Shown here: positions 1 to 64,000 of the stretch, in pieces
How positions within the stretch are numbered: position 1 is the first letter of the stretch
Layout of the letters: every line of letters starts with the position of its first letter
Source: Lachnospiraceae bacterium
Lineage (GTDB): Bacteria; Bacillota; Clostridia; Lachnospirales; Lachnospiraceae
Direction of reading: 5' to 3'
DNA: 64,000 nucleotides
NCBI GenBank assembly: GCA_017517305.1
Contig: JAFWZV010000011.1
Coordinates: 38,192 to 102,191 of the forward strand
Program-made: the position numbers and the translations under genes
The notes under the pieces: generated by a model
Seen by the model: the letters and a program-made list of their open reading frames with translations, nothing else
Told to the model about the DNA's origin: nothing
Database searches by the model: none

Positions 1-2
1 TT

Positions 3-185
3 AAGAATTACTATACTCCAGAGCAGATGGTTGGCAAGAAGGTAGTTGTAATTACTAACCTTAAGCCTACAAAGCTTGCAGGAGTTTTATCAGAGGGTAT
101 GCTTCTTTGTGCAGAGGACTTCGATGGAAATCTTGCACTTCTTACAGCAGAGAAGGATATGCCAGCAGGAGCTATGATTAGCTAA
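3..185 (+). CDS. metG: Methionyl-tRNA synthetase, C-terminal tRNA-binding (Trbp111-like) domain; 5' truncated by window edge
   Basis: Frame from nt 3 reads [47 protein letters not shown]...MIS*, the VxNLKPxKLxGxxSEGMLL motif of the MetRS C-terminal OB domain. Confidence 0.85.
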
Positions 186-204
186 TATTTATTAAAGAAG
201 TTAT

Positions 205-240
205 TAAAGCCACCGTGCGTAAGTAGGGTGGCTTTATTTT
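205..240 (+). terminator. Intrinsic terminator after metG
   Basis: taaagccacc / ggtggcttta inverted repeat followed by tttt. Confidence 0.8.
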
Positions 241-250
241 GTGTAATAAG

Positions 251-279
251 TAGATTTCTATAGTATAAAATGTTAAAAT
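251..279 (+). promoter_or_regulatory. Putative sigmaA promoter
   Basis: TAGATT-17 nt-TAAAAT with TG extended -10 (tgt taaaat). Confidence 0.4.
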
Positions 280-316
280 AACGCTGTATAAAATGTCACA
301 CTACTGGGGGAGTGCC

Positions 317-1105
317 ATGAGTGAATTGATTACTGAAAATTATATAGATAAAGAAAGGGTTAAAAGCAAGCCACGTTACTACGTGCTGGATACCATCAGA
401 GGAATTTGTATTATTTTTGTGGTGATTTACCACCTGCTTTATGATTTAAGTGAGGTGTTTGGTGGTAATTATGCTTTCTTTAGGTCAGAGTATATGAACA
501 CCTTTAGAGATGCATTTGTTGGTACGCTTATTTTGCTTGCGGGAATATCTTGTAATTTAAGCAGAAGCAACATAAAAAGAGGAATTAAAACTCTTCTGTG
601 CGGTATGCTTGTGTCGGTTGTTATGCTTGTAGTGATGCCAGCATCTAAGGTGTATTTTGGAATACTCCATCTTCTAGGAGTTTCCATGCTGTTGTACGGA
701 CTGTCTGCTAAGCTTATGGAGAAAATTCCTACATCTGTGGGATTTCTGGGATTTCTTCTGATACACATGCTGACACTTGGGATATACGACGGTTACTTCG
801 GTTGGCCGGGACTCTTTATGGTGGATGTTCCGCAGGTGCCTAAGAATCTGTTTTTCTTTATATTAGGTTTTAAGACTGGACATGGGGCAGGTGACCATTG
901 GGCGATTATTCCGTGGATGCTTTTATTCTTTGCTGGAGCTTTTCTGGGGAGATATTTTAAGGAGGAGAAGACTCCAAAATGGTTTGAGAAAAATCCGGTT
1001 CCTCCTCTTGCCTTTATAGGAAGAAAAACCTTGATAATATATCTGATTCATCAGCCACTGATATATGGTTTTTTGTATTTGATTTACAACGGTATAGGTA
1101 TATAA
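317..1105 (+). CDS. DUF1624 / heparan-alpha-glucosaminide N-acetyltransferase-like multi-pass membrane protein
   Basis: RYYVLDTIRGICIIFVVIYH N-terminus, DHWAIIPW and GRKTLIIYLIHQP motifs, many hydrophobic segments; start moved to ATG 317 behind ggggag RBS. Confidence 0.75.
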   Translation: MSELITENYIDKERVKSKPRYYVLDTIRGICIIFVVIYHLLYDLSEVFGGNYAFFRSEYMNTFRDAFVGTLILLAGISCNLSRSNIKRGIKTLLCGMLVSVVMLVVMPASKVYFGILHLLGVSMLLYGLSAKLMEKIPTSVGFLGFLLIHMLTLGIYDGYFGWPGLFMVDVPQVPKNLFFFILGFKTGHGAGDHWAIIPWMLLFFAGAFLGRYFKEEKTPKWFEKNPVPPLAFIGRKTLIIYLIHQPLIYGFLYLIYNGIGI

Positions 1106-1144
1106 GAATAGAGGGCTACATTTTATGATTGTAGCCCTCTACTT

Positions 1145-1564
1145 TTATTCATTTAAACCATCCTTTACACCCTTTGTAACTTCTCTTGCAACCTCACCGT
1201 ATGTAGGAGCCATATCCTTTAGGTGCTCCTGCATTATTGGAGTCATGTATTCTAGATTTTCTTTCATAATAGGTCGCATTTGCCTCATACCATCCTGCAT
1301 AAGAGGCATCATTTCCTGCATCTGATATGCCATAATCTGACGTCTGTTTCCCAGGAAGAATCGAACTGTACATCCTACTATGGTAAGAAATATACCAGGT
1401 ATGATTAGGAACATTCCTGTGGAACCCTCAAACATATTGGATGAGGTAGCAATCCAAAATATACCTACACCCAGTAGTGCAATACCTATTAGCATTATGA
1501 TTAGTCCGGCAATCTTGATACCCTTGTTAGTTTTTTGATAGTTTTGTTCCTTTAAATAACCCAT
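1145..1564 (-). CDS. Hypothetical small membrane protein (two N-terminal TM helices, Met/Gln-rich amphipathic tail)
   Basis: 139-aa ORF, two hydrophobic stretches, ggggg RBS-like run upstream on minus strand. Confidence 0.6.
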   Translation of the reverse strand: MGYLKEQNYQKTNKGIKIAGLIIMLIGIALLGVGIFWIATSSNMFEGSTGMFLIIPGIFLTIVGCTVRFFLGNRRQIMAYQMQEMMPLMQDGMRQMRPIMKENLEYMTPIMQEHLKDMAPTYGEVAREVTKGVKDGLNE

Positions 1565-1638
1565 AAAAATTACCCCCCCTTTTGTCGAATTGTAGCATAT
1601 GAAAAGCTGGGGGACAAGCTTAAAAAATGAGCGTACAT

Positions 1639-1667
1639 TTGCAATAATGTAGCAGATATGCTATAAT
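1639..1667 (+). promoter_or_regulatory. sigmaA promoter of the glmS leader
   Basis: TTGCAA-17 nt-TATAAT with TG extended -10. Confidence 0.75.
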
Positions 1668-1711
1668 AACTCAGTCTATAGGTGGAGGATATAGATTTCG
1701 AAAGGTTAAGA

Positions 1712-1863
1712 ACCTTAGCGCCATGCACCTTGTGGGAGTGAACAAGGTTAACGAGGTAAAGAGTTTATCGAATATTCGGCGGATGCTCTTTCACGCAACT
1801 GAGCGTGTTATGTCTGAACAAATATGAGGGTAACCTCAAAACAAATTTAGACAATCAGTGCAG
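1712..1863 (+). ncRNA. glmS ribozyme (GlcN6P-activated self-cleaving riboswitch)
   Basis: AGCGCC cleavage motif at 1717, P1 accttgt/acaaggt, conserved core AACGAGG...TTATCGAA..TTCGGCGGATG, P4 region acaaa-tgagg-gtaa-cctca-aaacaaa, gcaactga/tcagtgc pairing; directly upstream of glmS. Confidence 0.92.
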
Positions 1864-1994
1864 TGTATGACATTATGTATGTTTGATGAGCATATATAAT
1901 TATTATGCTGGTTAAATCAAATTAAAGAATAGGCAAGATAACTCAAGCTATTTGGGTCTATTTTTGTTGGAAAGATATGAGGTAAATTAAATAT

Positions 1995-3809
1995 ATGTGT
2001 GGAATTATAGGTTTTACAGGTAATATACCTGCAAAGGATGTAATTATTGGTGGATTGGAAACATTAGAGTATCGTGGTTATGATAGTGCTGGTGTTGCCC
2101 TTCTTAATGATGGAGAAATTACTGTTAAGAAGAGAACTGGTAAGGTGGAGGAGCTTAAGAAGCTTTGTGCTAGTATGGAGAATCCTGCTACCTGCGGTAT
2201 AGGACATACCAGATGGGCTACTCACGGCGGAGTAACTGATGCAAATGCACATCCTCACAAGTGTGGTCAGGTTGTGCTTATTCATAACGGTATAATCGAG
2301 AATTATCGTCAGCTTATAACAGAATATGGTCTTGCAGATGACCTTGTATCTGAGACAGACACAGAGGTTGTAGCAGCTCTTATTAATAAGTTCTACGAGG
2401 GAGATCCTGTTAAGGCTATTAAGAAGGCTGTAAAGGTATTATCAGGCGCCTTTGGACTTTGTATTATGTTCCAGAATATTCCCGACACCATTTATTGTAT
2501 CAGAAACGTTAGTCCGCTTGTGGCAGCAACAAGCGATAAGGGCTCAGTAATTGCTTCTGACCTTACAGCGTTAATTGCATATTCTAAGGATTATTTTGTA
2601 GTGCCAGAATATCACCTTTTGACACTTACAAAGGATGGTATCGATGTAAGAGATATGAAGGGTAATGAGGTTAAGCCACAGATGCTTTCTGTAAACTGGG
2701 ATATTACCAGTGCTCAGAAGGGCGGATACCCATTCTTTATGTTAAAGGAAATCTACGAGCAGCCGGATGCTATTAGAAATACTGTAGCTCCAAGAGTAAT
2801 GGATGGTATGCCTGATTTTACTGATGACGGAATTGAAGATTCAGTATTTGAAAATATTGATAAGGTGACAGTTATTGGATGCGGTACAGCTATGCATGCA
2901 GGTATGGTTGGAAAGCATCTTATAGAGGCAAAGCTTCGTATACCTGTTCAGGTGGAGATAGCTTCAGAATTTAGATATAAGAATCCTATCATCGACGAGA
3001 AAACTCTTACTATAGTGCTTTCTCAGTCAGGTGAGACTATAGATACCCTTGAGGCCATGAAGCTTGCTAAGGCAAATGGTTCAAAGGTTATCTCTATCGT
3101 AAATGTTAAGGGTTCAAGCATTGCCAGAGAGAGCGACTATGTGCTCTACACTCATGCAGGCCCTGAGATTGCAGTTGCCAGCACAAAGGCATACACAGTT
3201 CAGGTTGCTGCAATGTACTTAATCGCAGCCAGAATGGGTGTGGTAAAGAAGCTTGTGTCTGATTCAGAAACCAAGAAATTTATGACCAAGCTTGTTAACA
3301 CTCCTAACATAATCGAGGAGACCCTTGAGGGGGCGAATGATATTAAGCGAGTAGCAAACCACATTAAGCTTTCTCCAGATGCGTTCTACATCGGTAGAGG
3401 CCTTGACTACACTATGAGTCTTGAGGCATCCTTAAAGCTTAAGGAGATTTCATATATTCACGCGGAGGCATATGCTGCAGGGGAGCTTAAGCATGGAACT
3501 ATTGCCCTTATTACAGAAAATGTTCCTGTTATTGCCATAGCAACTCAAGAGGATGTATATGAGAAGGTTATCTCTAACATTCGTGAGGTTAAGGCAAGAG
3601 GCGCTTACGTAATCCTTATTAGCATGGATGAAAAGGTTGATGATGACAAAATCTGCGACAAGCACATCCGTATACCAAAGCTTGATCCAGAGTTTACAGC
3701 ATTTGCAACAGCTGTTATATTGCAGCTTATTGCATATTATACTTCTGAAGCTAAGGGGCTTGATGTTGATAAGCCACGTAACTTAGCTAAGTCAGTAACG
3801 GTAGAGTAA
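1995..3809 (+). CDS. glmS: Glutamine--fructose-6-phosphate transaminase (isomerizing)
   Basis: N-terminal MCGIIG nucleophile, LEYRGYDSAG, GHTRWATHG, SQSGET, DVDKPRNLAKSVTVE C-terminus. Confidence 0.98.
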   Translation: MCGIIGFTGNIPAKDVIIGGLETLEYRGYDSAGVALLNDGEITVKKRTGKVEELKKLCASMENPATCGIGHTRWATHGGVTDANAHPHKCGQVVLIHNGIIENYRQLITEYGLADDLVSETDTEVVAALINKFYEGDPVKAIKKAVKVLSGAFGLCIMFQNIPDTIYCIRNVSPLVAATSDKGSVIASDLTALIAYSKDYFVVPEYHLLTLTKDGIDVRDMKGNEVKPQMLSVNWDITSAQKGGYPFFMLKEIYEQPDAIRNTVAPRVMDGMPDFTDDGIEDSVFENIDKVTVIGCGTAMHAGMVGKHLIEAKLRIPVQVEIASEFRYKNPIIDEKTLTIVLSQSGETIDTLEAMKLAKANGSKVISIVNVKGSSIARESDYVLYTHAGPEIAVASTKAYTVQVAAMYLIAARMGVVKKLVSDSETKKFMTKLVNTPNIIEETLEGANDIKRVANHIKLSPDAFYIGRGLDYTMSLEASLKLKEISYIHAEAYAAGELKHGTIALITENVPVIAIATQEDVYEKVISNIREVKARGAYVILISMDEKVDDDKICDKHIRIPKLDPEFTAFATAVILQLIAYYTSEAKGLDVDKPRNLAKSVTVE

Positions 3810-3845
3810 AAAAAGCAACGAGCCACTGGCTCGTTGCTTTTTTTT
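3810..3845. terminator. Bidirectional intrinsic terminator between glmS and the convergent lipoprotein gene
   Basis: A-run, agcaacgagcc/ggctcgttgct perfect stem, T-run. Confidence 0.9.
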
Positions 3846-4530
3846 ACTCCTCAGTAGTTGCTGGCTCTGGGATAGAGCTTGCAATCATAGCAGCGTCGAT
3901 ACGCATAAAGTCTCGGTCGCTGATATAGTAGGTGTCACCATCTTCGATTATTTCTACGGTTATGGTGACTGGCTCGCAATATGTCATATTGATGCTTCCG
4001 TTGGTTAGGATTTCCACCATGCCCTTTGAAAACTCTGTCTCGTATTCAGTAAGTGTATAGTCGTCGTATTTTCCGTCATCCACTCCTTGATTAAAGGTTT
4101 CTACATATGTTGAAACCTCCTGTGAGGTTTGAGCAAATAAATCCATAGGATAAATGATTACATCTACCAGGTAAACACTACCGTCCTTTCTGGCTTTGGA
4201 AACAGAGTAATTACATTTGCTGTAGATGAGCTTTGCCAGCTCTATGTAATCTGCCTTTAGCTCTGGAGCGTCTGTGATAGTGATGCCATAATATGTAATA
4301 ATGTTGTCGGCTAAATACTCTATATTTGCCTGATATAGGTTGTCCGCTTCCTCTTGTGAGGCACCTGATGCTTTCATGTAATCTTCGGTGGCGCCCATGT
4401 AATTTATAGCAATTAAGCTTTTTATGTAGCTTTGGTAAACCTTCTCTACATCAGTGCCACAGGCAGTGAGAGAAAAGATCATACTAAAGCATAGTGTAAA
4501 AATAGTAAGTTTTTTGAAAAATCTTGCCAT
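3844..4530 (-). CDS. Lipoprotein (DUF5105-like)
   Basis: Signal peptide with lipobox LTAC-G; acidic helical body. Family assignment tentative. Confidence 0.65.
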   Translation of the reverse strand: MARFFKKLTIFTLCFSMIFSLTACGTDVEKVYQSYIKSLIAINYMGATEDYMKASGASQEEADNLYQANIEYLADNIITYYGITITDAPELKADYIELAKLIYSKCNYSVSKARKDGSVYLVDVIIYPMDLFAQTSQEVSTYVETFNQGVDDGKYDDYTLTEYETEFSKGMVEILTNGSINMTYCEPVTITVEIIEDGDTYYISDRDFMRIDAAMIASSIPEPATTEE

Positions 4531-4719
4531 AATAATGTCCTTTCATAAAATCAATGATAGGCTTATAATAACACATCTCATTTTTAAATGCGATAAAAAT
4601 ATATAAAAATAGCCAAACAAAAAATGACTAAACATTGCAAAAAATGAGTGCATTATGTGGTTAGTTATGTTATAATTGGAGGGAATTATTGTTACATTTT
4701 ATGAAAGGGGTATTAAAGA

Positions 4720-5571
4720 ATGGATGTACAGTTTAAAACAGCTTCCTTTGGTGGTTACGACAAGAAGGCGGTAGATGCATATATAGAGGAAACACAGGCA
4801 ACTCATGAGAAGGAGGTTGCTGACCTTAAGGCTAATATATTAAAGCTTAGCGAGACTGTTAAGAATCTTCATGCTATGAGAGAAACTAATATTAGTGAAT
4901 CAACAGCAACTATTGAGAATCTCAAGAAGGTTAATGATGAGCTTTCACTTGAGGTTGCTCAGCTTAGAGAGAAGATGGAGACATATACAACTAGAGATCA
5001 GGAATCAGCAGCAAGATATGAGTCTATTTCAAGAACTCTTCTTGAGGCTAGAGAGAATGCGGATGCATTGGCTAGACAGACAGAAGCTGAGTGCCAGGCA
5101 CTTAAGTCAAGTGTTGAGATGGAGTGTCAGCAGCTTCAGACAGATACAGCGGCTGCTTGTGAGAAGATGATGATTGATACCACTGATGAGTGCGAGAGAA
5201 TGCATGCAGAGACAGTATCAACCTGCGAGAAGATGAAGGCTGAGACTACAAGTGCTTGTCAGGAGAGAAGAGACAGTACTTATGCAAATTGCGATGATTT
5301 AAAGAGAAGAACAGAGGAAGAAACTACTGCCCTTAGAGCTAACGCTGAGTACGAGGTTAGAGTTATGAGGGAGCAGGCTGAGGCAGAGTGTGAGGAGTTA
5401 AGATCACAGGCTAGAACAGAGGCTTATACAACCAGAATGAATGTTAAGCGTGAGTGTGAGAACGTAAGTGATTATATGGCACAGCTTAAGCTTGCACTTG
5501 ATAATGTTGTACAGGCTGTTGGTGATGCTAAGGAAGTAACAGACATAGCTTTCCCAGAGCTTAACTCTTAG
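4720..5571 (+). CDS. DivIVA-domain coiled-coil protein with hendecad (11-aa) repeats
   Basis: N-terminal FKTASFGGYDKKAVDAYI DivIVA signature; long coiled coil with 11-residue periodicity. Confidence 0.75.
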   Translation: MDVQFKTASFGGYDKKAVDAYIEETQATHEKEVADLKANILKLSETVKNLHAMRETNISESTATIENLKKVNDELSLEVAQLREKMETYTTRDQESAARYESISRTLLEARENADALARQTEAECQALKSSVEMECQQLQTDTAAACEKMMIDTTDECERMHAETVSTCEKMKAETTSACQERRDSTYANCDDLKRRTEEETTALRANAEYEVRVMREQAEAECEELRSQARTEAYTTRMNVKRECENVSDYMAQLKLALDNVVQAVGDAKEVTDIAFPELNS

Positions 5572-5601
5572 TGGAATTATAAGGACTAATTATGGAAAGA
5601 T

Positions 5602-5630
5602 GGCTGTTGCATAACCTGCAACAGCCTTTT
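5602..5630 (+). terminator. Intrinsic terminator
   Basis: ggctgttgca/tgcaacagcc stem followed by tttt. Confidence 0.85.
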
Positions 5631-5724
5631 GCACGAATATTGCTAAGCATATTATATGACATGGTATATATTGAAAACACAATAGATAAAGATTGTTTTA
5701 GTTTACGCAGAAAGGGGAATACTG

Positions 5725-7524
5725 ATGGTACTTGAGAATAAATATCTTAGAAAAGCAATCCAGAAGGCTGGATATGTAATTATAGTTAAAACATGTCACA
5801 TTAATGAGAGAAAAAGCCAGCTTGAATATGTATCTCCTAATGCGAATATGCTGGGAATGAACATAGAGATGCTTAATAAGGGCATGAAGCTTTCAGAGGA
5901 TTACATACATCCTCAAGACAGAGAAAAGGTTATTGGAACTGTACTCGATGCGGTACAGAATAAGGTTGATGATTATACTCACGAATACAGAATGGTGGGA
6001 GACGATGGAAAGCTTTATTATGTGCAAAATGAGATATCCGTTTCAGATGTTTCAGATGACTTCTTCAAGGTAGAGTTCTACATTAAAGATATTACAGATA
6101 GCAGAGCAGAGAAAAAGGTAACAGCAGATACTACGAGAAGAGTAACTAAGGCTATGAATAAGAATCAGCAGAAGGCTGAAAACGTAAGCAAGGAGAAGCT
6201 GGACGAGCTTATTACAGATGATAAGGTTAAGCTGATGATGGATACATTTACCAAGCTTACAGGTCTTTATTCGGTTTTTGTGGATGTGGAGGGAAAGGTT
6301 GTGTTCCCACCTACAGGTCCTGCAACTAATCTGGGAGATTTCTACGACCTTTTTGAAAAACCGGCTTACAAGGAATATTACAAGCATATAAAGCAGACTG
6401 TTTTGGAGAATGAAGCCCCAACTATCTTAGATAGGGAAGAGGGAGGAATTGGTAAGATTTCTGCTGCGGCTATTAAGGTTAATACAGAGCTTAAGGGTAT
6501 TTGGATGGTAGGCTCTTATACCAAGGAGGAGACTGCTAAGCTTAGAGAAGTTTATGATAGCCATTGGGAGATTGCCAATATGATTTCTGAGGATCTCAGA
6601 ATGACTATCGCTATAGATATAGAATCAACAAAATCTAAGGGTGCTGGCAAGAAGCTTTTAGAAGAGCTGACAAGACAAAGTATAGTGACAGATGCTTTGA
6701 GTAAGATTAATAGTAAGCTGATAGATACCGTGGATCAGGTTGTGGAGGAAACTCTTCGTAATGTTGGAATTAATATGGGCATAGATAAGGCTGCCTTATA
6801 TACTTTGGATGGAAACACTAAAAATTATGTATTAAGAAGCTTTTGGAACGCCAGTGGTGAGGTTCCTGGTGAGGATTTGTTAAGTACATTGCCTGATAAT
6901 ATGTATATGGTGGAAAAGCTTATTATTGAGGGCGATGGCAGTTATGTGGCAGATAATTCTAATCAAAGTGAAGCTGCCAAGCTACTTCTCATGAAATATG
7001 GCGTAAAGGCTGTTGTTGCCCATCCTATAGATCTAGGTGATAAGCTATATGGAATACTATTCTTGGCAGAATCAAGTGCAGAGCGTGTTTGGACTAGTGA
7101 TGAGCTTAGATTTACTAATAACATTGCAGTTGTAATAAAAAATATGCTTGAGAATGCAGTTGGCGATGATAATATAAGAAATGTGAATAAGCATCTTATA
7201 GAAACATATAATAACTTTAATGTGGCTATATTTGTAAGAGATGCATATTCTGGAGAGGTGCTCTTCTCCAATAAGAAAATGAATGAGCTTATGGGCTGTG
7301 ACTTTACAGGTCATGACAGTAGAGAGCTTATTACAGATTTGCATGATAAGTTTGATAATCTTGATGGAGTAAGAAAACCATTTATAACCAAGGATAGAGT
7401 TGTGAATTGGAGAAGATACATCCAGAAGCTTGATGATATTATGGATATTACGGAGATTAGCATAGAATGGCTATCCGGAGAATCCGCTTCATTAATTATT
7501 ATGAGAAAAGCTAAGGATTTATAA
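5725..7524 (+). CDS. Cytoplasmic multi-sensor protein PAS-PocR-GAF-PAS-like, no output domain
   Basis: PAS_3 motif YIHPQDREKV...EYRMVGDDGK; PocR-like LMMDTFTKLTGLYSVFVDVEGK; GAF-like GVKAVVAHPIDLGDKLYGILFL...RVWTSDELRF; C-terminal PAS-like AIFVRDAYSGEVLFSNKKM; no H-box, GGDEF or HTH seen. Confidence 0.7.
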   Translation: MVLENKYLRKAIQKAGYVIIVKTCHINERKSQLEYVSPNANMLGMNIEMLNKGMKLSEDYIHPQDREKVIGTVLDAVQNKVDDYTHEYRMVGDDGKLYYVQNEISVSDVSDDFFKVEFYIKDITDSRAEKKVTADTTRRVTKAMNKNQQKAENVSKEKLDELITDDKVKLMMDTFTKLTGLYSVFVDVEGKVVFPPTGPATNLGDFYDLFEKPAYKEYYKHIKQTVLENEAPTILDREEGGIGKISAAAIKVNTELKGIWMVGSYTKEETAKLREVYDSHWEIANMISEDLRMTIAIDIESTKSKGAGKKLLEELTRQSIVTDALSKINSKLIDTVDQVVEETLRNVGINMGIDKAALYTLDGNTKNYVLRSFWNASGEVPGEDLLSTLPDNMYMVEKLIIEGDGSYVADNSNQSEAAKLLLMKYGVKAVVAHPIDLGDKLYGILFLAESSAERVWTSDELRFTNNIAVVIKNMLENAVGDDNIRNVNKHLIETYNNFNVAIFVRDAYSGEVLFSNKKMNELMGCDFTGHDSRELITDLHDKFDNLDGVRKPFITKDRVVNWRRYIQKLDDIMDITEISIEWLSGESASLIIMRKAKDL

Positions 7525-7538
7525 AATATTGACGATAT
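7512..7538 (+). promoter_or_regulatory. Putative sigma28 (FliA/SigD) promoter of mbl-flgF-flgG-flgJ
   Basis: TAAG-15 nt-GACGATAT, same geometry as the flagellin and flgM promoters in this window. Confidence 0.55.
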
Positions 7539-7563
7539 ATAAAGTAGCGGGAAAGGAGCTATT

Positions 7564-8553
7564 ATGGCAAGTTCAGATATAGGAATTGATTTGGGGACAG
7601 CCAGTATTTTAGTATATGTTAAGGGAAAAGGCGTTGTACTTCAGGAGCCTTCAGTTGTAGCATATGATAGAGATACTAATCGTATTAAGGCTATAGGAGA
7701 GGAAGCAAGACTTATGCTTGGTCGTACTCCTGGCAATATAGTTGCAATCAGACCACTTAGACAGGGCGTTATCTCAGACTATACCATTACTGAGAAGATG
7801 CTTAAGTACTTCATTCAGAAGGCGGTAGGTAAGAATTTCTTCGGTAGAAGACCACGTATTAGCGTATGCGTTCCTTCGGGAGTAACAGAGGTTGAGAAGA
7901 AGGCAGTTGAGGATGCTACCTATCAGGCAGGTGCTAGAGATGTGTATATAATTGAGGAGCCAGTGGCAGCAGCCCTTGGAGCAGGTATAGACATTTCCAG
8001 ACCATGTGGCAATATGATTGTAGATATAGGTGGAGGTACCACAGATATAGCAGTTATATCCTTAGAGGGTACTGTAGTTAGTAATTCTATCAAGGTTGCA
8101 GGAGATGACTTTGATGATGCTATCGTAAAGTTTATGCGTAAGAGACATAATCTTCTTATCGGTGAGAGAACTGCGGAGGAGATTAAGATTAAGATAGGTA
8201 CATGCTATAAGAGACCTGAGAATATTACTATGGATATTAGAGGACGTAACCTGGTAACAGGACTTCCTAAGACAGTTACCATCTCATCAGATGAGACTGA
8301 GGAGGCTTTAAGAGAGGTTACAGCCCAGATTGTAGATGCGGTTCATTCAGTTCTTGAGAGAACACCACCAGAGCTTGCAGCGGATATTGCAGATAGAGGA
8401 ATTGTCCTTACAGGCGGAGGAGCTCTTCTCCATGGATTAGAGGATTTAATCGAGGAGAATACCGGTATTACCACTATGACAGCAGAGCAGCCACTTACAG
8501 CTGTAGCTATCGGAACTGGTAAGTACATTGAGTTTTTGAGTGATAAGAATTAA
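7564..8553 (+). CDS. mbl: MreB-like actin homolog (Mbl)
   Basis: IGIDLGTASI, IEEPVAAALGAG, MIVDIGGGTTDIAVIS, IVLTGGGALL; position upstream of flhO/flhP-type genes matches the mbl locus. Confidence 0.92.
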   Translation: MASSDIGIDLGTASILVYVKGKGVVLQEPSVVAYDRDTNRIKAIGEEARLMLGRTPGNIVAIRPLRQGVISDYTITEKMLKYFIQKAVGKNFFGRRPRISVCVPSGVTEVEKKAVEDATYQAGARDVYIIEEPVAAALGAGIDISRPCGNMIVDIGGGTTDIAVISLEGTVVSNSIKVAGDDFDDAIVKFMRKRHNLLIGERTAEEIKIKIGTCYKRPENITMDIRGRNLVTGLPKTVTISSDETEEALREVTAQIVDAVHSVLERTPPELAADIADRGIVLTGGGALLHGLEDLIEENTGITTMTAEQPLTAVAIGTGKYIEFLSDKN

Positions 8554-8565
8554 GGAGTAGATGGG

Positions 8566-9351
8566 ATGGTAAGAGGACTTTATACAGCCTGGACAGGTCT
8601 TCGTAATGAAGAAAAACGTATGGATGTCATCACCAACAACATGGCAAATGCCAACACCACAGGATTTAAGAAAGTGGAGGCAACATCTCAGTCCTTTGAC
8701 AGTCAGTTAGCCGTTAAGATTAATGACAGAATTGAAGGACCAGACCTTATAAGAAGTGTGGGAGATGTAACCTTAGGTGTAAAGATTGGTGAGACCTATT
8801 ACGATATGTCACAGGGAAGCTTTAGACAGACAGAGGATTTATACAATTTTGCCTTATCTGGAAAGGGATTTTTTACCATCAGCACAACTGACAAGAGTGG
8901 AACGCAGCACATCAGATATACTCGGGATGGAGATTTCACTGTAACCAAGGATGGTTTTCTTGTAACTAAGGATGGAGATATGGTGCTGGGTGATGGTGGC
9001 AATCCAATCCAGATTCCAGGAGCAGACACTGCCAAGGTAAGTGTAAATATACTTGGTGAGATATATGTGGATGACACATATATATCCACTCTTCAGATAG
9101 TGGATTTTGATAATTACGAGGCTTTATCCAGCTATGGTGAGAATATGTATGAGCCAGTGGAGGGAGCTACAAATATTATTGATGCTGAAGCTACAGTTAA
9201 TCAAGGATATCTAGAGATGTCTAATGTAAATATGGTTACCGAGATGGTGGATATGATAGCAGTTACAAGAGCTTACGAGACTAATCAGAAGATGGTACAG
9301 AGTCTTGATAAGATACTAGACAAGGCCGTTAACGATATTGGTCGTATATAA
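8566..9351 (+). CDS. flgF: Flagellar basal-body rod protein FlgF (FlhO-like)
   Basis: MVRGLYTAWTGL...DVITNNMANANTTGFK, YTRDGDF, GYLEMSNVNMVTEMVDMIAVTRAYETNQK. Confidence 0.88.
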   Translation: MVRGLYTAWTGLRNEEKRMDVITNNMANANTTGFKKVEATSQSFDSQLAVKINDRIEGPDLIRSVGDVTLGVKIGETYYDMSQGSFRQTEDLYNFALSGKGFFTISTTDKSGTQHIRYTRDGDFTVTKDGFLVTKDGDMVLGDGGNPIQIPGADTAKVSVNILGEIYVDDTYISTLQIVDFDNYEALSSYGENMYEPVEGATNIIDAEATVNQGYLEMSNVNMVTEMVDMIAVTRAYETNQKMVQSLDKILDKAVNDIGRI

Positions 9352-9369
9352 TGATGGGAGGGCATAGGT

Positions 9370-10197
9370 ATGATGCGTTCGCTGTGGACTGCAGCCTCAG
9401 GTATGAGAGCGCAGCAGTTAAATGTAGATACAATTGCAAATAACATTTCAAATGTTAATACAACAGGATATAAGACACAGGAGGCAAGCTTTAAGTCACT
9501 TTTGTACCAAAACCTGCAGTCTACATCTACTAATAATGTAGGTGAGGACAAGCCGGTTGCGGCAGAGGTAGGACTTGGTACCAGACTTTCAGCTATTACC
9601 AGTAATTTTGCACAGGGTAATCTTAATGCCAGCACAAGACCATTTGATGTGGCTATAGAGGGAGATGGCTTTTTCCAGATTAGAAATGCAGCTGGAGAGC
9701 TTCTCTACACTAGAGATGGCACACTGAATGTATCTCCTGTACAGGGAGGAAACCTTCTTTGTACAGCAGATGGTTGTCCGGTGCTTGATCAGTTTGGTAA
9801 TAACATTATTCTTCCAGAGAGGTATAATGCTTCTGATGTGGAGATAGATCAAAATGGATACATAGGTTTCCCTAATCCAGATGGCAACTTTGCTCCATTG
9901 GCGGATAATGGATATCAGGTTAGATTAGGTCTATATCAGTTTAACAATCCTGCAGGACTTTCAAAGGCTGGAAGTAATGCATTTGCAGTTACAGCTGCTT
10001 CAGGTGAGGCTATGGCAGAGTTTGGAAATCCAAATCTTGAGCCAAGTATGACTCATCAGTATTACACTGAGGGATCAAATGTTGATGTTGCCAATGAAAT
10101 GGTTAATCTTATTGTAGCTCAGAGAGCCTACGAGATGAACTCAAAGGCTATTCAGGCTTCAGATGATATGATGCAGCAGGCTAATAACTTGAGATAA
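9370..10197 (+). CDS. flgG: Flagellar basal-body rod protein FlgG (FlhP-like)
   Basis: MMRSLWTAASGMRAQQLNVDTIANNISNVNTTGYK, EGSNVDVANEMVNLIVAQRAYEMNSKAIQASDDM. Confidence 0.93.
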   Translation: MMRSLWTAASGMRAQQLNVDTIANNISNVNTTGYKTQEASFKSLLYQNLQSTSTNNVGEDKPVAAEVGLGTRLSAITSNFAQGNLNASTRPFDVAIEGDGFFQIRNAAGELLYTRDGTLNVSPVQGGNLLCTADGCPVLDQFGNNIILPERYNASDVEIDQNGYIGFPNPDGNFAPLADNGYQVRLGLYQFNNPAGLSKAGSNAFAVTAASGEAMAEFGNPNLEPSMTHQYYTEGSNVDVANEMVNLIVAQRAYEMNSKAIQASDDMMQQANNLR

Positions 10198-10410
10198 TTG
10201 AGCCACGCAGTAATGTGCATATGAAACCGAGGTAAGCTTGCTTACCATAGGCTTCATATGGATGTTACTATGTGGCGAAGCCACACACCGACCCGAAACG
10301 AAGTGTAGGGGAGGTGAGGAGTGGCTCAATTATCTCAGTGGAACATAGATAGGCGAAGCCATGAACCGACTCGAAGCGGAGAGGAGGTGCGAGGATGGCT
10401 CAACTATCTA
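10190..10410. repeat. Nested palindromic intergenic element (REP/MITE-like), two related subunits
   Basis: Perfect 17-bp IR tgagataattgagccac (10190-10206) / gtggctcaattatctca (10321-10337) enclosing long hairpins; two GCGAAGC motifs (10275, 10353), each followed by ccgac...gagg...ggctcaa.tatct. Confidence 0.75.
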
Positions 10411-10432
10411 TACACTTAGGAAGGTGATCTAA

Positions 10433-10795
10433 ATGACTATAAACGGAATATCCGGTTCTGATTACAGCAACGTTATTGCCCAAACTCAGACCAGTGGCTT
10501 AGAGGGTGCTCTTGGAGCTATCGATAAAACCAAGGCAACTGATGAGGAGATGATGGCTGCCTGTAAGGAGTTTGAAGCATATATGATAGAACAGGTATAC
10601 AAATCTATGGAGAAAACTATCATAAAGGCTGACGAAGAAGAGAATGAATATGAAACATATTTTGGAGATATGAAGATCCAGCAGTACGCAAAAAGTGTTG
10701 TGGACCAGGGTGGTGTAGGACTTGCCCAGCAGTTGTACGACGCTATGAAGCGTAATTCGGGACCAACATCATTAACTGAGGCTACCACTGAGTAG
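10433..10795 (+). CDS. flgJ: FlgJ-type rod-binding protein (no muramidase domain)
   Basis: ACKEFEAYMIEQVYKSMEKT...YFGDMKIQQYAKSV...GGVGLAQQLY matches the rod-binding domain; follows flgG. Confidence 0.8.
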   Translation: MTINGISGSDYSNVIAQTQTSGLEGALGAIDKTKATDEEMMAACKEFEAYMIEQVYKSMEKTIIKADEEENEYETYFGDMKIQQYAKSVVDQGGVGLAQQLYDAMKRNSGPTSLTEATTE

Positions 10796-10807
10796 CCTCA
10801 TGTTGTT
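10777..10807 (+). terminator. Hairpin overlapping the flgJ stop, possible terminator
   Basis: tgaggctac/gtagcctca 9-bp stem followed by tgttgtt. Confidence 0.5.
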
Positions 10808-10859
10808 ATATATAACAGTTGATAATTAGTGTATATATTTAGAAAGGCCTTGGAGGAGC

Positions 10860-13202
10860 ATGACAAGAGAAGGTTACATAGAAAAGATAATATATTCTAA
10901 TGAGGAAAATGGTTACGCAGTGTTTGAGGTATCCGGGGAGGATGGAGAGGAAATCTTCGTAGGCAATGTATTCGGCGTGGCAGAAGGTCTGTACATTATA
11001 GCCGAAGGGGAATACGTTAATCACTCAAAGTATGACATACAGTTCAAGCTTACATCATGTGAGCTTAAATTCCCAGAGGACACAGTGGGTATCGAGAGAT
11101 ATCTTGGCTCTGGAATAATCAAAGGTATAGGAGAGGTCCTAGCCAAAAGAATAGTTAAAAAATTCAAATCAGACACCCTAAGAGTAATTGAAGAAGAGCC
11201 AATAAGACTTGCTGAGATAAGCGGAATTTCTGAGAGAAAAGCAAGAACCATTGCAGTTTCTTATGCAGAGAAAAAGGAATTTCAGGAGGTAATAATATTC
11301 CTTAGTCAATATGGAATATCTATTAATCTTGCAATTAAAATATATGAAAATTATGGAGATAAGGTCTACGAGATAATAAAGGGCAACCCATATAAGATTG
11401 CGGAGGATGTATCAGGCGTAGGCTTTAAAATAGCTGACCAGATAGCAAGAAAGATGGGTATACCATCAAACTCTGTGTACAGATTGCGCAGTTCGCTGCT
11501 TTACGTGCTCAATATGTCACAGGCAGAGGGACATATGTATTTGCCTAAGGATACATTGATTAGAAAAGCCATAGAGCTTACCAAAGGGTCTGAGTGGGAT
11601 TTGCAGGGTAATTCCTATGATGATTTTTCCTACGGCTATGCGGAGTATGTTGATTCACAAAGTGGAAGCACAGTATACGAGGAAATGTATGAGCTGATGA
11701 ATTCTCAGCTTGTGGAGCTGGCTACAGAAAGCAAGATAATTGAGAAGAATATAGAGGGAGTACTGGTTATATACAGTTCTGTGAACTATTATATTGAGCT
11801 TAACAGCGCTAGAATGCTACTAGATTTACAGTTAAAATATGATGTTGATGAGGAAGAACTGGATAATAATATTAGCGTAATCCAGAAGAAAAATAACATA
11901 GAGCTAGATGAGGTACAAGAGCAGGCGGTAAAGGAGGCTATAAAGGCGGGAGTTGCTGTTATTACAGGAGGTCCTGGAACAGGAAAAACCACCATAATAG
12001 ATGTAATTATAAAGTATTTTACCTCACAGGGTATGGAGATAAAGCTTTGCGCGCCAACAGGAAGAGCTGCCAAGCGTATGACAGAGCAAACCGGCTGGCC
12101 TGCAGAAACCATTCACCGTATGCTGGAATTTAATGGTGCTATAGATTCAGGGGATGACAAGGAAGACCAAGCATTAAAGTTTGGTAGAAATGAAGGTAAT
12201 CCTTTGGAGTGTGATGCTATAATTGTGGACGAGATGTCTATGGTGGATTCCTTTATCTTTCATTCTTTGCTTAAGGCTATAGTTCATGGAACAAGACTCA
12301 TATTAGTGGGAGATGTGCATCAGCTACCAAGTGTGGGTGCAGGAAATGTACTCAAGGATATAATTAATTCAGGTTGCTTTCCGGTTACAACCCTATCTAA
12401 AATATTTAGACAGGGTGAGGGTAGCGATATCATTTACAATGCTCACAAGATTAATCGCGGAGAGCATATTGAGATTCATAACAAGAGCAAGGATTTCTTC
12501 TTTATTCCTAGGAATGGAGTGGCAAATATTATAGAAGAGGTTAAGGTTTTGGTGTCAGATAATCTGCCAAAATATCTCAAGCTTAATCCTGAGGAGATAC
12601 AGATTTTAACCCCTATGAGAAAAGGAGATGTGGGCGTGTCTGGTATGAACGAAAAGCTTCAGGCATTGCTTAATCCTGAGAAGCCAGGAAAGCCTCAGAA
12701 GATAAAAAATGACGTGGTTTTCAGAGAAGGCGACAAGGTTATGCAGATAAAGAATGACTACAAGCAGGAGTGGAAAATCTATTCCAATAAGGGTAAAGCA
12801 GCAGGTTATGTAGTTGATGAGGGAGTGGGAGTATTTAATGGAGATGTTGGTACTATCACTGAGATTAGCGACTATGATGAGGAAGTGACTGTGCTATTTG
12901 ATGATGGTAGAGAAGCAGTGTATAGCTATAATAATTTAAATCAGCTAGAGCATGCATTTGCGGTCACCATACACAAATCTCAGGGAAGTGAGTATCCTGC
13001 TGTAATAATACCACTTCTGTCAGGACCACCTAAGCTTCTTAATAGAAATCTTCTCTATACTGCTATAACCAGAGCCAAGCAGATGGTGGTAATAGTGGGA
13101 AATATAAATCTGGTGAATCAGATGATAGATAACCTAGAGGAGCAGAAGAGATTTACATCCTTAGATCTTAGAATACAGGAGATGATGGATTATGATAGAT
13201 AA
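10860..13202 (+). CDS. recD2: ATP-dependent RecD-like DNA helicase RecD2 (SF1B)
   Basis: Walker A GGPGTGKTT, LCAPTGRAAKR, IVDEMSMVD, LVGDVHQLPSVGAG, HAFAVTIHKSQGSEY, LLYTAITRAK; N-terminal OB and HhH region. Confidence 0.95.
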   Translation: MTREGYIEKIIYSNEENGYAVFEVSGEDGEEIFVGNVFGVAEGLYIIAEGEYVNHSKYDIQFKLTSCELKFPEDTVGIERYLGSGIIKGIGEVLAKRIVKKFKSDTLRVIEEEPIRLAEISGISERKARTIAVSYAEKKEFQEVIIFLSQYGISINLAIKIYENYGDKVYEIIKGNPYKIAEDVSGVGFKIADQIARKMGIPSNSVYRLRSSLLYVLNMSQAEGHMYLPKDTLIRKAIELTKGSEWDLQGNSYDDFSYGYAEYVDSQSGSTVYEEMYELMNSQLVELATESKIIEKNIEGVLVIYSSVNYYIELNSARMLLDLQLKYDVDEEELDNNISVIQKKNNIELDEVQEQAVKEAIKAGVAVITGGPGTGKTTIIDVIIKYFTSQGMEIKLCAPTGRAAKRMTEQTGWPAETIHRMLEFNGAIDSGDDKEDQALKFGRNEGNPLECDAIIVDEMSMVDSFIFHSLLKAIVHGTRLILVGDVHQLPSVGAGNVLKDIINSGCFPVTTLSKIFRQGEGSDIIYNAHKINRGEHIEIHNKSKDFFFIPRNGVANIIEEVKVLVSDNLPKYLKLNPEEIQILTPMRKGDVGVSGMNEKLQALLNPEKPGKPQKIKNDVVFREGDKVMQIKNDYKQEWKIYSNKGKAAGYVVDEGVGVFNGDVGTITEISDYDEEVTVLFDDGREAVYSYNNLNQLEHAFAVTIHKSQGSEYPAVIIPLLSGPPKLLNRNLLYTAITRAKQMVVIVGNINLVNQMIDNLEEQKRFTSLDLRIQEMMDYDR

Positions 13203-13917
13203 GATAAGGGCTATCTCAGAGGGTATTAGTCGTGTCCTGTATCCAGAAAGCTGTCCTCTATGTGGAAGGGTCATAGGAGGGAAAGAGCTTTGTTGTAATG
13301 AATGTATGTCAAAGCTAAATCCTATAAAGTCACCTGTATGCCTAAAATGTGGTCAGGAGATAAATGATCAAGAGACGGATTGCTGTGGTGATTGTGCAAC
13401 CATGCAAAGACATTATGTAAAAGGTTTTCCTTGCCTTAGCTATAATCAGCATATGGCAAAGTGTTTGTCAGATTTTAAATATCATAATATGAGATGTTAT
13501 AGTAGATTTTTGGCTGACATAATAGTCAGGGAGAGGGGAAAGGAAATCTTGCTTGCTTCCCCAGAGGTAATTGTGCCAGTGCCTGTTCACAAGTCCAAGC
13601 TAAGAGATAGAGGCTATAATCAGGCTGAGGTATTAGGTGCAGAGCTTGGGCGAAGGTTAAAGCTACCTGTGGATACAGGCCTTGTTCTCAGGGATTCCAA
13701 AACCACGCCTCAAAAAGGTCTAAGCAATCATGAAAGAGAGGAAAACTTAAAAAGGGCTTTTATTTCTTCTGGAAAAATAGTAAAATATAAGAGTGCACTG
13801 ATAGTAGATGATATTTATACTACAGGAGCCACAGTTGAGGCATGTACAAGAGTGCTTCAAAGTATGGGGATAAAGGAAGTATATTACACAAGTGTATGTA
13901 TAGGAAAGGGTTATTAG
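13192..13917 (+). CDS. comF: ComF family protein (double zinc ribbon + PRTase domain)
   Basis: CPLCGR, CLKCG Cys pairs; VPVPVHKSKLRDRGYNQAEVL; LIVDDIYTTGATV. Confidence 0.9.
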   Translation: MIDKIRAISEGISRVLYPESCPLCGRVIGGKELCCNECMSKLNPIKSPVCLKCGQEINDQETDCCGDCATMQRHYVKGFPCLSYNQHMAKCLSDFKYHNMRCYSRFLADIIVRERGKEILLASPEVIVPVPVHKSKLRDRGYNQAEVLGAELGRRLKLPVDTGLVLRDSKTTPQKGLSNHEREENLKRAFISSGKIVKYKSALIVDDIYTTGATVEACTRVLQSMGIKEVYYTSVCIGKGY

Positions 13918-13918
13918 T

Positions 13919-14317
13919 ATGGATTTAAGAAATTGTCAAAGATGTAAAAAAATATTTCACTATGTAACTGGAGAGCAGCTTTGTATGCCATGTAAGGAGC
14001 AGGTGGAGGAGCAGTTTCAGACAGTTAAAAAATACATAGAGGAGCATCCTGGTGCAAATATTAATGTTGTGTCTGAAGAGTGTGAGGTATCCATTAAGCA
14101 GATTAGAAAGTGGGTGCGTGACGAGAGACTTTCTTTTACAGATGATTCCTTGGTAGGACTTGAGTGTGAGCGCTGTGGAAAGATGGTACATAGTGGACGT
14201 TTCTGTAATGAGTGTGCAGGTGGTTTGGCAGATGCTATGAATAATGCATTCAGAAAACAGGTAGAAGCTAAAAAGCCAAAGGGAAGTGCGGCTGGAAAGA
14301 TGAGATTTTTGGAGTAA
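13919..14317 (+). CDS. yvyF: Flagellar operon protein YvyF-like (zinc-ribbon, MerR-like HTH)
   Basis: RNCQRCKKIF...LCMPC, KWVRDERL, CERCGKMVHSGRFCNEC; sits between comF and flgM. Confidence 0.85.
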   Translation: MDLRNCQRCKKIFHYVTGEQLCMPCKEQVEEQFQTVKKYIEEHPGANINVVSEECEVSIKQIRKWVRDERLSFTDDSLVGLECERCGKMVHSGRFCNECAGGLADAMNNAFRKQVEAKKPKGSAAGKMRFLE

Positions 14318-14391
14318 GACAATATATTGTTATATATTGATAATTAGGTAACTTACGGTAACCGATTACATGTTAAGTTTAAGGAAGAATT

Positions 14392-14441
14392 AACCGAGAT
14401 ATTAAGTGTAAGACTTAAGTATCTCGGTTTGTTTTTATTTT
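14392..14441 (+). terminator. Intrinsic terminator after yvyF
   Basis: aaccgagata-ttaagt / acttaa-g-tatctcggtt stem then tgtttttatttt. Confidence 0.8.
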
Positions 14442-14467
14442 AGTACATAAAAAATCCTGAAAAAAGG

Positions 14468-14494
14468 TTATGTAATTCTGAAAAAAACCGATAA
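14468..14494 (+). promoter_or_regulatory. sigma28 promoter of the flgM operon
   Basis: TTAT-15 nt-ACCGATAA. Confidence 0.65.
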
Positions 14495-14529
14495 ACTAAG
14501 TGAAGAATAATTTACAAGGAGGGATAGTT

Positions 14530-14817
14530 ATGCGAATAGGTACTTACAACATGGTTAATCAAATCTATGGTTCTAAGAACACTAAGAAGTCTAGCTCAGT
14601 GAATGGTACCGGTTATGCAAGCTTCAAGGATGAGGTTACATTTTCTAGCATGGGCAAGGATATGCAGGTAGCTAAGAATGCTTTGGCTAATGTGCCTGAT
14701 GTAAGAGAAAGCAAGGTTAATGACATTAAGGCTAGAATTCAGAATGGAACTTACAACGTTAGCTCAGAGGCATTTGCTGATAAGCTTATTAGTGCGTATA
14801 AGGCAAAGTCAATTTAG
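14530..14817 (+). CDS. flgM: Anti-sigma28 factor FlgM
   Basis: DEVTFS, PDVRESKVNDIKARIQNGTYNVSSEAFADKLI; ATG 14530 behind aaggaggg RBS. Confidence 0.92.
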   Translation: MRIGTYNMVNQIYGSKNTKKSSSVNGTGYASFKDEVTFSSMGKDMQVAKNALANVPDVRESKVNDIKARIQNGTYNVSSEAFADKLISAYKAKSI

Positions 14818-14845
14818 TTGGAGATAGGTAAAGGAGTAACTTATT

Positions 14846-15373
14846 ATGGCAAGCTTAATCGAGAATTTAATAACAGGACTTAATGAGGAGTATGCTGTGT
14901 ATGAGAAACTTCTTGAGGTGTCTATGGAGAAGACATCATCCATTATCTCCAACAACCTTGACAGGCTTAAAGCAACAACTGACAAGGAGCAGGCTTTGGT
15001 AGATGTTATTACAAGCTACGAGAGCAAGAGAAACAGTACTATGGCCAATATCGCCAGTGTACTTAATAAGAAGGCATCAGAGCTTAAGATATCAGATGTA
15101 GTTAGCTTTTTAGATGGCCAGCCAGAGTTTAGAGAGCCTCTAGTGGAGATTAATGAAAAGCTAGCTAAGATAGCTAGAAAGCTAAAGGATGTTAACGCCC
15201 ACAATCAGAATTTGATTATGGAATCTCTGTCTATGATAGAGTACAATATTAATCTTTTACAGAATTTGAACAGAGCCCCTGAGACTGCGGAGTACAGCCG
15301 CGATATGTTTAGAGGTCAGGGCGGATATGCAGGAAGTATGGACATGCCTGGTAAGTTTGATACCAAGCAGTAA
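14846..15373 (+). CDS. flgN: Flagellar export chaperone FlgN
   Basis: Helical protein between flgM and flgK; LKDVNAHNQNLIMESLSMIEYNINLL. Confidence 0.85.
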   Translation: MASLIENLITGLNEEYAVYEKLLEVSMEKTSSIISNNLDRLKATTDKEQALVDVITSYESKRNSTMANIASVLNKKASELKISDVVSFLDGQPEFREPLVEINEKLAKIARKLKDVNAHNQNLIMESLSMIEYNINLLQNLNRAPETAEYSRDMFRGQGGYAGSMDMPGKFDTKQ

Positions 15374-15417
15374 TTTTTTATTTTAGATACTATTTTGATT
15401 TAGGAAGGTGAGCTTTC

Positions 15418-17238
15418 ATGAGCGGAACAATGGGAAGATTGTCCATAGGTGTTACAGGCTTACAAACTAGCCAATATGCACTTAATGCGACAGCACACAA
15501 TTTAATGAATACACAGACCCAGGGCTACAGCCGTCAGCAGGTTATGCTCACTGATAGAACATACAGAGGACTTGGAACAACCAATGTCTTCGGAGAGAAC
15601 AAGGCTGGACTTGGAGTAGTAACTGCAGAGATTAAACAGGCTAGAGATAATTTCGCAGATGCTGCTTATAGAGCAGAGAGTGGAAGAATGAACTACTACA
15701 AGGCACAGTATGAGACCGCTTCAGAGATTGAGACATATTTTGGAGAGCTGGAGGGTCAGGATTTTAATACGTCAATGAATGAGCTGTGGCTTAGCTTACA
15801 GGAGCTTCAGAAGGAATCTAACAGTATTGTTACCAGAAGCTCATTTATATCAACAGCCCAGCTTTTTTTAGATAGAGTGCAGGATATAAGATCAAGCTTT
15901 ATTAATTATCAGAGAAATCTTAATGTGGAGATTCAGAATCAGGTTAAGAGAATTAACGAGATAGCTGATGAGGTATTAGAGCTCAATGATACTATTCTTG
16001 CTTGTGAGGCATCAGGTATAGAACGTGCTAATGATTACAGAGATGCCCGCAACCTTTTACTAGACGAGCTTAGTGGACTTGTTAAGACTGAGATAGTTAA
16101 CAATGTAGATGGAACAGTTGAGTTATATATAGAAGGTAGATGCCTTGTTACAAGAGGCAAGACCTACGAGCTTGGAACTATCAAGGTTTGTGATAGTGAG
16201 CAGTATCTGGCACAGTATGATTTTGCAGAGGATGCAACAGACTTTATGATGCCGGTTTGGGTGGATGATGAGACTGCTTTATACAATATTAATAAGCTAC
16301 CTAGTATGGAAAGTAATACTGACATAGGTTCCCTTAAAGGGCTTATGATGTCCAGAGGATATTTTGTAAGTAATTACACAGATGTACCTTCTAAGCCAGA
16401 CAAGCCTGTGGCAGAGGATTTCGCAACTACCGCAGAATATGATGATGCAATGGCCCAGTACGAGCAGGATATGAATACATATGTAGAGAAGCTAGACTAC
16501 TTTAACAAATACGTAGAGCCATATACAGTTACCAATCTGATGGCACAGTTTGATGTATTGGTACATGCCATAGTAACAGGATTCAATGATCTCCTTTGTC
16601 CTAACAAAGAGGTTACCCTTGGAGATGGAACCGTTATTAAGGTTTTGGATGAAGAAAAGGCAGGCATGGGAATGGGTGTAGGCAATGAGTATCCGGGAAC
16701 TGAGCTTTTCGTTAGAAAGAGCACTCCTAGATATACAGAGCAGACCTTCCGTATGGCGGATGGTTCTATAGAAACCTTTATGGTATATAACCAGGAGAGC
16801 GAGGATGATTTCTACTCCCTTTATACAGCTGGTAATATTGAGATTAACGATAAGCTTCTTCAGAATCCATCCCTCTTACCACTTACCATGATAACTGGTG
16901 AAGAGGCTCAGGAAAATGTGGATGCTATGTTAGAGCTTTGGAACACAAAGTTTGCTACAGTAAGTCCAAACTCATTGGTTGAGTGTAACTTTATGGACTA
17001 TTACGCAGGAATGATGGAGGACTTAGCTGACAGAGGTTATACATATAACAATATGGCACAGACTCAGCAGCAATCCGTAACAGATATAGAGAATTTGAGA
17101 CAGACAGTTGTTGGTGTATCATCAGATGAGGAGCTTTCTAATATGATTAAGTTCCAGCATGCATACAATGCATCCTCAAGATATATCAACACAGTATCAG
17201 AGATGATAGAACATCTTATCAATACACTTGGAGTATAG
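15418..17238 (+). CDS. flgK: Hook-associated protein FlgK (copy 1)
   Basis: GLQTSQYALNATAHNLMNTQTQGYSRQ; GVSSDEELSNMIKFQHAYNASSRYI. Confidence 0.92.
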   Translation: MSGTMGRLSIGVTGLQTSQYALNATAHNLMNTQTQGYSRQQVMLTDRTYRGLGTTNVFGENKAGLGVVTAEIKQARDNFADAAYRAESGRMNYYKAQYETASEIETYFGELEGQDFNTSMNELWLSLQELQKESNSIVTRSSFISTAQLFLDRVQDIRSSFINYQRNLNVEIQNQVKRINEIADEVLELNDTILACEASGIERANDYRDARNLLLDELSGLVKTEIVNNVDGTVELYIEGRCLVTRGKTYELGTIKVCDSEQYLAQYDFAEDATDFMMPVWVDDETALYNINKLPSMESNTDIGSLKGLMMSRGYFVSNYTDVPSKPDKPVAEDFATTAEYDDAMAQYEQDMNTYVEKLDYFNKYVEPYTVTNLMAQFDVLVHAIVTGFNDLLCPNKEVTLGDGTVIKVLDEEKAGMGMGVGNEYPGTELFVRKSTPRYTEQTFRMADGSIETFMVYNQESEDDFYSLYTAGNIEINDKLLQNPSLLPLTMITGEEAQENVDAMLELWNTKFATVSPNSLVECNFMDYYAGMMEDLADRGYTYNNMAQTQQQSVTDIENLRQTVVGVSSDEELSNMIKFQHAYNASSRYINTVSEMIEHLINTLGV

Positions 17239-17250
17239 GAGGTGACGTAG

Positions 17251-19119
17251 ATGCCATCAACATTTTTAGGACTTAATACAGGACTTTCAGGACTTAACTA
17301 TTTTCAGTCAGCCCTGAATACAACTTCACACAATATTTCTAATGCTAATACAGAGGGTTATTCCAGACAGCAGGTTGTAGTATCCGCTACAGATCCACTT
17401 AGACTACACCAAAGCTATGGTATGATGGGTACTGGAGTTGCTGGAGATAGCATCGACCGTCTTAGGAATGAATTCTATGACAACAAGTATTGGGCAGCTA
17501 ATTCTAAGTATAATAAGTACTATACACAGAATGATAATCTTGCCACACTTCAGACATACATGAACGAGATGACAGGTGAGGCGGGCTATACTGAGTGGTT
17601 GTCTAAGATGTCGCAGGCCCTTCAGGATTTGGCAGACAACCCAGCAGATTACACAACAAGAATTTCATATACACTTACAGCTGACGGCTTTACAGATATG
17701 ATGAATGAGATGGCTAACAATTTCCAGAACACTCAGAAAACTATCAATGATGAGATAGAGCTTGCTGTTAGTGAGATTAATTCCTTAGCTAAGCAGATAT
17801 ATGAGCTTACACAGCAGATTATTAATGTTGAGCTTAAGGGTGGTAATGCAAATGACCTTAGAGATAAGAGAGGAGTTTGTATCGATACTCTTTCTGAGTA
17901 CGCTGATGTAGAGGTAATTGAAAAATCTATTATGTATGGCGTAGGTCATGACCAGGTTCCTTCCAATGCAGAAGCATTATCTGTTCGTATCAATGGAGCA
18001 ATTCTTGTTGATGAAATGGAATATAACGAGTTAATGGTAGTTCCAAGAAGCGAAAATATTAACCAGACAGATGTAGAGGGTTTAGTAGATGTATTCTGGA
18101 AATGTGCAGATGGCACAGCAGGAGAGCATTTTGATTCACTTCACACAGAGGGTAAGCTTCAGGGACTTTTCGAAATCAGAGATGGTAATAATGGAGAGAA
18201 TTTAAAAGGAAGCGTAAAGTCAGTTTCAGAGAATCCTTCCAGTGTTGCTCTTGATATTCCGACACCTATACATGTTTATAATCTGAATATTCCTCAGCAG
18301 GGTATTATAAACCTTAATGGTAAGGATTATATGTATGACGGTTGGACCGCAGATTATGATGCAGATGGGTATCTTACTAACTTTGAATTCAACAATATGA
18401 CCATGTTTGATGAGAAGGGCGTTGAGATATCAGCCAAGTTCCCACAGGGAATAGAAGGAAAAACTGCTAAGATAGGAGAATACATTTCTGTTAAAGGTAT
18501 TCCTTATTATATGGCAAGATTTAATGAGATGGTTAGAACCTTCTCTGACTATATGAACTCTATTGTAACAGAGGGTGTTGATGAGAATGGTGATCCAGCA
18601 CTTGATATGTTTACAGCAGAGGATGCAGAAGGTAACGATTTTGTGCTTAAGGGCACTATGGAGGGTGCAGGAACGCTTAAATCCACAGATTCTTCTTATT
18701 ATAGACTTACAGCTCTTAACTGGGAGCTTAATCAGCAGTGGAAGAAGGATCCTGCTAAGGTAGCAGTATCCTATGCAGATGATATAGCACAGGGTGATGT
18801 GGAGGCAAGACCATTAGTTGATAAGTTTATATACGGTATGACAGATATGACCATGTTTTCACAGGGTACTGTATCACATTTTATGCAGTCTATAACCACA
18901 ACTATGGCAGTAGACATTTCAAAGACTAATACATTTGCTGCTAATCAGGACGACATCAAATACACTATAGATAGCCAGCGTACATCGGTATCAGGTGTAG
19001 ACGAGAACGAAGAGGCAGCGGATTTAACCAAATTCCAGAATTTGTACAATCTTGCATCAAAGGTTATATCAGTTCTGAATGAGGTATATGATAAGCTAAT
19101 TAATCAGACTGGAGTATAA
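17251..19119 (+). CDS. flgK: Hook-associated protein FlgK (copy 2)
   Basis: GLNTGLSGL...SHNISNANTEGYSRQ; SVSGVDENEEAADLTKFQNLYNLASKVI. Confidence 0.92.
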   Translation: MPSTFLGLNTGLSGLNYFQSALNTTSHNISNANTEGYSRQQVVVSATDPLRLHQSYGMMGTGVAGDSIDRLRNEFYDNKYWAANSKYNKYYTQNDNLATLQTYMNEMTGEAGYTEWLSKMSQALQDLADNPADYTTRISYTLTADGFTDMMNEMANNFQNTQKTINDEIELAVSEINSLAKQIYELTQQIINVELKGGNANDLRDKRGVCIDTLSEYADVEVIEKSIMYGVGHDQVPSNAEALSVRINGAILVDEMEYNELMVVPRSENINQTDVEGLVDVFWKCADGTAGEHFDSLHTEGKLQGLFEIRDGNNGENLKGSVKSVSENPSSVALDIPTPIHVYNLNIPQQGIINLNGKDYMYDGWTADYDADGYLTNFEFNNMTMFDEKGVEISAKFPQGIEGKTAKIGEYISVKGIPYYMARFNEMVRTFSDYMNSIVTEGVDENGDPALDMFTAEDAEGNDFVLKGTMEGAGTLKSTDSSYYRLTALNWELNQQWKKDPAKVAVSYADDIAQGDVEARPLVDKFIYGMTDMTMFSQGTVSHFMQSITTTMAVDISKTNTFAANQDDIKYTIDSQRTSVSGVDENEEAADLTKFQNLYNLASKVISVLNEVYDKLINQTGV

Positions 19120-19171
19120 GGCTTCAGACACAAAATATGACGGATAGACGAATCCATAGGAGGTAGGTTGT

Positions 19172-20698
19172 ATGAGAATAACTAATCAGATGATTACAGG
19201 CAACTCGCTTAGAAATATGCAAAAGAGTATGTCTGCAGTTAATAAAACTACACAGCAGATGACAACAGGTAAGAAGATATCTCAGGCATCAGAGGATCCT
19301 GTTATTGCAATTAGAGCACTGAAGCTTAGAACAACAGTTAATCAGCTTCAGCAGTATAAGGAGAAGAATATTCCTGATGCAACCTCATGGTTTGATATAT
19401 CCACAACCTCTCTTGATAACATTACTAAGAGAATAGAGGATATTACAACCTATTGTGTACAGGGTTCTACAGATTCTTTTAACTCAGATGATAGAAATGC
19501 AATAATAGATTCTTTAAAGCAGCTTCAGGAGATGCTTTATGAGGAGGGTAATTCAACCTATGCAGGTAGATATATTTTCTCAGGATACAAGACTGACAGA
19601 AGCTTAACATTTATAGATACAGAGGATGTAAGCAAGTATTCCTATGATATTACTCAGAGCTTTGATCCAACTGCTATGGATACAAAGAATGTAGTGTTAG
19701 ATGGTGTGGATTATACCCAGGTAGATGCTTATATTGATGGCTCAGTAACTTATGAAATACCTAATCCAGAGCAGGTTTACAGACTTAATCTTGCATATGA
19801 GAATATTACAGACACTAATAATGATGGTGAGAATGTACTTACCTTAACTGCTACTAATACAGCAGGGGGAGATATAGATCTCACCCTTGCAGTTACTGTT
19901 ATGACAGAGGCAGACGTGGATAATTACTACAATGTTGGTCCGGATGACATTCATCTTATAGAGGAAACAGGAGAGCTAATCTTCGGTGAGAATGTATATA
20001 ATACACTTAAGACAGCAGAAACTATAGATGTAACCTATGCTAAGACAAGCTTCTTAGCAGGAGATTTAAGACCTGAGCATTATTTTGATTGTACTCAGTA
20101 TACAGTACAGACTGATGGAAGTGTTAAGGAGGTAGATTACGATAGACCTGAAGAGGGACAGGCAATCTACTATGAGGTAAACTTTAATCAGAGTATTCAG
20201 GTTAACACAGAGGGTAATCAGGTTATCTCTGAGGAGATGAGCAATAATATCAACGACCTTATCTATGCACTTACAGATTTGACAGAGGCTGAGGAGGCAA
20301 AGGTTAGATTAGAGAAGATGTTAGAGGATGTACAGTATTTTTCTAGTGAAGAGGCGGTAGATCAGATTAACAGAATGATTAAGGATGTGGAAGCCGAGAT
20401 AGCTGTTAAGAAGGAAAATATGCAGAAGACCTTCTCCAATAATATTACAAACTTCCAGAATTATATGTCAGTGGTATCAGCTATGCAGTCAGATATAGGA
20501 AGCCGTATGAGTAAGTTGGAGATGATAGGTACAAGAGTTGATGAACAGTTTGCCGCATTCAAGGAGTTAAAGTCTAAGAATGAGGATACAGAGACAGATT
20601 CAGCAATTATAGAATTTAACCAAGCAGAGCTTGTGTACGAGTCAGCCTTAGCGGCTACAAGTAACATAATGAAAACTACATTGCTTGATTACTTATAA
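19172..20698 (+). CDS. flgL: Hook-associated protein FlgL
   Basis: MRITNQMIT, QMTTGKKISQASEDPV, NSTYAGRYIFSGYKTD, YESALAATSNIMKTTLLDYL. Confidence 0.93.
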   Translation: MRITNQMITGNSLRNMQKSMSAVNKTTQQMTTGKKISQASEDPVIAIRALKLRTTVNQLQQYKEKNIPDATSWFDISTTSLDNITKRIEDITTYCVQGSTDSFNSDDRNAIIDSLKQLQEMLYEEGNSTYAGRYIFSGYKTDRSLTFIDTEDVSKYSYDITQSFDPTAMDTKNVVLDGVDYTQVDAYIDGSVTYEIPNPEQVYRLNLAYENITDTNNDGENVLTLTATNTAGGDIDLTLAVTVMTEADVDNYYNVGPDDIHLIEETGELIFGENVYNTLKTAETIDVTYAKTSFLAGDLRPEHYFDCTQYTVQTDGSVKEVDYDRPEEGQAIYYEVNFNQSIQVNTEGNQVISEEMSNNINDLIYALTDLTEAEEAKVRLEKMLEDVQYFSSEEAVDQINRMIKDVEAEIAVKKENMQKTFSNNITNFQNYMSVVSAMQSDIGSRMSKLEMIGTRVDEQFAAFKELKSKNEDTETDSAIIEFNQAELVYESALAATSNIMKTTLLDYL

Positions 20699-20719
20699 AA
20701 TATTAAGGAGGGTGTTTAC

Positions 20720-21184
20720 ATGGTAGCAGAGACTAAATTTTTTGGAACTATTGATATTGAGGATGACAAGATAATCAACTTCCCTAATGGTATTATTGGA
20801 TTTGAAAATCTTAAAAATTTCGCTCTTATATATGATTCAGAGCGTGAGGAGAGATCTAAGATTAGCTGGTTACAGTCTATGGAGGAGCCACTTATGGTGC
20901 TTCCAGTAATTAATCCACTAGATCTTATGGATAATTACACTCCAACTATAGAGGATGAGCTTATGAAGAATATTGGAGATCCTGCAGATGCAGATTTACT
21001 TATATTCGTAACTCTTTCTATACCATCAGATATAGAGAAGATGACTGCCAATCTTAAGGCACCAATTATTGTGAATACTGTTGAGAGAAAGGCTATGCAG
21101 GTTATAGTTGAGAATCAGGAGTATCCTGTAAAGTTTAATGCTTATGAGGCCATAGAGGCTATGAAGCAGAAGGAGGGTGAGTAG
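20720..21184 (+). CDS. fliW: Flagellar assembly factor FliW
   Basis: [46 protein letters not shown]. Confidence 0.95.
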
Positions 21185-21185
21185 T

Positions 21186-21401
21186 ATGCTAGCACTGTCA
21201 AGAAAGCAGGGAGAATCCATTATGATAGGCAGTGATATCGAACTCACTGTACTTGAGGTAAAGGGTGACCAGATTAAGATAGGAATTAATGCTCCTAAGA
21301 GTGTTCCTGTGTATAGAAAGGAAATCTATACTCAGATTCAGGAGGAGAATAGAGCAACAGCTGCGTCTATTGATATAGAGAGCCTTAAGAAGCTGTTTTA
21401 A
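21186..21401 (+). CDS. csrA: Carbon storage regulator CsrA
   Basis: [15 protein letters not shown]...[19 protein letters not shown]; start at ATG 21186. Confidence 0.97.
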
Positions 21402-21435
21402 CAGTTCTTTATGATAAAGGAACGAGGAATTTACT

Positions 21436-21516
21436 TTCTTGGCCGGCCTGCCTAGGGTCGGTCCACGCTGACACTTAAAACGGTCAGCTTAGTCCCGACC
21501 ACTGTCGCGGCCGGAA
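21436..21516. repeat. Structured ~80-bp interspersed repeat, copy 1 (inside a 150-nt hairpin 21402-21553)
   Basis: ttcttggccggcctgcctagggtcgg..gctgacacttaaaacggtcagcttagtcccgacc..tgtcgcggccggaa; recurs at 21567 and 62402. Confidence 0.9.
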
Positions 21517-21566
21517 GGAAAAGTATTCGCTCGTTCCTTTTTGTAAAGAATTGTATTGAGAAACTC

Positions 21567-21646
21567 TTCTTGGCCGGCCTGCCTAGGGTCGGTCCATGCT
21601 GACACTTAAAACGGTCAGCTTAGTCCCGACCCTGTCGCGGCCGGAA
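21567..21646. repeat. Structured ~80-bp interspersed repeat, copy 2
   Basis: Near-identical to copy 1, starting 131 bp downstream. Confidence 0.9.
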
Positions 21647-21771
21647 CAAAGTTTATTGGCGCAACCCATTTTGCTGTATATTAGAATAATGACGAAGTGT
21701 TAAAACAGATAGATTTGTAATAAATTTAAGAAAAAACAGGTAAAAATGTTGAGTTTTATTAGATTTAAGTA

Positions 21772-21799
21772 TAAAATTTATTTGTTAAGTTGTCGATAT
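21772..21799 (+). promoter_or_regulatory. sigma28 promoter of flaG-fliD-fliS-fliT
   Basis: TAAA-16 nt-GTCGATAT. Confidence 0.65.
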
Positions 21800-21888
21800 A
21801 AGAGATAGCAGAAAGAGGCTAATGCTGGGCGTATGCCTTGATAAGCCTATATAATAACTAGTTAAAGAGACATATAAACTTTATCATA

Positions 21889-21924
21889 TCCCAAAATAAG
21901 GAATGGGAACAATACACATGGAGG
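21889..21924 (+). promoter_or_regulatory. Candidate CsrA binding sites in the flaG leader
   Basis: tccca/tggga hairpin with AAGGA in the loop, and CATGGAGG overlapping the RBS. Confidence 0.45.
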
Positions 21925-21933
21925 TGGAAAGAT

Positions 21934-22371
21934 ATGGGAATTGAAAGAATTGGCGGTGCAGGTGCCATGAGTTATAGCACTAGCACACAGAAGGTAAGCA
22001 AGCCGGAGATACAGGTGACAGATATGGGGTCTGGAGCAACTACAGTTACACCAGACATAGTAGCACCTGTTATGACAGACTCAAGAAGTGGTTACTCACA
22101 GCAGGGTAATCAGGAGCAGCAGGCAGGCTTTGTTCAGAAGGACAAGGAGGTTACTTCAGAGCAGGTTAAATCAGCAGTTGATAACATCAACAATCAGTTA
22201 AGACGTACAAGCTGTAGCTTTAAGTATCACGAGGAGACTAACCGTATCTCTATAACAGTTAGAGATAAGGATACTGATGAGGTTATCAGAGAGATACCAC
22301 CAGAGAAGGCTCTTGATATGATAGCTAAGGCATGGGAGCTTGCAGGTCTTATGGTAGATGAGAAGAGATAG
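21934..22371 (+). CDS. flaG: Flagellar protein FlaG
   Basis: AVDNINNQL...FKYHEETNRISITVRDKDTDEVIREIPPEKALDMIAK. Confidence 0.93.
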   Translation: MGIERIGGAGAMSYSTSTQKVSKPEIQVTDMGSGATTVTPDIVAPVMTDSRSGYSQQGNQEQQAGFVQKDKEVTSEQVKSAVDNINNQLRRTSCSFKYHEETNRISITVRDKDTDEVIREIPPEKALDMIAKAWELAGLMVDEKR

Positions 22372-22387
22372 AAGGGAGAGATAGACT

Positions 22388-24334
22388 ATGGCAATTAGAA
22401 TGACAGGTCTTATTTCCGGTATGGATACAGAGGGCATGGTTAAGGAGTTAGTTCAGGCCAGCTCAACCAAGGTAGATAAGGTTAAGAAGGAACAACAGAA
22501 GTTAGAGTGGAAACAGGAGGCTTGGCAGGATCTTAATACTAAGCTTTATAACTTCTATAAGAGTGATGTATTCAACTTTAAGAGTGTAGGTACATATAGC
22601 TCTAAGAAGGCTACCTCAAGTGACAGCTCCAAGGTGAAGGTAAGCGCAGGCTCATCAGCGCCTAATGGCTCACATTCTGTATCAGTTAAACAGCTTGCTT
22701 CATCTGCTTATCTTACTGGAGGTAATATTAAGGCAGCAGGCAAAAGCTATGTTACATATGCAGATATAACTACATCAACTAATTTTGCAGATATGACAGA
22801 TGCTACAGGTAACAGCTTAGATCTTGCAGGCAAGACCATTACTATTGGTAATGGCAACGATACAGGGGATTTAACCTTTACACTTGGTGGTGATGGTGAG
22901 AATAGCGTAGCTAATCTTGCAGAGCTTAATAAGAAGCTTGCGGCAACTGAGGGCTTTGAGGGACTTAAGGCAAGCATGGTAGATGGCAAGATTACATTTA
23001 CTAACTCAACTGGCAAGGAGAACAAGGACTTTGCCATGGAAGGAACTACCTTTACCATTAAGTCAGATGCTCTTGGTATTGATGGTACTCTTGGATTTAA
23101 GCAGAATAAGGATGATGAAAATCACCCTACTATAGAAAGCACACTTGATGCTAATTATAGAAAGGAATTTGCAAGCTCTGATATTAACAGAGGCACAAAG
23201 CTTGCTGATATAGGAATAGCAGTTGGAACTTCCTTTAGCATTAAGGGTAAGGAGTTTGTGGTAGATGAGAAGACTACAATTGCAGACTTTACAGCAGGAC
23301 TTTCTAAGATGGGTGTAGGAGCTAGCTTTGATGCTACTCATGGAAGATTCTACATTAATGCTTCAGCTACAGGAGCTGAGAATGATTTCGATATCACATC
23401 CTCAGATTCTAATGCTCTTGAGATATTAGGTCTTGGAAGTACAGCTACTAAGGTTGATGCTCAGGATGCTATTATTGAGTACAATGGTGTAGAGTATGTA
23501 GGAGATAGCAATACCTTTAATATTAACGGTCTTACTATAACAGCTACAGGAGTGACTGGTAAGTATGATAAGGCTACAGGTGCATTTACAGATGATTCAC
23601 CTATCAGCATTAGTATAGCTCAGGATACCGATAAGATTTACGATAGCGTTAAGAGCTTTGTTAAGAAGTATAATGAGCTTATAGATGAGATGAACAAGCT
23701 CTATAATGAGAAGGGCACCGATTACGAGCCTCTTACTGAGGAGGAGAGAAGTCAGCTGTCAGATACTCAGATTGAGAAGTGGGAGGAAAAGGCTAAGCAG
23801 GGTATCTTAAGAAGAGATTCTACTATTAGCACCCTTCTCTCTAATATGAGAAGCATCCTTAATAAGTCAGTTAAGGTAACTATGGATGATGGCACAGAGA
23901 AGAGCTTTTCATTAGCGTCACTTGGTATAGTAACCGGTGATTACTCTGAGAATGGTAAGCTTCACATCTTAGGTGACGAGGATGATACAGCTTATGCATC
24001 AGAGACTAACAAGCTTAAGGAGGCTCTTGAAGCTAATCCAGAGATATTCCAGCAGGTATTTGCAGGAGGAGGTAGCAATCCTGGTATAGGAACACAGCTT
24101 TATGACTCACTTGCTACATCAATGAAGCGTACAAGCTCAAGTCGTTCCATGACCTTCTACGAGGATATTACCATGGAAGAGCAGATGAAGGATTATGAGG
24201 ACGAGGTTGACAAGTGGCAGGAGAAGCTTCAGAAGCTTGAGGATAAGTATTATGATCAGTTTGCAGCTATGGAAAGTGCTATGGCAGCTCTCCAGCAGCA
24301 GCAGTCATATATAGCAGGCTTAATGGGTATGTAA
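22388..24334 (+). CDS. fliD: Flagellar filament cap FliD
   Basis: IRMTGLISGMDTEGMVKEL, AQDAIIEYNG...SNTFNINGLTI, YEPLTEEER...WEEKAKQGILRRDS, YYDQFAAMESAM. Confidence 0.96.
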   Translation: MAIRMTGLISGMDTEGMVKELVQASSTKVDKVKKEQQKLEWKQEAWQDLNTKLYNFYKSDVFNFKSVGTYSSKKATSSDSSKVKVSAGSSAPNGSHSVSVKQLASSAYLTGGNIKAAGKSYVTYADITTSTNFADMTDATGNSLDLAGKTITIGNGNDTGDLTFTLGGDGENSVANLAELNKKLAATEGFEGLKASMVDGKITFTNSTGKENKDFAMEGTTFTIKSDALGIDGTLGFKQNKDDENHPTIESTLDANYRKEFASSDINRGTKLADIGIAVGTSFSIKGKEFVVDEKTTIADFTAGLSKMGVGASFDATHGRFYINASATGAENDFDITSSDSNALEILGLGSTATKVDAQDAIIEYNGVEYVGDSNTFNINGLTITATGVTGKYDKATGAFTDDSPISISIAQDTDKIYDSVKSFVKKYNELIDEMNKLYNEKGTDYEPLTEEERSQLSDTQIEKWEEKAKQGILRRDSTISTLLSNMRSILNKSVKVTMDDGTEKSFSLASLGIVTGDYSENGKLHILGDEDDTAYASETNKLKEALEANPEIFQQVFAGGGSNPGIGTQLYDSLATSMKRTSSSRSMTFYEDITMEEQMKDYEDEVDKWQEKLQKLEDKYYDQFAAMESAMAALQQQQSYIAGLMGM

Positions 24335-24341
24335 TTTATAA

Positions 24342-24367
24342 GGGACTGACCTTAAAGGGTCAGTCCC
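24342..24367 (+). other. GC-rich hairpin between fliD and fliS without U-tract (possible mRNA stabiliser/attenuator)
   Basis: gggactgacc-ttaaag-ggtcagtccc perfect 10-bp stem, followed by cataac. Confidence 0.55.
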
Positions 24368-24394
24368 CATAACTAGAATTGGGAGGTACATTAT

Positions 24395-24793
24395 ATGGCA
24401 GCATATAATGCAGCGAAGGCATACGGTAATAATAAGGTACTTACAGCTTCACCGGCTGAGCTTACACTGATGCTCTATGATGGAGCGGTAAAGTTTGCTA
24501 ACAAGGCGGTAGATGCTTTGGAGAAGCAGGACTACGAGAATACTAATATTAATATTCAAAGATGTAGAGCTATAATTGTAGAGCTTATGACTACACTTGA
24601 TTTTAAGTATCCTGTTGCGGAGGACTTTAAGAGAATGTATGACTATATCTTTAATCTATTAGTTAAGGCTAATATGGAGAAGGATATGGAAACCTTACAG
24701 AAGGCCTTAGAGGAAATTCGTGGTATGAGAGATGTGTGGAAGGAAGTTATGGCTAAGGCCAAGGGTCCACAGCTTGTGTTAGATACTAATTAG
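24395..24793 (+). CDS. fliS: Flagellin chaperone FliS
   Basis: VLTASPAELTLMLYDGAVKF, IIVELMTTLDF, EEIRGMRDVWKEV. Confidence 0.96.
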   Translation: MAAYNAAKAYGNNKVLTASPAELTLMLYDGAVKFANKAVDALEKQDYENTNINIQRCRAIIVELMTTLDFKYPVAEDFKRMYDYIFNLLVKANMEKDMETLQKALEEIRGMRDVWKEVMAKAKGPQLVLDTN

Positions 24794-24812
24794 TTCAAAG
24801 CGAGGTGTTCTT

Positions 24813-25295
24813 ATGAACCAGACAGGAACATATGTAACTATAATGAAGGAATCTCTGGTGAGGAAGAAAAACTATTTGCAGGAGATTCTGGATTTAACTA
24901 ATAAGCAGGGAGAACTGGCAAGCGCTCAGGAATTTGATGAGGAAGCCTTTGGTGCTATAGTAGAGAAGAAGGATATCCTTATATCTAATGTTAATGAGAT
25001 TGACAAGGGTTTTACTGCAGTATATGAGAGAGTTCGCAGTGAGATAATTCAGGATAAGGAGCTATACAAGGTTCAGCTTAAAGATATTCAGGAGTCTATA
25101 AAGCAGTGTGTGGACCTTGGAATGTCTATAGAAAGTGCAGAGCTTAGGAACAAATCAGCATTAGAGACAGCCTTCGCCAAAAGCTTTAGAGGAGTTAAGC
25201 AGCTGAAGCAGTCTAAGCAGGTGGTTAATAAGTATTATAAGTCCATGTCCAATGGTATGGTGAACGATTCTATATTATATGATAGAAAAAAATAA
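24813..25295 (+). CDS. FliT/FlgN-like flagellar export chaperone
   Basis: Helical 160-aa protein directly after fliS, the fliT position. Confidence 0.55.
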   Translation: MNQTGTYVTIMKESLVRKKNYLQEILDLTNKQGELASAQEFDEEAFGAIVEKKDILISNVNEIDKGFTAVYERVRSEIIQDKELYKVQLKDIQESIKQCVDLGMSIESAELRNKSALETAFAKSFRGVKQLKQSKQVVNKYYKSMSNGMVNDSILYDRKK

Positions 25296-25333
25296 TTTTT
25301 TAAAAAAATTTTAAAAAAATGTATAAAAAGGGG

Positions 25334-25360
25334 TTAAGTATATAAAAAAGACTCCGATAT
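25334..25360 (+). promoter_or_regulatory. sigma28 promoter of flagellin
   Basis: TTAA-15 nt-TCCGATAT preceded by an A/T-rich UP-like tract. Confidence 0.85.
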
Positions 25361-25449
25361 ATATAATGTAAGGAACAAAAACAAACAAAACCTTACAAAA
25401 TCAACTTAGGTAGTTACCCTTTAAGGGAATTACATATAACATTTTAACG

Positions 25450-25504
25450 GTGGCAAGGACCACTAGTACATGTCGCAAGGAAGCGACATTATATTCAAGG
25501 AGGA
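25450..25504 (+). promoter_or_regulatory. CsrA binding sites in flagellin 5' UTR
   Basis: gtgg-CAAGGA-ccac and atgtcgc-AAGGAA-gcgacat hairpins with GGA in the loops, plus CAAGGAGGA at the RBS; fliW-csrA nearby. Confidence 0.75.
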
Positions 25505-25510
25505 ATTATT

Positions 25511-26323
25511 ATGGTAGTACAGCACAACATGCAGGCAATCAACACTAACAGAATGTTAGGACAGAACGTTAAGGCAGTAGCAAAGTCAACAGAGAAGTTA
25601 TCATCAGGTTACAGAGTTAACAGAGCAGCTGATGATGCAGCAGGTCTTTCAATTTCTGAGAAGATGAGAAATCAGATTAGAGGAATCAACCAGGCAGTTA
25701 CTAACGCTGAGGATGGTGTATCACTTATCCAGACTGCAGAAGGTAACTTAAATGAGGTTCACTCAATCCTTCAGAGAATGGGCGAGCTTGCAACTAAGGC
25801 AGCTAACGACGTTAACGCAACTGAGGATCGTAACGCTATCCAGAAGGAAATCGATGAGCTTTCATCAGAGATCGATGAGATCGCTAGAAAGGCTGAGTTC
25901 AACGGAACATCTCTTCTTAACGGTTCATTCACAGGCAAGAAGCTTCAGGTAGGAGCTAAGTCAGGTGAGACTATGGATATCGATATCGAGGAGATTTCAG
26001 CATCTATCCTTTTAGGTGGTGCAGTTGAGGTTGGATCACACACAAGTGCTTCAACAGCTATGACTAACATCAGAAGTGCAATCATTAAGGTTTCTGATTA
26101 CAGAGCAACTCTTGGTGCTAAGCAGAACAGACTTGAGTACACTATCAACAACCTTGAGAACTACTCAGAGAACTTAACATCAGCTGAGTCAACAATCAGA
26201 GATACTGATATGGCATCAGAGATGACTAACTACACTAAGACTAGCATTCTCCAGCAGGCTGCACAGTCAATGCTTGCACAGGCAAATCAGTCTACTCAGG
26301 GTGTACTTTCACTTATTCAGTAA
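25511..26323 (+). CDS. fliC: Flagellin, minimal D0/D1-only type (270 aa)
   Basis: MVVQHN...EKLSSGYRVNRAADDAAGLSISEKMR; RATLGAKQNRLEYTINNL...ESTIRDTDMASEM...QAAQSMLAQANQ. Confidence 0.98.
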   Translation: MVVQHNMQAINTNRMLGQNVKAVAKSTEKLSSGYRVNRAADDAAGLSISEKMRNQIRGINQAVTNAEDGVSLIQTAEGNLNEVHSILQRMGELATKAANDVNATEDRNAIQKEIDELSSEIDEIARKAEFNGTSLLNGSFTGKKLQVGAKSGETMDIDIEEISASILLGGAVEVGSHTSASTAMTNIRSAIIKVSDYRATLGAKQNRLEYTINNLENYSENLTSAESTIRDTDMASEMTNYTKTSILQQAAQSMLAQANQSTQGVLSLIQ

Positions 26324-26345
26324 TTAACATTATTGAACCAAATAT

Positions 26346-26376
26346 AGCTGGCTCGCTTGCGAGCCAGCTTGTTTTG
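26346..26376 (+). terminator. Intrinsic terminator after flagellin
   Basis: agctggctcg-cttg-cgagccagct then tgtttt. Confidence 0.85.
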
Positions 26377-26395
26377 GTTATAGGGGGTTTATGGT

Positions 26396-28729
26396 ATGGA
26401 ATTTCCAAAGGGATATTTTGAGGATGAGATACGAGAGGGATTTTATGTATCCGGTATGATTAAAAGAACCTGGGCAGCTCAGTTAGAGGTGCTTAAGGTT
26501 ATTGATGATATATGTAAGAAGCACGATATAAGATGGTTCGCCGATTGTGGAACCTTGCTTGGGGCAGTTAGACATAGTGGTTATATCCCTTGGGATGATG
26601 ATCTTGATATTTGTATGCTTAGAGATGAATATACCAGATTTAACAAGATTGTTCAAAGAGAGCTTCCAGAAGGATATGTATGGCTAAATTTTGATAATGA
26701 TAAGGATACATATTATGAGCACATTACCAGAATAGCTAACAGCCATAGACTTAATTTTGATAAGGATTATTTAGAGAAATATCACGATTGTGCCTATTCG
26801 GTAGGCGTGGATATATTTCCGCTGGATTACCTATGTGAGGATGAGGAAAAGGAAAGAGAGAGACAGGAGCTTGCAAAGGTTACCATGCTGACAGCTGGAT
26901 CTATAAGCAAAGATAATGATAATTTAGAAGAATGTAAGGATGTTTTAAGAGATATAGAGAGATTATGTGGAGTTAAGTTTAATTATAAGAAGAATGTGAA
27001 GCAACAATTATTTAAGCTTACTGATAGGTTGTTTTCAAAATATACAAATACCGAAAGTAAGTATGTTGCCCTTATGCACTTTTGGGTGCAGGATGGTGAT
27101 CACAAGTATCCAGTGGAGTATTTTAAGGATGCTATTATGATGCCCTTTGAGAACACAGAGCTTCCCGTTCCAGTGGCCTATGATGGAGTTCTCCGTATTG
27201 AATACGGAGATTATATGAAGATCTGTAGACAGGGAGGCGCCCATGGTTATCCTTACTTTGAGGGTCAGGAAAAATTTCTGATGAAGCTACTTCCTGACTA
27301 TCATTTTAAGTATACATTTAAAAAAGAGGATTTGGAAAATCCTGTAAGAGATTCTTATGTAAGCCCTAAGAAGCAGGCTGAGGATTTTGTTGGCCTAATG
27401 AGTCAGGCTCATGCTGTAGTGCTTAAGTCTATAATGGGCAAACAGTATGATGCGGCTAACCAGCTTCTTATGTCCTGTCAGGATAGTGCCATTAAGATAG
27501 GAACATTGCTTGAGGAGCATTACGGACTAGGTTTTGCCACAGTGGGACATTTGGAGCAGTATTGTGAGGTTATATATCAGGTGTTCGAGATGGTGCATCA
27601 GGTTAGTCAAAATCCGGATAGCTATATCGATGTGGAGGATTTGGACAGCTTCTTACATGAGGTTCTGGTTAATATAGCTGTAAGTATAGAGCAGGATATA
27701 CCTAAGAATAAGAAGATATTATTCATAGGCTGCAAGGCTGATGCATGGGATGCATTTGACAGTGTGTGGAGAGCGGCAAAGGATGAACCTGAAACCTCAG
27801 TTTATGTTATGCCGGTGCCATATTATGAGCGTAATGCTGTAGGTGGCAGTAAGGCTATGCATTATGAGGGTGACTTGTATCCTGAATATTTGGATATAGT
27901 AAACTATGAGGAGTATGATATAGCCAAGGAGCATCCGGATGTAATATTTATCCAGAATCCCTATGATGAGTGTAATTATACTACAAATATTATGCCAGCC
28001 TTTTATTCGGAGAGATTAAAAGGACTTACTGATAAGCTGATTTATATCCCTTGGTTTAAGCTTACAGAGCTTGGGGATGGAGAAGAAAAGCCTAGAAAGA
28101 CTATGGATTATTTCTGTAAGGTGCCAGGGGTGGTTCATGCAGATATAGTTATAGTTCAGTCTGAGCAGATGCGCAGAGAATATATAGAATGCTTGACAGA
28201 GTTTGCAGGAGAGGATACAAGAGAAATCTGGGAAAAGAAGATAGTTGGTCTTGGTACTCCTTTGGATGATGCAGAGCAGAAGAAATTTGCGTCTGTGGAT
28301 AAAATATCATTGGTGTCAGAGGCGCCTGAGGCTTGGAAGAAGGTTTTACTTAGAGGGGATGGGGAGCTTAAGAAGAGTATATTATATAACACCTCAGTGG
28401 CTGCGTTTATGCAGTATGGAGAGAAAATGTTAGATAAGGTTGAGAGAACATTGCCAGTCTTTGAGGAGAACAAGGAGGAGATTGCTCTTATATGGAGACC
28501 TCATCCTAAGCTTGCAGAATCAATTAAGTCCTTAAAGCCTGAGCTGTTTGATAGATACAATTCTGTGGTGGAGAGCTTTAAGAATGCCGGCTGGGGAATA
28601 TATGATGATTCTGCAGATATGGAAACAGCTATACAGCTTTGTGACGCATATTATGGTGATTCTGATGGTGTGGCGCATAAGTGTGAGACCTTAGGTAAGC
28701 CGGTGATGTTACAGAATGTGGAGATGTAG
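26396..28729 (+). CDS. LicD-family phosphotransferase fused to helical linker and C-terminal GT-B/TagF-like domain (paralog 1)
   Basis: WFADCGTLLGAVRHSGYIPWDDDLDICMLR and GVDIFPLD LicD motifs; C-terminal HPDVIFIQNPYD, WRPHP, CDAYYGDS. Confidence 0.85.
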   Translation: MEFPKGYFEDEIREGFYVSGMIKRTWAAQLEVLKVIDDICKKHDIRWFADCGTLLGAVRHSGYIPWDDDLDICMLRDEYTRFNKIVQRELPEGYVWLNFDNDKDTYYEHITRIANSHRLNFDKDYLEKYHDCAYSVGVDIFPLDYLCEDEEKERERQELAKVTMLTAGSISKDNDNLEECKDVLRDIERLCGVKFNYKKNVKQQLFKLTDRLFSKYTNTESKYVALMHFWVQDGDHKYPVEYFKDAIMMPFENTELPVPVAYDGVLRIEYGDYMKICRQGGAHGYPYFEGQEKFLMKLLPDYHFKYTFKKEDLENPVRDSYVSPKKQAEDFVGLMSQAHAVVLKSIMGKQYDAANQLLMSCQDSAIKIGTLLEEHYGLGFATVGHLEQYCEVIYQVFEMVHQVSQNPDSYIDVEDLDSFLHEVLVNIAVSIEQDIPKNKKILFIGCKADAWDAFDSVWRAAKDEPETSVYVMPVPYYERNAVGGSKAMHYEGDLYPEYLDIVNYEEYDIAKEHPDVIFIQNPYDECNYTTNIMPAFYSERLKGLTDKLIYIPWFKLTELGDGEEKPRKTMDYFCKVPGVVHADIVIVQSEQMRREYIECLTEFAGEDTREIWEKKIVGLGTPLDDAEQKKFASVDKISLVSEAPEAWKKVLLRGDGELKKSILYNTSVAAFMQYGEKMLDKVERTLPVFEENKEEIALIWRPHPKLAESIKSLKPELFDRYNSVVESFKNAGWGIYDDSADMETAIQLCDAYYGDSDGVAHKCETLGKPVMLQNVEM

Positions 28730-28776
28730 GAAAAGAGAATAGATACGGGCTAGTATTTTGTGGGGCAATCTGCGGG

Positions 28777-29223
28777 CCTAACTATCATATCAACCTGCTT
28801 AATCCCTATGATGTGGATGATATATCCGTGTTTAAAACGGATTTACAAATGTTTATCGGTATGGTAAAATGCAATAAAGATAAGGATAAAATGAAAAATT
28901 ACATATTTCAGCATGAGGAGTATTTCAGCAATCTGGATTATGAGTCGGGTATAGTGTATGACCAGGTTTTGAATGTAGGCAAGTTTGTCAAAAAGGAGCT
29001 AGGTGAGAAAGGGGAGAAGGTTGATATGTGTAAGGCGATACAGGATATGTATGATAGTGCAAAGGAGGAAGGAATAGAGCAAGGAATAAATCAGGGAATA
29101 GCTAAGCTTATAACTGTTCTCAGAGGATTAGGTATTTCTGATGGGCAGATTATAGATGAGCTTATGGAAAAATACGAAATGTCTAGAGAAGAAGCCAGCA
29201 AGCGCTTGGAGGCATTTGTATAA
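28777..29223 (+). pseudogene. 5'-truncated Rpn / PD-(D/E)XK transposase-family gene; C-terminal part intact
   Basis: PNYHINLLNPYDVDDISVFKTDL and MCKAIQDMYDSAKEEGIEQGINQGI...GISDGQII typify the Rpn-family C-terminus; nuclease half absent. Confidence 0.7.
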
Positions 29224-29304
29224 TTTGAAAATGTTTGTCGGTATGGGAAATGTAACAGAGGTAAGTTTAGAAGTTAGGTATTTGATGGAATAGAATAAAA
29301 AAGG

Positions 29305-29332
29305 TTAATAAATAGTCGTGAAATGTCGATAT
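29305..29332 (+). promoter_or_regulatory. Putative sigma28 promoter upstream of the pse cluster
   Basis: TTAA-16 nt-GTCGATAT. Confidence 0.5.
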
Positions 29333-29386
29333 AATATTATAAGGTGTATCACAATTCATGACATGGAAGTCGAATGAGATATATTA

Positions 29387-29427
29387 GGGCGAATTCTATG
29401 CATAGAGGTGTGGAGTTCGTCTTTTTT
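29387..29427 (+). terminator. Terminator-like hairpin in the pseB leader
   Basis: gggcgaattc / gagttcgtc stem with G-U pairs followed by tttttt. Confidence 0.5.
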
Positions 29428-29549
29428 GATGGCGAAAGCTGTAAGAAAAAAGTACTTTTTCTATATAAATTAAATGGATTATGATATAGTTAAAGTAGTT
29501 GATATGATGCACGATTTTTCAATATATACAAGGAAGGATAATAAGATAT

Positions 29550-30548
29550 ATGTTAAATGAGAAAGTAATATTAGTTACTGGGGGAACAGGTTCATTTGGA
29601 CATCAGTTTGTGTCATATGTATTAGATAATTATGAACCTAAAAAAATAATTATATATTCAAGAGACGAGTACAAGCAGTTTATAATGCAGAATGAATACA
29701 AGAATCATCCACAGTTTAAAAAGCTTAGGTTTTTTATAGGTGATGTAAGAGATAAAGATAGGTTGTATCGTGCATTTGATGGAGTGGATTACGTTATTCA
29801 TGCTGCAGCACTAAAGCAGGTTCCTGCCTGTGAGTACAATCCTATGGAAGCAGTAAAGACAAATATTAATGGTGCAATGAACATAGTTGATGCAGCCTTA
29901 GATTGTGGAGTAAAACGTGTAGTTGCCTTATCTACAGACAAAGCAGTTAATCCAGTAAATCTATATGGTGGTACAAAGCTGGTGTCAGACAAGCTGTTTA
30001 TATCTGCAAACGCTTACGCAGGAGAAAAGGATGTTAATTTCTCAGTGGTTAGATACGGAAATGTAGCAGGAAGTAGAGGTTCCGTAATACCATTCTTTAG
30101 AAATATTATTGAAAATGGTGGCACGTCCCTTCCGATTACAGATTACCGTATGACAAGATTTTGGATTAGTTTAGAGGAAGGTGTGCAGCTTGTCATCAAG
30201 GCCCTTACTGAAGCTCAGGGTGGAGAAACATTTATATCTAAGATACCTTCATTTAAGATAACTGATTTAGCACAGGCTATGCTTCCAGGTTGCGATATGC
30301 CAGAGGTAGGTATACGTGAGGGTGAGAAGCTTCATGAGGTTATGGTTACAAGAGAGGACTCTATGACTACATATGAATACGATAAGCATTATATAATTTA
30401 CCCGCATTATTCCTGGTGGAATGAGGATAAAATTGCGCCAGGTGGCAAGAAGGTGGAGCATGGGTTTGAGTACAGTTCAGGAACTAACAAAGAATGGCTT
30501 AGCGTGGAAGAATTGAGAAAATTGTTGAAATGTGTTGGAGAGCATTAG
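29550..30548 (+). CDS. pseB: UDP-GlcNAc 4,6-dehydratase (inverting), PseB
   Basis: VTGGTGSFG, YSRDEYKQ, HAAALKQVPACEYNP, ALSTDKAVNPVNLYGGTKL, VRYGNVAGSRGSVIP, GIREGEKLHE. Confidence 0.95.
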   Translation: MLNEKVILVTGGTGSFGHQFVSYVLDNYEPKKIIIYSRDEYKQFIMQNEYKNHPQFKKLRFFIGDVRDKDRLYRAFDGVDYVIHAAALKQVPACEYNPMEAVKTNINGAMNIVDAALDCGVKRVVALSTDKAVNPVNLYGGTKLVSDKLFISANAYAGEKDVNFSVVRYGNVAGSRGSVIPFFRNIIENGGTSLPITDYRMTRFWISLEEGVQLVIKALTEAQGGETFISKIPSFKITDLAQAMLPGCDMPEVGIREGEKLHEVMVTREDSMTTYEYDKHYIIYPHYSWWNEDKIAPGGKKVEHGFEYSSGTNKEWLSVEELRKLLKCVGEH

Positions 30549-30608
30549 GACAATGGGTGCATACAGAGTTTTCCTAAAATAACACAAAAAAGTTAGGGGT
30601 CATGTGTG

Positions 30609-31301
30609 ATGAAAAAAAGATGCTTAGCAGTTATAACTGCAAGAGGTGGAAGCAAAAGAATACCACGAAAAAACATAAAGGACTTTTGTGGAAAGCCTAT
30701 TATGGCATATTCTATAGAAGCAGCATTAGAATCAAATATATTTGATGAAGTTATGGTTTCTACGGATGATGAGGAAATAAAAGAAATTGCATTAAAATAT
30801 GGTGCAAAGGTACCATTTATGCGATCAGAGGAAGCTTCTAATGATATGGCCACAACCCATGAGGTAATATTAGAGGTGCTGAGAGCTTATAAAGAACTGG
30901 GTACGGAATTTGATTATGTATGCTGTATATATCCTACTGCACCGTTTGTAACTAAGGAAAAACTACAAGAGGGTTTTGACAAAATTACAAAGGAAGAAGC
31001 GGACACAGTAATCCCTATAGTTGCATTTTCATTTCCACCTCAGCGTTGCTTTATAATTAAAGATGAAAAGGTATCATTTAAGTGGCCAGAGAATAGATTA
31101 AAGCGCTCACAAGATTTGGAAAAGTTGTATCATGACGCAGGCCAGTTTTATTTCTTGAATGTAGAAAGATTCCAAGAATCAGAGAATATGATTATGGAGA
31201 ATACCGTTCCAATAATTGTAGATGAAATGGAAGTTCAGGATATAGATAATGAAGTTGATTGGAAATTGGCAGAGTTAAAGTATCAGTTGCTTAAGGAATA
31301 G
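30609..31301 (+). CDS. pseF: CMP-pseudaminic acid synthetase PseF
   Basis: AVITARGGSKRIPRKNIK, VMVSTDDEEI, CCIYPTAPF, RSQDLEKLYHDAGQFY, VQDIDNEVDWKLAE. Confidence 0.92.
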   Translation: MKKRCLAVITARGGSKRIPRKNIKDFCGKPIMAYSIEAALESNIFDEVMVSTDDEEIKEIALKYGAKVPFMRSEEASNDMATTHEVILEVLRAYKELGTEFDYVCCIYPTAPFVTKEKLQEGFDKITKEEADTVIPIVAFSFPPQRCFIIKDEKVSFKWPENRLKRSQDLEKLYHDAGQFYFLNVERFQESENMIMENTVPIIVDEMEVQDIDNEVDWKLAELKYQLLKE

Positions 31302-31315
31302 TAGAATGGAGTTCG

Positions 31316-32353
31316 GTGGAGAGCATGAATTTATACAATAAAATCAAAGAAGGAAAAACATATATCATCGCTGAGATGTCTGCAAATCATGCAGGAAGCA
31401 TAGATAGGGCAAAGGAAATTATTCATGCGGCTAAAGAAGCTGGAGCAGATTGTATAAAAATTCAGACATATACAGCTGATACCATAACAATAGATTGCAA
31501 CAATGAATTTTTTTATCTAGATGAAGGAACGTGGAAAGGAGAAAATTTATACCAATTGTATAAAAAAGCATATACACCATGGGAGTGGCAGGCAGAGTTA
31601 AAAGCTGAAGCAGAGAAGATAGGTTTAGAGTTTTTATCCACACCATTTGATAGAACAGCCGTAGATTTTTTGGAGGATTTAGGAGTTGAATTTTATAAGA
31701 TAGCATCATTTGAGTTGGTTGATATTCCACTTATTGAATATGTTGCATCAAAGGGTAAACCTATAATTATGTCTACAGGTATGGGGACTTTAGAAGAGAT
31801 TGAAGAAGCAGTTGCAACTATAAAAAAATATCATAATAACATAATCTTGTTAAAATGTTCAAGTGCATACCCTGCTATTTCAGACGATATGAATTTAAAT
31901 ACAATGGTAGATTTAAAGAACCGGTTTTCTTTGCCAGTTGGTTTATCAGATCATTCAATGGGGGATATTGGTGCGATTGTGGCTGTTTCTATGGGAGCAA
32001 GTGTTATTGAGAAACATTTTTGTATAAGTAGAGAGGTGGAAAATGCAGATTCCACATTTTCTATGGAACCAGATGAATTTGCGAAAATGGTAGAAGATAT
32101 TCGTATGGTAGAAAAAGCCAAGGGAACCATTTATTATGGTTGTACAAAACAAGAACAAAGTAATTATAATTCTAGAAAATCAATTTTTGTTGTGAAAGAT
32201 ATTGAACAGGGAGAAATATTTACGGAGGAAAACATTAGGGTAATAAGACCAGGATATGGTTTACATCCTAGAGAATATAAAAAGGTAATTGGTAAGAAGG
32301 CAGCTACTACTTTGAAAAAAGGCATACCACTAAAAGAAGAGTATATTAGTTAG
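31316..32353 (+). CDS. pseI: Pseudaminic acid synthase PseI
   Basis: IIAEMSANHAG, IKIQTYTADTIT, KIASFELVDIPLI, GLSDHSMG, IEKHF, C-terminal SAF domain VIRPGYGLHP. Confidence 0.93.
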   Translation: MESMNLYNKIKEGKTYIIAEMSANHAGSIDRAKEIIHAAKEAGADCIKIQTYTADTITIDCNNEFFYLDEGTWKGENLYQLYKKAYTPWEWQAELKAEAEKIGLEFLSTPFDRTAVDFLEDLGVEFYKIASFELVDIPLIEYVASKGKPIIMSTGMGTLEEIEEAVATIKKYHNNIILLKCSSAYPAISDDMNLNTMVDLKNRFSLPVGLSDHSMGDIGAIVAVSMGASVIEKHFCISREVENADSTFSMEPDEFAKMVEDIRMVEKAKGTIYYGCTKQEQSNYNSRKSIFVVKDIEQGEIFTEENIRVIRPGYGLHPREYKKVIGKKAATTLKKGIPLKEEYIS

Positions 32354-32366
32354 TTGCAAGGAGGTT

Positions 32367-32945
32367 ATGATGAATACGTTTTATTCAGAAGATGAATTGA
32401 AGGCTTTGGGACTAAAATCATATGGTGAAAATGTATACATTGGAAGACACGTTATATTATATAGCCCTGAGAAATTAGAGATAGGAAATAATGTAAGAAT
32501 AGATGATTTTAGTATATTAAGTGGAAATATAAGGCTTGGAAATTATATTCATATCTCTCATTTTTGTGGCTTGTATGGAGGGGATAAAGGAATAGTAATG
32601 GAGGATTATAGTGGATTATCATCTAAAGTTACTGTTTATGGTGTTTCAGATGATTATTCGGGCAATTCTATGACAAATCCTATGATCCCAGCAGAATACA
32701 AACCATTTAGTACACAAGAAAAAGTAGAAATTAAAAAACATGCAATTGTTGGTGCAGGATCAATTATATTACCTGGAGTAATTGTCGGCGAAGGAAGTAG
32801 CATTGGTTCTATGAGCTTATGCATAAGGGATACTGAGCCGTGGAGTATTAATGTGGGGATACCAGCAAAAAAGATAAAAGAAAGAAGTAAAGAACTGTTG
32901 ATATTAGAAAAAAATTTTAGAGAGAATAGAAATAGTGAATATTAA
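32367..32945 (+). CDS. Hexapeptide-repeat N-acyltransferase, VioB-like
   Basis: ELKALGLKSYGENV, IGNNVRIDDF, DDYSGNSMTNPMIP, VGIPAKKIKERSKELL resemble VioB-type 4-amino-sugar acyltransferases. Confidence 0.75.
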   Translation: MMNTFYSEDELKALGLKSYGENVYIGRHVILYSPEKLEIGNNVRIDDFSILSGNIRLGNYIHISHFCGLYGGDKGIVMEDYSGLSSKVTVYGVSDDYSGNSMTNPMIPAEYKPFSTQEKVEIKKHAIVGAGSIILPGVIVGEGSSIGSMSLCIRDTEPWSINVGIPAKKIKERSKELLILEKNFRENRNSEY

Positions 32946-33327
32946 AATTGGTGATAGTTATTCTGAACAATTTAAGATTACAAAGGAAATGGTGATAAGA
33001 TTTGCAGAGCTGACAGGCGATAAAAATCCTATACACCTTGATCCAGATTATGCAAAGAATACTAGATTTGGTGAATGCATTGTTCCAGGAATACTGATAG
33101 CGGGTTTGCTATCTAAGATAATAGGTATGGATTTTCCTGGTAATGGATCAATTTATTTAGGGCAGGACTTAAATTTTTTAGCTCCTGTATATTTGGATGA
33201 CATAATCGAAATTACATGTGTAGTTGAATTTATTGACGAAAAAGGCCATGTTCTTATAGATAATTTAATTAAGAACAATGAGAATAAGATAGTAATAAGA
33301 GGTAAGTCTAAAGTGAAGGTATTATAA
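32935..33327 (+). CDS. MaoC-family (R)-specific enoyl-CoA hydratase
   Basis: FAELTGDKNPIHLDPDYAKNTRFGECIVPG, FPGNGSIYLGQDLNFLAPVY. Confidence 0.9.
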   Translation: MNIKIGDSYSEQFKITKEMVIRFAELTGDKNPIHLDPDYAKNTRFGECIVPGILIAGLLSKIIGMDFPGNGSIYLGQDLNFLAPVYLDDIIEITCVVEFIDEKGHVLIDNLIKNNENKIVIRGKSKVKVL

Positions 33328-33351
33328 TCATAGAAAATAAGGAGTAGGGTT

Positions 33352-33390
33352 ATGTACATACCATATGGAAAATCGTATAGGGAGTGGTAG
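33352..33390 (+). pseudogene. Ghost 5' end of a pseC copy (MYIPYG...)
   Basis: aaggagt RBS + atg tac ata cca tat gga encodes MYIPYG, identical to the start of intact pseC at 39135, then stops after 12 codons. Confidence 0.65.
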
Positions 33391-33620
33391 TATTTCTTAC
33401 GAATAACAAATGTATGCTTTCATTATATGAATGGTTGTCAGCTCGGGGGAATGTATATTTATTAAGTGATTCACTTACTATGGAACAGGTGTATAAATTA
33501 AAACCTACTTGTGTAGTTAGTTATAATTACATACATACTATTCAAGATGATGTAATAGAGTATATGAATGTAAGAATTACAGTAAATGTCATAACTTTAG
33601 AACTTTGTATAGCTTGTTGA
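33384..33620 (+). pseudogene. Truncated sugar N-formyltransferase fragment
   Basis: VFLTNN...LYEWL...VVSYNYIHTIQDDVI resembles a formyltransferase N-terminus; the catalytic INLHxSxLP motif is absent in all three frames downstream. Confidence 0.6.
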
Positions 33621-33670
33621 TTAAGGATATATATAAGGTTGATAAAAACCTATTGTAGGAGTTGATATAG

Positions 33671-35056
33671 ATGGAAGAAAGTATTTTAAATAAGATAATT
33701 TCAGAATTACATAATATTGATTTTTCGGATGCTTTTATATATGACTCTATAGAAAATAAGGAATATTCTTATTTTGAACTTTTTTCAAGGGCATATTATG
33801 TTGGAAGTAATATTTTGGATGATAGTAATGTTGTCGTAATGGATAATAGCTTTGACTTATTGATACTTTATTTTGCTGCAATGTTTAGAAATTCAACAAT
33901 TATAGCCATAGATCCTGATAAAAATCAAAGAGAAATAGACTTAATTAAGTCATATCATAAAGATAGTAATATCATTAATGAATATACTATTACAAAGTAT
34001 GATTTTATCACAAGAGAACAAATTCTGCATTTATTTAATGGGATAGATTATGATAAAGATTTTTTAATTACTTATACATCGGGTAGTACGGGAAATCCTA
34101 AAGGAGTTGTTCATTCTATAGGAAATTTGTATCATAGTGCATTGAATTTTGGAAAAAAATTAAATTATGGTAGAGAAAACAAGATGTGTCATGTGATGCC
34201 AATGACATATATGGCGGGAATACTAAATTCCATAATCTTACCATTTATAACTGGTGGAAAAATAGTTTTATTTCCAAGATTCAGCGTAAAAAATGTTGCC
34301 CAATTTTGGAACAGAGTAATTAGTTATGAGGTTAATACTTTTTGGCTATCTCCCACAATGCTTCATTTAATTATGAAAATTGATAGAGGACAGAAAGTAA
34401 CAGAATACTTTAAAGATAGAAGAATAACCATATCTGTAGGTACTGCTCCTTTACCAATTGCGCTAAAAAAAGAGTTTGAGGAAAGATATAATGTTACTGT
34501 GTATCAAAGTTATGGCTTATCAGAAACTTTGTTTTTAACTACAGCAAATAATTCATTAAGTGATTTTGAATCGGTTGGGAAGAAACTAGATGATGTTGAA
34601 GTACTTTTATCTGAAGATTGTGAATTGCTCGTTCAGGTTCCATGGATGTTTAAAGGGTATGTTAATGATGATATATCCAATTATTTATACAATGGATACT
34701 ATAAAACAGGTGATTTATGTGCATGTAAAAACAATGAATTATTTATCACTGGAAGAAAGAAAGAATTAATTATAAAGGGTGGAATTAATATTAATCCAAA
34801 GGATATTCAAAATATTATTGAACAAATACCAGATGTTAATGAAGTCTGTGTTGGCTCTGTAGTGCTAATGAACGAGGAAAGAATTGTTTGCTGGTATAGT
34901 GGTGAAGAATTAGCTGAAACGGAAATTAACACTATTATATATGAACAGTTAGGAAAAAATTATAGAATTGATTACTTTAGAAGAGTAAGTTCTTTGCCAA
35001 AAAATTTAAATGGGAAAATTGATAAGTTGAAATTGGTTGAGGAGTTTGAAATATAA
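33671..35056 (+). CDS. Adenylate-forming enzyme (acyl-CoA/acyl-ACP ligase)
   Basis: TYTSGSTGNPKGV, YGLSET, YKTGDL, GRKKELIIKGGINI, LPKNLNGKIDK. Confidence 0.9.
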   Translation: MEESILNKIISELHNIDFSDAFIYDSIENKEYSYFELFSRAYYVGSNILDDSNVVVMDNSFDLLILYFAAMFRNSTIIAIDPDKNQREIDLIKSYHKDSNIINEYTITKYDFITREQILHLFNGIDYDKDFLITYTSGSTGNPKGVVHSIGNLYHSALNFGKKLNYGRENKMCHVMPMTYMAGILNSIILPFITGGKIVLFPRFSVKNVAQFWNRVISYEVNTFWLSPTMLHLIMKIDRGQKVTEYFKDRRITISVGTAPLPIALKKEFEERYNVTVYQSYGLSETLFLTTANNSLSDFESVGKKLDDVEVLLSEDCELLVQVPWMFKGYVNDDISNYLYNGYYKTGDLCACKNNELFITGRKKELIIKGGININPKDIQNIIEQIPDVNEVCVGSVVLMNEERIVCWYSGEELAETEINTIIYEQLGKNYRIDYFRRVSSLPKNLNGKIDKLKLVEEFEI

Positions 35057-35057
35057 G

Positions 35058-35672
35058 ATGATTATTAAACTAGATCATATATCCTATTCAGGTAAATATA
35101 GTGATGCAAAGTCGATTTTTAATAAGTTCATAAAATATGATATTGATTTTGAAGAGAAGGATTTATTGAATATTGAATGTAAAAATGAGTTGTTTAATGA
35201 GACACAAATCAAACATGACTTGTATATGATGAAGTGTAATAATGAACTTCCGATTGAAATAACCCTTTACGCAAACTGCACCAATGATGAACCTATGCTT
35301 GATGTACGTGATAAAAAAATATTTATAAAGTCAAACGATCCCAGTGCTACAGAAAAATTATTTTTTGATGTTGGATTCAAAAGAAAGGATGATTACGTAT
35401 ATTTAAAGCCTATAATGGATAATACAGAAGTGAAGATATATGTTGAGCCATCATATTCTACATATAATAGAAAATTAGATAATTTTGGTTACTCATCATT
35501 GGCATTTTGGAGTAGCAATATTGATAAAGACAGAGAAAAATATCATAAATTAGGATATAAAGTAACAGATATAGAAAAACTGTTAGTTAATGGTAAAATA
35601 TTAGATATATTTTTTTTGAATGGAAATAATGGGGAGATTCTAGAATTTATAGGAGTGGACAAAAATAGATGA
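35058..35672 (+). CDS. VOC (glyoxalase/epimerase) fold protein
   Basis: IKLDHIS N-terminus; SLAFWSSNIDKDREKYHKLGY...FFLNGNNGEILEFI C-terminal VOC pattern. Confidence 0.6.
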   Translation: MIIKLDHISYSGKYSDAKSIFNKFIKYDIDFEEKDLLNIECKNELFNETQIKHDLYMMKCNNELPIEITLYANCTNDEPMLDVRDKKIFIKSNDPSATEKLFFDVGFKRKDDYVYLKPIMDNTEVKIYVEPSYSTYNRKLDNFGYSSLAFWSSNIDKDREKYHKLGYKVTDIEKLLVNGKILDIFFLNGNNGEILEFIGVDKNR

Positions 35673-36325
35673 AGATAATTGATTTATCACTAGAATTAGA
35701 TAACGATTGTATGACTTGTGGAACACCATGGCATGAACAGGTTAATATACGTGCTTTAGGGAAATTATCACAAGTGGGAAGGAATACATCTACAATAAAA
35801 CTAGGGAGTCATTCTGGTACTCATATTGACGCACCGTTACATTTTTTTGATAATACATATGGTGTTGATAAATTGAATTTAAATGTTTTGTGTGGACAAG
35901 TTCAAGTAGTGAATTTTACAAGGTTCCAACAAGGGACATGTGTGGGCATAGAAGATATAAAAAAAATAGATATATCTGAAAGAATGATATTTAGATTCGA
36001 TTGGCACAAGAAGTGGAAGTCAAAAGATTATTATAGTGACTTCCCGTATTTTACAATAGATGCTGCCAAGTATCTTGTTGAAAATGGGCTAAAACTAATA
36101 GCTTTGGATACGCCATCGCCTGACTCGGGAAGTAACATAAATGAACTCGGAGAGAATGATTCTCCTGTTCATAAATTATTGTTGAGTAATGACGTAATAA
36201 TTGCGGAATATCTTACTAACACAGATAAGCTGGATGAACGGAGTAACATGCAAATTGTCGCATTGCCTTTAAAAATTGAAGGTGTTGATGGATCACCAGC
36301 AAGAATTATTGTGATGGAGGAATAG
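35669..36325 (+). CDS. Cyclase-family (kynurenine formamidase-like) metal-dependent hydrolase
   Basis: IIDLSL, SHSGTHIDAPLHF, IALDTPSPD, VHKLLL...IAEYLTN, LPLKIEGVDGSPARI. Confidence 0.9.
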   Translation: MKIIDLSLELDNDCMTCGTPWHEQVNIRALGKLSQVGRNTSTIKLGSHSGTHIDAPLHFFDNTYGVDKLNLNVLCGQVQVVNFTRFQQGTCVGIEDIKKIDISERMIFRFDWHKKWKSKDYYSDFPYFTIDAAKYLVENGLKLIALDTPSPDSGSNINELGENDSPVHKLLLSNDVIIAEYLTNTDKLDERSNMQIVALPLKIEGVDGSPARIIVMEE

Positions 36326-36327
36326 TA

Positions 36328-36567
36328 ATGAATATGAGAGATTGGATAGTAAAATGGTTTGTAGACCATACAGGAAAAACAGAGAGTGAGATAGTAAGAG
36401 ACGCAAAGGAAAACTATTTTGATTTGGGTTATATTGATTCATTTGAGTTTATAGAGTTGATTAGTGATCTTGAAGAGGCTGGAATTCAATTGAATAATGA
36501 CAGCTTTGAAGATAGAAGATTTGCTACAATCGAAGGTTTGATTGAAATCCTAAGCGATATAAATTAG
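36328..36567 (+). CDS. Acyl carrier protein
   Basis: 79 aa, acidic, YFDLGYIDSFEFIELISDLE phosphopantetheine motif. Confidence 0.88.
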   Translation: MNMRDWIVKWFVDHTGKTESEIVRDAKENYFDLGYIDSFEFIELISDLEEAGIQLNNDSFEDRRFATIEGLIEILSDIN

Positions 36568-36582
36568 AAGTGGGGGGATTAT

Positions 36583-37272
36583 ATGTTAAATGAACAAACA
36601 AGCTATTGGACAGCACAATATTTGCGAACAGAAAAAATGGCATATCCAGCTGAGTATGTAATTAGGATGTTTAAAGGAAAATTTCCTAAGTTAGATTTAA
36701 AAAAAGAGCTAGGAGGTTATGATGATAAAAGTATACTTGATATAGGATGTGGAGATGGACGACATTTGTGTTTCTTCAAAGAACAGGGATTTAAAGAGAT
36801 ATGTGGAACGGAAATTTCAGAAGAAATAGTAAAAAAATTAAAAAAAGATTTGGAGAATATAGGAGAATTCGATATAAGAGTAGGCGTAAATAATAATCTT
36901 GGATTTGAAGATGATAAGTTTGATTGTTTGCTGTCTTGGAATGTGTGTTATTATTTAGATGACAAAATGGATTTTGTGTCACACATAAATGAATATGCAA
37001 GAGTTCTAAAAAAAGATGGTATATTGGTATTTTCCATACCATGTAAGGATTGCTTTGTTTATAAAGATGGAATTGAAAAAGATGGATTTATGGAGATAAG
37101 AAATGATTATTTCAAAATTAGAAATGGCTCCATTCAAAAAATATTTCAAAATGAGGAGGATATTGAGAAGACGTTTGGAGAAAAGTTTAAGGATTTTGTA
37201 TTTGGAAAGATTGACTGTGACTGCTTTGGTTTAGATTATAAATGGTATATAGGATATTGTAGAAAAATATAA
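36583..37272 (+). CDS. Class I SAM-dependent methyltransferase
   Basis: ILDIGCGDGRH, CGTEIS, FDCLLSWNVCYY, ARVLKKDGILVFS. Confidence 0.9.
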   Translation: MLNEQTSYWTAQYLRTEKMAYPAEYVIRMFKGKFPKLDLKKELGGYDDKSILDIGCGDGRHLCFFKEQGFKEICGTEISEEIVKKLKKDLENIGEFDIRVGVNNNLGFEDDKFDCLLSWNVCYYLDDKMDFVSHINEYARVLKKDGILVFSIPCKDCFVYKDGIEKDGFMEIRNDYFKIRNGSIQKIFQNEEDIEKTFGEKFKDFVFGKIDCDCFGLDYKWYIGYCRKI

Positions 37273-37284
37273 TTGGAGTGTAGT

Positions 37285-38052
37285 ATGGGGTATACATATA
37301 ACGATATAGTTGACGCTTTAAAAAACTTAAATATAAATGAAGGTGATAGTATTTTTGTGCACAGTAATCTCGGTTTTTTTGGAAAGATGGAAAATTGTTC
37401 AAATGCAGATGAATTGTGCGAAAACTTTTTGAATGCAATAGTTGAAGTTATAGGTGAAGAAGGTACATTGGTGTTACCAGCTTTTTCATATTCGTTTTGT
37501 AATAATGAGATTTTTGATGTAAATAATACGTGTACAAAATGTGGAATATTTTCTGAGTATCTTAGAAAAAAGGAAGGTTCTGTAAGGTCACAGGATCCTA
37601 ATTTTTCAATTGTGGCATATGGAAAGGAAAAAATATATTATACAGAAAATCCAACGAATGAATCCTTTGGGAAAGGGAGCTTTTGGGAAAGATTCTTAAA
37701 TCGTAAGGGGAAAATCGTATGTATGAATTTTGATTCAGGGTCAACCTTCGTTCATTATGTTGAAAGGCAAAATAATGTTCCATATAGGTATAATAAAGCA
37801 TTTAATGGGATTATTAAGGATAGGGATAAAGAACGAAAAGATTATTTTGTTCACTATGTATATGATAAAGATGTTTTGGAGGATGCACCAAGTTTTAATT
37901 ATCTAGATGCGCTGTGCAAGAAAAATGGGATTTGTAAAAGTGTTTGCATTGGACGTGGTATTATAAATGCAATGGAGTCAAAAGTATATTATGATTTTAT
38001 TTGTGAAATGTTAAAGAAGGAACCGCGTTTTTTGACGAGGGGGCGTGTGTAA
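37285..38052 (+). CDS. AAC(3)-fold (Antibiotic_NAT) N-acyltransferase
   Basis: LNINEGDSIFVHSNL, GTLVLPAFSYSF, GIFSEYLRK...RSQDPNFS, TFVHYVER...VPYRYNK; ATG 37285 behind ggagtg. Confidence 0.88.
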   Translation: MGYTYNDIVDALKNLNINEGDSIFVHSNLGFFGKMENCSNADELCENFLNAIVEVIGEEGTLVLPAFSYSFCNNEIFDVNNTCTKCGIFSEYLRKKEGSVRSQDPNFSIVAYGKEKIYYTENPTNESFGKGSFWERFLNRKGKIVCMNFDSGSTFVHYVERQNNVPYRYNKAFNGIIKDRDKERKDYFVHYVYDKDVLEDAPSFNYLDALCKKNGICKSVCIGRGIINAMESKVYYDFICEMLKKEPRFLTRGRV

Positions 38053-39098
38053 TGAGTAAGATAATGGATGTAACCCTTAGAGACGGAAGTTATGCTGTTA
38101 ATTTTCAATTTTCTACTGCTGACGTAAAAATTATAGGTAAAGAATTAGATGAATTAGGATATCCGTATATCGAAATTGGACATGGTATGGGAATGGGTGC
38201 TAGTTCTCATAAAAACGGAATTGCACTTAACACAGATTGGGAGTATTTAGAAGCGGCAAAGGATAGCATAAAACAAGCTAAAGTAGGTATGTTTTGTATA
38301 CCTGGTATTGCAAAATTAGAACATATTAGAAAAGCAAAAGAATTAGGGTTAGATTTTGTTAGAATAGGTACAAATGTTGATAGAGTTCAAGAGTCTAAAG
38401 AGTATATTCAAGAAGCAAAAAAATATGGAATGGAAGTTATGGCAAATTATATGAAATCCTATGCGATGAATCCGAAGGATTTTGTAAAACAGGTTCTGTT
38501 ATCTGAACAATATGGTGCGGATGTTGTTTATTTGGTAGATTCTGCAGGTAGTATGTTGCCGAATGATATTGTGGAGTATTATAAAGCCATAAGAGAAAAA
38601 TCACAAATTCGATTAGGGTTTCATGGTCATAATAATCTAGGTTTGGCATTATCAAATAGTTTATTGGCAGAAGAACTCGGGTTCGACTTAATTGATACGT
38701 CGTTGCAGGGATTAGGAAGAAGCTCAGGAAATGCATCTACAGAGTTATTCACAATATGTAGTATGAAAAAGGGGGCTAAAATTAATATAAATTACAAAAG
38801 ATTATTAATGTTTAGTAATAAAATAATTGCACCTTATATAAAGAATAAAGGTATAAATTCAATTGATACTATTTGTGGAGTTGCTGGATTTCATACAAGC
38901 TATCTGCAGGTGATTCATAAAGTTGCAGCATTGTATAGTGTTGACCCATTAGAACTAATTGAAGAGTATAGTAAGCTGGATCAGTTGAATATGAATGAAG
39001 ATAAATTAAGGGATATAGCGAAAGGACTAAGTGAGAATATAGATAGTTTTATTAATGTTAATTTTGTTGATTATTTTGGTCACGAGCAAATAAATTAA
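38052..39098 (+). CDS. HMGL-like (DRE-TIM) aldolase, 4-hydroxy-2-oxovalerate aldolase-like
   Basis: IMDVTLRDGSY, IEIGHGMGMGAS, VYLVDSAGSM, GFHGHNNLGLALSNSL, GLGRSSGNA. Confidence 0.85.
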   Translation: MSKIMDVTLRDGSYAVNFQFSTADVKIIGKELDELGYPYIEIGHGMGMGASSHKNGIALNTDWEYLEAAKDSIKQAKVGMFCIPGIAKLEHIRKAKELGLDFVRIGTNVDRVQESKEYIQEAKKYGMEVMANYMKSYAMNPKDFVKQVLLSEQYGADVVYLVDSAGSMLPNDIVEYYKAIREKSQIRLGFHGHNNLGLALSNSLLAEELGFDLIDTSLQGLGRSSGNASTELFTICSMKKGAKININYKRLLMFSNKIIAPYIKNKGINSIDTICGVAGFHTSYLQVIHKVAALYSVDPLELIEEYSKLDQLNMNEDKLRDIAKGLSENIDSFINVNFVDYFGHEQIN

Positions 39099-39134
39099 AC
39101 AATTTATAGGCATGTAAAGGAGTCTTAGATTATT

Positions 39135-40256
39135 ATGTATATACCATACGGACGACAAGCAATAGACAATAATGACATACAAGCGGTAATAGATGTTCTT
39201 AAATCAGACTATCTTACAACAGGCCCTAAGATAACTGAGTTTGAGAAGAGAGTAGCTGATTATGTAGGAGCAAAATATGCAGTTGCAGTTAATAGTGGAA
39301 CAGCAGCCCTTCATATAGCTTGCTTGGCAGCGGGCATAAAAGAAGGTGATGAGGTAATTACTTCTCCTATAACCTTTGCAGCTTCTTCGAACTGCGTGCT
39401 TTACTGTGGTGGAACTCCTATTTTTGCTGATATCGATGCTGAAACATATAATATAGCTCCGGAAGAAATTGAAAAAAAACTTACTGATAAAACAAAGGCT
39501 GTAATTCCAGTTCACTATACTGGACAACCCTGTGATATGGATAGAATATGGGCTATAGCTAAGAAACATAATCTAACAGTGATAGAGGATGCGGCTCATG
39601 CTCTTGGTGCTTCTTATAAGGGTAAGATGATTGGTAGTCAGTCAGATATGACATGCTTTAGCTTCCATCCGGTCAAACCTATTACTACTGGCGAGGGTGG
39701 TATGGTTGTGACAAATGATGAAGAGTTATATAAGAGACTGGTGCTGTTTAGAAGCCATGGAATAACCAGAGATGAAGAACTTATGACAGAGAATCAAGGT
39801 GGATGGTATTATCAGCAGTTAGAGTTAGGATATAACTATCGAATTACAGATATATCCTGTGCCTTGGGCTGTAGCCAGATGGATAAGCTGGATTTTTTCC
39901 TGGAGAAAAGAAGAACTATAGCTAGAAGATATGATCAGGCTTTTGCTGGAATAGAAGGTATTATAACACCGAAGCAAATTGAAGAATGTGAGAGTGGCTG
40001 GCATCTATATATGATACAGGTAGATAATCGTAAAGAGGTATTCGATAAGTTGCGAGAGGCTGGAATAGGGGTAAATGTGCATTATATACCTGTATATCAG
40101 CATCCATATTATCAGAGGAATGGTTATGATGAGTGTTGCTGTGAGAATGCTGAAAAGTTTTATGCAAGAGCTATAAGCTTACCCATATTCCCTGGGTTGA
40201 CTGAGGAACAACAGCAGTACGTTATAGATAAGATTGTAGAAATAATGACAGTATGA
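39135..40256 (+). CDS. pseC: UDP-4-amino-4,6-dideoxy-beta-L-AltNAc transaminase PseC
   Basis: IPYGRQAI, LTTGPKI, VNSGTAALHIA, IEDAAHALG, FSFHPVKPITTGEGG, LGYNYRITD. Confidence 0.93.
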   Translation: MYIPYGRQAIDNNDIQAVIDVLKSDYLTTGPKITEFEKRVADYVGAKYAVAVNSGTAALHIACLAAGIKEGDEVITSPITFAASSNCVLYCGGTPIFADIDAETYNIAPEEIEKKLTDKTKAVIPVHYTGQPCDMDRIWAIAKKHNLTVIEDAAHALGASYKGKMIGSQSDMTCFSFHPVKPITTGEGGMVVTNDEELYKRLVLFRSHGITRDEELMTENQGGWYYQQLELGYNYRITDISCALGCSQMDKLDFFLEKRRTIARRYDQAFAGIEGIITPKQIEECESGWHLYMIQVDNRKEVFDKLREAGIGVNVHYIPVYQHPYYQRNGYDECCCENAEKFYARAISLPIFPGLTEEQQQYVIDKIVEIMTV

Positions 40257-40266
40257 TGAGGTTGAT

Positions 40267-41301
40267 ATGTTTTATATCCGTGCAGATGCAAATGAAATAA
40301 TTGGAACAGGTCATGTTATGCGTTGCCTTTCTATTGCAGAAGAGTTGCGTAGACAAAGAGAAAAAGTGATATTTCTATTTGCTGATGATAGAACTAAGAA
40401 TTTAATTGAAGAGAAAAACTTCGAGGGTATTTGCTTGAATTCTGTATGGAATGATTTGGATAAAGAAACAAGTCTTATGAAGCAACTTATAGAAAAATAT
40501 GACATAGAGAAACTTTTAATTGATTCTTATTATGTAACAGAGCATTATTTAGAGGAATTAAATAAAGTCACAAATGTAATATACATAGATGATATGTTGG
40601 CATTTCCTTACCCTGTTCAAGTTCTTATTAATTATAATATATTTGCCACTGAGGAAAAATATCAGCAGTTATATGGGGACAAGTATAGCGATACACAGTT
40701 TCTATTAGGTTGCAAATATGCACCATTGCGACAAGAGTTTCAAGATGTTAAGCGAGTGGCAAATGACAAGATAAATAGTATATTAATCTCATCAGGAGGA
40801 ACAGATACCTATAATATAACAGGAAATTTTTTATGTGCGTTAAGAACACAAAAATGGTTTGAAGAGACAGATATTCATGTGATTATAGGAAGGTTTAATA
40901 AAAATAAAGAGACTTTAGAAAAAGAGTGGTATAACTGCAAGAATGTAAAGCTTCATTATAATATTCATAATATGTCGGATTATATGAAATCATGTGATAT
41001 AGCTGTTTCCGCGGGAGGAGTAACCACATACGAGTTGTGTGCTTGTGGAATACCTACAATTATGTATACATTAGCAGATAATCAGCTTGAGATTGCTGAT
41101 ATAGCATCTGATATGGGACTGGTTCATTATGCTGGAGATATTAGAGAGCATATGGAGGATTGTTTGGAGATAATAATATCAAGAATAGATGTCTTACGAC
41201 AAGATGTAGAATTAAGAAGAGATATTAGTATCAAGATGCAACAGGTTGTTGATGGTAAAGGATGTTTAAGATTAGTAAAACATATGTGTGTAGAGACATG
41301 A
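40267..41301 (+). CDS. pseG: UDP-2,4-diacylamino-2,4,6-trideoxy-beta-L-altropyranose hydrolase PseG
   Basis: IRADANEIIGTGHVMRCLSIA, LLIDSYYV, YAPLRQEF, GGTD, AVSAGGVTTYELC, ADNQ; no fused GNAT (PseH) domain. Confidence 0.92.
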   Translation: MFYIRADANEIIGTGHVMRCLSIAEELRRQREKVIFLFADDRTKNLIEEKNFEGICLNSVWNDLDKETSLMKQLIEKYDIEKLLIDSYYVTEHYLEELNKVTNVIYIDDMLAFPYPVQVLINYNIFATEEKYQQLYGDKYSDTQFLLGCKYAPLRQEFQDVKRVANDKINSILISSGGTDTYNITGNFLCALRTQKWFEETDIHVIIGRFNKNKETLEKEWYNCKNVKLHYNIHNMSDYMKSCDIAVSAGGVTTYELCACGIPTIMYTLADNQLEIADIASDMGLVHYAGDIREHMEDCLEIIISRIDVLRQDVELRRDISIKMQQVVDGKGCLRLVKHMCVET

Positions 41302-41313
41302 GAGGATAGAATT

Positions 41314-42621
41314 ATGAGCAAGACAGGACAAGATATATATAGCTTTACGGCATCAATATTCCCCATATGCAGAAGTTTGACTGGAAATGGCGTAAGAGAA
41401 ACATTAGCAATGATAAATGAATATATATCCGAAACAGGCTTGAACTTAAATATTTATGAAATTCCTACAGGAACGCAAGTATTTGATTGGACTATACCAA
41501 AGGAGTGGGAAATTAGAGCTGGATATATAGAGGACGAAAATGGTGACAAAATAATAGATTTTTTAGATAACAATCTTCACATTTTAGGTTACTCAACACC
41601 AATTGATAGATGGGTAGATTTAGAAGAATTAAAGAAAAATATTTACACACAGCCTGAGCAACCAGATGTAATTCCATACGTGACTTCATATTATCGAGAG
41701 AGATATGGCTTTTGTATGAGTGAAATTCAAAAGAATTCTCTACGTCCAGGTAAGTATCATATGTATATAGATAGTGAACTAAGAGATGGTAGTCTTACAT
41801 ATGCAGACTTAGTGATTCAAGGCAAGAGCGATCAAGAGATAATGATTACTAGTTATATATGTCATCCTTCCATGGCAAATAATGAGTGTTCTGGTCCAGC
41901 GGTGTTGGCAGAGCTTATCAAGTATGTTAATGCCATGGAAAATAGGAGATATACTTATAGATTTGTTTTGAATCCTGAAACTATTGGTGCTATCACGTAT
42001 TTGAGTAAGAAGTATCAGCATTTGAAAGAAAAACTGGTTGCTGGAGTAGTGTTATCATGTGTGGGTGATGATAGAGCATACTCTATAATAGAATCAAGAT
42101 ATGCGGATACTATAGCAGACAAAGGATTAAAGAATATTTTAAGCCATCATGGAAATGTATATAACTATTCTTACCTAAGTCGTGGTTCAGATGAAAGACA
42201 GTATAATGCTCCTGGAATTGATCTTCCAGTAGTAGGATTTTGTAGAAGTAAGTATGGTGAGTATAATGAATATCACACATCTGCTGATAATATGGACCTA
42301 GTATCACCTGAGGGTTTTCAGGGAAGCTATGATGTGATGACTGAGTGGATTCGGGCTATGGAGATAAACGACTATTATAAGGTTACAGTATTGTGTGAAC
42401 CACAGCTAGGTAAAAGAGGACTATATCCAACCATAAGTCAAAAAGGTAGCTATAATGAGGTGAAAGCCATGACCGACTTTATAGCCTATGCGGATGGAAA
42501 AAATGATGTGTTTGATATAAGCAATATAATAGGAATTCCTGTAAAGGATATTATTCCGATTATAGAAAAGCTATTTGAAGCTGGCTTGGTTGAGAAGAGA
42601 TTGGTGAATTTTAAAGACTAA
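41314..42621 (+). CDS. DUF4910 (M28 peptidase-like) protein
   Basis: FPICRSLTGNGVRETL, VFDWTIPKEWEI, YICHPSMANNECSGP, GSDERQYNAPG, YHTSADN, EPQLGKRGLYPT, AYADGKND. Confidence 0.88.
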   Translation: MSKTGQDIYSFTASIFPICRSLTGNGVRETLAMINEYISETGLNLNIYEIPTGTQVFDWTIPKEWEIRAGYIEDENGDKIIDFLDNNLHILGYSTPIDRWVDLEELKKNIYTQPEQPDVIPYVTSYYRERYGFCMSEIQKNSLRPGKYHMYIDSELRDGSLTYADLVIQGKSDQEIMITSYICHPSMANNECSGPAVLAELIKYVNAMENRRYTYRFVLNPETIGAITYLSKKYQHLKEKLVAGVVLSCVGDDRAYSIIESRYADTIADKGLKNILSHHGNVYNYSYLSRGSDERQYNAPGIDLPVVGFCRSKYGEYNEYHTSADNMDLVSPEGFQGSYDVMTEWIRAMEINDYYKVTVLCEPQLGKRGLYPTISQKGSYNEVKAMTDFIAYADGKNDVFDISNIIGIPVKDIIPIIEKLFEAGLVEKRLVNFKD

Positions 42622-42665
42622 ATTATAAGTTTGAAAGTAATTTAATGAAGAAATGAGGGCAAAAA

Positions 42666-43886
42666 ATGCGAAGTTATGCTGAAGAATTAAGACAATTATG
42701 GTTTTTGGATTGGGATATATCACAGGAAGACAAAATTTACTTTCCATCAGGGTGGTTCAACGGTTTAATAGAGGCAGATTTAAAAACAGGTGAAGGAAAG
42801 ATTATATCTAGTTTTCCAGGAGAAATAGGAGTAGTAGGCGATTTAATATATGATGTGTTGAGAGTTGAAAATAAACTGTATTTTTGTCCAAGAAGCACAA
42901 ATAAATTGTATGTATATGATTTTGAAAAGAAAAAAATGCTAACATATGATTTTCCTAAGAATGAAGCTTATTGGGAAGAACGTGAGTGTAAGTTTGGCAA
43001 GTTAGTGTATCGTGATAGATATGTATTTATTATGCCAGTAAACTATAATCGGATTTTGCGTTTTGATCTTGATAAAGAAGAGTTTCTGGTGATTGATAAT
43101 TGGTTTAAAAAATTCAAAGAACTGTCAGGATATATACCTAAAAAAGAAAAGTGGAAAAGTTTTTTTCAAAACCATATAACATACAATGACAAAATTTTAT
43201 GGCAAGTGATGAATACAGAGCACTTTTGTTGCTTTGATATGTTGACCAACGATACTTCGTATGTGAAATTTGATGGAGGACTCATTGTAAGTGTAGAAAA
43301 ATCAGATGTTGATACTATATTTGTATGCGAAGACGGAAGGTGTTGGCGTTATAATGTTTTTAAGAGTGATTTCGAGGTAATAACCACTATTGCAATGGAC
43401 TTGAGCGATATTTTTAATTTATTTGTAAGAGTTGACCATACATGTTATTTTGCTTCAATATCAAATAATGAATTAATATCATACGATATTATAACAAAGA
43501 AAAAAGAAATAATAAAGATAAAAACTGATGGTAATTATTATGATAATTCTATCGGTGAAAAATGGAATAGACAATTATTAGCAATTAAGAAAAAAGATAA
43601 ATGCATTTATATGCAGAATAAACATAATGAAATAGTTATATTTAACACCTTGACCAAAGAGTATAAGACGAAACGTTTATTGTTAGATTCATATGAAAGC
43701 ATAAATTGGGAGATGAATCTAGAAGTGGATGAATTTAGTAAAAAATACTCCTTTTTCCCATATACATCGTCTAATCTGGAAATTCTAATTTATAGATTGA
43801 AAATGATGAAAAAAATGGGTAAAAATGAGGAATTTGATAGTTATGGTGGAGCAATTTACAAAAAAATATTTGAAGTAGGTAGGTAG
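42666..43886 (+). CDS. Hypothetical beta-propeller-like protein
   Basis: Repeated beta-strand units (IYFPSG.FNGLIEADL, LYFCPRSTNKLYVYD, VFIMPVNYNRILRFD). Confidence 0.55.
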   Translation: MRSYAEELRQLWFLDWDISQEDKIYFPSGWFNGLIEADLKTGEGKIISSFPGEIGVVGDLIYDVLRVENKLYFCPRSTNKLYVYDFEKKKMLTYDFPKNEAYWEERECKFGKLVYRDRYVFIMPVNYNRILRFDLDKEEFLVIDNWFKKFKELSGYIPKKEKWKSFFQNHITYNDKILWQVMNTEHFCCFDMLTNDTSYVKFDGGLIVSVEKSDVDTIFVCEDGRCWRYNVFKSDFEVITTIAMDLSDIFNLFVRVDHTCYFASISNNELISYDIITKKKEIIKIKTDGNYYDNSIGEKWNRQLLAIKKKDKCIYMQNKHNEIVIFNTLTKEYKTKRLLLDSYESINWEMNLEVDEFSKKYSFFPYTSSNLEILIYRLKMMKKMGKNEEFDSYGGAIYKKIFEVGR

Positions 43887-44863
43887 TGACGATGTGGATT
43901 TCTAGCACCATATGTGATAAATTCAAAAGAATTAAGAAAAATAAAATTATTGATAAAGCACCTAATTTATATATTGAGAATTTAAAAAAGCTTAGCGTAG
44001 AAATCAATAATAACGTTCCTTCGGATAGGGTGGCTACTAATGATATGTATGGACATGCATATCATATAAAAAAATATGTTGAAATAGAAGAAGATAAAGT
44101 ACTGAATTGTGCTATAGAGCATGGTAGTAATATTGGTAATCGATTTGTTGGTATAGATGAAGTAATACACCCTGTAAAAACAGTACTTGCATTTAGTGAG
44201 CATAGGAAAAAAGTCATTCAAGAGTTAACGCAAAAAACAGTTATACCAGTAGGTCCTTATATCTCATATGCTGATTCCTATTGTTCGAATGAAGAAATTC
44301 AGCGTAGAAAACAAAAAAATGGTAGGACCTTGTTAGTGTTTCCTAGTCATAGTATAACAGGTGCAAATGCAAAATATGATATGGACAACTTTATTTTAGA
44401 AATAAATAAAGTAAAAAAGGATTTTGATAAGGTTATGGTTTGCCTATTTTATCAAGATGTTAGAATAGGTCTAGCAGATGTATATAAGAAGCAAGGCTAT
44501 GAGGTGGTATGTGCAGGATATATATATGATAAGTTTTTTCTCAGCAGACTAAAAATGATATTACAGCTCTCGGATGCGGTAATTGTAAATGGATACTCAA
44601 CTGGAGTAGCATATGCATTATGTCTTGATAAGCCTGTGTATTTTTATCAGCAAAGAATAACATATACAAATGAATTGAATTACAATTTTATGAAAAGAAA
44701 ACGTGATTATAACTATCTGGATGAACTGGTAGAGATATCATCAGATAGATATTTTGGAAATTTACAAAAGCAAAAAGAATGGGGAAATTACTTGTTTGGT
44801 TTCGATTGCGTAAAAACAAAGGAATCGTTGGGAGAAATATTAAAACCGTTAGTAAGGTGGTAG
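43886..44863 (+). CDS. Uncharacterised GT-B-like protein, candidate nonulosonate transferase
   Basis: AIEHG, VIPVGPY, LLVFPSHS and C-terminal SDAVIVNGYSTGVAYALCLDKPVYF, the ST..EA...KPV-type ending of CMP/CDP-donor GT-B enzymes. Confidence 0.45.
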   Translation: MTMWISSTICDKFKRIKKNKIIDKAPNLYIENLKKLSVEINNNVPSDRVATNDMYGHAYHIKKYVEIEEDKVLNCAIEHGSNIGNRFVGIDEVIHPVKTVLAFSEHRKKVIQELTQKTVIPVGPYISYADSYCSNEEIQRRKQKNGRTLLVFPSHSITGANAKYDMDNFILEINKVKKDFDKVMVCLFYQDVRIGLADVYKKQGYEVVCAGYIYDKFFLSRLKMILQLSDAVIVNGYSTGVAYALCLDKPVYFYQQRITYTNELNYNFMKRKRDYNYLDELVEISSDRYFGNLQKQKEWGNYLFGFDCVKTKESLGEILKPLVRW

Positions 44864-44867
44864 ATAT

Positions 44868-45353
44868 ATGAAAATTGCTATAATCATATTATTATCTTTT
44901 GTTTTGGGGATGTTTTTTATGGATTATATTATCTCCAAGCATAATGATAGCAGCAAGAAAGAAGATTTAATTAAAAAAATATCTTTGTATTATCATACCT
45001 TTAATTTGTGGATGGATATAAAACAACAAGGAGTTGATGTTGCAGGATACATGAAAAAACAGGGTTATGAAAGAGTTGCTATATATGGTATGAAAGAGTT
45101 GGGAGAACGTTTATATGTGGAATTAACCCAAGCTGAAATAGATGTAATCTGTGTGATTGATGGTAATAAGAATGTGTTAGGAGATTTCAAGTTATTATCA
45201 CCCAATGATGATATTCCAGAGATAGATGTTCTTATCGTTACAGCAGAATATTATTTTGATGAAATTAATAATAAGATGGAAAAGAAAGTAAATTGTCCTA
45301 TTCTAAAATTATCTGAATTATTGTGTGATGCGTCTGGAATAGCATGGAGATAG
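44868..45353 (+). CDS. Hypothetical protein: N-terminal TM helix + stand-alone Rossmann-like module
   Basis: MKIAIIILLSFVLGMFF; RVAIYGMKELGERL...VIDGN...DVLIVT. Confidence 0.6.
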   Translation: MKIAIIILLSFVLGMFFMDYIISKHNDSSKKEDLIKKISLYYHTFNLWMDIKQQGVDVAGYMKKQGYERVAIYGMKELGERLYVELTQAEIDVICVIDGNKNVLGDFKLLSPNDDIPEIDVLIVTAEYYFDEINNKMEKKVNCPILKLSELLCDASGIAWR

Positions 45354-45415
45354 GTGTTAAGGAGTTATTTTTACCATGCACATAAATATAAGTAGCTGAA
45401 GAGGTAATATATATT

Positions 45416-46954
45416 ATGAAAGTCTTATCAATGTACCTACCACAATTTCATAGAGTAAAAGAAAACGACGAATGGTGGGGAGAGGGCTTTACAGATTGGG
45501 TAAGTGCAAAGAATGCAGAAGTCTTATTCGAAGGGCATTATCAGCCTCATGTACCATTAGATGGATATTACTATGATTTGATGGACAAAAAAACTATGCA
45601 ATGGCAAGCAGAGTTAATGCATAAATACGGTGTGGATGGCATGTGTATGTACCACTATTGGTTTAAGGATGGGCGTCAGATTTTAGAAAAACCTGTGGAA
45701 AAACTTCTTGAGTGGTCTGATATTAATATGCCTTTTTGTTTTTGTTGGGCTAATGAGACATGGGCAAGATCATGGAGCAATTTGGTTGCTTCGGGAGGAT
45801 TATCCATGGCAAATGTATGGTCTGATAAATTCGAGACATCAAATGCAGAAGGTAAAAATGGTATTCTGTTGGAACAGAAGTATGGAAATAGAGAGCAATG
45901 GAAGCAACATTTTGAATACTTACTACCATTTTTTAAGGATAGCAGATATATAAGAATAGATAATAAACCTTTATTTATGATATACGAAACCAGCAAGATA
46001 ACATGTTTGGGCGATATGTTAGATTATTGGAGAGAACTAGCATTAGAAAATGATTTAGATGGAATATATATTATAGGAGCAGGATGTAGCTATAGTGTGT
46101 ATAAGTACATAGATGCGGCTGTAAAATTGCAACCTAAATCTAGTATAGGAAAAATGAGGGTTATGGATAACTGGACAAAGGAGCTAGAGATGTTTTCCTA
46201 TGACTCTGCGTGGGACACTGTGCTTGCAGAAAAACCAGAGGATATAAAAACTTATTTTGGAGGGTTTGTAGGTTATGACGATACTCCACGAAGAGGGAAA
46301 AATGGATGCGTAATTAAAGGGGCAACTCCTGAAAAATTCAAACAGTATTTAAGAAAGCTTTTTGCTAAGAATATGGCATATGGAAACGATATAACATTTA
46401 TCAATGCGTGGAATGAGTGGGGAGAGGGCATGCATCTTGAACCAGATGAAGAAAATAAGTATGAATATTTGGATGCAATAAGTGAGGTCAAGAAAGAAAA
46501 AATAACAGAATTACCAGATATTGAATTATCACCAGCTATAGTTTGTGCTCAAGAGGATGAATTAAGAAAAAATCAAATTCTTCGTAAGAAGAATGAAGAT
46601 TATCTTCGCATGGCAGATTATTGGCTTTCCTTAAAGGAACAGGGAAGAAGCTTGGCTCAGGAACTAATACATAAGGGTATAAAAAGTGTTCTGATATATG
46701 GTTGTGGTATATTTTTTAAACATCTGTCGTTTGATTTGCTGGAAGGAAATATAAAAATAAAAGGAATTATTGATCAGAGGGGAGAAAAACTCAGTGCAGA
46801 GTATGAGATTTTTACACCAGACGACGTTTTCCCAGATGTGGATTTAATTATTATAGCAACGCCGTACTATTATGAAGAAATGGCAGAAGTATTAAAGGCT
46901 AAGGGATATTCTAATTATGTTTCTCTGGAAAATTTAATCATGGAAGCTTTGTAG
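45416..46954 (+). CDS. WbsX-family (GH99-like fold) protein with C-terminal Rossmann-like module
   Basis: MYLPQFHRVKENDEWWGEGFTDW, MYHYWF, FCFCWANETW, GYDDTPRRG, FINAWNEWGEGMHLEPD. Confidence 0.88.
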   Translation: MKVLSMYLPQFHRVKENDEWWGEGFTDWVSAKNAEVLFEGHYQPHVPLDGYYYDLMDKKTMQWQAELMHKYGVDGMCMYHYWFKDGRQILEKPVEKLLEWSDINMPFCFCWANETWARSWSNLVASGGLSMANVWSDKFETSNAEGKNGILLEQKYGNREQWKQHFEYLLPFFKDSRYIRIDNKPLFMIYETSKITCLGDMLDYWRELALENDLDGIYIIGAGCSYSVYKYIDAAVKLQPKSSIGKMRVMDNWTKELEMFSYDSAWDTVLAEKPEDIKTYFGGFVGYDDTPRRGKNGCVIKGATPEKFKQYLRKLFAKNMAYGNDITFINAWNEWGEGMHLEPDEENKYEYLDAISEVKKEKITELPDIELSPAIVCAQEDELRKNQILRKKNEDYLRMADYWLSLKEQGRSLAQELIHKGIKSVLIYGCGIFFKHLSFDLLEGNIKIKGIIDQRGEKLSAEYEIFTPDDVFPDVDLIIIATPYYYEEMAEVLKAKGYSNYVSLENLIMEAL

Positions 46955-47004
46955 AATTGATGATTTAAGGCTGATATATACGATAAAGTAAAAAGGGGTG
47001 CAGT

Positions 47005-48171
47005 ATGTCAATTAAAGTATCTGTTATAGTTACAGTTTATAACGAAGAATTGTATATTAGAGAATGTTTGGACAGCATTATGAGTCAAACATATGACAAT
47101 TGTGAAGTGATTGTTGTGGATGACGGTTCTAAAGATGGTTCAAGAGATATTTGTTTAGAGTACAAGGATAGAGATAATGTAACCCTGATATTTAAAGAAA
47201 ATGGTGGGCAAAGTTCAGCAAGAAAAAAGGGTCTTTATACATCTACAGGAGAAGCAGTTATATTTGTGGATGGCGATGACTGGCTAGAACCTGATCACAT
47301 TCAAAATTTAACAAGTAAATTTGGTGCGGATGTGGATATGGTTACATCTGGAAGTATAATGAGGGATGGTGACAAGGTAACTAATATTTTCGATGTTGTG
47401 CCTGAAGGAGAATATAATTGTGATGATATAAGGAGTAAGATACTGCCAGATTATATTTGCGACAAAGTAAGCAAAAAACAAATAATCACCCAATTTATTA
47501 CTAATAAATTATTTAGAATAGATTGTGCAAAGAAAGGTCTAGAATATGTTGATGAAAGAATTCGTTTTAATGAAGATGGATTGGCTTTGTGCAAGGTTTT
47601 GGTTGATGCTAAAAAAATTGTTGTGACACGTTATGCTGGTCATAATTATAGACAGCATGCCACTTCAATATGTCATTCTCCTAAAAAAGAATTGCTATGT
47701 GGTTTGCCATTGTTAGAAAAGGGCTACAATGAATTGCTGGGGAATATTATATCTAAAAAAGAAATCCTTGATCAGATATGTATGAATACTATGCATGTGT
47801 TTTTAGATGCTGCATTGTCTGATTATAATATTAAGATGGTGAGACGTTTTGTTACACCTTGGAAAATAATAAATGCTAATACTAAAGTAGCAATTTATGG
47901 AGCTGGACAAAAGGGTAGCTTGTATAGGGATGAAATAGAACAGGAGACAAACGTTGTTCTATGGGTTGATAAAAACTATAGTAGCATTAAAAGAAAATAT
48001 GAAGTGCAGGATCCTATGGAACTATTGAATATTCAATTTGATGTGTTACTGATAGCGATAGAGAATGAGTACATTCAAATGGATGTTCAAAGCGAATTGA
48101 TAGCCAAGGGGATAAAGTCGGATAAAATTTGGCCATTAAGAACAGAGTTGGTATGGGAAAAGACAAGATGA
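47005..48171 (+). CDS. Glycosyltransferase family 2
   Basis: VSVIVTVYNEELYIRECLDSI, VVDDGSKD, NGGQSSARKKG, FVDGDD. Confidence 0.9.
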   Translation: MSIKVSVIVTVYNEELYIRECLDSIMSQTYDNCEVIVVDDGSKDGSRDICLEYKDRDNVTLIFKENGGQSSARKKGLYTSTGEAVIFVDGDDWLEPDHIQNLTSKFGADVDMVTSGSIMRDGDKVTNIFDVVPEGEYNCDDIRSKILPDYICDKVSKKQIITQFITNKLFRIDCAKKGLEYVDERIRFNEDGLALCKVLVDAKKIVVTRYAGHNYRQHATSICHSPKKELLCGLPLLEKGYNELLGNIISKKEILDQICMNTMHVFLDAALSDYNIKMVRRFVTPWKIINANTKVAIYGAGQKGSLYRDEIEQETNVVLWVDKNYSSIKRKYEVQDPMELLNIQFDVLLIAIENEYIQMDVQSELIAKGIKSDKIWPLRTELVWEKTR

Positions 48172-48202
48172 TAGTAACCTTATTATAAGAAAGGGACAAC
48201 CT

Positions 48203-50350
48203 ATGCAAAAAATACAGCAAGAATTTGATAAGCATTTCTCAAAATATAAAGACCATAATATTGCAATTTATGGCACGGGAAACAATGCCAAAATGCTTAT
48301 TGAAAGTGTCAAAGGTTACAAGTTTGTGAATCTTGTATCCAAAGATTTTATAGGACAAGTTGTGTATGGTAAAACAGTTATTTCTCTTGAAGAAGCTTTG
48401 AAAACCGCTGACATGATGATAATTGCCGCAACACCTTCTTCAACAGCTATAGTTTACGAACGTATAAAAGAGTTAGTGCCAGAGCATTATCCGATTTATG
48501 ATATGATGGGGAATCGATTAGAAGGGCTGGAAAGGTATAAAAACAATGCCTACTGGGATTGTAATTTAAAGCAACTTCAAAACGCTATCAAAGACCATGA
48601 TGTGATTTCTTTTGATATTTTTGATACCTTAATAACAAGAACTGCACTAGAGCTAAAAGATGTATTTGATATGGTGGAGAGGCAACTTAAAGTAGAAGGT
48701 ATTACTATTCCCTATGTAAAGTGGCGTGTTCAAGCAGAAGAAAAGTGTAATAATGAATATGAAGCACCAACGATTAATCAAATATATGAAGTTTTTAAAA
48801 CTGAAAATAAGATATCGGATAGTATTGTAAACAGAGCCCAAACTCTTGAATTTGAAACTGATTTACAATTATTAGTAAAAAGATCAGTTATGGTTGAAAC
48901 ATTGGAGTGGGCAATATCCATAGGGAAAAAGGTGTATTTTACATCTGATATGTATTATTCAAAAGATGAGATGATGAAAATTCTGTCTAATTTGGGAATA
49001 AAAACAAATGTCTCTTTACTTATATCATCTGACATAGGGAAGTCTAAAGCAAAGGGAAGCTTGTTTGAGCATATTGTAGAACAAGAAAGAAATCTCTCTA
49101 TTCTTCATATAGGTGATAATTATGAGTATGACATTATAACTGCAAGAAAATACGGAATAGATACATTCTATATAAAAAAAGGCTATGATATGTTTGCAGA
49201 ATCCTCTTGCGGTTTTTTGATTGATCAGCTTAAAACAAGGGATGATAGGCGATTACTTGGTGTGATTATAGCTGAATTATGCAATAATCCTTTGGGATTA
49301 GCTGAATCAAATGGTAAATTGTGTATAAATAGATATGAAAGCTTGGCATGTATATTGCTACCTATTACCATACTATTTATGTCGGAGATAGTAAGAGTCG
49401 CAAATAGATATGATAGACTTTTATTTGCAGCAAGAGATGGTTTTTTTCTAAATAAATTGTATTCGGCTATTAGAGATAAGCTAGGAGATATGCTACCACG
49501 TGGGGAATATTTTTATGCGTCTCGTTCTGCGATGAATAGTGCAGCAACATCTTGTGTTGAGGATATAGAGAATTACAGTCGAAAGTTATATGAAGACACC
49601 AATACAAATATTAAGGACTTTATGAAGCTTCAATTTCATATTGAGGTGAATGATGAACTGGATCTTGCAATTGATGATGGCATAAAAAAGTGGGGAGAAC
49701 GGGGATTAAAAGATAAGCTAAATAAGTATAATGAAGAAATTCTTTTGAAGTCCCAGGCTAATAAAAATGGGTACTTAAGATATATCTCTGATATGAAATT
49801 AGATGAGTATGAAAAAATGGCAATAGTTGATATTGTGACACAAGGAACCTTAGTTAGTGGATTATCAAAACTGTTAAATTATCAGATAGAGCTGATTTCT
49901 CTGGGAACTTCCTGGATTCCAAATCGATACATACCAGATGAGAAGATGGTAAACTCGGTCTATGGAAACGTATACGAGAAAAAAGATAACATAGTTTATA
50001 TTCTTTCAGATTTAGGAGAATTGCATCTATTTTTAGAAATGTTATATTCATCTACTGAAGGACAGCTTTATGAATTCGACGAAAATGGAAATCCTACATT
50101 GAAGAAAGATACTGAATATGATTACGAATTGTTGACTTGTACACAGAATTGTATTCTAAAAATGGTTGAAAGCTTAGGGTCAGATTATTACAAAATGAAT
50201 GTATCTAAAGAATTTGCACTTGCATGTATGAGGTTATTTTATCGAAAGAATTCAAAGATGTCTGAAGAATTAAAGGATAAATTCAAGTTTGATGACCCCT
50301 ACGATGTTAAATTAGAAAAATGTAATTTAATAGATGCGATGAGTGTATAA
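48203..50350 (+). CDS. Rossmann module + HAD phosphatase + PRT-like domain (candidate ribofuranosyltransferase), paralog 1
   Basis: VISFDIFDTLITR, FTSDMY, LHIGDNYEYDI; LFAARDGF, VDIVTQGT. Confidence 0.65.
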   Translation: MQKIQQEFDKHFSKYKDHNIAIYGTGNNAKMLIESVKGYKFVNLVSKDFIGQVVYGKTVISLEEALKTADMMIIAATPSSTAIVYERIKELVPEHYPIYDMMGNRLEGLERYKNNAYWDCNLKQLQNAIKDHDVISFDIFDTLITRTALELKDVFDMVERQLKVEGITIPYVKWRVQAEEKCNNEYEAPTINQIYEVFKTENKISDSIVNRAQTLEFETDLQLLVKRSVMVETLEWAISIGKKVYFTSDMYYSKDEMMKILSNLGIKTNVSLLISSDIGKSKAKGSLFEHIVEQERNLSILHIGDNYEYDIITARKYGIDTFYIKKGYDMFAESSCGFLIDQLKTRDDRRLLGVIIAELCNNPLGLAESNGKLCINRYESLACILLPITILFMSEIVRVANRYDRLLFAARDGFFLNKLYSAIRDKLGDMLPRGEYFYASRSAMNSAATSCVEDIENYSRKLYEDTNTNIKDFMKLQFHIEVNDELDLAIDDGIKKWGERGLKDKLNKYNEEILLKSQANKNGYLRYISDMKLDEYEKMAIVDIVTQGTLVSGLSKLLNYQIELISLGTSWIPNRYIPDEKMVNSVYGNVYEKKDNIVYILSDLGELHLFLEMLYSSTEGQLYEFDENGNPTLKKDTEYDYELLTCTQNCILKMVESLGSDYYKMNVSKEFALACMRLFYRKNSKMSEELKDKFKFDDPYDVKLEKCNLIDAMSV

Positions 50351-50369
50351 CAGAAAGGAGTGACACACT

Positions 50370-51710
50370 ATGCCAGCAGTATCAGTATTAATGTATGTAA
50401 GAAATGGAATGCCATATTTTGACCGAGCTATTAAAAGCGTACTTAACCAGACACTTTCGAATATAGAAATCCTGGTTATCGACGGTGGTAGTACAGATGG
50501 TACAAGGGAATTAGTTCGTGAATATGAAAGCAAAGATAAACGAGTTCGGATGCTGAGCTGCGATGTGGGTAGTGTTGGAGCTCAGTTTAACATGGGCCTT
50601 CGTGAGGCAAAGGGAGAATATATAGGTATTGTTGAGTCGGATGACTATATATTGCCTGATATGTATGAGAAGGAATATGCTTGTGCGAAAAAGGTGAATT
50701 GTGATGTGCTTAGGGCGGATAACTATATCTTTTTTGAGCTAAATGGTGAAGAGGTTACTATACGTACCTGTGTGTCACATAAAGCAGATAACTATGGAAA
50801 AATTCTTTCTTCTAAATCAGAGCCAGATAAGATTTTTATTGGTGGAAGCTATTGGACAGGCATATATAAAAGAGAGTTTCTGCTAGATAATAATATATGG
50901 GAGAATGAAACAAAGGGAGCTGCTTATCAGGATTTTGGATTCTTATTTTTGACATCAGCACTGGCACAGTCGATATATTTTATGAAGGATGCATTTTATT
51001 GTTATAGAAAGGATAATTTGTTGTCATCATGCAACTCTCCAAGAGGAGTAGAGCTTGTTGAGACAGAGTTTAAATATATCAAGGATAATTTGAAGCAAAG
51101 AGGCTTGTGGGACAACTATAAGTCATATTACTACCTTTGGAAGATTAGAAATGAAAGATGGTTTTACAAGAATCTACAAGAAAGCGATAAGCAAAAATTT
51201 TTGGAATATGCATATGACAGTATATATGCTGATATGCAGGAATGTGATATCCCTGATGAACAGTGGAATAAAAAGGAACTTGATTTTATTAAAGCTATTA
51301 GAAAATCAGCTGATCATGTTGGCGAATACCTTAAGCAGGATGATATTCGCTGGAGCAAGTCCTGTGAGATGTTAAAGGGATTAAGCGATGATGAGCAACT
51401 TTACATATTTGGAGCAGGTAATTTAGGTGAGATAATCTATAAATACTTGGTAGGTCGGGGCTTAAGTCCAAAGGCTTATGTGGATAATAATACAGGTTTG
51501 TGGGGAACTAAAAAAGGCGGTGTGAAAATCATTTCACCTGCTGAGCTCATAGCTACCAAGGATGCGACTGTAGTGGTTTGCAGTGAGAACTATGCAGAAG
51601 AGATAGCAAATCAGCTACAAAATGAAAATGTAGAACCAGACAGGATAATACTCTGTAATGATATGGATTCCTGTGTTAGATTTTTTATGAAGATGAAAAA
51701 TGAAAAGTAG
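50370..51710 (+). CDS. Glycosyltransferase family 2
   Basis: VSVLMYVRNG, VIDGGSTDGT, GEYIGIVESDDY, WTGIYKREFL, YCYRKDN. Confidence 0.9.
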   Translation: MPAVSVLMYVRNGMPYFDRAIKSVLNQTLSNIEILVIDGGSTDGTRELVREYESKDKRVRMLSCDVGSVGAQFNMGLREAKGEYIGIVESDDYILPDMYEKEYACAKKVNCDVLRADNYIFFELNGEEVTIRTCVSHKADNYGKILSSKSEPDKIFIGGSYWTGIYKREFLLDNNIWENETKGAAYQDFGFLFLTSALAQSIYFMKDAFYCYRKDNLLSSCNSPRGVELVETEFKYIKDNLKQRGLWDNYKSYYYLWKIRNERWFYKNLQESDKQKFLEYAYDSIYADMQECDIPDEQWNKKELDFIKAIRKSADHVGEYLKQDDIRWSKSCEMLKGLSDDEQLYIFGAGNLGEIIYKYLVGRGLSPKAYVDNNTGLWGTKKGGVKIISPAELIATKDATVVVCSENYAEEIANQLQNENVEPDRIILCNDMDSCVRFFMKMKNEK

Positions 51711-51752
51711 AATAAGCTACAAGCAGTTTGATGGTTACGAGAGGTACGGCAT

Positions 51753-53112
51753 ATGAAATACTTACTATTTGGAACAGGGGATTATTATGAAAGATATAAA
51801 AAGTGGTTTCCTAAGGAGGATGTTTTAGCCCTTATGGATAATTCTCCTATGAAGGTGGGAACACAGATAGATGGTGTTAATGTGATGACCCCTCAGGATG
51901 CTGTTAAACTACCTTATGATACGATTGTTATATTAAGTTTTTATTTTGTAGAGATGAAAAATCAGTTGCTGGAGTTAGGAGTAGATGAAACTAAGATATT
52001 TCATTTTTACGACCTTCCCAAGGTTTTGCCAGCTTCTACGCCTAGGAGAGAGATTAAATATTGGGGTGTGAATTCAACTAATGATGAGAAGAAGAGGGTG
52101 CTACTTTTATCCCATGATTTAACCCTTGGTGGTCCCTCGCTAGCATTGCTACACGGGGCGAAGGTACTTCATAAAGGTGGATACCAGGTTGTCTTTGCAT
52201 CTATGTTGGATGGCCCTTTACGAGAGGATGTGTTAATGCAAGGTATATCTGTTATTGTTGACGAAAATTTACAAAGGGATACTATGGAGGAGGTGGAGTG
52301 GATAAAGGACTTTGATCTGGTTATCTGCAATACCATAAATTACCATGTATTTTTAAGTCGTAGAAAAAAAGATATACCTGTTATTTGGTGGTTGCATGAT
52401 TCTCCATTTTTTTATGGTGGAATTGATAAAGAGTTATTAAAATCTATTGATACAAGTAATATGAAGGTTGTTTCTGTGGGCCCTGTTCCAAGGGCAGCTA
52501 TGCAGGAATATAGACCGAGCTTAGAGATAGGGGATTTGTTATATGGGGTTTCGTTCAAAGGATAAGATACATTTCGTGACAATAGGTTATATAGAGTGGA
52601 GAAAAGGGCAGGATTTATTAATCGATGCTATCAGAATGCTTCCAGCTGAATTGCGAGAAAAATGTGAATTCTTGTTAGTTGGACAGGATTCATCTGTTAT
52701 GGCCAATGAAATTCGAGAAACTATTAAGGATATACCTCAGGTTAATATGTGTGGAAAAGTGGACAGAGAGAAGCTTAAGGAGATTCTTAATGATGTAGAT
52801 GTTATGATTTGTCCTTCAAGGGAGGACCCTATGCCTACCGTTGCGGCTGAGGCTATGGCCTTTGGTGTTCCTTGTATTTTGTCAGATGCAACTGGCACAG
52901 CTGGTTACGTTACAGATGGTTTAGATGGTTTGGTTTTTGCCAGTGAGAATAAGACCCAGCTAAGTAAAAAGATAGTATGGTGTGTAGAGCATATAGAGGA
53001 TATAAAGCAAATGGGTAAAGCGACAGAAACTGTGTTCAATAACCATTTTTCTGTAAATGTTTTTGAAGAAAATATACTAACCCTTGTAAAAGATATGATA
53101 GGTGATGCATAA
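51753..53112 (+). pseudogene. GT4-type glycosyltransferase split by a frameshift (51753-52565 and 52543-53112)
   Basis: ORF1 has the GT4 N-domain (LLLSHDLTLGGPSLAL, WWLHDS); ORF2 in the +1 frame has the C-domain (FVTIGYIEWRKGQDLLI, PSREDPMPTVAAEAM); frames overlap at tatggggtttcg. Confidence 0.75.
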
Positions 53113-53113
53113 G

Positions 53114-55156
53114 ATGAAAAACATTGATGATATTTTGAAATGTTATAAGGCTTCTAAAGTCGCTGTATATGGCCTTGGCACAGAAACAGAAAGGTTTCTT
53201 TCCCAGCAGGGTGACAAGGTTAATATTGTTGGTCTGTTGGATGGCTTCTGTGAAGAAGGCGAAATGTATGGTTATCCCATTATTTCTATGCAGGAAGCAG
53301 AGCTTAGGGGTGTGAAGCTAATTGTGGTGGTTGCGCGCCCTGGTTCATGCAAGGCTATCGCTAAGAGGATAGGCGATTTTTGCAAGGAGAATGAGATTGC
53401 TTTATTTGATGTAAGAGGGAAAAATCTGCTTGAAAACAGCAGGGTAACCTTTAATTTTTCACATATAGAGGGCGAATCTAAGGAGGCTTTGTGGGAAAAG
53501 GTAAAGAAGGCTGATACGGTGAGCTTTGATTTGTTTGACACTTTAGTTATGAGAAAGGTTTTGTCATATACAGATGTTTTTTCTCTTTTGGAAAGAAGCT
53601 TGGAGGATGAAGGGATTCGCATACCAGAATTTGCCAAACTTCGTCTTGGAGTAGAGAAAAATATATCAAAAAATGGTGCACCAACCCTTGAAAAAATCTA
53701 TTTGGAGGTGCTTAGGCAGGCTGGCATGGATTTAAAACTTGCAGAAAAGCTAGCCTTACTAGAATGGAAGTTGGATTATTCTCTGTTAACTGCTAGACCA
53801 GATGTATGTGAAGTATTTCGTCATATAGTAGGTAGTGGGAAAAGAGTATATATTACTTCAGACACATATTACAGAAGATGGCAGATTGAGAAAATACTTT
53901 CTAAATTTGAGGTAACAGGTGCCTATGAGCTTTTATTATCCTGTGAGGAAGGCACATCTAAAACTAATAATTTGTACGATCATTTACTTGCTAAGACAGG
54001 TAATGTTAAGGTGCTACATATCGGAGATGATGAGACTGCGGATATTGAAATGGCAGCGTCGAGAGGTATAGATACATTTCGTTTATATAATGGTGCAACA
54101 CTTTTTGACGCGTTAGGAGAGCTAGGTGTGACGCCGTATGTGTTAAGTTTGTCAGATAGAATAAGGGTTGGGCTTTTTATTGCTAGAATGTTTGGTAATG
54201 CCTTTTGGTTTGATGAAGAACAACGTAAGCTGTGTGTTTCTGATGCCTATGATATCGGGTATTTGTTCTGTGCGCCTATGATTTCTGATTTCGTTTTCTG
54301 GTTGAAAAATAGAGTTAATGAAGAAGGATTAAATCAAATTTTATTCTGTGCCAGAGATGGTTATCTGGTGGAAAAACTATACAAAAATATAGATAAAACA
54401 ACAAATTCTGTATATTTTCTTACATCAAGAACAGCAGCTATCCGGGCAGGGATGGAACAAAATGAGGATATTGACTATGTAAATAGTATGAAATATTTTG
54501 GCTCTGTGGAAGAGAATATGAGGGTGCGTTTTGGCATTGATGCGTCTGATATTAAGATGGAAGAATATAATAATAAAATATTTGAAAAGGCAATATTACA
54601 GCGTGAGAATTATAATAGGTATATAAATGGCTTGGGTCTAGAAGATGGAGAACTTGCTATATTTGACTTTGTGGCGAAGGGAACTACCCAACTTTATCTT
54701 CAGCGTTTGTTTAGTCAACATATGAAGGGTTTTTATTTTTTGCAGCTAGAACCTGAGTTTATGAAACATAAAGGGTTGGATATTTCACCGTTTTATTCAG
54801 AAGAGGAAAAGGACAATAGTGTAATATTTGATAGCTATTATATCCTAGAGACTCTACTTACATCCCTCCAACCATCCGTGTCGGAATTTGATGAAAATGG
54901 TAATGCTATATATGCGGCTGAAACTCGAACACAGCAGGATTTGAAATGTGTTGAGAGAATGCAGAAGGGTGTATTGGACTATTTTGATGATTATATAGGA
55001 CTGATTTCAGAGGATATGAGGGAATGCAATAAAAAGCTGGATGAAACATTTTTTGCATTAATTAACAAGGTTTTCATAACTGATAAAGACTTTTTATCGC
55101 TTGTTGTAGAGGATCCTTTCTTCGGAAGGATGACAGATATAAAAACTATGATATAA
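53114..55156 (+). CDS. Rossmann module + HAD phosphatase + PRT-like domain, paralog 2
   Basis: VSFDLFDTLVMR, ITSDTY, LHIGDDETADI; ILFCARDGY, FDFVAKGTTQ. Confidence 0.65.
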   Translation: MKNIDDILKCYKASKVAVYGLGTETERFLSQQGDKVNIVGLLDGFCEEGEMYGYPIISMQEAELRGVKLIVVVARPGSCKAIAKRIGDFCKENEIALFDVRGKNLLENSRVTFNFSHIEGESKEALWEKVKKADTVSFDLFDTLVMRKVLSYTDVFSLLERSLEDEGIRIPEFAKLRLGVEKNISKNGAPTLEKIYLEVLRQAGMDLKLAEKLALLEWKLDYSLLTARPDVCEVFRHIVGSGKRVYITSDTYYRRWQIEKILSKFEVTGAYELLLSCEEGTSKTNNLYDHLLAKTGNVKVLHIGDDETADIEMAASRGIDTFRLYNGATLFDALGELGVTPYVLSLSDRIRVGLFIARMFGNAFWFDEEQRKLCVSDAYDIGYLFCAPMISDFVFWLKNRVNEEGLNQILFCARDGYLVEKLYKNIDKTTNSVYFLTSRTAAIRAGMEQNEDIDYVNSMKYFGSVEENMRVRFGIDASDIKMEEYNNKIFEKAILQRENYNRYINGLGLEDGELAIFDFVAKGTTQLYLQRLFSQHMKGFYFLQLEPEFMKHKGLDISPFYSEEEKDNSVIFDSYYILETLLTSLQPSVSEFDENGNAIYAAETRTQQDLKCVERMQKGVLDYFDDYIGLISEDMRECNKKLDETFFALINKVFITDKDFLSLVVEDPFFGRMTDIKTMI

Positions 55157-55197
55157 TATTGCATAGAGAAGATTTGTAGTTACGAGGGGGTATACAT

Positions 55198-55860
55198 ATG
55201 AACTTTGAACTTAACGCATCTATGATGTGCGCAAATTTTGGTAACTTAGAAAAAGAAGTAAAGCTTTTAGACGAGGCAGGTATCGATTCATTTCATATAG
55301 ACATTATGGATGGTCGTTATGTGCCTAATTTTGCTATGTCCTTAAATGACATGAGATACATCGCAGGTGCAACTAAAACACCTCTTGATGTGCATCTTAT
55401 GATTGAGCACCCGAATAATCGTATAGGATTGTTTCTTAACAACTTAAGACCTGGTGATACCGTGTACATTCATCCGGAAGCGGAGTATCATCCATCTACA
55501 ACACTTCAGGCTATTATAGATGCTGGAATGATTCCTGGTATAGCTATTAATCCAGGAACTAGTGTTGAGACAGTTATGGAGATGCTTCGTATCGTTAAGA
55601 AGGTTCTGCTTATGTCTGTAAATCCTGGTAATGCGGGACAGATGTATCTCCCATATGTAGGCGAGAAGATTAATAAGCTTATTTCTCTCAAGGACGATAT
55701 GGATTTTGAGATTTACTGGGATGGAGCTTGTGGTATGGATAAGATTAAGGAGTTTGCCCCTAAGGGTATCAAGGGCTTTGTTCTTGGTACAACTGTGCTG
55801 TTTGGCAAGGACAGAGAGTATGGAGAGATTATTAAAGATATTAGAAATATTGAGTTTTAG
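55198..55860 (+). CDS. Ribulose-phosphate 3-epimerase family (Rpe/AlsE-like)
   Basis: ASMMCANFGNL, FHIDIMDGRYVPN, PLDVHLMI, GIAINPGT, LLMSVNPG, WDGA. Confidence 0.88.
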   Translation: MNFELNASMMCANFGNLEKEVKLLDEAGIDSFHIDIMDGRYVPNFAMSLNDMRYIAGATKTPLDVHLMIEHPNNRIGLFLNNLRPGDTVYIHPEAEYHPSTTLQAIIDAGMIPGIAINPGTSVETVMEMLRIVKKVLLMSVNPGNAGQMYLPYVGEKINKLISLKDDMDFEIYWDGACGMDKIKEFAPKGIKGFVLGTTVLFGKDREYGEIIKDIRNIEF

Positions 55861-55869
55861 GAGAACTAT

Positions 55870-56568
55870 ATGAATATAGCTCTGGTTTTAGCTGGAGGTA
55901 CAGGGACTAGACTTGGTGCTGATATGCCTAAGCAGTACCTTGTGGCTAAGGATAGGATGATAATTACATATTGCTTGGACACATTTTTTGCTTCTCCTAA
56001 CATAGATATGGTTTGGATAGTTGCTGAAAATAGTTGGCAGTCAGAGATTGTTAACGAATTAGATAAGCAGGGTATAAATCAAGGAAAGCTAAAAGGCTTT
56101 TCTCTGCCTGGTGCTAATCGTCAGTTATCCATATATAATGGTTTGTCTGACATTGTAAAATGTGCCCCAGAGGGCTCTTGCGTAATGGTTCACGATGCGG
56201 CTAGACCATTGCTTACCGAAGAGCTTATCAGCAGGTGCTTTGATGGACTTAAAGGCCATGATGGGGTTATGCCTGTTCTTCCCATGAAGGATACGGTGTA
56301 TATGAGTCAGGATGGAAATACAGTTTCAAAGCTTTTGGATAGAAGCACCCTGTTTGCAGGACAGGCTCCAGAGGTGTTTGATTTGTATAAATATTATCAG
56401 GCATGTCAGGCTTTATTGCCAGATAAAATTTTAGCTATCAATGGTTCCACTGAGCCGGCCATAATGGCAGGGTTGGATATTGCTATGGTGCCAGGTGATG
56501 AGGGTAATTTTAAAATTACAACCAAAGCAGATATGGATAGATTTATTGAACTTGTAGATAAATTATAA
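55870..56568 (+). CDS. IspD/TarI-family alditol-phosphate cytidylyltransferase
   Basis: VLAGGTGTRLGADMPKQYL, GANRQLSIYNGL, VMVHDAARP, AGQAPEVF, NFKITT. Confidence 0.9.
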   Translation: MNIALVLAGGTGTRLGADMPKQYLVAKDRMIITYCLDTFFASPNIDMVWIVAENSWQSEIVNELDKQGINQGKLKGFSLPGANRQLSIYNGLSDIVKCAPEGSCVMVHDAARPLLTEELISRCFDGLKGHDGVMPVLPMKDTVYMSQDGNTVSKLLDRSTLFAGQAPEVFDLYKYYQACQALLPDKILAINGSTEPAIMAGLDIAMVPGDEGNFKITTKADMDRFIELVDKL

Positions 56569-56596
56569 AATGGATTTACAGAGAGGGTGTGTTGAG

Positions 56597-57673
56597 ATGA
56601 AAGCATGGGTATTGCACAGCATAAATGATTTCAAGTTTGAGGAGCATGATAATCCAATACCTCAGCCAGGAGAGGTGTTAATTAAGGTTAAGGCAGCAGG
56701 TATATGTGGCTCTGATATTCCTCGTGCATATGAGACAGGTGCTCATGTTCATCCTCTTGTTACAGGACATGAATTTTCTGGTCAGGTAGTTCAGGTGGCA
56801 GATGAGGAGCATGCGAATTGGATAGGTAAGAGAGTGGGTATATTTCCTCTTATACCTTGCAGAGAGTGTGGTCCATGTAAGAATGAACAGTATGAAATGT
56901 GTAGGAATTACAGCTATCTGGGTTCTAGAAGAGACGGGGGATTTGCAGAATATGTATCTGCACCAGTGTCTAATCTTATAGAATTACCGGATAATGTAAC
57001 CTTTGAACAGGCAGCTATGCTGGAGCCTATGGCAGTGGCAGTTCATGCCATGAGACGTGGGTTTTCCCTTATGGGCTCAGTGGCTGAAGAGACTTTGAAT
57101 AATAGTACAGTGGCTGTATGGGGACTTGGAACCATAGGACTTTTGTTGGTTATGTTCCTAAAACAGGCAGGGGTTAGAAATATATATGCCATTGGCAACA
57201 AGGAATTTCAGAAAAAGCAGTTGGTTGAGCTGGGGATTCCTCAGGAGAATTACTGTGATAGCAAATCAGATGATGCCCATAAGTGGCTTATGAATAAAAC
57301 TGAGGGCTACGGAGTGGATTTGTTCTTTGAATGCGTAGGTAAAAATCAGGTGGTGGCTGAAGCAGTTGAAGCTACAAAGCCTGCAGGTGGAATAGTTTAT
57401 GTAGGTAATCCTTATTCAGATATGCAATTTGATAAGCCTACTTATTGGAAGATACTTAGAAATCAATTAAAAATTACCGGATCCTGGAATTCCTCCTTTA
57501 CCGGTGATGATAATGATGACTGGAATTATGTGGTACAGTGTTTAGCCAAGAGTTGTATTGCGCCAGAGAAGCTTATCTCTCACAGATATCCTATGGAGGA
57601 GCTTGAAAAGGGATTTCACATTATGAGAGACAAGACAGAGGATTATGTAAAAATAATGGGAATTGGGGAGTAG
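56597..57673 (+). CDS. Zn-dependent alditol-phosphate dehydrogenase (MDR family)
   Basis: GICGSD, TGHEFSG, CRECGPC...C, GGFAEY, EPMAVAVHA, GLGTIG. Confidence 0.9.
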   Translation: MKAWVLHSINDFKFEEHDNPIPQPGEVLIKVKAAGICGSDIPRAYETGAHVHPLVTGHEFSGQVVQVADEEHANWIGKRVGIFPLIPCRECGPCKNEQYEMCRNYSYLGSRRDGGFAEYVSAPVSNLIELPDNVTFEQAAMLEPMAVAVHAMRRGFSLMGSVAEETLNNSTVAVWGLGTIGLLLVMFLKQAGVRNIYAIGNKEFQKKQLVELGIPQENYCDSKSDDAHKWLMNKTEGYGVDLFFECVGKNQVVAEAVEATKPAGGIVYVGNPYSDMQFDKPTYWKILRNQLKITGSWNSSFTGDDNDDWNYVVQCLAKSCIAPEKLISHRYPMEELEKGFHIMRDKTEDYVKIMGIGE

Positions 57674-57682
57674 GAAAAGGAT

Positions 57683-59227
57683 ATGTTTGAATTAGTTGAA
57701 GGAATGATATTTCATTTATATGCGGAAACTGAGCAGGATGCGGTGGCTCAGGCCAAGGAGTTTTATGGTCAGGGAGGTCATGATAACGATGTTGTGGCTG
57801 TAAATGGTCTCTTAGACGAACCTATTTATTTGAGTAAAAGTACAGCAATGTTAGGTTATTTGAGACAGGATGGATTTGTATATTTTACTCGTAGAATGTT
57901 TAAGGATGCCAGGCTTAATTCTCATCTAGCTATGGGAGGAATTATACCTGCTTTAAATGAATTAGGAGAACCGGTTTGTCTGATTAGAAAAAAGGGACTT
58001 TCTGGTTATGTGCATGACTACACAGCGGTAAATGATGTTATTGATATAAGACCTTTTGAACTTTATGATAATGTTGTGTTAAATGAGATTACTGAGCATG
58101 CATTTATCTTGCTTAAAGATGCCCTTAGTGGATATAGTGGAAAGATTGTCTTAGCAGGAGAGGGCTGGCAGGATTTTAAGAAACTTTTTCCTGAGCGTGA
58201 TGAAATTATATATGTTGACAGCATAGACCAGTTGCCTCCTGATGTAGTTCAGGGTAAAACTATGTATCTTATGGAGTTTATGTCCAACATGGCTGGCTGG
58301 GATCAGCGTGTAAAGGAGGGCTTTTTCTCCTATGATGAGGTTATGAGTGTAGTTTATTGCTTTGCCAAGAGAAAGAGCTATGGTGACAAGCATCCTGATA
58401 AAAAGTTCTTCCTTGTGAACCCGGGCATGACTATGGAGGGATTGATGTCTGTATGTGATAAGGTGCAGACACCATATGCCTATGCAAAGGCAAATGGATT
58501 CATACCGGTTATAAGATTAACTCAGTCAGACAGAAATATATATTCAGATAAGCCAAGAGATGATATTTGGAGTAAGTTTTTTGTTCAGCCTTATGGTGAG
58601 GAGGCAAGTGAGTGGTCAGAGGCTTGTAATGTGTGGGAGTTTCCGTACAGTACCATTACATTTTCAGCTAGATGGCTTATGACTCAGATTGTAAAATGTG
58701 AGCCTGTTAGCTTTATGAATACAAATTTCATTAATGAGAGAGTAAGGGTAGAAATTGACAAGGTTAGGGAGGGTGTACTTCTTGAGCCAGAGAAAACTAT
58801 AGGCGTTTTGATTAGAGGAACAGACTATACAACCAGCGCAGTGCCTGGACATTCTGTTATGGCTACTCCTGAGCAGGTTATGGAGAAAATCCTTGAGCTT
58901 GAAGCTAGTGGTGAATACGGCAACATTTTCTTATCCACAGAGGATGAGGATATATTAGAGAAAATGAAGCAGTTATGCGGAGATAAACTTACATACATTG
59001 ACCAAAAGCGCTTTAAGATTAAAGCTGGAGAGCTACTTGCAGATCAGGCAAAGGAACGAGAAAATGAGGGCTGGCTTAAGGGTAAGGAGTATCTTACAAC
59101 CTTAAAGCTGTTGTCAGAGTGTAAGGCATTTATTGCCTCAGGTGGCTGTTGCGGGACTACCTGTGCACTAAACTCAGGCAAGGATAATTTTAAGGAAAGC
59201 TTCGTGTTTGACTTGGGCAGAAATTAA
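57683..59227 (+). CDS. Unknown N-domain + NodZ/O-fucosyltransferase-like GT-B domain
   Basis: C-terminal IGVLIRGTDY and IFLSTED motifs; LKLLSECKAFIAS. Confidence 0.6.
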   Translation: MFELVEGMIFHLYAETEQDAVAQAKEFYGQGGHDNDVVAVNGLLDEPIYLSKSTAMLGYLRQDGFVYFTRRMFKDARLNSHLAMGGIIPALNELGEPVCLIRKKGLSGYVHDYTAVNDVIDIRPFELYDNVVLNEITEHAFILLKDALSGYSGKIVLAGEGWQDFKKLFPERDEIIYVDSIDQLPPDVVQGKTMYLMEFMSNMAGWDQRVKEGFFSYDEVMSVVYCFAKRKSYGDKHPDKKFFLVNPGMTMEGLMSVCDKVQTPYAYAKANGFIPVIRLTQSDRNIYSDKPRDDIWSKFFVQPYGEEASEWSEACNVWEFPYSTITFSARWLMTQIVKCEPVSFMNTNFINERVRVEIDKVREGVLLEPEKTIGVLIRGTDYTTSAVPGHSVMATPEQVMEKILELEASGEYGNIFLSTEDEDILEKMKQLCGDKLTYIDQKRFKIKAGELLADQAKERENEGWLKGKEYLTTLKLLSECKAFIASGGCCGTTCALNSGKDNFKESFVFDLGRN

Positions 59228-59274
59228 AGGATGAAATAATGGAACCAAGCGCTATGCTATGATGAGGTTTTACT

Positions 59275-61572
59275 ATGGATATAACAACAGAATTCTTGAG
59301 AGATGAGGTGCGAAGTGGCTTTTACATCCCAACTGCTATCAAACAGGCTTGGGCGGTACAGCTTCATATTCTTTCGGAAATAGACAGAATTTGTAGAAAA
59401 TATAATATTACATATTTTGCAGATTGGGGTACTCTCCTTGGCACCATAAGACATGGTGGATATGTGCCTTGGGATGATGATTTGGATATTTGTATGAAAC
59501 GAGAGGATTATAATCGTTTTAGGCAGGTGGCAGACAGAGAGCTTCCCAAAGAGTTTGCAATTCATGATTATGAGCGCAAGGACGGCCATTGGTTGTTCCT
59601 TGCGCGAGTTATTAATAGAAATCAGATTTGCTTTGATAAGGAGCATCTTGATAAGTATTACAATTTTCCCTATATAGCAACTGTAGATATCTTTGTGCTT
59701 GATTACTTGTATAAGGATGAGGAGCAGGAACAAAAAAGGTGTGAAGAGGTAAAATACTTATTGGCATTGGCAGACCTAATTGTTCAGGGAAATAAGACAT
59801 TTTCTGATATGAGCTTAGAGCTTGGCAAGGTGGAGTCAATGTATCACACAACTATAAATCCTACCTTAAGTTCTCGTGATATAGGAATAAGATTATATCA
59901 GATAGCTGAACAACAGATGGCTCGTGTTCCTAAGGAGGAAGCTGATACTATAGGACAGATATTTCCTTGGGTATTAAAGGGAGGGAGGGGACTGCCTAAG
60001 AAATATTATGAGAAAACAGTTCGCCTACCCTTTGAAATGACCACTATGCCGGTACCTGCCTACTATCATCTTGTATTGCAGAATAGATATGGAGATTATT
60101 TTAAGGTGCATAAGGTGTGGGATGGACACGATTATCCATACTTTGAAGGGCAGAGAAGGAATCTTCAGAAGGAGGCAGATTTTGAACTGCCGGAATTTAA
60201 GTTTAATAAGAGTATGTTGCGTCAAAGAGATGCAGAGTCAGATAAATCAGGCTCCCTAAAAATCATATCCGAGGAGTGTGTGGCAGAGCTTGATATGATG
60301 CTTACATCAGTAGAAGGTGGAGTAGAAGGCAAGTTATATGATGAAGTGTTAGCTATTCTACCAGAGTGTCAGCAGCTGGCCATTGACCTAGGAACACTGA
60401 TAGAGAGCGTTAAGGGGGAGAATAACCTTTGTTCTGCTATAGTGGTTTCTTCTTTGGAACAATTTTGTGAGGCACTGTTTGGCGTATATGAAATATTGAC
60501 AGCGGAGGCTGATATAAAAGGTGATTTGCTATCAAAACAGCTTGTGAATCTAAGAGAGACATTTTCTGTAGTTGTACAAGAAGTATCAAGTCAGATAATT
60601 GAGAAAAAAGAAATTCTTTTTGTCACTACAGGTCATAAGCAATGGAGAGGATTTGAGTCCTTGTATGCGGCTGCATCAGCAGAAGCAGAAAATGATATTT
60701 ATGTTGTACCTGTACCGTTACTATGGAAAAATGGATATGGACAGGTTACCATGACGGATGATGAGATTATAGCTGCTGTGAAGAGTGAAGCATATCCTGA
60801 ATATGTAAAGCTGACAGCTTGGAGCTCTTATTCTCTTGAGTTACATCATCCTGACATTATATTTATTCAGGATCCATATGATGGAGAAAATGGTTGCCTT
60901 ACTATTCCCTCTCAATTTTATGCTAAGAATCTTCAGAAATATACTGAAAAGCTGATATATGTGCCTCCATATGTAGTTGAGGAATTTGGGCAAAGGGATA
61001 CCACGGCTTTGTACAATATGAAGCATTATGTGACAGCGCCAGGTGTTGTGTGTGCGGATAATGTTATAGTTCAGTCGGAACATATGAGAAAGCTTTATGT
61101 TGATAAGCTTACAGAATTTGCAGGTGGTGATACAAAAGCTATATGGGAGGAAAAGCTTCTAGCTCTTGGATTGCCTGTGATGGATGTAGAGTATGCAGAT
61201 AAGAAGGATAGTCAGGATAAAAGAATTCTCTTTTGTCTGGGTTGTAATGATTTATCAGAAAGTGAAGTGGATTTTGTATCAAAGCTACAGGATAAGCTAG
61301 CTGTGTTTAAGGCTAATCATGATAAGCTACAGGTTGGAATTTGCATGTATCCGGCAGATATAGAACAATGGAATATGGTTGATGAAGAAAATGTGGTAAG
61401 TAGGGTTGTAGAAGCAATTAAGGAATTATCCATTGAACCATGGTGCTTTATTGTGGACGTAAGCCAGATGGATATGATAGATATTGCAAGGGATTTTGAT
61501 GCCTACTATGGATGCTCATCACCATTGGTGCATATGTTTAATTGTGAACAAAAACCTGTAATGCTATGGTAA
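59275..61572 (+). CDS. LicD-family phosphotransferase fusion (paralog 2)
   Basis: YFADWGTLLGTIRHGGYVPWDDDLDICMKR, VDIFVLD; same C-terminal HPDIIFIQDPYD...FDAYYG domain as 26396-28729. Confidence 0.85.
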   Translation: MDITTEFLRDEVRSGFYIPTAIKQAWAVQLHILSEIDRICRKYNITYFADWGTLLGTIRHGGYVPWDDDLDICMKREDYNRFRQVADRELPKEFAIHDYERKDGHWLFLARVINRNQICFDKEHLDKYYNFPYIATVDIFVLDYLYKDEEQEQKRCEEVKYLLALADLIVQGNKTFSDMSLELGKVESMYHTTINPTLSSRDIGIRLYQIAEQQMARVPKEEADTIGQIFPWVLKGGRGLPKKYYEKTVRLPFEMTTMPVPAYYHLVLQNRYGDYFKVHKVWDGHDYPYFEGQRRNLQKEADFELPEFKFNKSMLRQRDAESDKSGSLKIISEECVAELDMMLTSVEGGVEGKLYDEVLAILPECQQLAIDLGTLIESVKGENNLCSAIVVSSLEQFCEALFGVYEILTAEADIKGDLLSKQLVNLRETFSVVVQEVSSQIIEKKEILFVTTGHKQWRGFESLYAAASAEAENDIYVVPVPLLWKNGYGQVTMTDDEIIAAVKSEAYPEYVKLTAWSSYSLELHHPDIIFIQDPYDGENGCLTIPSQFYAKNLQKYTEKLIYVPPYVVEEFGQRDTTALYNMKHYVTAPGVVCADNVIVQSEHMRKLYVDKLTEFAGGDTKAIWEEKLLALGLPVMDVEYADKKDSQDKRILFCLGCNDLSESEVDFVSKLQDKLAVFKANHDKLQVGICMYPADIEQWNMVDEENVVSRVVEAIKELSIEPWCFIVDVSQMDMIDIARDFDAYYGCSSPLVHMFNCEQKPVMLW

Positions 61573-61706
61573 AAATATAAAAAATACAAAAAATTCTTAC
61601 ACAAAGTTTTTAGTTTGTACATAATTTGTTAAAAATTATGAGTTATACTAAACATAGTTCATTTCATAAATTAAATCTTTTCTTTAAAGGCAGGGAAACC
61701 TGCAGT

Positions 61707-61744
61707 GCAAAAGAGACCGAAATTAAGTTTTCGGTCTCTTTTGC
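61707..61744. terminator. Strong hairpin / terminator closing the glycosylation island
   Basis: gcaaaagagaccgaaa / tttcggtctcttttgc 16-bp perfect IR. Confidence 0.75.
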
Positions 61745-61946
61745 GTTGTAGGGATGTGTATTGCTACCCTAGGTCCGTATATATTCGGCTCTATGGGATA
61801 GGTTATGGAATCTTTGTGCTAAACATAATGAAATAAAAACAAAATTGATTGAAATACCCTTCGATTCGTGATACCCTATCCTTGTTGTAAATAAAAAGAA
61901 AAATAATATAAATATATTTATTAATTATGAAAACGGAGGAAAAATT

Positions 61947-62375
61947 ATGATAGCTTTAGGCTGTGATCACGGTGGTTATGAATTAATGCAGGAGGTTAAG
62001 GCTCATCTTGAGAAGAGAGGCTTTGAATATAAGGATTTTGGATGCTACAGCAATGATTCTGTAGACTATCCAGAGTACGGAAAAAAGGTTGCTCATGCAG
62101 TTGCAGATGGTGAGTGCGAGCTTGGAATTCTTATCTGTGGAACAGGAATCGGAATATCAATTGCTGCAAATAAGGTGAAGGGAATCAGAGCTGCTCTTTG
62201 CGCAGATTGTTTTTCGGCAGCGGCTACAAAGGAGCATAACAATGCAAATATTCTTGCTATGGGCGCTAGAACTACAGGTCCTGGACTTGCACTTAAAATT
62301 GTTGATACATTCCTTGATACACCATTTTCTAATGATGAGAGACATATTAGAAGAATTAATATGATAGAAGAATAA
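61947..62375 (+). CDS. rpiB: Ribose-5-phosphate isomerase B
   Basis: ALGCDHGG, SVDYP, LICGTGIGISIAANKVKGIRAA, HNNANILAMGAR, RHIRRI. Confidence 0.96.
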   Translation: MIALGCDHGGYELMQEVKAHLEKRGFEYKDFGCYSNDSVDYPEYGKKVAHAVADGECELGILICGTGIGISIAANKVKGIRAALCADCFSAAATKEHNNANILAMGARTTGPGLALKIVDTFLDTPFSNDERHIRRINMIEE

Positions 62376-62401
62376 TTTTAAAGGGCTGTGTGCATTTTGC
62401 T

Positions 62402-62480
62402 TTCTTGGCCGGCCTGCCTAGGGTTCCCACCGCGCTGACACTTAAAACGGTCAGCTTAGTGGGACCCTGTCGCGGCCGAA
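62402..62480. repeat. Structured ~80-bp interspersed repeat, copy 3 (inside hairpin 62382-62505)
   Basis: Same core as 21436/21567 with a substituted but still paired inner stem; outer stem agggctgtgtgc/gcacacagccct. Confidence 0.9.
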
Positions 62481-62535
62481 ATAAAGTTTGTTCGCACACA
62501 GCCCTATATTTTATACATTTTTATGATTTCTGGTT

Positions 62536-63687
62536 TTACACCTTTATTACTCGGTGTCCTGCAGCCTTAAGCAGTCGGTTCATAATTGCACCACCCAGTT
62601 CTCCGTCGTTAAAGGCTTCGCTAAATATGTAGTCCACATCAAGCTCATCACATTGTCTTAAAACCTGATAAAGCTTTGCTGCTATGGTTTCTCCTTGGGC
62701 CCTGTTTCCAGCGACCAGTATGTTTTCACAGTTAAATCTATTAGCATTTTCTGAGGTTGTAATAACCGCTACCTGGAAGCCAGCATTTACCTTTTCATCA
62801 ACTAATTCGTTGATTTTTGTTACAATATTATCTATGGACTCTTCTGTAGTTACAGAGTTGTTGGCTTTTTCATGCCCTTGGGTGAAGGTAATACCACTAT
62901 TCTCAAAAGCATCAGACTCCACAATGGTAAGCTCACCCTTAGGAGCATAATGGGTATATTTCATTCCTGGGGCTTTAGGTCTTAAATTAGGATCTGGCTC
63001 TATTAGTGCAGGATCAATAGTTACTTCTCCAACTATCTTCTCCAGCATACTCTTGGTAATAAATCCAGGTCTTAAAATCACAGGTACATCACCAGTCAAA
63101 TCTACTATCGTAGATTCTATTCCAATTCCCACAGCGCCCCCGTCAAGTATCATTTCTATGCGACCATTCATATCCTCCATAACATGCTTAGCCAAGGTAG
63201 GGGATGGTCTGCCAGAGGTATTTGCGCTAGGTGCGGCTATATATAATCCACTTTCTCTGATTAGGCTTAAGGCAACAGGGTGTGATGGCATACGAATTGC
63301 CACAGTGTTAAGTCCACCAGTGGTTCCGTCAGGTACTATGGTCTTTTTGGGTAGGATAATAGTAAGTGGTCCTGGCCAGAATGCCTCCATTAGCATGGTG
63401 GCTTTTTCAGGGACTTCTGTAGCTAACTCATATACATCCTTAGTATCTGCAATATGCACTATAAGAGGATTATCACTAGGTCTCCCCTTGGCGGTGTAGA
63501 TTTTGGCGGCAGCATTTTCGTCTAAAGCATCTCCCCCCAGTCCGTAGACTGTTTCTGTTGGGAATGCTACCAGACCCTTACTTTGTAATATTTTTGCAGC
63601 TTCCTTAACATTTGCAGTGATGTTGCCGTCCATAAGCTTTGTATTTATTAATTTTTCTGAAGTTGTTATTGTTTTTTGATTGGTCAT
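62536..63687 (-). CDS. tsaC: L-threonylcarbamoyladenylate synthase Sua5/TsaC
   Basis: VAFPTETVYGLG, KGRPSDNPLIVH, FWPGPLT, AAPSANTSGRPSPT, GIESTIVD, APGMKYTHYAP, IMNRLLKAA. Confidence 0.96.
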   Translation of the reverse strand: MTNQKTITTSEKLINTKLMDGNITANVKEAAKILQSKGLVAFPTETVYGLGGDALDENAAAKIYTAKGRPSDNPLIVHIADTKDVYELATEVPEKATMLMEAFWPGPLTIILPKKTIVPDGTTGGLNTVAIRMPSHPVALSLIRESGLYIAAPSANTSGRPSPTLAKHVMEDMNGRIEMILDGGAVGIGIESTIVDLTGDVPVILRPGFITKSMLEKIVGEVTIDPALIEPDPNLRPKAPGMKYTHYAPKGELTIVESDAFENSGITFTQGHEKANNSVTTEESIDNIVTKINELVDEKVNAGFQVAVITTSENANRFNCENILVAGNRAQGETIAAKLYQVLRQCDELDVDYIFSEAFNDGELGGAIMNRLLKAAGHRVIKV

Positions 63688-63831
63688 AATAATTTAGTTC
63701 TCCATAAAAATAAATGACTTTATTTATCTTATATTAATGCGAAGGATTTTTCAAACTATTTCGAAAAAAACACACATAAAAAGTCCATTGGATAAGATTT
63801 AAAAATATTTCCCCTTGCGCTAACTATTTCA

Positions 63832-63860
63832 TTGAAAAATAGGGTAAAATCATATATAAT
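63832..63860 (+). promoter_or_regulatory. sigmaA promoter
   Basis: TTGAAA-17 nt-TATAAT. Confidence 0.75.
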
Positions 63861-63897
63861 TAACTTTTAGTGTAGGTAAAAAATGGAGAGGTGTATC

Positions 63898-64000
63898 ATG
63901 AACCAAAACCATAATCAAGTAGTGAAGATGTTATTCCTAATTTCCCAGATAGGAATTACTATGTTGGTCACTATATTTTTGTGTATTGTTATAGGCATGG
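63898..64000 (+). CDS. AtpZ/AtpI-family membrane protein, 3' truncated by window edge (probable start of atp operon)
   Basis: ggagaggtg RBS; MNQNHNQVVKMLFLISQIGITMLVTIFLCIVIGM... Confidence 0.55.
   Translation, partial: MNQNHNQVVKMLFLISQIGITMLVTIFLCIVIGM

Follow-up and report, generated by a model that had tools for sequence, protein, structure and literature searches.

A dispersed family of structured palindromic repeats at gene ends in gut and rumen Lachnospiraceae

Three copies of a structured repeat

The window analysed here, a 64-kb stretch of DNA from a Lachnospiraceae bacterium, carries three copies of a long hairpin element, all on the plus strand (Table 1). Copy 1 lies beyond csrA, and copy 3 takes up most of the spacer between rpiB and a convergent sua5/tsaC-like gene. 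The initial annotation had described a three-copy, GC-rich repeat whose middle stem changes in sequence while its pairing is kept, with copies 1 and 3 set in long outer stems a few nucleotides past stop codons, and we find each of these points borne out. All copies lie where they had been placed; a 22-mer (GCTGACACTTAAAACGGTCAGC) recurs on the plus strand at 21467, 21598 and 62434, with 0 occurrences expected in shuffles, and mean column identity among the copies is 88% over ~106 nt. Their G+C content is 52-53% in an AT-rich host genome. The middle stem reads GGGTCGG/CCGACC(C) in copies 1 and 2 versus GGGTTCCCAC/GTGGGACCC in copy 3 and is paired in both forms, and the outer stem begins 15 nt past the csrA stop in copy 1 and 8 nt past the rpiB stop in copy 3.

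Both complete copies are predicted to fold stably (copy 1, -60.7 kcal/mol, z -5.6; copy 3, -65.8 kcal/mol, z -7.7). A covariance-model scan of the 64 kb returns exactly three copies and no fourth, with copy 1 scoring 126.8 bits on the plus strand versus 45.4 bits on the minus strand, and a tRNA/tmRNA scan of the window returns nothing. In copy 2 the 5' outer arm is gone and a 3' arm remnant (GGCGCAACCCA, 21658-21668) alone is left. Related strains have a single copy, to which copy 2 is orthologous (compared with loci L154 and L161). The outer stems of copies 1 and 3 had been called unrelated in sequence; long they are, but both belong to recurrent outer-stem types of a wider family, that of copy 1 (GGAACGAGG) being a member of the GGACGAGG type and that of copy 3 (GGGCTGTG(TG)C) a variant of the one seen most often in the family.

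Table 1. Genes and repeat elements in the window, with the parts of each element.
Feature	Coordinates	Strand	Detail
csrA	21186..21401	+	copy 1 follows its 3' end; PF02599 CsrA on identical protein
Copy 1	21412..21544	+	complete element, long hairpin directly 3' of csrA; covariance model 126.8 bits
Copy 1 outer stem (P1), 5' arm	21416..21426	+	AAAGGAACGAG; pairs with 21530-21540
Copy 1 5' clamp	21441..21457	+	P2 GGCCGGCC, bulge, P3, P4 base (TGCCTAGGG); pairs with 21502-21514
Copy 1 apical hairpin	21467..21488	+	GCTGAC-ACTTAAAACG-GTCAGC
Copy 1 3' clamp	21502..21514	+	CTGTCGCGGCCGG
Copy 1 outer stem, 3' arm and tail	21530..21544	+	CTCGTTCCTTT (21530-21540) and T-run; terminator-like tail
Copy 2	21546..21674	+	element without 5' outer arm; covariance model 119.4 bits
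Copy 2 apical hairpin	21598..21619	+	
rpiB	61947..62375	+	copy 3 follows its 3' end; PF02502 LacAB_rpiB
Copy 3	62378..62509	+	complete element; covariance model 132.5 bits
Copy 3 outer stem, 5' arm	62383..62393	+	GGGCTGTGTGC; variant of the family's commonest P1 (GGGCTGTGC)
Copy 3 apical hairpin	62434..62455	+	
Copy 3 outer stem, 3' arm	62494..62504	+	GCACACAGCCC
sua5/tsaC-like	62536..63687	-	convergent with rpiB across copy 3; PF01300 and PF03481

A family with covariation in every stem

The family counts 64 or more members, spread over 36 independent sites in the window's own species and five Lachnospiraceae MAGs. Bearers include SIG302, RGIG4033 and Wujia sp. T1900044649, and the relatives Wujia sp. 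PUUB57, RGIG8967 and UBA7589 are element-free. Two pattern scans yield 28 and 45 true loci, all within the five MAGs, and a covariance model recovers ~64 copies. The chance that we are looking at ordinary independent terminators, or at a local duplication, whose similarity is accidental is practically negligible: terminator-like positions and tails would fit such an origin, but an ~80-nt core common to at least 64 copies in six species does not, nor do a 22-mer and covariance-model scores far above chance, and local duplication is refuted by the dispersed copies that both pattern scans and the covariance model find. A general terminator or uptake-type word (GGCTGTGC) was likewise rejected, with 0 copies in the window. 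The element is absent from Rfam, both for the whole window at gathering score and for 21380-21700 at E <= 10, and so belongs to no named family there; among loci L002, L026 and L055 tRNAs were the only Rfam matches. Collections of viral contigs, plasmids and phages hold no match to the family. The earlier suggestion of a REP/MITE-like element is upheld in so far as the family is a dispersed repeat of this kind.

Each element is a GC-rich imperfect palindrome of about 135-170 bp. Its terminator-like base consists of a GC-rich outer stem with an A-tract before it and a T-tract after it, and its interior is a conserved asymmetric module built of P2 (GGCCGGCC/GGCCGG), a clamp (CTGCCTAGGG/CCCTGNCGCGG), P4, which is hypervariable in sequence yet always paired, and an apical hairpin that reads GCTGAC-ACT(T)ANNACG-GTCAGC across the family. 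In an alignment of 60 copies, 93% of pair cells hold standard pairs and 246 have changed on both sides, versus 80 in shuffles, and sliding the partner by 1-3 columns leaves just 30-48% of cells paired. The further copies and covariation that the initial annotation had asked for are therefore both present, and its claim that structure is constrained stands. Covariation is found in every stem, the apical one included (GCCGAC/GTCGGC, GCAGAC/GTCTGC, GTTGAC/GTCAAC), so that the apical stem-loop, described as invariant from three copies, is not invariant in the wider family, where the loop itself takes the form ACT(T)ANNACG. The proposal that this loop is a protein recognition site is weakened, as the loop is not the most invariant part, the clamp being conserved at least equally; loop and clamp both served as search patterns and are thus enriched by collection. 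Because copies were collected with these two exact patterns, loop and clamp conservation and per-genome counts are biased, the counts being lower bounds. Some of the compensatory changes could also stem from quasipalindrome template-switch correction rather than from selection.

The centre is the most conserved part. Mean identity is 0.81 in the apex versus 0.49 in the outer arms, the outer stem and termini being the least conserved part, and apex identity stays at 0.72-0.99 where four-fold-site identity in the flanking genes at the same sites is 0.45-0.84, as expected under constraint. One outlier, L033, has the same clamp enclosing a different hairpin, and a search for distant families using the clamp motif with wider gaps (51-80 nt) returned chance matches only.

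Gene ends, orientation and exchange of tips

The distance from an element to a stop codon is 0-30 nt. Copies are scattered one by one amid housekeeping genes, and convergent gene pairs flank 21 of the 36 independent sites (58%, versus 11.5% in the background; P = 2e-11). Scored as fixed-window counts, at least five of the eight bases past the 3' arm are T in 38/44 copies (26% in the background), and an A-tract precedes the 5' arm in 30/44. Position and T-tract fit an intrinsic terminator, with a closed 'loop' of ~110 nt and poor T-runs in some tails, and the base is built like an intrinsic terminator for both directions, which would be its predicted function. If the base does act as a terminator, insertions may be tolerable or even useful to the host. 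A look-up of csrA produced one empty site, between csrA and flaG in L157, where a plain hairpin stands at the same place; this is the only clear empty site, and its flanks are too diverged to place insertion boundaries or a target duplication. An integron attC site was considered and rejected, there being no GTTRRRY or RYYYAAC boxes at the hairpin base and the copies being scattered singly. Assemblies tend to break at the elements, with contigs ending inside them; where an identical RpiB occurs on eight contigs, the site is filled or broken within the element in 8/8.

The elements show no strand bias, co-directional sites holding 5-6 in sense versus 6-7 in antisense, and at two orthologous sites the interior has been inverted in situ. 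At loci L018 and L061 the gene upstream is the same (90% amino-acid identity) and so is the outer stem, but the interior of one is the reverse complement of the other, and the rpiB-sua5 site carries the element in either orientation across four species. Elements might mediate inversions, and no population-level flips or deletions in DNA runs were seen in contigs. A change in gene order at rpiB-sua5 also coincides with the element.

These observations bear on whether the element works as RNA, the uncatalogued motif that the initial annotation had offered as its alternative. Strong covariation would be expected of a structured non-coding RNA, whether it acted in cis within the 3' UTR or as a small RNA derived from the 3' end, with conserved loops that bind protein or RNA, and such an RNA would be new, as no known family matches. 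The element is always transcribed within 3' ends, occurs in assembled metatranscriptome contigs, and has three conserved G:U positions on the plus strand. However, orientation is unbiased relative to the upstream gene, and the interior flips at orthologous sites that are otherwise unchanged. There is no conserved promoter, and either strand folds equally well. In the variable stems, A:C mismatches, which would read as wobble pairs on the opposite strand, occur as often as G:U (39 versus 31), so that wobble-type mismatches favour neither strand. An RNA gene or motif is therefore unlikely, and we give this reading little credence.

Turnover is most apparent at the tip. Identical apexes occur at non-orthologous sites of different species; L002 and L043 agree fully in their flanks and arms but have a swapped P4; and a 9-nt loop is found in 15/20 copies in RGIG4033, including sites whose orthologues elsewhere have a 10-nt loop. 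Whole elements also sit inside the tips of older copies, where the nested copy takes the place of the outer copy's apex (L035, L045, L053, L021 and L163). The apical part is thus exchanged among copies and homogenised within a genome.

Relation to known repeats and possible routes of spread

We place the element among REP/SPRITE-type bacterial repeats, as a new relative. SPRITE, of pneumococci, is a Firmicute interspersed repeat of 28% GC with an 18-bp duplex and a long U-rich tract (PMC3049150). Our element resembles it in its terminator-like stem and T-rich tail near CDS 3' ends, its over-representation between convergent genes, its tens of copies, its narrow clade, and its lack of an identified transposase or a demonstrable target duplication, and it belongs to the same functional class by these features. 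As described, however, SPRITE is AT-rich with AAAA/TTTT termini, set against 52% GC here, and its hosts are unrelated. Unlike SPRITE, our element has a conserved ~80-nt asymmetric multi-helix interior with covariation, in-situ flipping and apex exchange, and the two show no apparent likeness in sequence. With REPs, BIMEs and REPINs it shares the character of a GC-rich extragenic palindrome placed at the 3' ends of genes and in convergent spacers (PMC3116915, PMC5581495, PMC3184786). ERIC and YPAL of Enterobacteria offer a further likeness, as ~127-168 bp imperfect palindromes, transcribed, intergenic and in both orientations, that form one long hairpin (PMC3184786); ERIC-type repeats end in conserved inverted repeats flanked by TA, whereas the element has neither such termini nor such flanks.

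We infer mobility solely from distribution, nesting and swapping, because no mobilising enzyme was found. The initial annotation had anticipated a Y1/RAYT transposase flanked by the motif, but none adjoins any of the 36 sampled sites: by Pfam, neither a Y1_Tnp nor any other transposase is present among ~93 neighbouring proteins, nor among 25 more that were scanned individually. A tblastn search of ~600 kb with an IS200 TnpA query, a weak test, also found nothing. Orphan left or right arms around a gene, as an autonomous element would have, are not seen in the sampled loci.

A REPIN-type origin, in which a single-copy HUH/Y1 transposase (RAYT) recognises the hairpin in single-stranded DNA and copies these non-autonomous elements, would fit several features. 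REPINs are long hairpins with compensatory changes that persist vertically as a sequence population within the genome (PMC3116915, PMC5581495, PMC3184786). Our element likewise combines a long hairpin form, conserved arms and compensatory changes, and has dozens of copies per genome; its persistent, vertical occupancy of orthologous sites and its placement at gene 3' ends match REPINs and REPs (PMC3116915, PMC5581495), and its conserved bulges and loops suggest that a protein recognises the folded strand. Yet RAYTs are typically associated with their REPs, which the neighbour survey and the weak tblastn test do not reveal here. The architecture is also inverted. In REPINs it is the REP arms that are conserved and the spacer that varies, whereas the element has a conserved centre and variable termini, and because its centre is most conserved it does not resolve into a recognisable pair of REP units around a variable spacer. 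Neither REP singlets, nor a GTAG-type 5' motif, nor BIME-type mosaics are found, and the hosts are Clostridia rather than Proteobacteria. We therefore regard a REPIN-type origin as doubtful.

Size, palindromic form, copy number, intergenic placement and nesting are equally typical of bacterial MITEs (PMC3184786), which as deletion derivatives of a DDE-transposase IS carry terminal inverted repeats between direct target duplications. A classical MITE nonetheless strikes us as very unlikely: the termini are the element's least conserved part, the adjoining flanks are complementary inverted repeats rather than direct ones, with no target duplication seen, and no IS with matching ends was found in ~600 kb, in plasmids or in phages. 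Binding of a transposase to terminal repeats would also leave unexplained why P4 varies freely but stays paired.

On balance we think it probable that this is a DNA-level family of REP/REPIN/SPRITE-like palindromic repeats that occupies terminator positions in free orientation and exchanges its sequence around the tip; as part of that explanation, we read the copies as interspersed DNA repeats that occur solely within a small clade of Wujia-related Lachnospiraceae from gut and rumen. Under this explanation the interior would be recognised as a DNA hairpin or cruciform rather than as RNA, and both spread and homogenisation would be centred on the hairpin tip, possibly by way of a trans-acting enzyme or of tip breakage repaired from other copies. 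Conservation of the centre rather than the ends, together with the turnover of orientation, outer stem and apex at kept sites, points to a tip-directed spread, unlike transposition through terminal repeats. Targeting of hairpin tips has a precedent, as Wilde et al. in 2001 are said to have described the insertion of IS1397 and ISKpn1 into the loops of REP palindromes, and it is at the tips that nested copies of our element sit. Those, however, are full IS3-family elements with a transposase, while the element is a non-coding palindrome that replaces the recipient's apex. A bolder version, which we hold tentatively as a possibility, is that a non-coding replicator seeks out the tips of hairpins and, with no adjacent transposase, copies its conserved interior into the apex of any suitable one, be it a terminator or an older copy; tip breakage with repair from other copies, or a structure-specific enzyme acting in trans, could drive this.

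Small palindromic repeats have been well studied in Proteobacteria and pneumococci and hardly at all in the uncultured gut and rumen Clostridia, which dominate metagenomes. In practice the elements break assemblies and would mark terminators. The family evolves in a population-like manner, its site occupancy being kept across species as the copies change in orientation, outer stem and type of apex. If a tip-homing replicator is indeed at work, bidirectional terminators would be created and renewed across the genome by its spread.

Anatomy and covariation of the repeat

The three-copy structured repeat reported in the initial annotation is present in the window as claimed. Its apical 22-mer occurs 3 times on the + strand, against 0 expected, and column-by-column identity among the copies is 88%. 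Each copy forms one long hairpin, well below shuffles (z -5.6, -4.0 and -7.7 for copies 1, 2 and 3), and the reverse strands fold equally well. When a covariance model trained on 60 members of the family is run over the window, these copies are its only hits, with scores of 119-133 bits (+ strand) and 38-45 bits (- strand). The suggestion that the motif is uncatalogued held up in Rfam, where neither the gathering score nor a cutoff of E <= 10 yields a match to the copies; the window's only Rfam match is a glmS ribozyme/riboswitch (RF00234, 71.7 bits, E = 1.7e-14).

The outermost part of the element is an A-rich tract, followed by the outer stem (P1), which has 8-12 GC-rich pairs. Further in come an imperfect AT-rich stem with the consensus TTACTTTCTTGG in its 5' arm and CCGGAATGAAGTTTATTGG in its 3' arm, P2 (GGCCGGCC/GGCCGG), a bulge, P3 of two pairs, a clamp (CTGCCTAGGG / CCCTGNCGCGG) containing an asymmetric internal loop, P4, and the apical hairpin GCTGAC-ACT(T)ANNACG-GTCAGC. 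The 3-7 distal pairs of P4 vary greatly in sequence yet are always paired. Beyond the apex follow mirror-image arms, with a T-rich tract at the end. The P1 types GGGCTGTGC, GGATGCGC, AAAAGGACCAGG and GGACGAGG recur at unrelated sites, and unique P1s occur too.

Compensatory change, first noted between the window copies, proves strong across the family. Standard pairs fill 93% of pair cells, double changes affect 18 of 32 pairs, and double-change cells number 246 versus 80 in shuffles; with partners slid, only 30-48% of cells pair. Because both search patterns were exact, loop and clamp conservation is partly a collection artefact. Quasipalindrome template switching may contribute to the compensatory pattern. 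In the contig L012 copy, the 5' clamp CCGACCGCGACAGGG is the exact reverse complement of the 3' clamp CCCTGTCGCGGTCGG, the conserved asymmetry is erased, and both strands score (96 and 64 bits), as expected of arm-against-arm correction.

Coordinates of the repeat copies and associated features in the window and in compared contigs (L-numbers)
Feature	Location	Strand	Context
glmS ribozyme/riboswitch	window 1706-1863	+	
Copy 1	window 21412-21544	+	csrA-flaG spacer, flagellar region flgK-flgL-fliW-csrA / flaG-fliD-fliS
Copy 2	window 21546-21674	+	as copy 1
Logan contig collapse point	window 21460-21500		within element
Presumed sigma-28-like promoter	window about 21772-21799	+	upstream of flaG-fliD-fliS
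Copy 3	window 62378-62509	+	spacer between convergent rpiB and sua5/tsaC-like gene
Inverted rpiB with sua5	window 61947-63687		element at junction
Symmetric-clamp copy	L012 6907-7039		
Lone hairpin	L033 about 6990-7090	-	Bacillota bacterium bin.72
Uma2-family gene	L010 928-1509	-	adjoins one copy
Core-deleted copy	L161 about 1860-1900		csrA-flaG spacer
Core-deleted copy	L162 about 1790-1830		csrA-flaG spacer
Extra left arm and element	L019 288-520		ABC-ATPase/rhomboid spacer
Extra left arm and element	L004 3556-3760		ABC-ATPase/rhomboid spacer
Element alone	L025 2099-2229		ABC-ATPase/rhomboid spacer
Enclosing palindrome	L002 4190-4485		
Enclosing palindrome	L026 about 3430-3780		
Enclosing palindrome	L011 about 340-690		
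Enclosing palindrome	L043; L055		

Distribution and genomic position

Exact-pattern scans covered one genome per species, a set from which the window's own species is absent. The apical hairpin matched 28 loci; the clamp matched 54 stretches, comprising 45 real matches, 1 outlier and 8 chance matches in high-GC genomes. True matches of both scans are confined to five Lachnospiraceae MAGs: SIG296, SIG302, RGIG4033, RGIG8543 and a Wujia sp. The window species' nearest relative is SIG296 (Sua5 81%, RpiB 92% identical). Within 0.5 Mb of fetched DNA, the covariance model recovered about 64 copies, extending the repeat well beyond the window's three, and in DNA metagenomes holding the window the summed contig depth at the apex is 42-68x that of the flanks, consistent with dozens of copies in each genome. 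Nothing matched in viral contigs, plasmids or phages. Short-read assemblies break within the element, with two contigs (L070, L071) ending in the apex. An unrelated Bacillota MAG carries a lone hairpin directly after a stop codon, in which the clamp (GCCTGCCTAGGG ... CCCCTGGCGCGGC) surrounds a wholly different apex; it may be a distant relative, and the family covariance model does not detect it.

The 64 copies collapse to 36 independent sites, of which 21 lie between convergent genes, an enrichment (P = 2e-11) over the 11.5% share of convergent spacers among all gene junctions of the same DNA. A further 1-3 sites are apparently divergent, resting on ORF calls of 77-79 aa. Co-directional sites are sense to the upstream gene in 5-6 cases and antisense in 6-7, so that the strand bias raised for checking in the initial annotation is not seen. 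Elements usually start 0-30 nt past a stop codon and often fill the whole spacer. T occupies at least 5 of the 8 bases past the 3' arm in 38 of 44 copies, versus a 26% background, and 30 of the 44 have a matching upstream A-tract. Judged from sequence, the elements probably serve as terminators.

Adjoining genes are ordinary housekeeping genes; a putative restriction endonuclease gene of the Uma2 family beside one copy is a single case and probably incidental. Copies 1 and 2 stand between the csrA stop and a putative sigma-28 (FliA/SigD)-like promoter (TAAA-N16-GTCGATAT), kept as TAAA...GACGATAT in related contigs. At three independent sites a larger palindrome encloses the element, in the order GTGAAGGTTG, hairpin CCCAGCGCATAG..TATGTGCTGGG, element, mirror hairpin, CAACCTTCAC and small hairpin ATCGCCTTCGGCGAT. 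The arrangement takes up the 230-290-nt spacers that separate convergent housekeeping genes there, has no counterpart in Rfam, and seems to represent a second repeat family.

Inversion, nesting and loss

The element flips in place. Loci L018 and L061 have upstream genes 90% identical and the same spacer and outer stem (GGGCTGTGCC/GGCACAGCCC), and the whole stretch between the outer arms is reverse-complemented. The rpiB-sua5 spacer is occupied in four species, with the element sense to rpiB in the window and the Wujia sp. (L028) and antisense in SIG302 (L052) and SIG296 (L042/L074); outer stems are related in 3 of the 4. Variable-stem mismatches show no preference for either strand, with G:U (31) and A:C (39) equally frequent. 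Free orientation, in-place flips and this balance count against a sequence-specific RNA role and speak for DNA-level recognition or a role that depends on structure alone. Of the 26 related species checked (L074-L099), 25 have sua5 and rpiB pointing in the same direction, and the covariance model finds no element at the four co-directional loci scanned (L075-L078). The window, SIG296, SIG302 and Wujia sp. T1900044649 have an inverted rpiB that converges on sua5, and the element occupies the junction of the two genes; this inversion may be marked by the palindrome or may have been mediated by it.

Across contigs encoding identical CsrA, the csrA-flaG spacer holds two copies in the window, a single copy 2 orthologue with outer stem GGGCTGTGC intact in five contigs, copy 1 plus a core-deleted copy 2 in L161, and a nested pair in L163, likewise in L162 with the inner core deleted. 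In the core-deleted copies the palindrome arms meet at short direct repeats (TTGG, GCGG), showing that microhomology deletion can remove the interior. The search for empty sites yielded one element-free spacer (L157), in which a plain hairpin (CAGCCCTTGCA-AAT-TGCAAGGGCTG) stands in the element's position, but its flanks are too diverged to give insertion boundaries. Nesting is seen in L035, L045, L053, L021 and L163, where the distal P4 and the apical hairpin of an older copy have given way to a complete element that has an outer stem of its own, accompanied by AT-rich linkers. At an ABC-ATPase/rhomboid spacer, found elsewhere with the element alone, a complete element in L019 and L004 is preceded by an additional 39-nt left arm that ends at CCTAGG, with about 32 nt of unrelated sequence between the two; this looks like a half-resolved nested insertion.

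Turnover at the tip and relation to known repeats

Mean identity is 0.81 in the apex and 0.49 in the outer arms. Apexes are exchanged between sites: window copy 1, for example, is 100% identical there to L023 and L028, and copy 3 to L014, at non-orthologous sites across species, while the orthologous L002 and L043, with arms 96% identical, differ in their P4 alleles. A 9-nt loop occurs in 15 of 20 RGIG4033 copies, including six or seven sites with 10-nt-loop orthologues in other species, which indicates within-genome homogenisation. At the same orthologous sites, apex identity is 0.72-0.99 versus 0.45-0.84 at four-fold sites of flanking genes, so the interior is held by selection, conversion, or both.

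Functionally, the element comes closest to pneumococcal SPRITE, a terminator-like repeat situated near 3' ends and over-represented between convergent genes, for which neither a transposase nor a target duplication is known (PMC3049150); unlike the present element, SPRITE is AT-rich and structurally simple. With REP/BIME/REPIN the element shares GC-rich hairpins, 3'-end and convergent placement, compensatory changes and long vertical persistence (PMC3116915, PMC5581495, PMC3184786), but its conservation gradient is opposite. The RAYT association that defines those systems, and with it the HUH/RAYT mobilisation proposed in the initial annotation, found no counterpart: no Y1/RAYT or other transposase occurs among genes neighbouring the sampled elements. 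A tblastn search of the fetched DNA with an approximate IS200 TnpA query, a weak test, gave no match, and no genes are bracketed by orphan arms among the fetched loci. The conserved termini and direct duplications of ERIC-type repeats and classical MITEs are absent.

Given these mismatches with SPRITE, REP/REPIN, ERIC and MITE, we assign the element to no named repeat family and file it as new within an already known class, the small interspersed palindromic repeats. We read it as a DNA-level palindromic repeat family occupying terminator positions, whose conserved interior would spread and be homogenised through events focused on the hairpin tip, conceivably by a structure-specific enzyme or by breakage at the tip and repair from ectopic copies.

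Follow-up and report, generated by a model that had tools for sequence, protein, structure and literature searches.

Two putative N-acyl exchange modules in a flagellar pseudaminic acid operon of a Lachnospiraceae bacterium

Which sugar is made by a pseudaminic acid (Pse) operon that has no PseH of the GNAT type and carries a carrier-protein-dependent acyl cassette among its genes? The question is raised by a 64-kb stretch of Lachnospiraceae DNA (64,000 nucleotides; hereafter the window), in which a Pse operon at 29550–42621 lies beside flagellar genes. All genes of this operon are co-directional and closely packed, with intergenic gaps of -11 to +57 nt, which indicates a single operon. Coordinates of operon genes and of the flagellin gene refer to the + strand throughout. 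All five Pse enzymes scored above their NCBIfam equivalog cut-offs: PseB, the inverting UDP-GlcNAc 4,6-dehydratase (29550..30548; TIGR03589, 545 bits, cut-off 408); PseF, the CMP-pseudaminic acid synthetase (30606..31301; TIGR03584, 306 bits, cut-off 206); PseI, the pseudaminic acid synthase (31316..32353; TIGR03586, 465 bits, cut-off 340); the aminotransferase PseC (39135..40256; TIGR03588, 533 bits, cut-off 424); and the nucleotidase PseG, a protein of 344 aa with no GNAT fusion (40267..41301; TIGR03590, 230 bits, cut-off 154). The presumed glycosylation target is a flagellin of 270 aa (25511..26323; Flagellin_N, E = 2e-44; Flagellin_C, E = 8e-26), whose gene has FliW, FlaG, FliD, FliS and FlgN-like genes as neighbours. 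Genes called independently on a 579-kb metagenome contig of identical sequence were the same. The closest relatives of the locus are Lachnospiraceae MAGs and its sequence occurs in gut metagenomes, in agreement with a preliminary description of this DNA as the pse locus of a probable gut Firmicute. The island in the window also encodes many glycosyltransferases, LicD proteins and a CDP-ribitol-type branch.

The reading favored here, at a probability of about 0.5, is that of an operon for CMP-pseudaminic acid, destined for flagellin, in which two separate modules would diversify the N-acyl groups. Module 1 covers 32367–33327, and module 2 covers 33671–39098 together with 41314–42621. These add-on sets probably replace both N-acetyl groups of Pse, one with a 3-hydroxyacyl group and the other with a small acid delivered by a carrier protein. 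From the gene content we infer the substrates, the order of the steps, the acylated position, the acid made and the chemistry of the DUF4910, VOC and cyclase proteins.

The absence of a GNAT PseH, either free or fused to PseG, from the window was upheld, although a pseH gene could lie elsewhere in the genome. No GNAT domain was found in any ORF of at least 110 aa within the 64-kb window, tblastn with the PseH-like GNATs of relatives gave no match in the window, and PseI is unfused, in contrast to the 501-aa PseI-GNAT fusion of locus L001. However, the preliminary description also called the pathway PseH-less, with the cassette compensating, and this was not supported. Its account started at 33671 and thereby left out the preceding stretch back to pseI, whose three ORFs bear on the meaning of the term. 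The first, directly following pseI, encodes an AntD-type left-handed beta-helix (LbH) N-acyltransferase (32367..32945), which matches AntD of Bacillus cereus over its full length (PDB 3vbi/3vbn; E = 9e-56, 191 bits, 50% identity); the identity of these structures as AntD was confirmed in the literature (PMC6031040). AntD is the anthrose N-acyltransferase. The second ORF, which shares 11 nt with the LbH gene and is translationally coupled to it, encodes a MaoC-type (R)-specific enoyl-CoA hydratase (32935..33327; PF01575, E = 2e-17) that matches PhaJ (1iq6, E = 8e-19) and HTD2 (3ir3, E = 6e-24) and has an intact hydratase-2 motif, GDKNPIH.

In three further Lachnospiraceae pse loci (L105, L106 and L107), all without a GNAT, an AntD-like gene stands where PseH would be. 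The order is PseF-LbH-MaoC-PseI-PseG in L105, with the LbH and MaoC pair kept, and PseI-LbH-FabG-like SDR-PseG in L107. This recurrence indicates that the pathway is not functionally PseH-less, and the LbH enzyme of the window probably takes the place of PseH. That the donor is a 3-hydroxyacyl-CoA is suggested both by the hydratase of some loci and by the ketoreductase of another; here the MaoC protein would presumably supply it. In module 1 the usual GNAT PseH would thus be displaced by the LbH enzyme and its coupled hydratase. The hydratase would convert crotonyl-CoA or 3-methylcrotonyl-CoA to the 3-hydroxyacyl-CoA, and the LbH enzyme would transfer the 3-hydroxyacyl group to the 4-amino group of UDP-4-amino-4,6-dideoxy-L-AltNAc, the nitrogen that later becomes N7 of Pse. 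The third ORF is a formyltransferase-like pseudogene of 78 codons (33384..33620). It aligns solely to residues 7–49 of a 176-aa product in locus L055 (18744–19274; E = 1e-5) and lacks the NLHxSxLPxxRG region. The order in L055 is PseI-GNAT-Fmt-like-PseG, so that decay of a gene that follows the GNAT there would be consistent with a PseH replacement event. In four loci (L001, L008, L009 and L013) the cassette occurs together with a GNAT PseH. A cassette that often adjoins a normal GNAT is no replacement for PseH.

The seven further families reported as tightly coupled between pseI and pseC, with DUF4910 after pseG, were confirmed with Pfam and NCBIfam at the coordinates given below. Loading and transfer of an acid are suggested by four of these genes. 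A stand-alone adenylating enzyme of the ANL family (461 aa, 33671..35056; PF00501, E = 7e-39), for which MenE enzymes are the nearest solved structures (E = 4e-28), presumably loads the acyl carrier protein (ACP; 79 aa, 36328..36567; PP-binding, E = 8e-6). Its gene lies directly upstream of a VOC or cyclase gene in 17 related loci. The phosphopantetheine serine of the ACP (YIDSF) is kept in 20 of 20 members, and the ACP gene is always immediately 5' of an AAC(3)-like or methyltransferase gene. The AAC(3)-fold N-acyltransferase (Antibiotic_NAT, 37285..38052; PF02522, E = 4e-32), whose ATG start at 37285 agrees with the called gene, scores only 72 bits against the 270-bit cut-off of NCBIfam AAC_3; its nearest structures are YokD and FrbF. 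FrbF acts on a CMP-linked amine. The AAC(3)-fold enzyme of the window is presumed to be an acyl-ACP:aminosugar transferase. The class I SAM methyltransferase (36583..37272; Methyltransf_11, E = 8e-17) is optional, being present only in the window and in loci L006, L014, L020 and L104. In module 2, the adenylating enzyme would attach a small carboxylic acid to the dedicated ACP, and the AAC(3)-fold enzyme would pass the acyl group to a sugar amine; the methyltransferase would add an optional methyl group. The earlier label 'NRPS-like' serves as an analogy, but a condensation domain is absent. FkbH was correctly said to be missing, as the sole HAD protein in the window (53102–55156) matches generic HAD-IA models.

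The cassette of DUF4910, adenylase, VOC, cyclase, ACP, AAC(3)-like and aldolase genes was found in about 17 species. Since 19 loci of different species share this order, the arrangement is not a chance juxtaposition. Genes for Pse synthesis lie within 10 kb in 12–13 of these 19 loci and are thus usual neighbours of the cassette; this co-occurrence supports the earlier view that the adenylase, ACP, AAC(3)-like and DUF4910 genes form a conserved set linked to Pse synthesis. A distant version (L104) has its own PPTase and retains aldolase-AMP-VOC-MT-cyclase-ACP-AAC3-DUF4910.

The remaining three enzymes may supply the acid. The DmpG-like class II pyruvate aldolase (38052..39098; NF006049, 291 bits, cut-off 229; DmpG 1nvm, E = 2e-52) is encoded with no DmpF partner. 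Its catalytic dyad is swapped, with a Tyr at the position of His21 (RDGSY) and a His at that of Tyr291 (GFHTSY), in 17 of 17 members and in L104. Loss of the canonical arrangement means that the reaction may differ from DmpG-type aldol chemistry. The cyclase-family, KynB-like metal-dependent hydrolase (35669..36325; PF04199, E = 4e-24; kynurenine formamidase 4cz1, E = 6e-19) has the motif GSHxxTHxDAPxHF in 16 of 16 members. The third protein (35058..35672) has weak sequence support and was assigned by AlphaFold (pLDDT 94.7) and Foldseek as a VOC-superfamily metalloenzyme with three beta-alpha-beta3 modules; glyoxalase I, GLOD4, methylmalonyl-CoA epimerase and hydroxymandelate synthase were matched at a probability of 1.0. 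Its family is very narrow (36 clusters among 5.8 billion proteins), with D6, H7, H53 and E67 invariant and E196 nearly so. All three enzymes retain intact metal and catalytic motifs. From pyruvate and an aldehyde, the aldolase and hydrolase, usually with the VOC protein, would build or modify the acid, with a 4-hydroxy-2-oxo acid or one of its derivatives as the product. The cassette has no reductase or aminotransferase, which leaves the fate of the 2-oxo group unaccounted for and counts against the favored reading.

Alternatively, the acyl group could be a common pool metabolite (lactate, pyruvate, 3-hydroxybutyrate or an amino acid), with the trio tailoring an ACP- or sugar-bound acyl group or salvaging by-products. 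This is rather unlikely. The trio is jointly absent from L014 and L021, which retain AMP, ACP, AAC3 and DUF4910, and the VOC gene is absent from L009 and L022. The adenylase and transferase of L014 and L021 nest within their families (mean identity 45%, against 45% within the family), and an adenylase that forms no distinct clade where the trio is missing suggests that the trio may tailor the acid and not make it. A methyltransferase at 71% identity also occurs in a cassette without the trio, so that its target is probably no group created by the aldolase, and thioester-acting epimerases and glyoxalase I are among the VOC relatives. However, aldolase and cyclase occur together in 17 of 17 trio-bearing loci and in L104, DmpG-type enzymes as far as known use free 2-oxo acids, and the trio genes of L014 and L021 could be elsewhere in their genomes. 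Such block-wise variation is as would be expected of an acid-supply or tailoring sub-module.

The DUF4910/DUF2172/HTH_47 protein (Cj1295/CA_C2195 family, 41314..42621; PF16254, E = 1e-93; PDB 3k9t, E = 1e-103) bears on the amine that is acylated. In 40 of 80 loci, spread across phyla, DUF4910 has an AAC(3)-like gene no more than 400 nt away, and the two form an ancient pair that is sometimes fused. In the window the aldolase, pseC and pseG stand between them. In L049 a fusion of the two is followed by an ACP gene and lies, with a MaoC gene, in housekeeping surroundings that contain no sugar genes, and DUF4910 also occurs in CDP-sugar/C-methyltransferase loci with no AAC(3)-like gene or obvious N-acetyl group. 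These cases, the five of 19 cassette loci with no pse gene within 10 kb, and the many additional glycosyltransferase, LicD and CDP-ribitol-type genes of the window's island would fit a general N-acylation device that stands beside pse and acts on another amine, in a flagellar glycan or cell-surface molecule. This alternative is unlikely, since the window's cassette sits inside the pse operon from pseI to pseC, pse genes adjoin most cassette loci, a NeuB/PseI-like synthase is present in 28 of 80 DUF4910 loci, and the Cj1295 mutant phenotype is specifically that of a Pse derivative.

Cj1295 is required for Pse5(2,3-di-O-methylglyceroyl)7Ac, which has its unusual acyl group on N5 and not N7 (PMC3068675), and the earlier link of DUF4910 to this Campylobacter jejuni sugar is thus in the literature. 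In the favored two-module reading the target amine is most likely N5, its original N-acetyl group being lost or exchanged in a step that DUF4910 would assist. CA_C2195, whose neighbourhood includes an aminosugar N-acetyltransferase, an ACP and a HAD protein, lacks the Asp and Glu that are catalytic in M28 peptidases and has only one zinc site left (PMC4000134), so that an amidase role would require unusual chemistry. That the PseH step is truly missing, and that the AAC(3)-like enzyme transfers the acyl group directly from acyl-ACP to the free 4-amine of the UDP-sugar intermediate (the future N7) with no de-N-acetylation, is the least credible alternative and quite improbable: the missing GNAT, the placement between pseI and pseC and the N-acyltransferase activity typical of the fold favor it, but the AntD homologue and hydratase occupy the PseH slot, the AntD-like family replaces the GNAT in loci without the cassette, GNAT PseH and cassette coexist in four loci, and the C. 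jejuni precedent places the acyl group on the other nitrogen.

The association of DUF4910 with AAC(3)-like proteins is already known, having been published in 2010 and 2014. What is new is the acid-supply module, which lacks FkbH and has a dyad-swapped DmpG-like aldolase, a KynB-like hydrolase and a member of a very narrow VOC family. The flagellin of this Lachnospiraceae bacterium probably carries an undescribed sugar variant.

The flagellar locus lies on the plus strand of the window and contains FlgK/FlgL-like, FliW, FlaG, FliD, FliS and FlgN-like genes, identified with Pfam and NCBIfam, as well as a gene for a flagellin of 270 aa (25511-26323). It is followed by a long glycosylation island. 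Genes for the synthesis of pseudaminic acid (Pse) are found there as PseB (29550-30548), PseF (30606-31301), PseI (31316-32353), PseC (39135-40256) and PseG (40267-41301), assigned with the same databases and all on the plus strand; 5/5 scored above their NCBIfam equivalog cut-offs. Two modules are embedded in this one pse operon, on the same strand. Gaps between the genes range from -11 to +57 nt and the whole is therefore a single operon. G+C content is 0.29-0.34 (about 0.30) across 32-50 kb as compared to ~0.39 in the flanks, a drop consistent with horizontal exchange of a hypervariable glycosylation region within the flagellar locus.

An identical copy of the stretch is present on a 579-kb metagenome contig, where an independent calling pipeline predicted the same genes. 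The gene list of the preliminary description was correct in the light of both the Pfam/NCBIfam order and this independent gene call, and its assignment to a gut Firmicute also held: gut metagenomes of at least three studies contain the stretch, and all close relatives are metagenome-assembled genomes of Lachnospiraceae, Acetatifactor or other Clostridia. A search for RNA runs turned up none. While the genes it named were confirmed, its survey of the locus had overlooked three ORFs between pseI and the gene for the adenylating enzyme.

The first two of these ORFs make up module 1 and occupy the place of PseH, the N-acetyltransferase of the Pse pathway, which usually belongs to the GNAT family. 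No GNAT domain was detected in any ORF of at least 110 aa in the 64-kb window, and tblastn searches of the same 64 kb with three PseH-like GNATs from relatives gave a best E-value of 0.17. Directly after pseI lies a gene for a left-handed beta-helix (LbH) acyltransferase (32367-32945; Pfam/NCBIfam). Residues 2-190 of this protein align to residues 18-205 of Bacillus cereus AntD (PDB 3vbi/3vbn, identified as AntD in PMC6031040) with an E-value of 9e-56; the match is full length, includes the C-terminal helix and reaches about 50% identity. As cited in PMC6031040 (Kubiak and Holden 2012), AntD transfers a 3-hydroxyacyl group from CoA to a nucleotide-linked 4-amino-4,6-dideoxyhexose, at its 4-amino group. 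PseH catalyses the same type of reaction but with another donor. The LbH gene is overlapped by 11 nt by a MaoC gene (32935-33327; Pfam/NCBIfam) encoding a single-hot-dog (R)-specific enoyl-CoA hydratase, which matches PhaJ (1iq6, E 8e-19) and HTD2 (3ir3, E 6e-24) and contains the hydratase-2 motif GDKNPIH.

Scanning species-representative genomes placed the same LbH family in the PseH slot of three further pse clusters of Lachnospiraceae. The gene orders are PseF-LbH-MaoC-PseI-PseG (L105), PseF-LbH-PseI-PseG (L106) and PseI-LbH-SDR-PseG (L107), and GNAT genes are absent from all three loci. In L107, the position held by the MaoC hydratase in the window, directly after the AntD-like gene, is taken by a FabG-like short-chain reductase (ketoreductase; 6611-7330), which, like the hydratase, would provide an alternative route to a 3-hydroxyacyl-CoA. 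The third overlooked ORF (33384-33620, plus strand) has 78 codons. L055, a locus with the order PseI-GNAT-Fmt-like-PseG, encodes a formyltransferase-like protein of 176 aa, and the alignment of the ORF to this protein is limited to its residues 7-49; the catalytic part is gone. The formyltransferase-like gene is intact in L055 and in three further loci (L007, L009 and L020), where it lies between PseI/GNAT and PseG, and the ORF in the window is its N-terminal remnant. The simplest reading is a replacement event in which the AntD/hydratase pair displaced the GNAT and the adjoining gene decayed. The preliminary description had called the pathway PseH-less. This stands as far as a GNAT in the 64-kb window is concerned, but not for the function of PseH: an AntD-type LbH protein and a hydratase, between pseI and the adenylating gene, took the place of the GNAT, and the pathway is therefore not functionally PseH-less. 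N7 of the sugar is predicted to bear a 3-hydroxyacyl group, either 3-hydroxybutyryl or 3-hydroxy-3-methylbutyryl.

A comparable pair is known from anthrose synthesis in Bacillus anthracis and B. cereus, where the LbH N-acyltransferase AntD goes with a small enoyl-CoA hydratase. AntA is the hydratase of that pathway. The anthrose enzymes belong to a dTDP-glucose pathway, whereas the pair described here is part of a UDP-sugar Pse pathway and stands in the place of the GNAT PseH; the donor may also differ, being 3-hydroxybutyryl rather than 3-hydroxy-3-methylbutyryl.

Module 2, the cassette, begins with a gene for an AMP-binding enzyme (adenylase, 33671-35056), followed by genes for a 204-aa protein with a faint glyoxalase signal (VOC, 35058-35672), a cyclase-family protein (35669-36325), an ACP (36328-36567), a SAM methyltransferase (36583-37272), an Antibiotic_NAT protein resembling AAC(3) (37285-38052) and a DmpG-like aldolase (38052-39098). 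A gene for a DUF4910 protein (41314-42621) follows PseG. The assignments are those of Pfam/NCBIfam. A TTG start for the AAC(3)-like gene yielded no exact-sequence match, and the called start is the ATG at 37285.

Alignment of AAC(3)-like homologues recovered 19 loci from different species, one of which is the cultured Anaerosporobacter mobilis DSM 15930 (L013), where the cassette is complete. The order DUF4910-AMP-VOC-cyclase-ACP-AAC3-aldolase is found in most of them, at 41-71% identity in tblastn searches with the window proteins. The preliminary description had pointed to the gene neighbourhood as a check on the link with Pse synthesis, and the link was borne out, with pse genes within 10 kb of the cassette in 12-13 of the 19 loci. 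The cassette is a real, conserved feature. A GT52 (sialyltransferase-like) gene was also seen beside it in seven related loci. Four cassette-bearing loci (L001, L008, L009 and L013) have a GNAT after PseI or fused to it, in L001 as a 501-aa PseI-GNAT protein. The cassette thus coexists with the GNAT in relatives and is therefore no stand-in for PseH.

The composition of the cassette varies. Of the 19 loci, only L006, L014 and L020 share the methyltransferase with the window. L009 and L022 lack the VOC gene, and VOC, cyclase and aldolase are jointly missing from L014 and L021, which retain DUF4910-AMP-ACP-AAC3. These two are probably loss variants and not a separate system; their mean identity to other members is 45% for the adenylase and 48-50% for the transferase, equal to the identity among the others. 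A distant cassette, reached via the VOC family (L104:7024-15655), has the order PPTase-aldolase-AMP-VOC-MT-aminotransferase-cyclase-ACP-AAC3-DUF4910 (MT, methyltransferase) and adjoins a NeuB-type synthase, CMP-transferases and capsule-export genes, a capsule-type nonulosonic-acid locus. The serine of the YIDSF motif is invariant in the ACPs and, together with the PPTase of L104, supports a putative true carrier-protein mechanism. The extra class I/II aminotransferase of L104, between methyltransferase and cyclase, hints that a 2-oxo acid is aminated there.

The DUF4910 protein contains DUF4910, DUF2172 and HTH_47 (Pfam) and matches PDB 3k9t with an E-value of 1e-103. Its zinc histidines lie in two motifs, CHPSMAN[ND]E and EYHTSAD, both invariant across 15 sequences; the third ligand position is N or D. 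DUF4910, AAC(3)-like transferase and ACP genes are in one operon here and adjacent or fused in relatives. A DUF4910 alignment scan gave matches in at least 599 species, both bacterial and archaeal. Of its best 80 loci, 51 contain an AAC(3)-like gene, in 40 cases within 400 nt of DUF4910, while NeuB/PseI-like synthases occur in 28, AMP-binding genes in 20 and MaoC genes in 13. The cassette aldolase occurs in only two of these 80, both duplicates of loci already found. In L049 (9173-11940) the AAC(3)-like and DUF4910 parts are fused into a protein of 699 aa, and genes for a 79-aa ACP and a MaoC dehydratase come next. The surroundings are housekeeping genes (PlsY, trigger-factor-like, Sir2, SSB and S18) with no sugar genes nearby, and about 12 other Lachnospiraceae loci have AAC3-DUF4910-MaoC arrangements akin to it.

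Published work agrees with the DUF4910-AAC(3) pairing. Cj1295 of Campylobacter jejuni is required for Pse5(2,3-di-O-methylglyceroyl)7Ac, and cleavage of the N5 acetamido group was proposed for it (PMC3068675). The neighbourhood of Clostridium acetobutylicum CA_C2195 includes a glyoxalase, Maf, an aminosugar N-acetyltransferase, an ACP and an N-acetyltransferase-HAD fusion; CA_C2195 keeps one zinc site, the M28 catalytic Asp and Glu are missing, and transacylation or an unusual amidase activity was suggested (PMC4000134). The supplement of the same paper also places DUF4910 in CDP-sugar loci that have no AAC(3)/ACP-type partners, which cautions against reading the protein as a simple de-N-acetylase. 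In the C. jejuni product, N5 of Pse bears a small, methylated hydroxy acid (PMC3068675, PMC4000134).

The systems of C. jejuni NCTC 11168 (Cj1295) and C. acetobutylicum (CA_C2195-2199) share with the window a DUF4910 protein of equal length and the same three-domain architecture, as well as an AAC(3)-type aminosugar N-acyltransferase, a dedicated ACP and a methyltransferase amid flagellar Pse/NulO genes. They differ in that the window has no FkbH/HAD loader and instead a stand-alone adenylase, a DmpG-like aldolase, a KynB-like hydrolase and the VOC protein; its DUF4910 and AAC(3)-like genes are also separated from each other. The gene-level comparison relies on the published C. acetobutylicum table, the gene content of C. 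jejuni Cj1296-Cj1304 being presumed. The only HAD protein in the window (53102-55156, 684 aa) matches generic HAD-IA models and was ruled out as an FkbH candidate, and no match to the loader was found there. The AAC(3)-like protein scored 72 bits against the NCBIfam AAC_3 cut-off of 270, which rules out an aminoglycoside resistance gene despite the common fold family; its nearest solved structures are YokD and FrbF. The adenylase and the ACP are free-standing, with neither a condensation nor a thioesterase domain, and do not constitute an NRPS.

The cyclase (PF04199) contains the metal-binding motif HxGTHxDxPxH, present here as GSHSGTHIDAPLHF and kept in 16/16 sequences, which is the binuclear-metal motif of kynurenine formamidase. 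Its score against the arylformamidase model TIGR03035 is 88 bits, below the cut-off of 223, so it is a family member and not an equivalog. The VOC family is narrow, with 36 clusters among 5.8 billion proteins, none of them named. The AlphaFold model (pLDDT 94.7) has three beta-alpha-beta3 modules and matched glyoxalase I, GLOD4, methylmalonyl-CoA epimerase and hydroxymandelate synthase with a Foldseek probability of 1.0, and this fold search confirmed the VOC superfamily but gave no closer subfamily assignment; the family profile gave weak glyoxalase matches in the PDB. The invariant H7 and E67 and the nearly invariant E196 mark a metal site. Oxygen-dependent chemistry of the HPPD/HMS type would be unlikely in strict anaerobes.

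The aldolase matches DmpG (1nvm) with an E-value of 2e-52. It scored 291 bits against NF006049 (cut-off 229) and 268 against the stricter TIGR03217, just below the cut-off of 286. As in the 4-hydroxy-2-oxovalerate aldolases DmpG/BphI, an HMGL TIM barrel, a communication domain and the Asp and His-x-His metal ligands are intact, and the RDG and FHGH motifs are kept. The aldolase differs from DmpG/BphI in its biosynthetic context, in lacking DmpF (neither DmpF nor another acylating aldehyde dehydrogenase partner was found in the 64-kb window) and in its catalytic residues: Tyr stands at the position of His21, and His at that of Tyr291, in 18/18 sequences (17 cassette members and L104). These aldolases form a distinct subfamily, which may catalyse a reaction other than the canonical one of DmpG. 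A stand-alone biosynthetic homologue of DmpG/BphI is known in RhiG of rhizocticin. An aldolase acting on the sugar itself, as a Pse lyase or synthase, was set aside, as the gene is lost along with cyclase and VOC while the acyl-transfer core stays.

These results lead to a two-module model, to which we assign a probability of roughly one half. Module 1 has an AntD-type enzyme in the place of PseH and supplies its own 3-hydroxyacyl-CoA, with donor and sugar predicted. Module 2 is an adenylase-ACP-AAC(3) core, putatively for acyl transfer, together with DUF4910, a variable aldolase/cyclase/VOC block and an optional methyltransferase. The adenylase would load the ACP, and the AAC(3)-like enzyme would move the acyl group from the ACP to N5 of a Pse-stage intermediate. 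Two analogies point to N5: the position of the acyl group in C. jejuni, which is N5, and FrbF, which acts on a CMP-linked amine. DUF4910 may free or exchange the N5 acetyl group. The aldolase may join pyruvate to an aldehyde, with cyclase and VOC tailoring the product.

The particular scheme in which the aldolase builds the acid and the methyltransferase methylates it is weakened by three observations: the Lachnospiraceae version has no reductase or aminotransferase, the methyltransferase is shared (71% identity) with a cassette that has none of the three block enzymes, and L014 and L021 do without those enzymes. Within the two-module model, a fuller version is possible, if rather doubtful. 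It has an undescribed carrier-protein route, started by a pyruvate aldolase, place a new small hydroxy or oxo acid on N5, with an AntD-type 3-hydroxyacyl group on N7 and the DUF4910-AAC(3) pair as the machine that swaps the N5 acetyl group.

Two other surface glycans bear comparison. The rfbKLMNO genes of Vibrio cholerae O1 serve tetronate N-acylation of perosamine, in which an ACP and an AMP-forming ligase supply a small hydroxy acid to a 4-amino sugar. That system, likened here by general description, differs in transferase type and tailoring enzymes, and its sugar is no nonulosonic acid. The flagellin glycan of Treponema denticola, as quoted in PMC13439194, is a Pse-type nonulosonic acid with a 2-methoxy-4,5,6-trihydroxy-hexanoyl group. 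Pyruvate and glyceraldehyde joined by an aldol reaction, then reduced and O-methylated, could account for this group, and the glycan is an attractive lead as a chemical precedent, likened by structure; the cassette here differs in having no reductase. The Spirochaetota matches of the AAC(3)-like protein (L002 and L003) are in dTDP-sugar contexts.

Several neighbouring features of the island were also recorded. Between the first LicD gene and pseB lies a 136-aa ORF (28813-29223) with a weakly PqqD-like C-terminus, kept in the identical metagenome contig. Further genes of the island (26396-28729 and 53102-61572) encode two large LicD-family proteins, a ribulose-phosphate epimerase, an IspD/TarI-like cytidylyltransferase, a zinc alcohol dehydrogenase and the 684-aa HAD protein; taken as a set, they suggest decoration of the same glycan with CDP-ribitol or a similar phospho-alditol. 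DUF4910 is followed by three coupled ORFs of 406, 325 and 161 aa (42666-45353) with no family match beyond a faint LIC12162-family match of the 325-aa protein, and a 715-aa ORF (48203-50350) likewise has no family match. A GT4 glycosyltransferase (51753-53112) is broken into one ORF for the N-domain (51753-52565) and another for the C-domain (52543-53112), which overlap in different frames; a frameshift, a pseudogene or an error of assembly could account for this. The 64-kb window showed no recognisable transferase of nonulosonic acid to flagellin, whether of the Maf type or of another kind; the seven related loci mentioned above have their GT52 gene instead.

Published work has already linked flagellar nonulosonic-acid genes with DUF4910, an AAC(3)-like transferase and an ACP, which makes the locus a case of an established type of system, for which the biochemistry is proposed; new N-acyl variants of nonulosonic acids turn up regularly. 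The interpretation given in the preliminary description is supported in part. In the literature searched, no description was found of a swapped-dyad aldolase, KynB-like hydrolase, narrow VOC protein and free adenylase in the place of FkbH, of an AntD/hydratase or AntD/ketoreductase pair replacing PseH in Lachnospiraceae, or of AAC(3)-like enzymes acting with an ACP on nonulosonic acids. No reaction is known for the swapped-dyad aldolases or for the VOC family of 36 clusters. This compact, conserved gene set is a test bed both for the role of DUF4910, a question dating from 2010 and 2014, and for AAC(3)-fold enzymes that take acyl groups from carrier proteins. PseH appears to be replaceable by an unrelated LbH acyltransferase, so that such loci would escape genome surveys in which a Pse pathway is recognised by its GNAT PseH. 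Lachnospiraceae flagellin is dominant among the antigens of the gut microbiota, and the sugars that coat it influence how the filament assembles and how the immune system recognises it. The locus predicts a doubly re-acylated pseudaminic acid; if true, the flagellin of a gut commensal would carry Pse with neither of the usual acetyl groups.

Follow-up and report, generated by a model that had tools for sequence, protein, structure and literature searches.

The genes at 48.2–61.6 kb of the window, by which we mean the whole 64,000-nucleotide stretch of DNA analysed here, appear to make up the distal third of an island of ~35 kb (26.4–61.6 kb) for flagellar glycosylation, carried by a flagellated gut bacterium that resembles Lachnospiraceae. 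With a probability of roughly 0.58, soluble cytoplasmic enzymes encoded in this island would build on flagellin an oligosaccharide containing ribofuranose (Ribf) and alditol-phosphate, and the modified protein would leave the cell by flagellar type III export.

From flagellin to position 61572 the genes form a single same-strand array (Table 1), with housekeeping genes beyond. Upstream of flagellin, which we propose as the acceptor protein, FlgL-like, FliW, FlaG, FliD, FliS and FlgN-like genes lie on the same strand, and RpiB marks the distal end of the island, with Sua5 and the ATP synthase operon behind it; L084, the most closely related locus, shows the same flank, as does the contig from which the window was taken. 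Given the terminator-like hairpin after flagellin and the mosaic GC composition of the island (0.29–0.35 at 32–52 kb versus 0.37–0.41 at 52–62 kb), this contiguity is not taken to show co-regulation with flagellin. The same island also contains a nonulosonate block, which lies outside the 48203–61572 segment considered in an earlier sequence-only reading of this DNA and encodes PseB-like, CMP-synthetase, NeuB, acetyltransferase, MaoC, AMP-ligase, ACP (36328–36567), methyltransferase, HMGL, DegT and PseG-like proteins.

Table 1. Coordinates of the island features and flanking genes in the window
Feature	Position	Strand	Evidence
Flagellin, 270 aa, D0/D1 only	25511..26323	+	Pfam Flagellin_N E = 2.4e-44, Flagellin_C E = 8e-26
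Terminator-like hairpin 3' of flagellin, 10-bp stem, 7 GC pairs	26346..26369	+	Consensus scan only
Long LicD protein no. 1, 777 aa	26396..28729	+	Pfam LicD E = 6.5e-38
Nonulosonate pathway, pseudaminic-acid-type, and acyl-modification genes	29550..41301	+	Pfam
WbsX-family glycosyltransferase	45416..46954	+	Pfam E = 5.6e-118
GT2 with small C-terminal Rossmann-like domain	47005..48171	+	Pfam GT2 E = 3e-35, weak PglD_N match
Putative ribofuranosyltransferase no. 1, 715 aa	48203..50350	+	Bcs3/7SHG homology, AF2 model, Foldseek
GT2 with C-terminal PF22674-like domain, aa 341–418	50370..51710	+	Pfam
GT4 N-terminal half, 270 aa, with PF22674-like domain	51753..52565	+	Pfam Glyco_trans_4_5 E = 1.9e-14, C2185-like_N
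GT4 C-terminal half, 189 aa	52543..53112	+	Pfam Glycos_transf_1 E = 3e-29
Putative ribofuranosyltransferase no. 2, 680 aa (ATG 53114) or 684 aa (GTG 53102)	53114..55156	+	Paralogy to 48203; Pfam HAD E = 1.2e-6
Ribulose-phosphate 3-epimerase family (Rpe), island copy	55198..55860	+	Pfam E = 1e-46
IspD/TarI-like alditol-phosphate cytidylyltransferase	55870..56568	+	Pfam IspD E = 2.8e-33
Zn-dependent MDR polyol-phosphate dehydrogenase/reductase	56570..57673	+	Pfam ADH_N, ADH_zinc_N
GT23-like (NodZ/FUT8-type) glycosyltransferase, 514 aa, domain in C-terminal ~290 aa	57683..59227	+	Family profile
Long LicD protein no. 2, 765 aa, last gene of the island	59275..61572	+	Pfam LicD E = 1.3e-32
RpiB, conserved housekeeping flank	61947..62375	+	NCBIfam score above cut-off

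The proteins encoded at 48203 and 53114 (the start chosen by gene callers for the latter) had been described from the sequence as two paralogs with HAD and ARDG/DxxxxGT motifs, and this description holds. They are full-length paralogs (29% identity over 654 residues, E = 1e-62), both with HAD FD(I/L)FDTL, (A)RDG and D-x4-GT motifs, and they share a three-domain architecture that in the 48203 protein comprises a Rossmann-like (PF22674-like) domain at residues 1–125, a HAD phosphoribosyl-phosphatase (CrpP/PRP-like) domain at ~130–330 and a PRPP-dependent gPRT/CriT-like domain at ~375–715. A single-sequence search of the PDB with the 48203 protein detected Bcs3 (E = 4e-11), and the family profile matched Bcs3 at E = 1.9e-47 and, at E = 6e-33, 7SHG, the structurally solved gPRT-PRP ribofuranosyltransferase of Thermobacillus composti. 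A comparison with the Bcs3 domains, suggested earlier as a check, was run on an AF2 model of the 48203 protein (pLDDT 93) and the PRT fold was present; Foldseek placed Bcs3 (E = 2e-22) and 7SHG (E = 2e-17) ahead of all generic HADs. Among 64 family members (alignment A1, including the 53114 protein), D138, D141, R411, G548 and E612 are invariant, and conservation of D412, G413 and D543 is 90% or higher. Three of these residues, D138, D412 and D543, correspond to Bcs3 D386 (CrpP), D680 and E818 (both CriT), the importance of which was shown by mutagenesis (PMC10299916), and are kept in both paralogs. Homology of the two proteins to the Bcs3 CrpP-CriT module and to the gPRT-PRP ribofuranosyltransferase is well supported by sequence and model, and on this homology both are predicted to have ribofuranosyltransferase activity.

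The epimerase-IspD-Zn dehydrogenase trio noted in the sequence-only reading was recovered by Pfam, and its product would be a CDP-alditol, most likely CDP-ribitol. The PDB structures nearest to the cytidylyltransferase (2vsh, 3f1c and 4jis, the last of which carries the name ribitol-5-phosphate cytidylyltransferase) rank above bona fide IspDs, and the protein matches NF001183 (ribitol-5-P cytidylyltransferase) with E = 7e-36, its 123.7 bits falling short of the 166 required. With TIGR01163 the epimerase reaches 168 bits, where the equivalog cut-off is 212.6, and allulose-6-P 3-epimerase was a further match. Since both enzymes score below the NCBI equivalog cut-offs, the alditol could differ from ribitol, and we give a real but minor chance to another polyol phosphate (arabinitol, xylitol or a hexitol) as the CDP-activated alcohol, in which case the glycan would contain alditol-phosphate and not be PRP-like. 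The dehydrogenase, whose closest solved structure is galactitol-1-phosphate 5-dehydrogenase (E = 9e-48), points in the same direction, as do the quite different CDP-alcohol cassettes of related flagellin-LicD loci (L100) and the CDP-arabinitol route of Streptococcus pneumoniae 17F, which starts from xylulose-5-P. Ribitol is favoured not only by the ranking of the structures but also by the MDR reductase beside an IspD-like gene, which is the TarJ-TarI arrangement and is consistent with the TarJ-like role that we propose for the dehydrogenase, and by Rpe and the flanking RpiB, which would both supply ribulose-5-P.

Two LicD proteins had also been reported in the 48203–61572 segment. Both exist and are 33% identical over their full length, but only the 59275 protein is encoded there, while the other gene, at 26396, starts 73 bp downstream of flagellin. 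Each consists of a LicD phosphotransferase domain, a helical bundle and a GT-B-like domain (aa ~1–300, 328–442 and 445–765 in the 59275 protein, respectively), and W66-D67-D68-D69-x-D71 of the latter protein, containing the DDDxD motif, is invariant in the family. In Foldseek searches with its AF2 model (pLDDT 86.8), the N-terminal domain matched FKRP and the C-terminal domain generic GT-B proteins. The TagF-like label previously given to the C-terminal domains was not supported beyond the GT-B fold: UDP-GlcNAc 2-epimerases and LpxB were on top and TagF ranked 28th (E = 2.8e-3), none of the 45 long-LicD family members matched Pfam Glyphos_transf even at E ≤ 1, and no invariant His was found in this domain across the family.

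The remaining transferases are diverse. The WbsX-family gene is syntenic in L084, where the ortholog of the 47005 GT2 has a weak PF22674 match; residues 341–418 of the 50370 GT2 were matched by an HMM of the N-terminal domain of the 48203 family (E = 4e-5) as well as by a precomputed PF22674 hit. The GT4 between the ribofuranosyltransferase paralogs is split into two ORFs that overlap by 23 nt in different frames, a split also found in L084, and the sequence of its C-terminal half is identical in three independent metagenome assemblies. The 57683 protein, which did not figure in the sequence-only reading, had no Pfam, NCBIfam or PDB match in single-sequence searches; its family profile matched NodZ (E = 1.5e-6) and FUT8 (E = 2e-5), R378-G-T-D381 is conserved in the family, and L084 keeps a homolog directly after Rpe-IspD-ADH.

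In agreement with the sequence-only reading, no wzx, wzy, ABC transporter or initiating phosphoglycosyltransferase was found in the 35 kb: hydropathy predicts at most two TM segments for every coding-strand ORF product from 26396 to 61572, and ABC, Wzx/Wzy and Bac_transf/WecA-type Pfam matches were absent from the ~38 island ORFs. None of these functions, nor a lipid-carrier initiator, would be needed if modified flagellin exits via flagellar type III export. The genes at 45–61.6 kb may instead produce a lipid-carrier envelope glycopolymer, teichoic-acid- or capsule-like and containing Ribf and alditol-phosphate, with other parts of the genome supplying initiation and export and the flagellar adjacency being incidental, which we consider unlikely. 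The gPRT-PRP enzymes characterised to date all work on lipid-linked polysaccharides that ABC transporters export (PMC11231755, PMC10299916) and, like them, Bcs3 and TarI/TarJ serve polysaccharides or teichoic acids; the GC content of the distal segment differs from that of the Pse block, and L084 has the same distal block on a contig that ends before any flagellin link is visible. Exporter-like ORFs lie within 10 kb in 18 of 19 loci of two-domain relatives, as such a polymer would lead one to expect, versus 9 of 35 loci of three-domain relatives (Fisher p = 1.4e-6). The three-domain HAD-CriT subfamily avoids exporter-containing loci, and this argues against an envelope polymer, together with the 35 kb of same-strand genes lacking any polytopic membrane protein, the full-length paralog of the distal LicD immediately behind flagellin, and the occurrence in flagellar loci of relatives of both the Rpe-IspD pair and HAD-CriT.

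Comparison of these loci favours flagellin as the acceptor. Pairing of flagellin with LicD recurs in many gut metagenome contigs. Among metagenome loci, the 28 whose LicD domains are most similar have flagellin within 3 kb in 9 cases and within 10 kb in 13, and flagellin is near the LicD gene in none of the 39 loci with more distant LicDs. The flagellin-LicD gap is usually about 70–240 bp, and LicD orthologs in L092 and L093 (53% identity) have exactly the 73-bp gap of the window; the gene order in L092 is FlgL-FliW-FlaG-FliD-FliS-FlgN-FliC-LicD781-Rpe-IspD, with Rpe-IspD straight after flagellin-LicD. Flagellin adjoins LicD846 in L082/L083, and the order in L100/L111 is flagellin-LicD...LicD-rSAM-HAD/CriT. 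HAD-CriT genes in flagellar loci (L100/L111, L005/L007 and L058, including Lachnospiraceae-like contigs) are further exemplified by Paenibacillus sacheonensis (L005), with flaG-fliD-fliS / GT2-TPR / SDR / GT-B homolog of the LicD C-domain / IspD / HAD-CriT, an order that tblastn matches indicate for Cohnella endophytica (L007) as well, and by Aminipila, where HAD-CriT is ~4 kb or less from flagellin. Against this, flagellar genes were found within 10 kb in only 3 of the 79 genome loci of relatives (L005, L007 and L058), a weak test because the window's own gene lies 22 kb from flagellin. Cytoplasmic assembly on a flagellar protein, as first suggested from the sequence, is thereby strengthened by the flagellin-LicD pairing, L092, the flagellar HAD-CriT loci and the exporter depletion, with the acceptor being what we infer from them. 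Glycosylation of some other cytoplasmic or secreted protein (such as FliD, FlgL or an unrelated surface protein) is very improbable: genes for FliD and an FlgL-like protein lie close by and no flagellin-specific initiating transferase, neither Maf nor a TPR-GT2 such as FgtA, was recognised in the window, but the partner that the LicD gene keeps across loci is flagellin itself.

In the preferred reading, flagellin would receive an O-linked oligosaccharide while still in the cytoplasm, assembled by soluble enzymes. The CriT/gPRT domains of the 48203 and 53114 proteins would move ribofuranose-5-phosphate from PRPP onto a glycan hydroxyl, and their HAD domains would then strip the 5-phosphate to leave beta-Ribf. 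Rpe, the Zn-dehydrogenase and the TarI-like cytidylyltransferase would make the CDP-alditol, from which the LicD domains of the 26396 and 59275 proteins would pass alditol-phosphate to the glycan, forming phosphodiester links; this step would parallel that of fukutin and FKRP, which use ISPD-made CDP-ribitol on the dystroglycan O-glycan. The GT2, split GT4, WbsX and GT23-like transferases and the nonulosonate pathway would contribute the remaining residues before the flagellar type III apparatus exports the modified flagellin.

A defined oligosaccharide, branched or linear and carrying about two Ribf and one to a few alditol-phosphates, is a likelier product than a PRP-like polymer, because the island encodes ~11 different transferase domains, among them two gPRT and two LicD paralogs that have diverged, and the gPRT proteins have no CroT or SH3b domain. 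The PRP-type chains envisaged earlier are disfavoured on the same grounds. It is correspondingly improbable that a true Hib-PRP-like repeating (Ribf-ribitol-phosphate)n chain is polymerised on flagellin, even though gPRT, phosphatase and a candidate CDP-alditol phosphotransferase represent all of the Bcs3 activities and nothing in the sequence excludes iteration. Flagellin crosses a narrow export channel unfolded and the flagellar glycans known so far are short, with about 11 sugars at most, which also speaks against such a chain. Moreover, Bcs3 uses one copy per module together with a fused TagF-like CroT and an SH3b polymer-binding domain (PMC10299916), whereas here each activity is present as two diverged copies (29% and 33% identity), alongside six or more other transferases.

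A phosphodiester-linked flagellar glycan, which had been thought unusual, is already known: in C. difficile, cytoplasmic FtaD uses a CDP donor to place a phospho-substituent on GlcNAc-FliC, and the Type A flagellar glycan of this species and the b-type glycan of P. aeruginosa both acquire a phosphodiester via cytoplasmic TagF-like FtaD (bioRxiv 10.64898/2026.02.12.704994). Our analysis suggests that the flagella of this gut bacterium carry a glycan with ribose and sugar-alcohol-phosphate, which would be a so far undescribed member of that class, made by enzymes otherwise known from capsule synthesis that here sit behind flagellin without export genes.

The glycan genes of the island are contiguous with the flagellin and filament genes, and no lipid-carrier initiation or export genes are found among them. 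The window is low in GC and nearly all of its genes lie on the + strand; from flagellin to 61572, about 38 ORFs form an unbroken array on one strand. The source DNA is a gut metagenome, all sampled words of the locus (100%) were present in each of three gut metagenome runs, and the named homologs of the key proteins were mostly from Lachnospiraceae. GC content was 0.29-0.35 at 32000-52000 versus 0.37-0.41 on both sides, so that the island is compositionally mosaic, and this drop suggests that the central block and the distal block (52-62 kb) were acquired in separate events. The hairpin directly behind flagellin is likely a flagellin terminator or attenuator, and island expression may therefore need read-through or an internal promoter. 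Faecal RNA from one run gave short contigs only, covering portions of the Rpe gene, the TarI-ADH junction and the 514-aa gene; these were mostly 90-95% identical, thus probably from a related strain, and were uninformative on co-transcription.

Features of the flagellin-linked island and its flanks, in window numbering
Feature	Position	Remarks
FlgL-like, FliW, FlaG, FliD, FliS and FlgN-like genes, in that order	from 19 kb	same strand, upstream of flagellin
Flagellin, 270 aa	25511-26323	+ strand
Perfect 10-bp GC-rich hairpin with T-rich tail	26346-26369	between flagellin and the first LicD gene
Long LicD protein no. 1	26396-28729	starts 73 bp past the flagellin stop codon
Small ORF, 136 aa	28813-29223	between the first LicD gene and the PseB-like gene; weak PqqD-like match at the C-terminus
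Second terminator-like hairpin	29386-29423	after the 136-aa ORF
Pseudaminic-acid-like nonulosonate pathway (PseB-like, CMP-synthetase, NeuB, acetyltransferases, DegT, PseG-like)	29550-41301	
Acyl-modifying genes (MaoC, AMP-ligase, ACP, HMG-lyase-like, methyltransferase, cyclase)	within 29550-41301	ACP at 36328-36567
PF22674-like domain, 161-aa protein unk_44868 (aa 62-128)	45050-45250	
Predicted ribofuranosyltransferase no. 1, 715 aa	48203-50350	
PF22674-like domains of the two predicted ribofuranosyltransferases	48203-48580 and 53114-53500	
GT2	50370 (gene start)	
PF22674-like domain, GT2_50370 (aa 341-418)	51390-51625	
GT4 N-half ORF, 270 aa	51753-52565	
PF22674-like domain, GT4 N-half	51753-52050	
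GT4 C-half ORF, 189 aa	52543-53112	23-nt overlap with the N-half, other frame
Predicted ribofuranosyltransferase no. 2, 680 aa	53114-55156	alternative GTG start at 53102
514-aa protein, predicted GT23-like C-terminal domain	57683-59227	
Long LicD protein no. 2, 765 aa	59275-61572	LicD Pfam E=1.3e-32
RpiB, Sua5, then ATP synthase operon	beyond 61572	distal flank; the ATP synthase operon is seen on the window's own 579-kb metagenome contig

The proteins encoded at 48203 and 53114 are paralogs with 29% identity across ~650 residues (E=1e-62). From motifs, the sequence-only reading had taken them for ribofuranosyltransferases, a guess that proved correct by profile, fold and catalytic residues. 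In a single-sequence search of the PDB, 48203 matched Bcs3, the capsule polymerase of Haemophilus influenzae type b (E=4e-11; query residues 130-447 on Bcs3 383-717). The same search with its paralog, taken from the start at 53102, gave no match, and the family assignment of the latter is based on its paralogy with 48203 and on the family profile. This 64-member profile (A1) matched Bcs3 with E=1.9e-47, reaching residue 838, and the polysaccharide ribofuranosyltransferase 7SHG of Thermobacillus composti with E=6e-33 (HAD 33-255 and transferase 298-606). The structural comparison with Bcs3 proposed in that reading was made with an AlphaFold2 model of 48203 (mean pLDDT 93), for which Foldseek against the PDB ranked Bcs3 (E~2e-22) and 7SHG (E~2e-17) alone ahead of generic HAD hydrolases.

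Bcs3 consists of CroT (1-373), CrpP (374-591) and CriT (592-1036) and, by mutagenesis, requires D386, D680 and E818, the last two for CriT activity (PMC10299916); the numbering of the deposited chain is that of the paper offset by +3. D138 of 48203, in the motif FDIFDT, aligns to D386, R411-D412-G413 to S-R-D680-G, and D543, in D-x4-G-T, to E818, where 7SHG also has Asp. These catalytic columns were invariant or at least 90% conserved and were present in 53114, while D138 and D141, which align to the Bcs3 motif, were invariant in all 64 sequences, both paralogs included. The HAD domain was matched by Pfam and NCBIfam models in addition to its FDIFDT nucleophile motif. On profiles and predicted fold, both proteins are assigned to the gPRT-PRP family of PRPP-dependent glycan ribofuranosyltransferases.

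We rejected a Bcs3-like polymerase identity for the two proteins because both the TagF-like CroT and the SH3b domain are missing. The Bcs3 match of the 48203 family starts at CrpP, no Pfam match to SH3 or Glyphos_transf was found in the gPRT proteins, and the N-terminus of both paralogs is a ~125-aa Rossmann-like domain related to Pfam PF22674, not GT-B. The system of Bcs3 (CroT-CrpP-CriT-SH3b; PDB 8A0C/8A0M; PMC10299916) shares with the island the order of HAD and PRPP ribose-5-P transferase in sequence and fold, the equivalents of the three catalytic residues, and a CDP-alditol supply, putative in the island, encoded alongside. In contrast, the window carries two diverged copies, each with an unrelated N-domain instead of the fused CroT and SH3b, its candidate alditol-phosphate transferases are of the LicD and not the TagF family, and the genes lie beside flagellin in a Gram-positive bacterium without an ABC transporter or Kps machinery.

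Downstream of the second paralog, three genes form a putative alditol cassette (55198-57673). The first (55198) encodes an Rpe-family epimerase that scored 168 bits against TIGR01163, below the equivalog cut-off of 212.6, and the second (55870) an IspD-family cytidylyltransferase that matched NF001183 with E=7e-36 and 123.7 bits, below the cut-off of 166. In the PDB ranking for the latter, 2vsh, which we take to be pneumococcal TarI, 3f1c and 4jis, named ribitol-5-phosphate cytidylyltransferase, came ahead of true IspDs. The third (56570), adjoining the cytidylyltransferase gene, encodes an MDR dehydrogenase with Zn-ADH domains whose nearest characterised relative is galactitol-1-phosphate 5-dehydrogenase. 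The cassette product is most likely CDP-ribitol but may be another CDP-polyol. As in the TarI/TarJ pair of wall teichoic acid synthesis, a predicted MDR Zn reductase adjoins an IspD-like cytidylyltransferase, whose best structural matches include one with the name ribitol-5-phosphate cytidylyltransferase; unlike that system, the window adds a dedicated Rpe-family epimerase and lacks the polymerases TarK/TarL, the priming enzymes TagO/TagA/TagB and the exporter TagGH.

The two LicD proteins placed by the sequence-only reading in the segment 48203-61572 both exist and are 33% identical over their full length, but the one at 26396-28729 falls outside that segment. With the Pfam LicD model they scored 114 and 131 bits, far above its gathering cut-off (22.6), and the WDDDxD motif (D67-D68-D69-x-D71) was invariant in 45 sequences. 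The N-domain of 59275 gave a weak but specific match to FKRP, also seen with Foldseek, and in its AlphaFold2 model (pLDDT 86.8) the LicD domain is followed by four helices (328-442) and then by an alpha/beta domain (445-765). The C-domains had been called TagF-like, a label that we dropped because Pfam Glyphos_transf (PF04464) matched 0 of 45 long-LicD family members at E<=1 and a search for a catalytic His pair found no invariant His in 445-765. Foldseek and a PDB profile search also spoke against it; the alpha/beta domain was placed in GT-B by Foldseek, with UDP-GlcNAc 2-epimerases and LpxB first and TagF at rank 28. A generic GT-B fold, and nothing narrower, is supported by these tests.

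Other transferases are encoded in the same stretch. The GT4 gene is split into two overlapping ORFs, and a sequencing or assembly error was considered as the cause. Its sequence was, however, identical in three gut metagenomes from three studies, and the junction was ungapped and kept without indels in L084, the locus most closely related to the distal block, where the flanking ribofuranosyltransferase is 64% identical; we therefore concluded that the split is genuine, reflecting either a GT-B enzyme made in two parts or a programmed frameshift. For the 514-aa protein at 57683, Pfam, NCBIfam and single-sequence PDB searches gave no match. As it showed no LicD similarity and its family profile matched NodZ (E=1.5e-6) and FUT8 (E=2e-5), with a conserved RGTD motif, a second LicD or TagF-like protein was rejected and the protein is predicted to be GT23-like. 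Its C-terminal domain belongs to a family of ~320-aa proteins with 1421 representatives at E<=1e-3, and the gene is kept beside the CDP-alditol trio in L084. The PF22674 (C2185-like_N) Rossmann-like domain recurs on five or more proteins encoded in this stretch of the island and might serve as their shared module for docking or oligomerisation.

That the island lacks export and initiation genes had been noticed from the sequence, and our searches confirmed this for the window. No island protein had more than two hydrophobic 19-mers in a hydropathy scan, a six-frame scan covering the whole window turned up just one 5-TM ORF, at 269-1102, and Pfam searches of all island ORFs gave no match to ABC transporters, Wzx/Wzy, Bac_transf or WecA-type proteins. 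Searches for a flagellin-directed initiating transferase found no PF01973 (Maf) or TPR (FgtA/GmaR type) match in any island ORF; GT2-TPR genes exist in L084 and in L005, a related locus of Paenibacillus sacheonensis.

We then compared the window with related loci. LicD relatives were collected from 80 metagenome loci, of which 28 formed the close set, having usable flanks and a LicD domain that scored 150 bits or more with the window proteins. Flagellin was found within 3 kb in 9 and within 10 kb in 13 of these 28 loci, versus 0 of 39 loci whose LicDs are more remote. Four loci (L090, L092, L096 and L100) share the window order FlgL-FliW-FlaG-FliD-FliS-FlgN-FliC-LicD, and L111 does so from FliW on. 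The LicD orthologs of L092 and L093 (53% identity) have the same 73-bp spacing from flagellin; in L092, an Rpe gene and then an IspD-like gene lie directly 3' of LicD. By tblastn, L093 has matches to both Rpe and IspD, and L113 and L117 have matches to IspD; all three loci contain LicD and flagellin. L100 (9021-20658) and L111 begin with flagellin, a 309-aa LicD, a fusion of cytidylyltransferase and GFO/IDH/MocA oxidoreductase and two xylose-isomerase-like TIM barrels, and continue with a GFO-GDPD fusion, a second LicD, a radical SAM protein and a 733-aa HAD-CriT protein. Their CDP-alcohol logic differs from that of the window; the alcohol activated there may be a cyclitol or some different polyol. 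In a Lachnospiraceae MAG from NCBI, too, a long LicD gene adjoins flagellin.

The HAD-CriT genes were also found in flagellar loci. L005 (3401-12109) carries flaG-fliD-fliS, GT2-TPR, an SDR gene, a gene for an 877-aa protein, IspD, HAD-CriT and RgpF, and tblastn matches in L007 (Cohnella endophytica) follow the same order. The N-terminal 440 aa of the 877-aa protein are 36% identical to the LicD C-domain, and its Glyphos_transf score of 21.3 bits is below the cut-off of 22.1. In our view, the L005 gene set is the island module in its Bacilli form, placed in a flagellar locus. In an Aminipila MAG, ~4 kb separates HAD-CriT from flagellin, FliW and FlgL. L084 carries one HAD-CriT, with a DUF4422 glycosyltransferase replacing the second and GT2-TPR replacing the distal LicD, and its contig stops short of where flagellin would show.

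Direct linkage of HAD-CriT relatives to flagellin within 10 kb was seen in 3 of 79 genome loci, a weak test taken alone that was superseded by LicD-flagellin synteny and by a test of exporter depletion. The latter used genome loci of 18 kb or more and looked, up to 10 kb from each relative, for ABC ATPases and for ORFs with at least six TM segments. Such exporter-like ORFs were found near 9 of 35 three-domain relatives versus 18 of 19 two-domain relatives (Fisher p=1.4e-6), and polytopic ORFs made up 1.7% of ORFs in three-domain loci versus 11.3% in two-domain loci. Taken together, LicD-flagellin synteny, the flagellar loci with HAD-CriT and the exporter depletion point to a flagellin-directed cytoplasmic pathway as the best explanation. 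It is qualified by the lack of a Maf or TPR-GT2 initiating enzyme in the window, the terminator-like hairpin behind flagellin, the mosaic composition of the island and the early end of the L084 contig.

In such a pathway, the two paralogs, judged by homology, would transfer Ribf-5-P from PRPP and then dephosphorylate it, at two distinct positions. The cassette enzymes, by family, would make the CDP-alditol, and the LicD proteins, by gene linkage and analogy to FKRP and fukutin, would transfer the alditol-phosphate. More sugars could be added by the GT2, GT4, WbsX and GT23-like enzymes together with a Pse-type nonulosonate, and the modified flagellin would leave through the flagellar T3SS. Given ~11 distinct transferase domains and the divergence of both duplicated activities, a defined oligosaccharide is more plausible as the product than a PRP-like polymer.

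Dual-domain gPRT-PRP ribofuranosyltransferases of O-antigens and capsules were reportedly described by Kelly et al. in 2022. They share with the window proteins the HAD-gPRT order and the motifs FDIFDT, RDG/REG and D-x4-GT, with 7SHG as the second-best structural match to 48203. Known members, including ORF5/ORF7 of Klebsiella pneumoniae O4/O7 (PMC11231755), act on lipid-linked polysaccharides with ABC export, whereas the three-domain subfamily of the window occurs in exporter-poor loci. In Clostridium difficile Type A flagella, the soluble phosphotransferase FtaD uses a CDP-activated donor to form a phosphodiester flagellar glycan, as was also inferred for the Pseudomonas aeruginosa b-type (bioRxiv 10.64898/2026.02.12.704994). 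That FgtA/FtaABCD system is likewise a flagellin-linked operon with a CDP-alcohol, a phosphodiester on a flagellin O-glycan and no exporter; its donor is, however, CDP-N-methylthreonine and FtaD is TagF-like, whereas the window has a predicted CDP-alditol, LicD-fold candidates, PRPP-derived ribofuranose and many more glycosyltransferases. The mammalian ISPD (CRPPA)/fukutin/FKRP system on alpha-dystroglycan similarly combines an IspD-type CDP-ribitol maker with two paralogous LicD-fold ribitol-phosphate transferases on a protein O-glycan, but it works in the eukaryotic Golgi on unrelated acceptor glycans, the homology is remote and confined to the catalytic domain, and the bacterial proteins additionally contain a helical bundle and a GT-B domain.

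A broader joint reading, which we consider unlikely as a whole (roughly one chance in five), would make the long LicDs an unrecognised Lachnospiraceae-wide class of flagellin-modifying enzymes, encoded by the first gene after flagellin and adding CDP-alcohol-derived phospho-groups (here ribitol-phosphate) to flagellin glycans, or possibly to Ser/Thr directly, in a Maf/FgtA role. The three-domain gPRT-PRP proteins would then be a protein-glycan-specific branch whose shared PF22674-like module docks several transferases into a soluble multi-enzyme line, and flagella from abundant gut commensals would carry teichoic-acid-like Ribf/ribitol-phosphate epitopes.

To our knowledge, capsules, O-antigens, teichoic acids and mammalian dystroglycan are the only settings in which PRPP-dependent ribofuranosyltransferases and CDP-ribitol chemistry have been described, and a literature search on ribofuranose, ribitol-phosphate or LicD in flagellin glycosylation returned nothing relevant beyond the C. 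difficile FtaD work. The flagellin-LicD synteny is apparently an undescribed and more general feature of gut Lachnospiraceae. If the flagellin-directed pathway is true, ribofuranosyl and CDP-ribitol chemistry would extend to bacterial protein glycosylation, and LicD would be a second family for phosphodiester modification of flagellin, besides the TagF-like FtaD. Among gut antigens, the flagellins of Lachnospiraceae are dominant, and they are ligands of TLR5; an anionic, teichoic-acid-like flagellin glycan could alter immune recognition, phage adsorption and motility. The recurrent succession of flagellin, LicD and a variable CDP-alcohol cassette offers a concrete, testable way into the diversity of flagellar glycans among gut bacteria that are uncultured.
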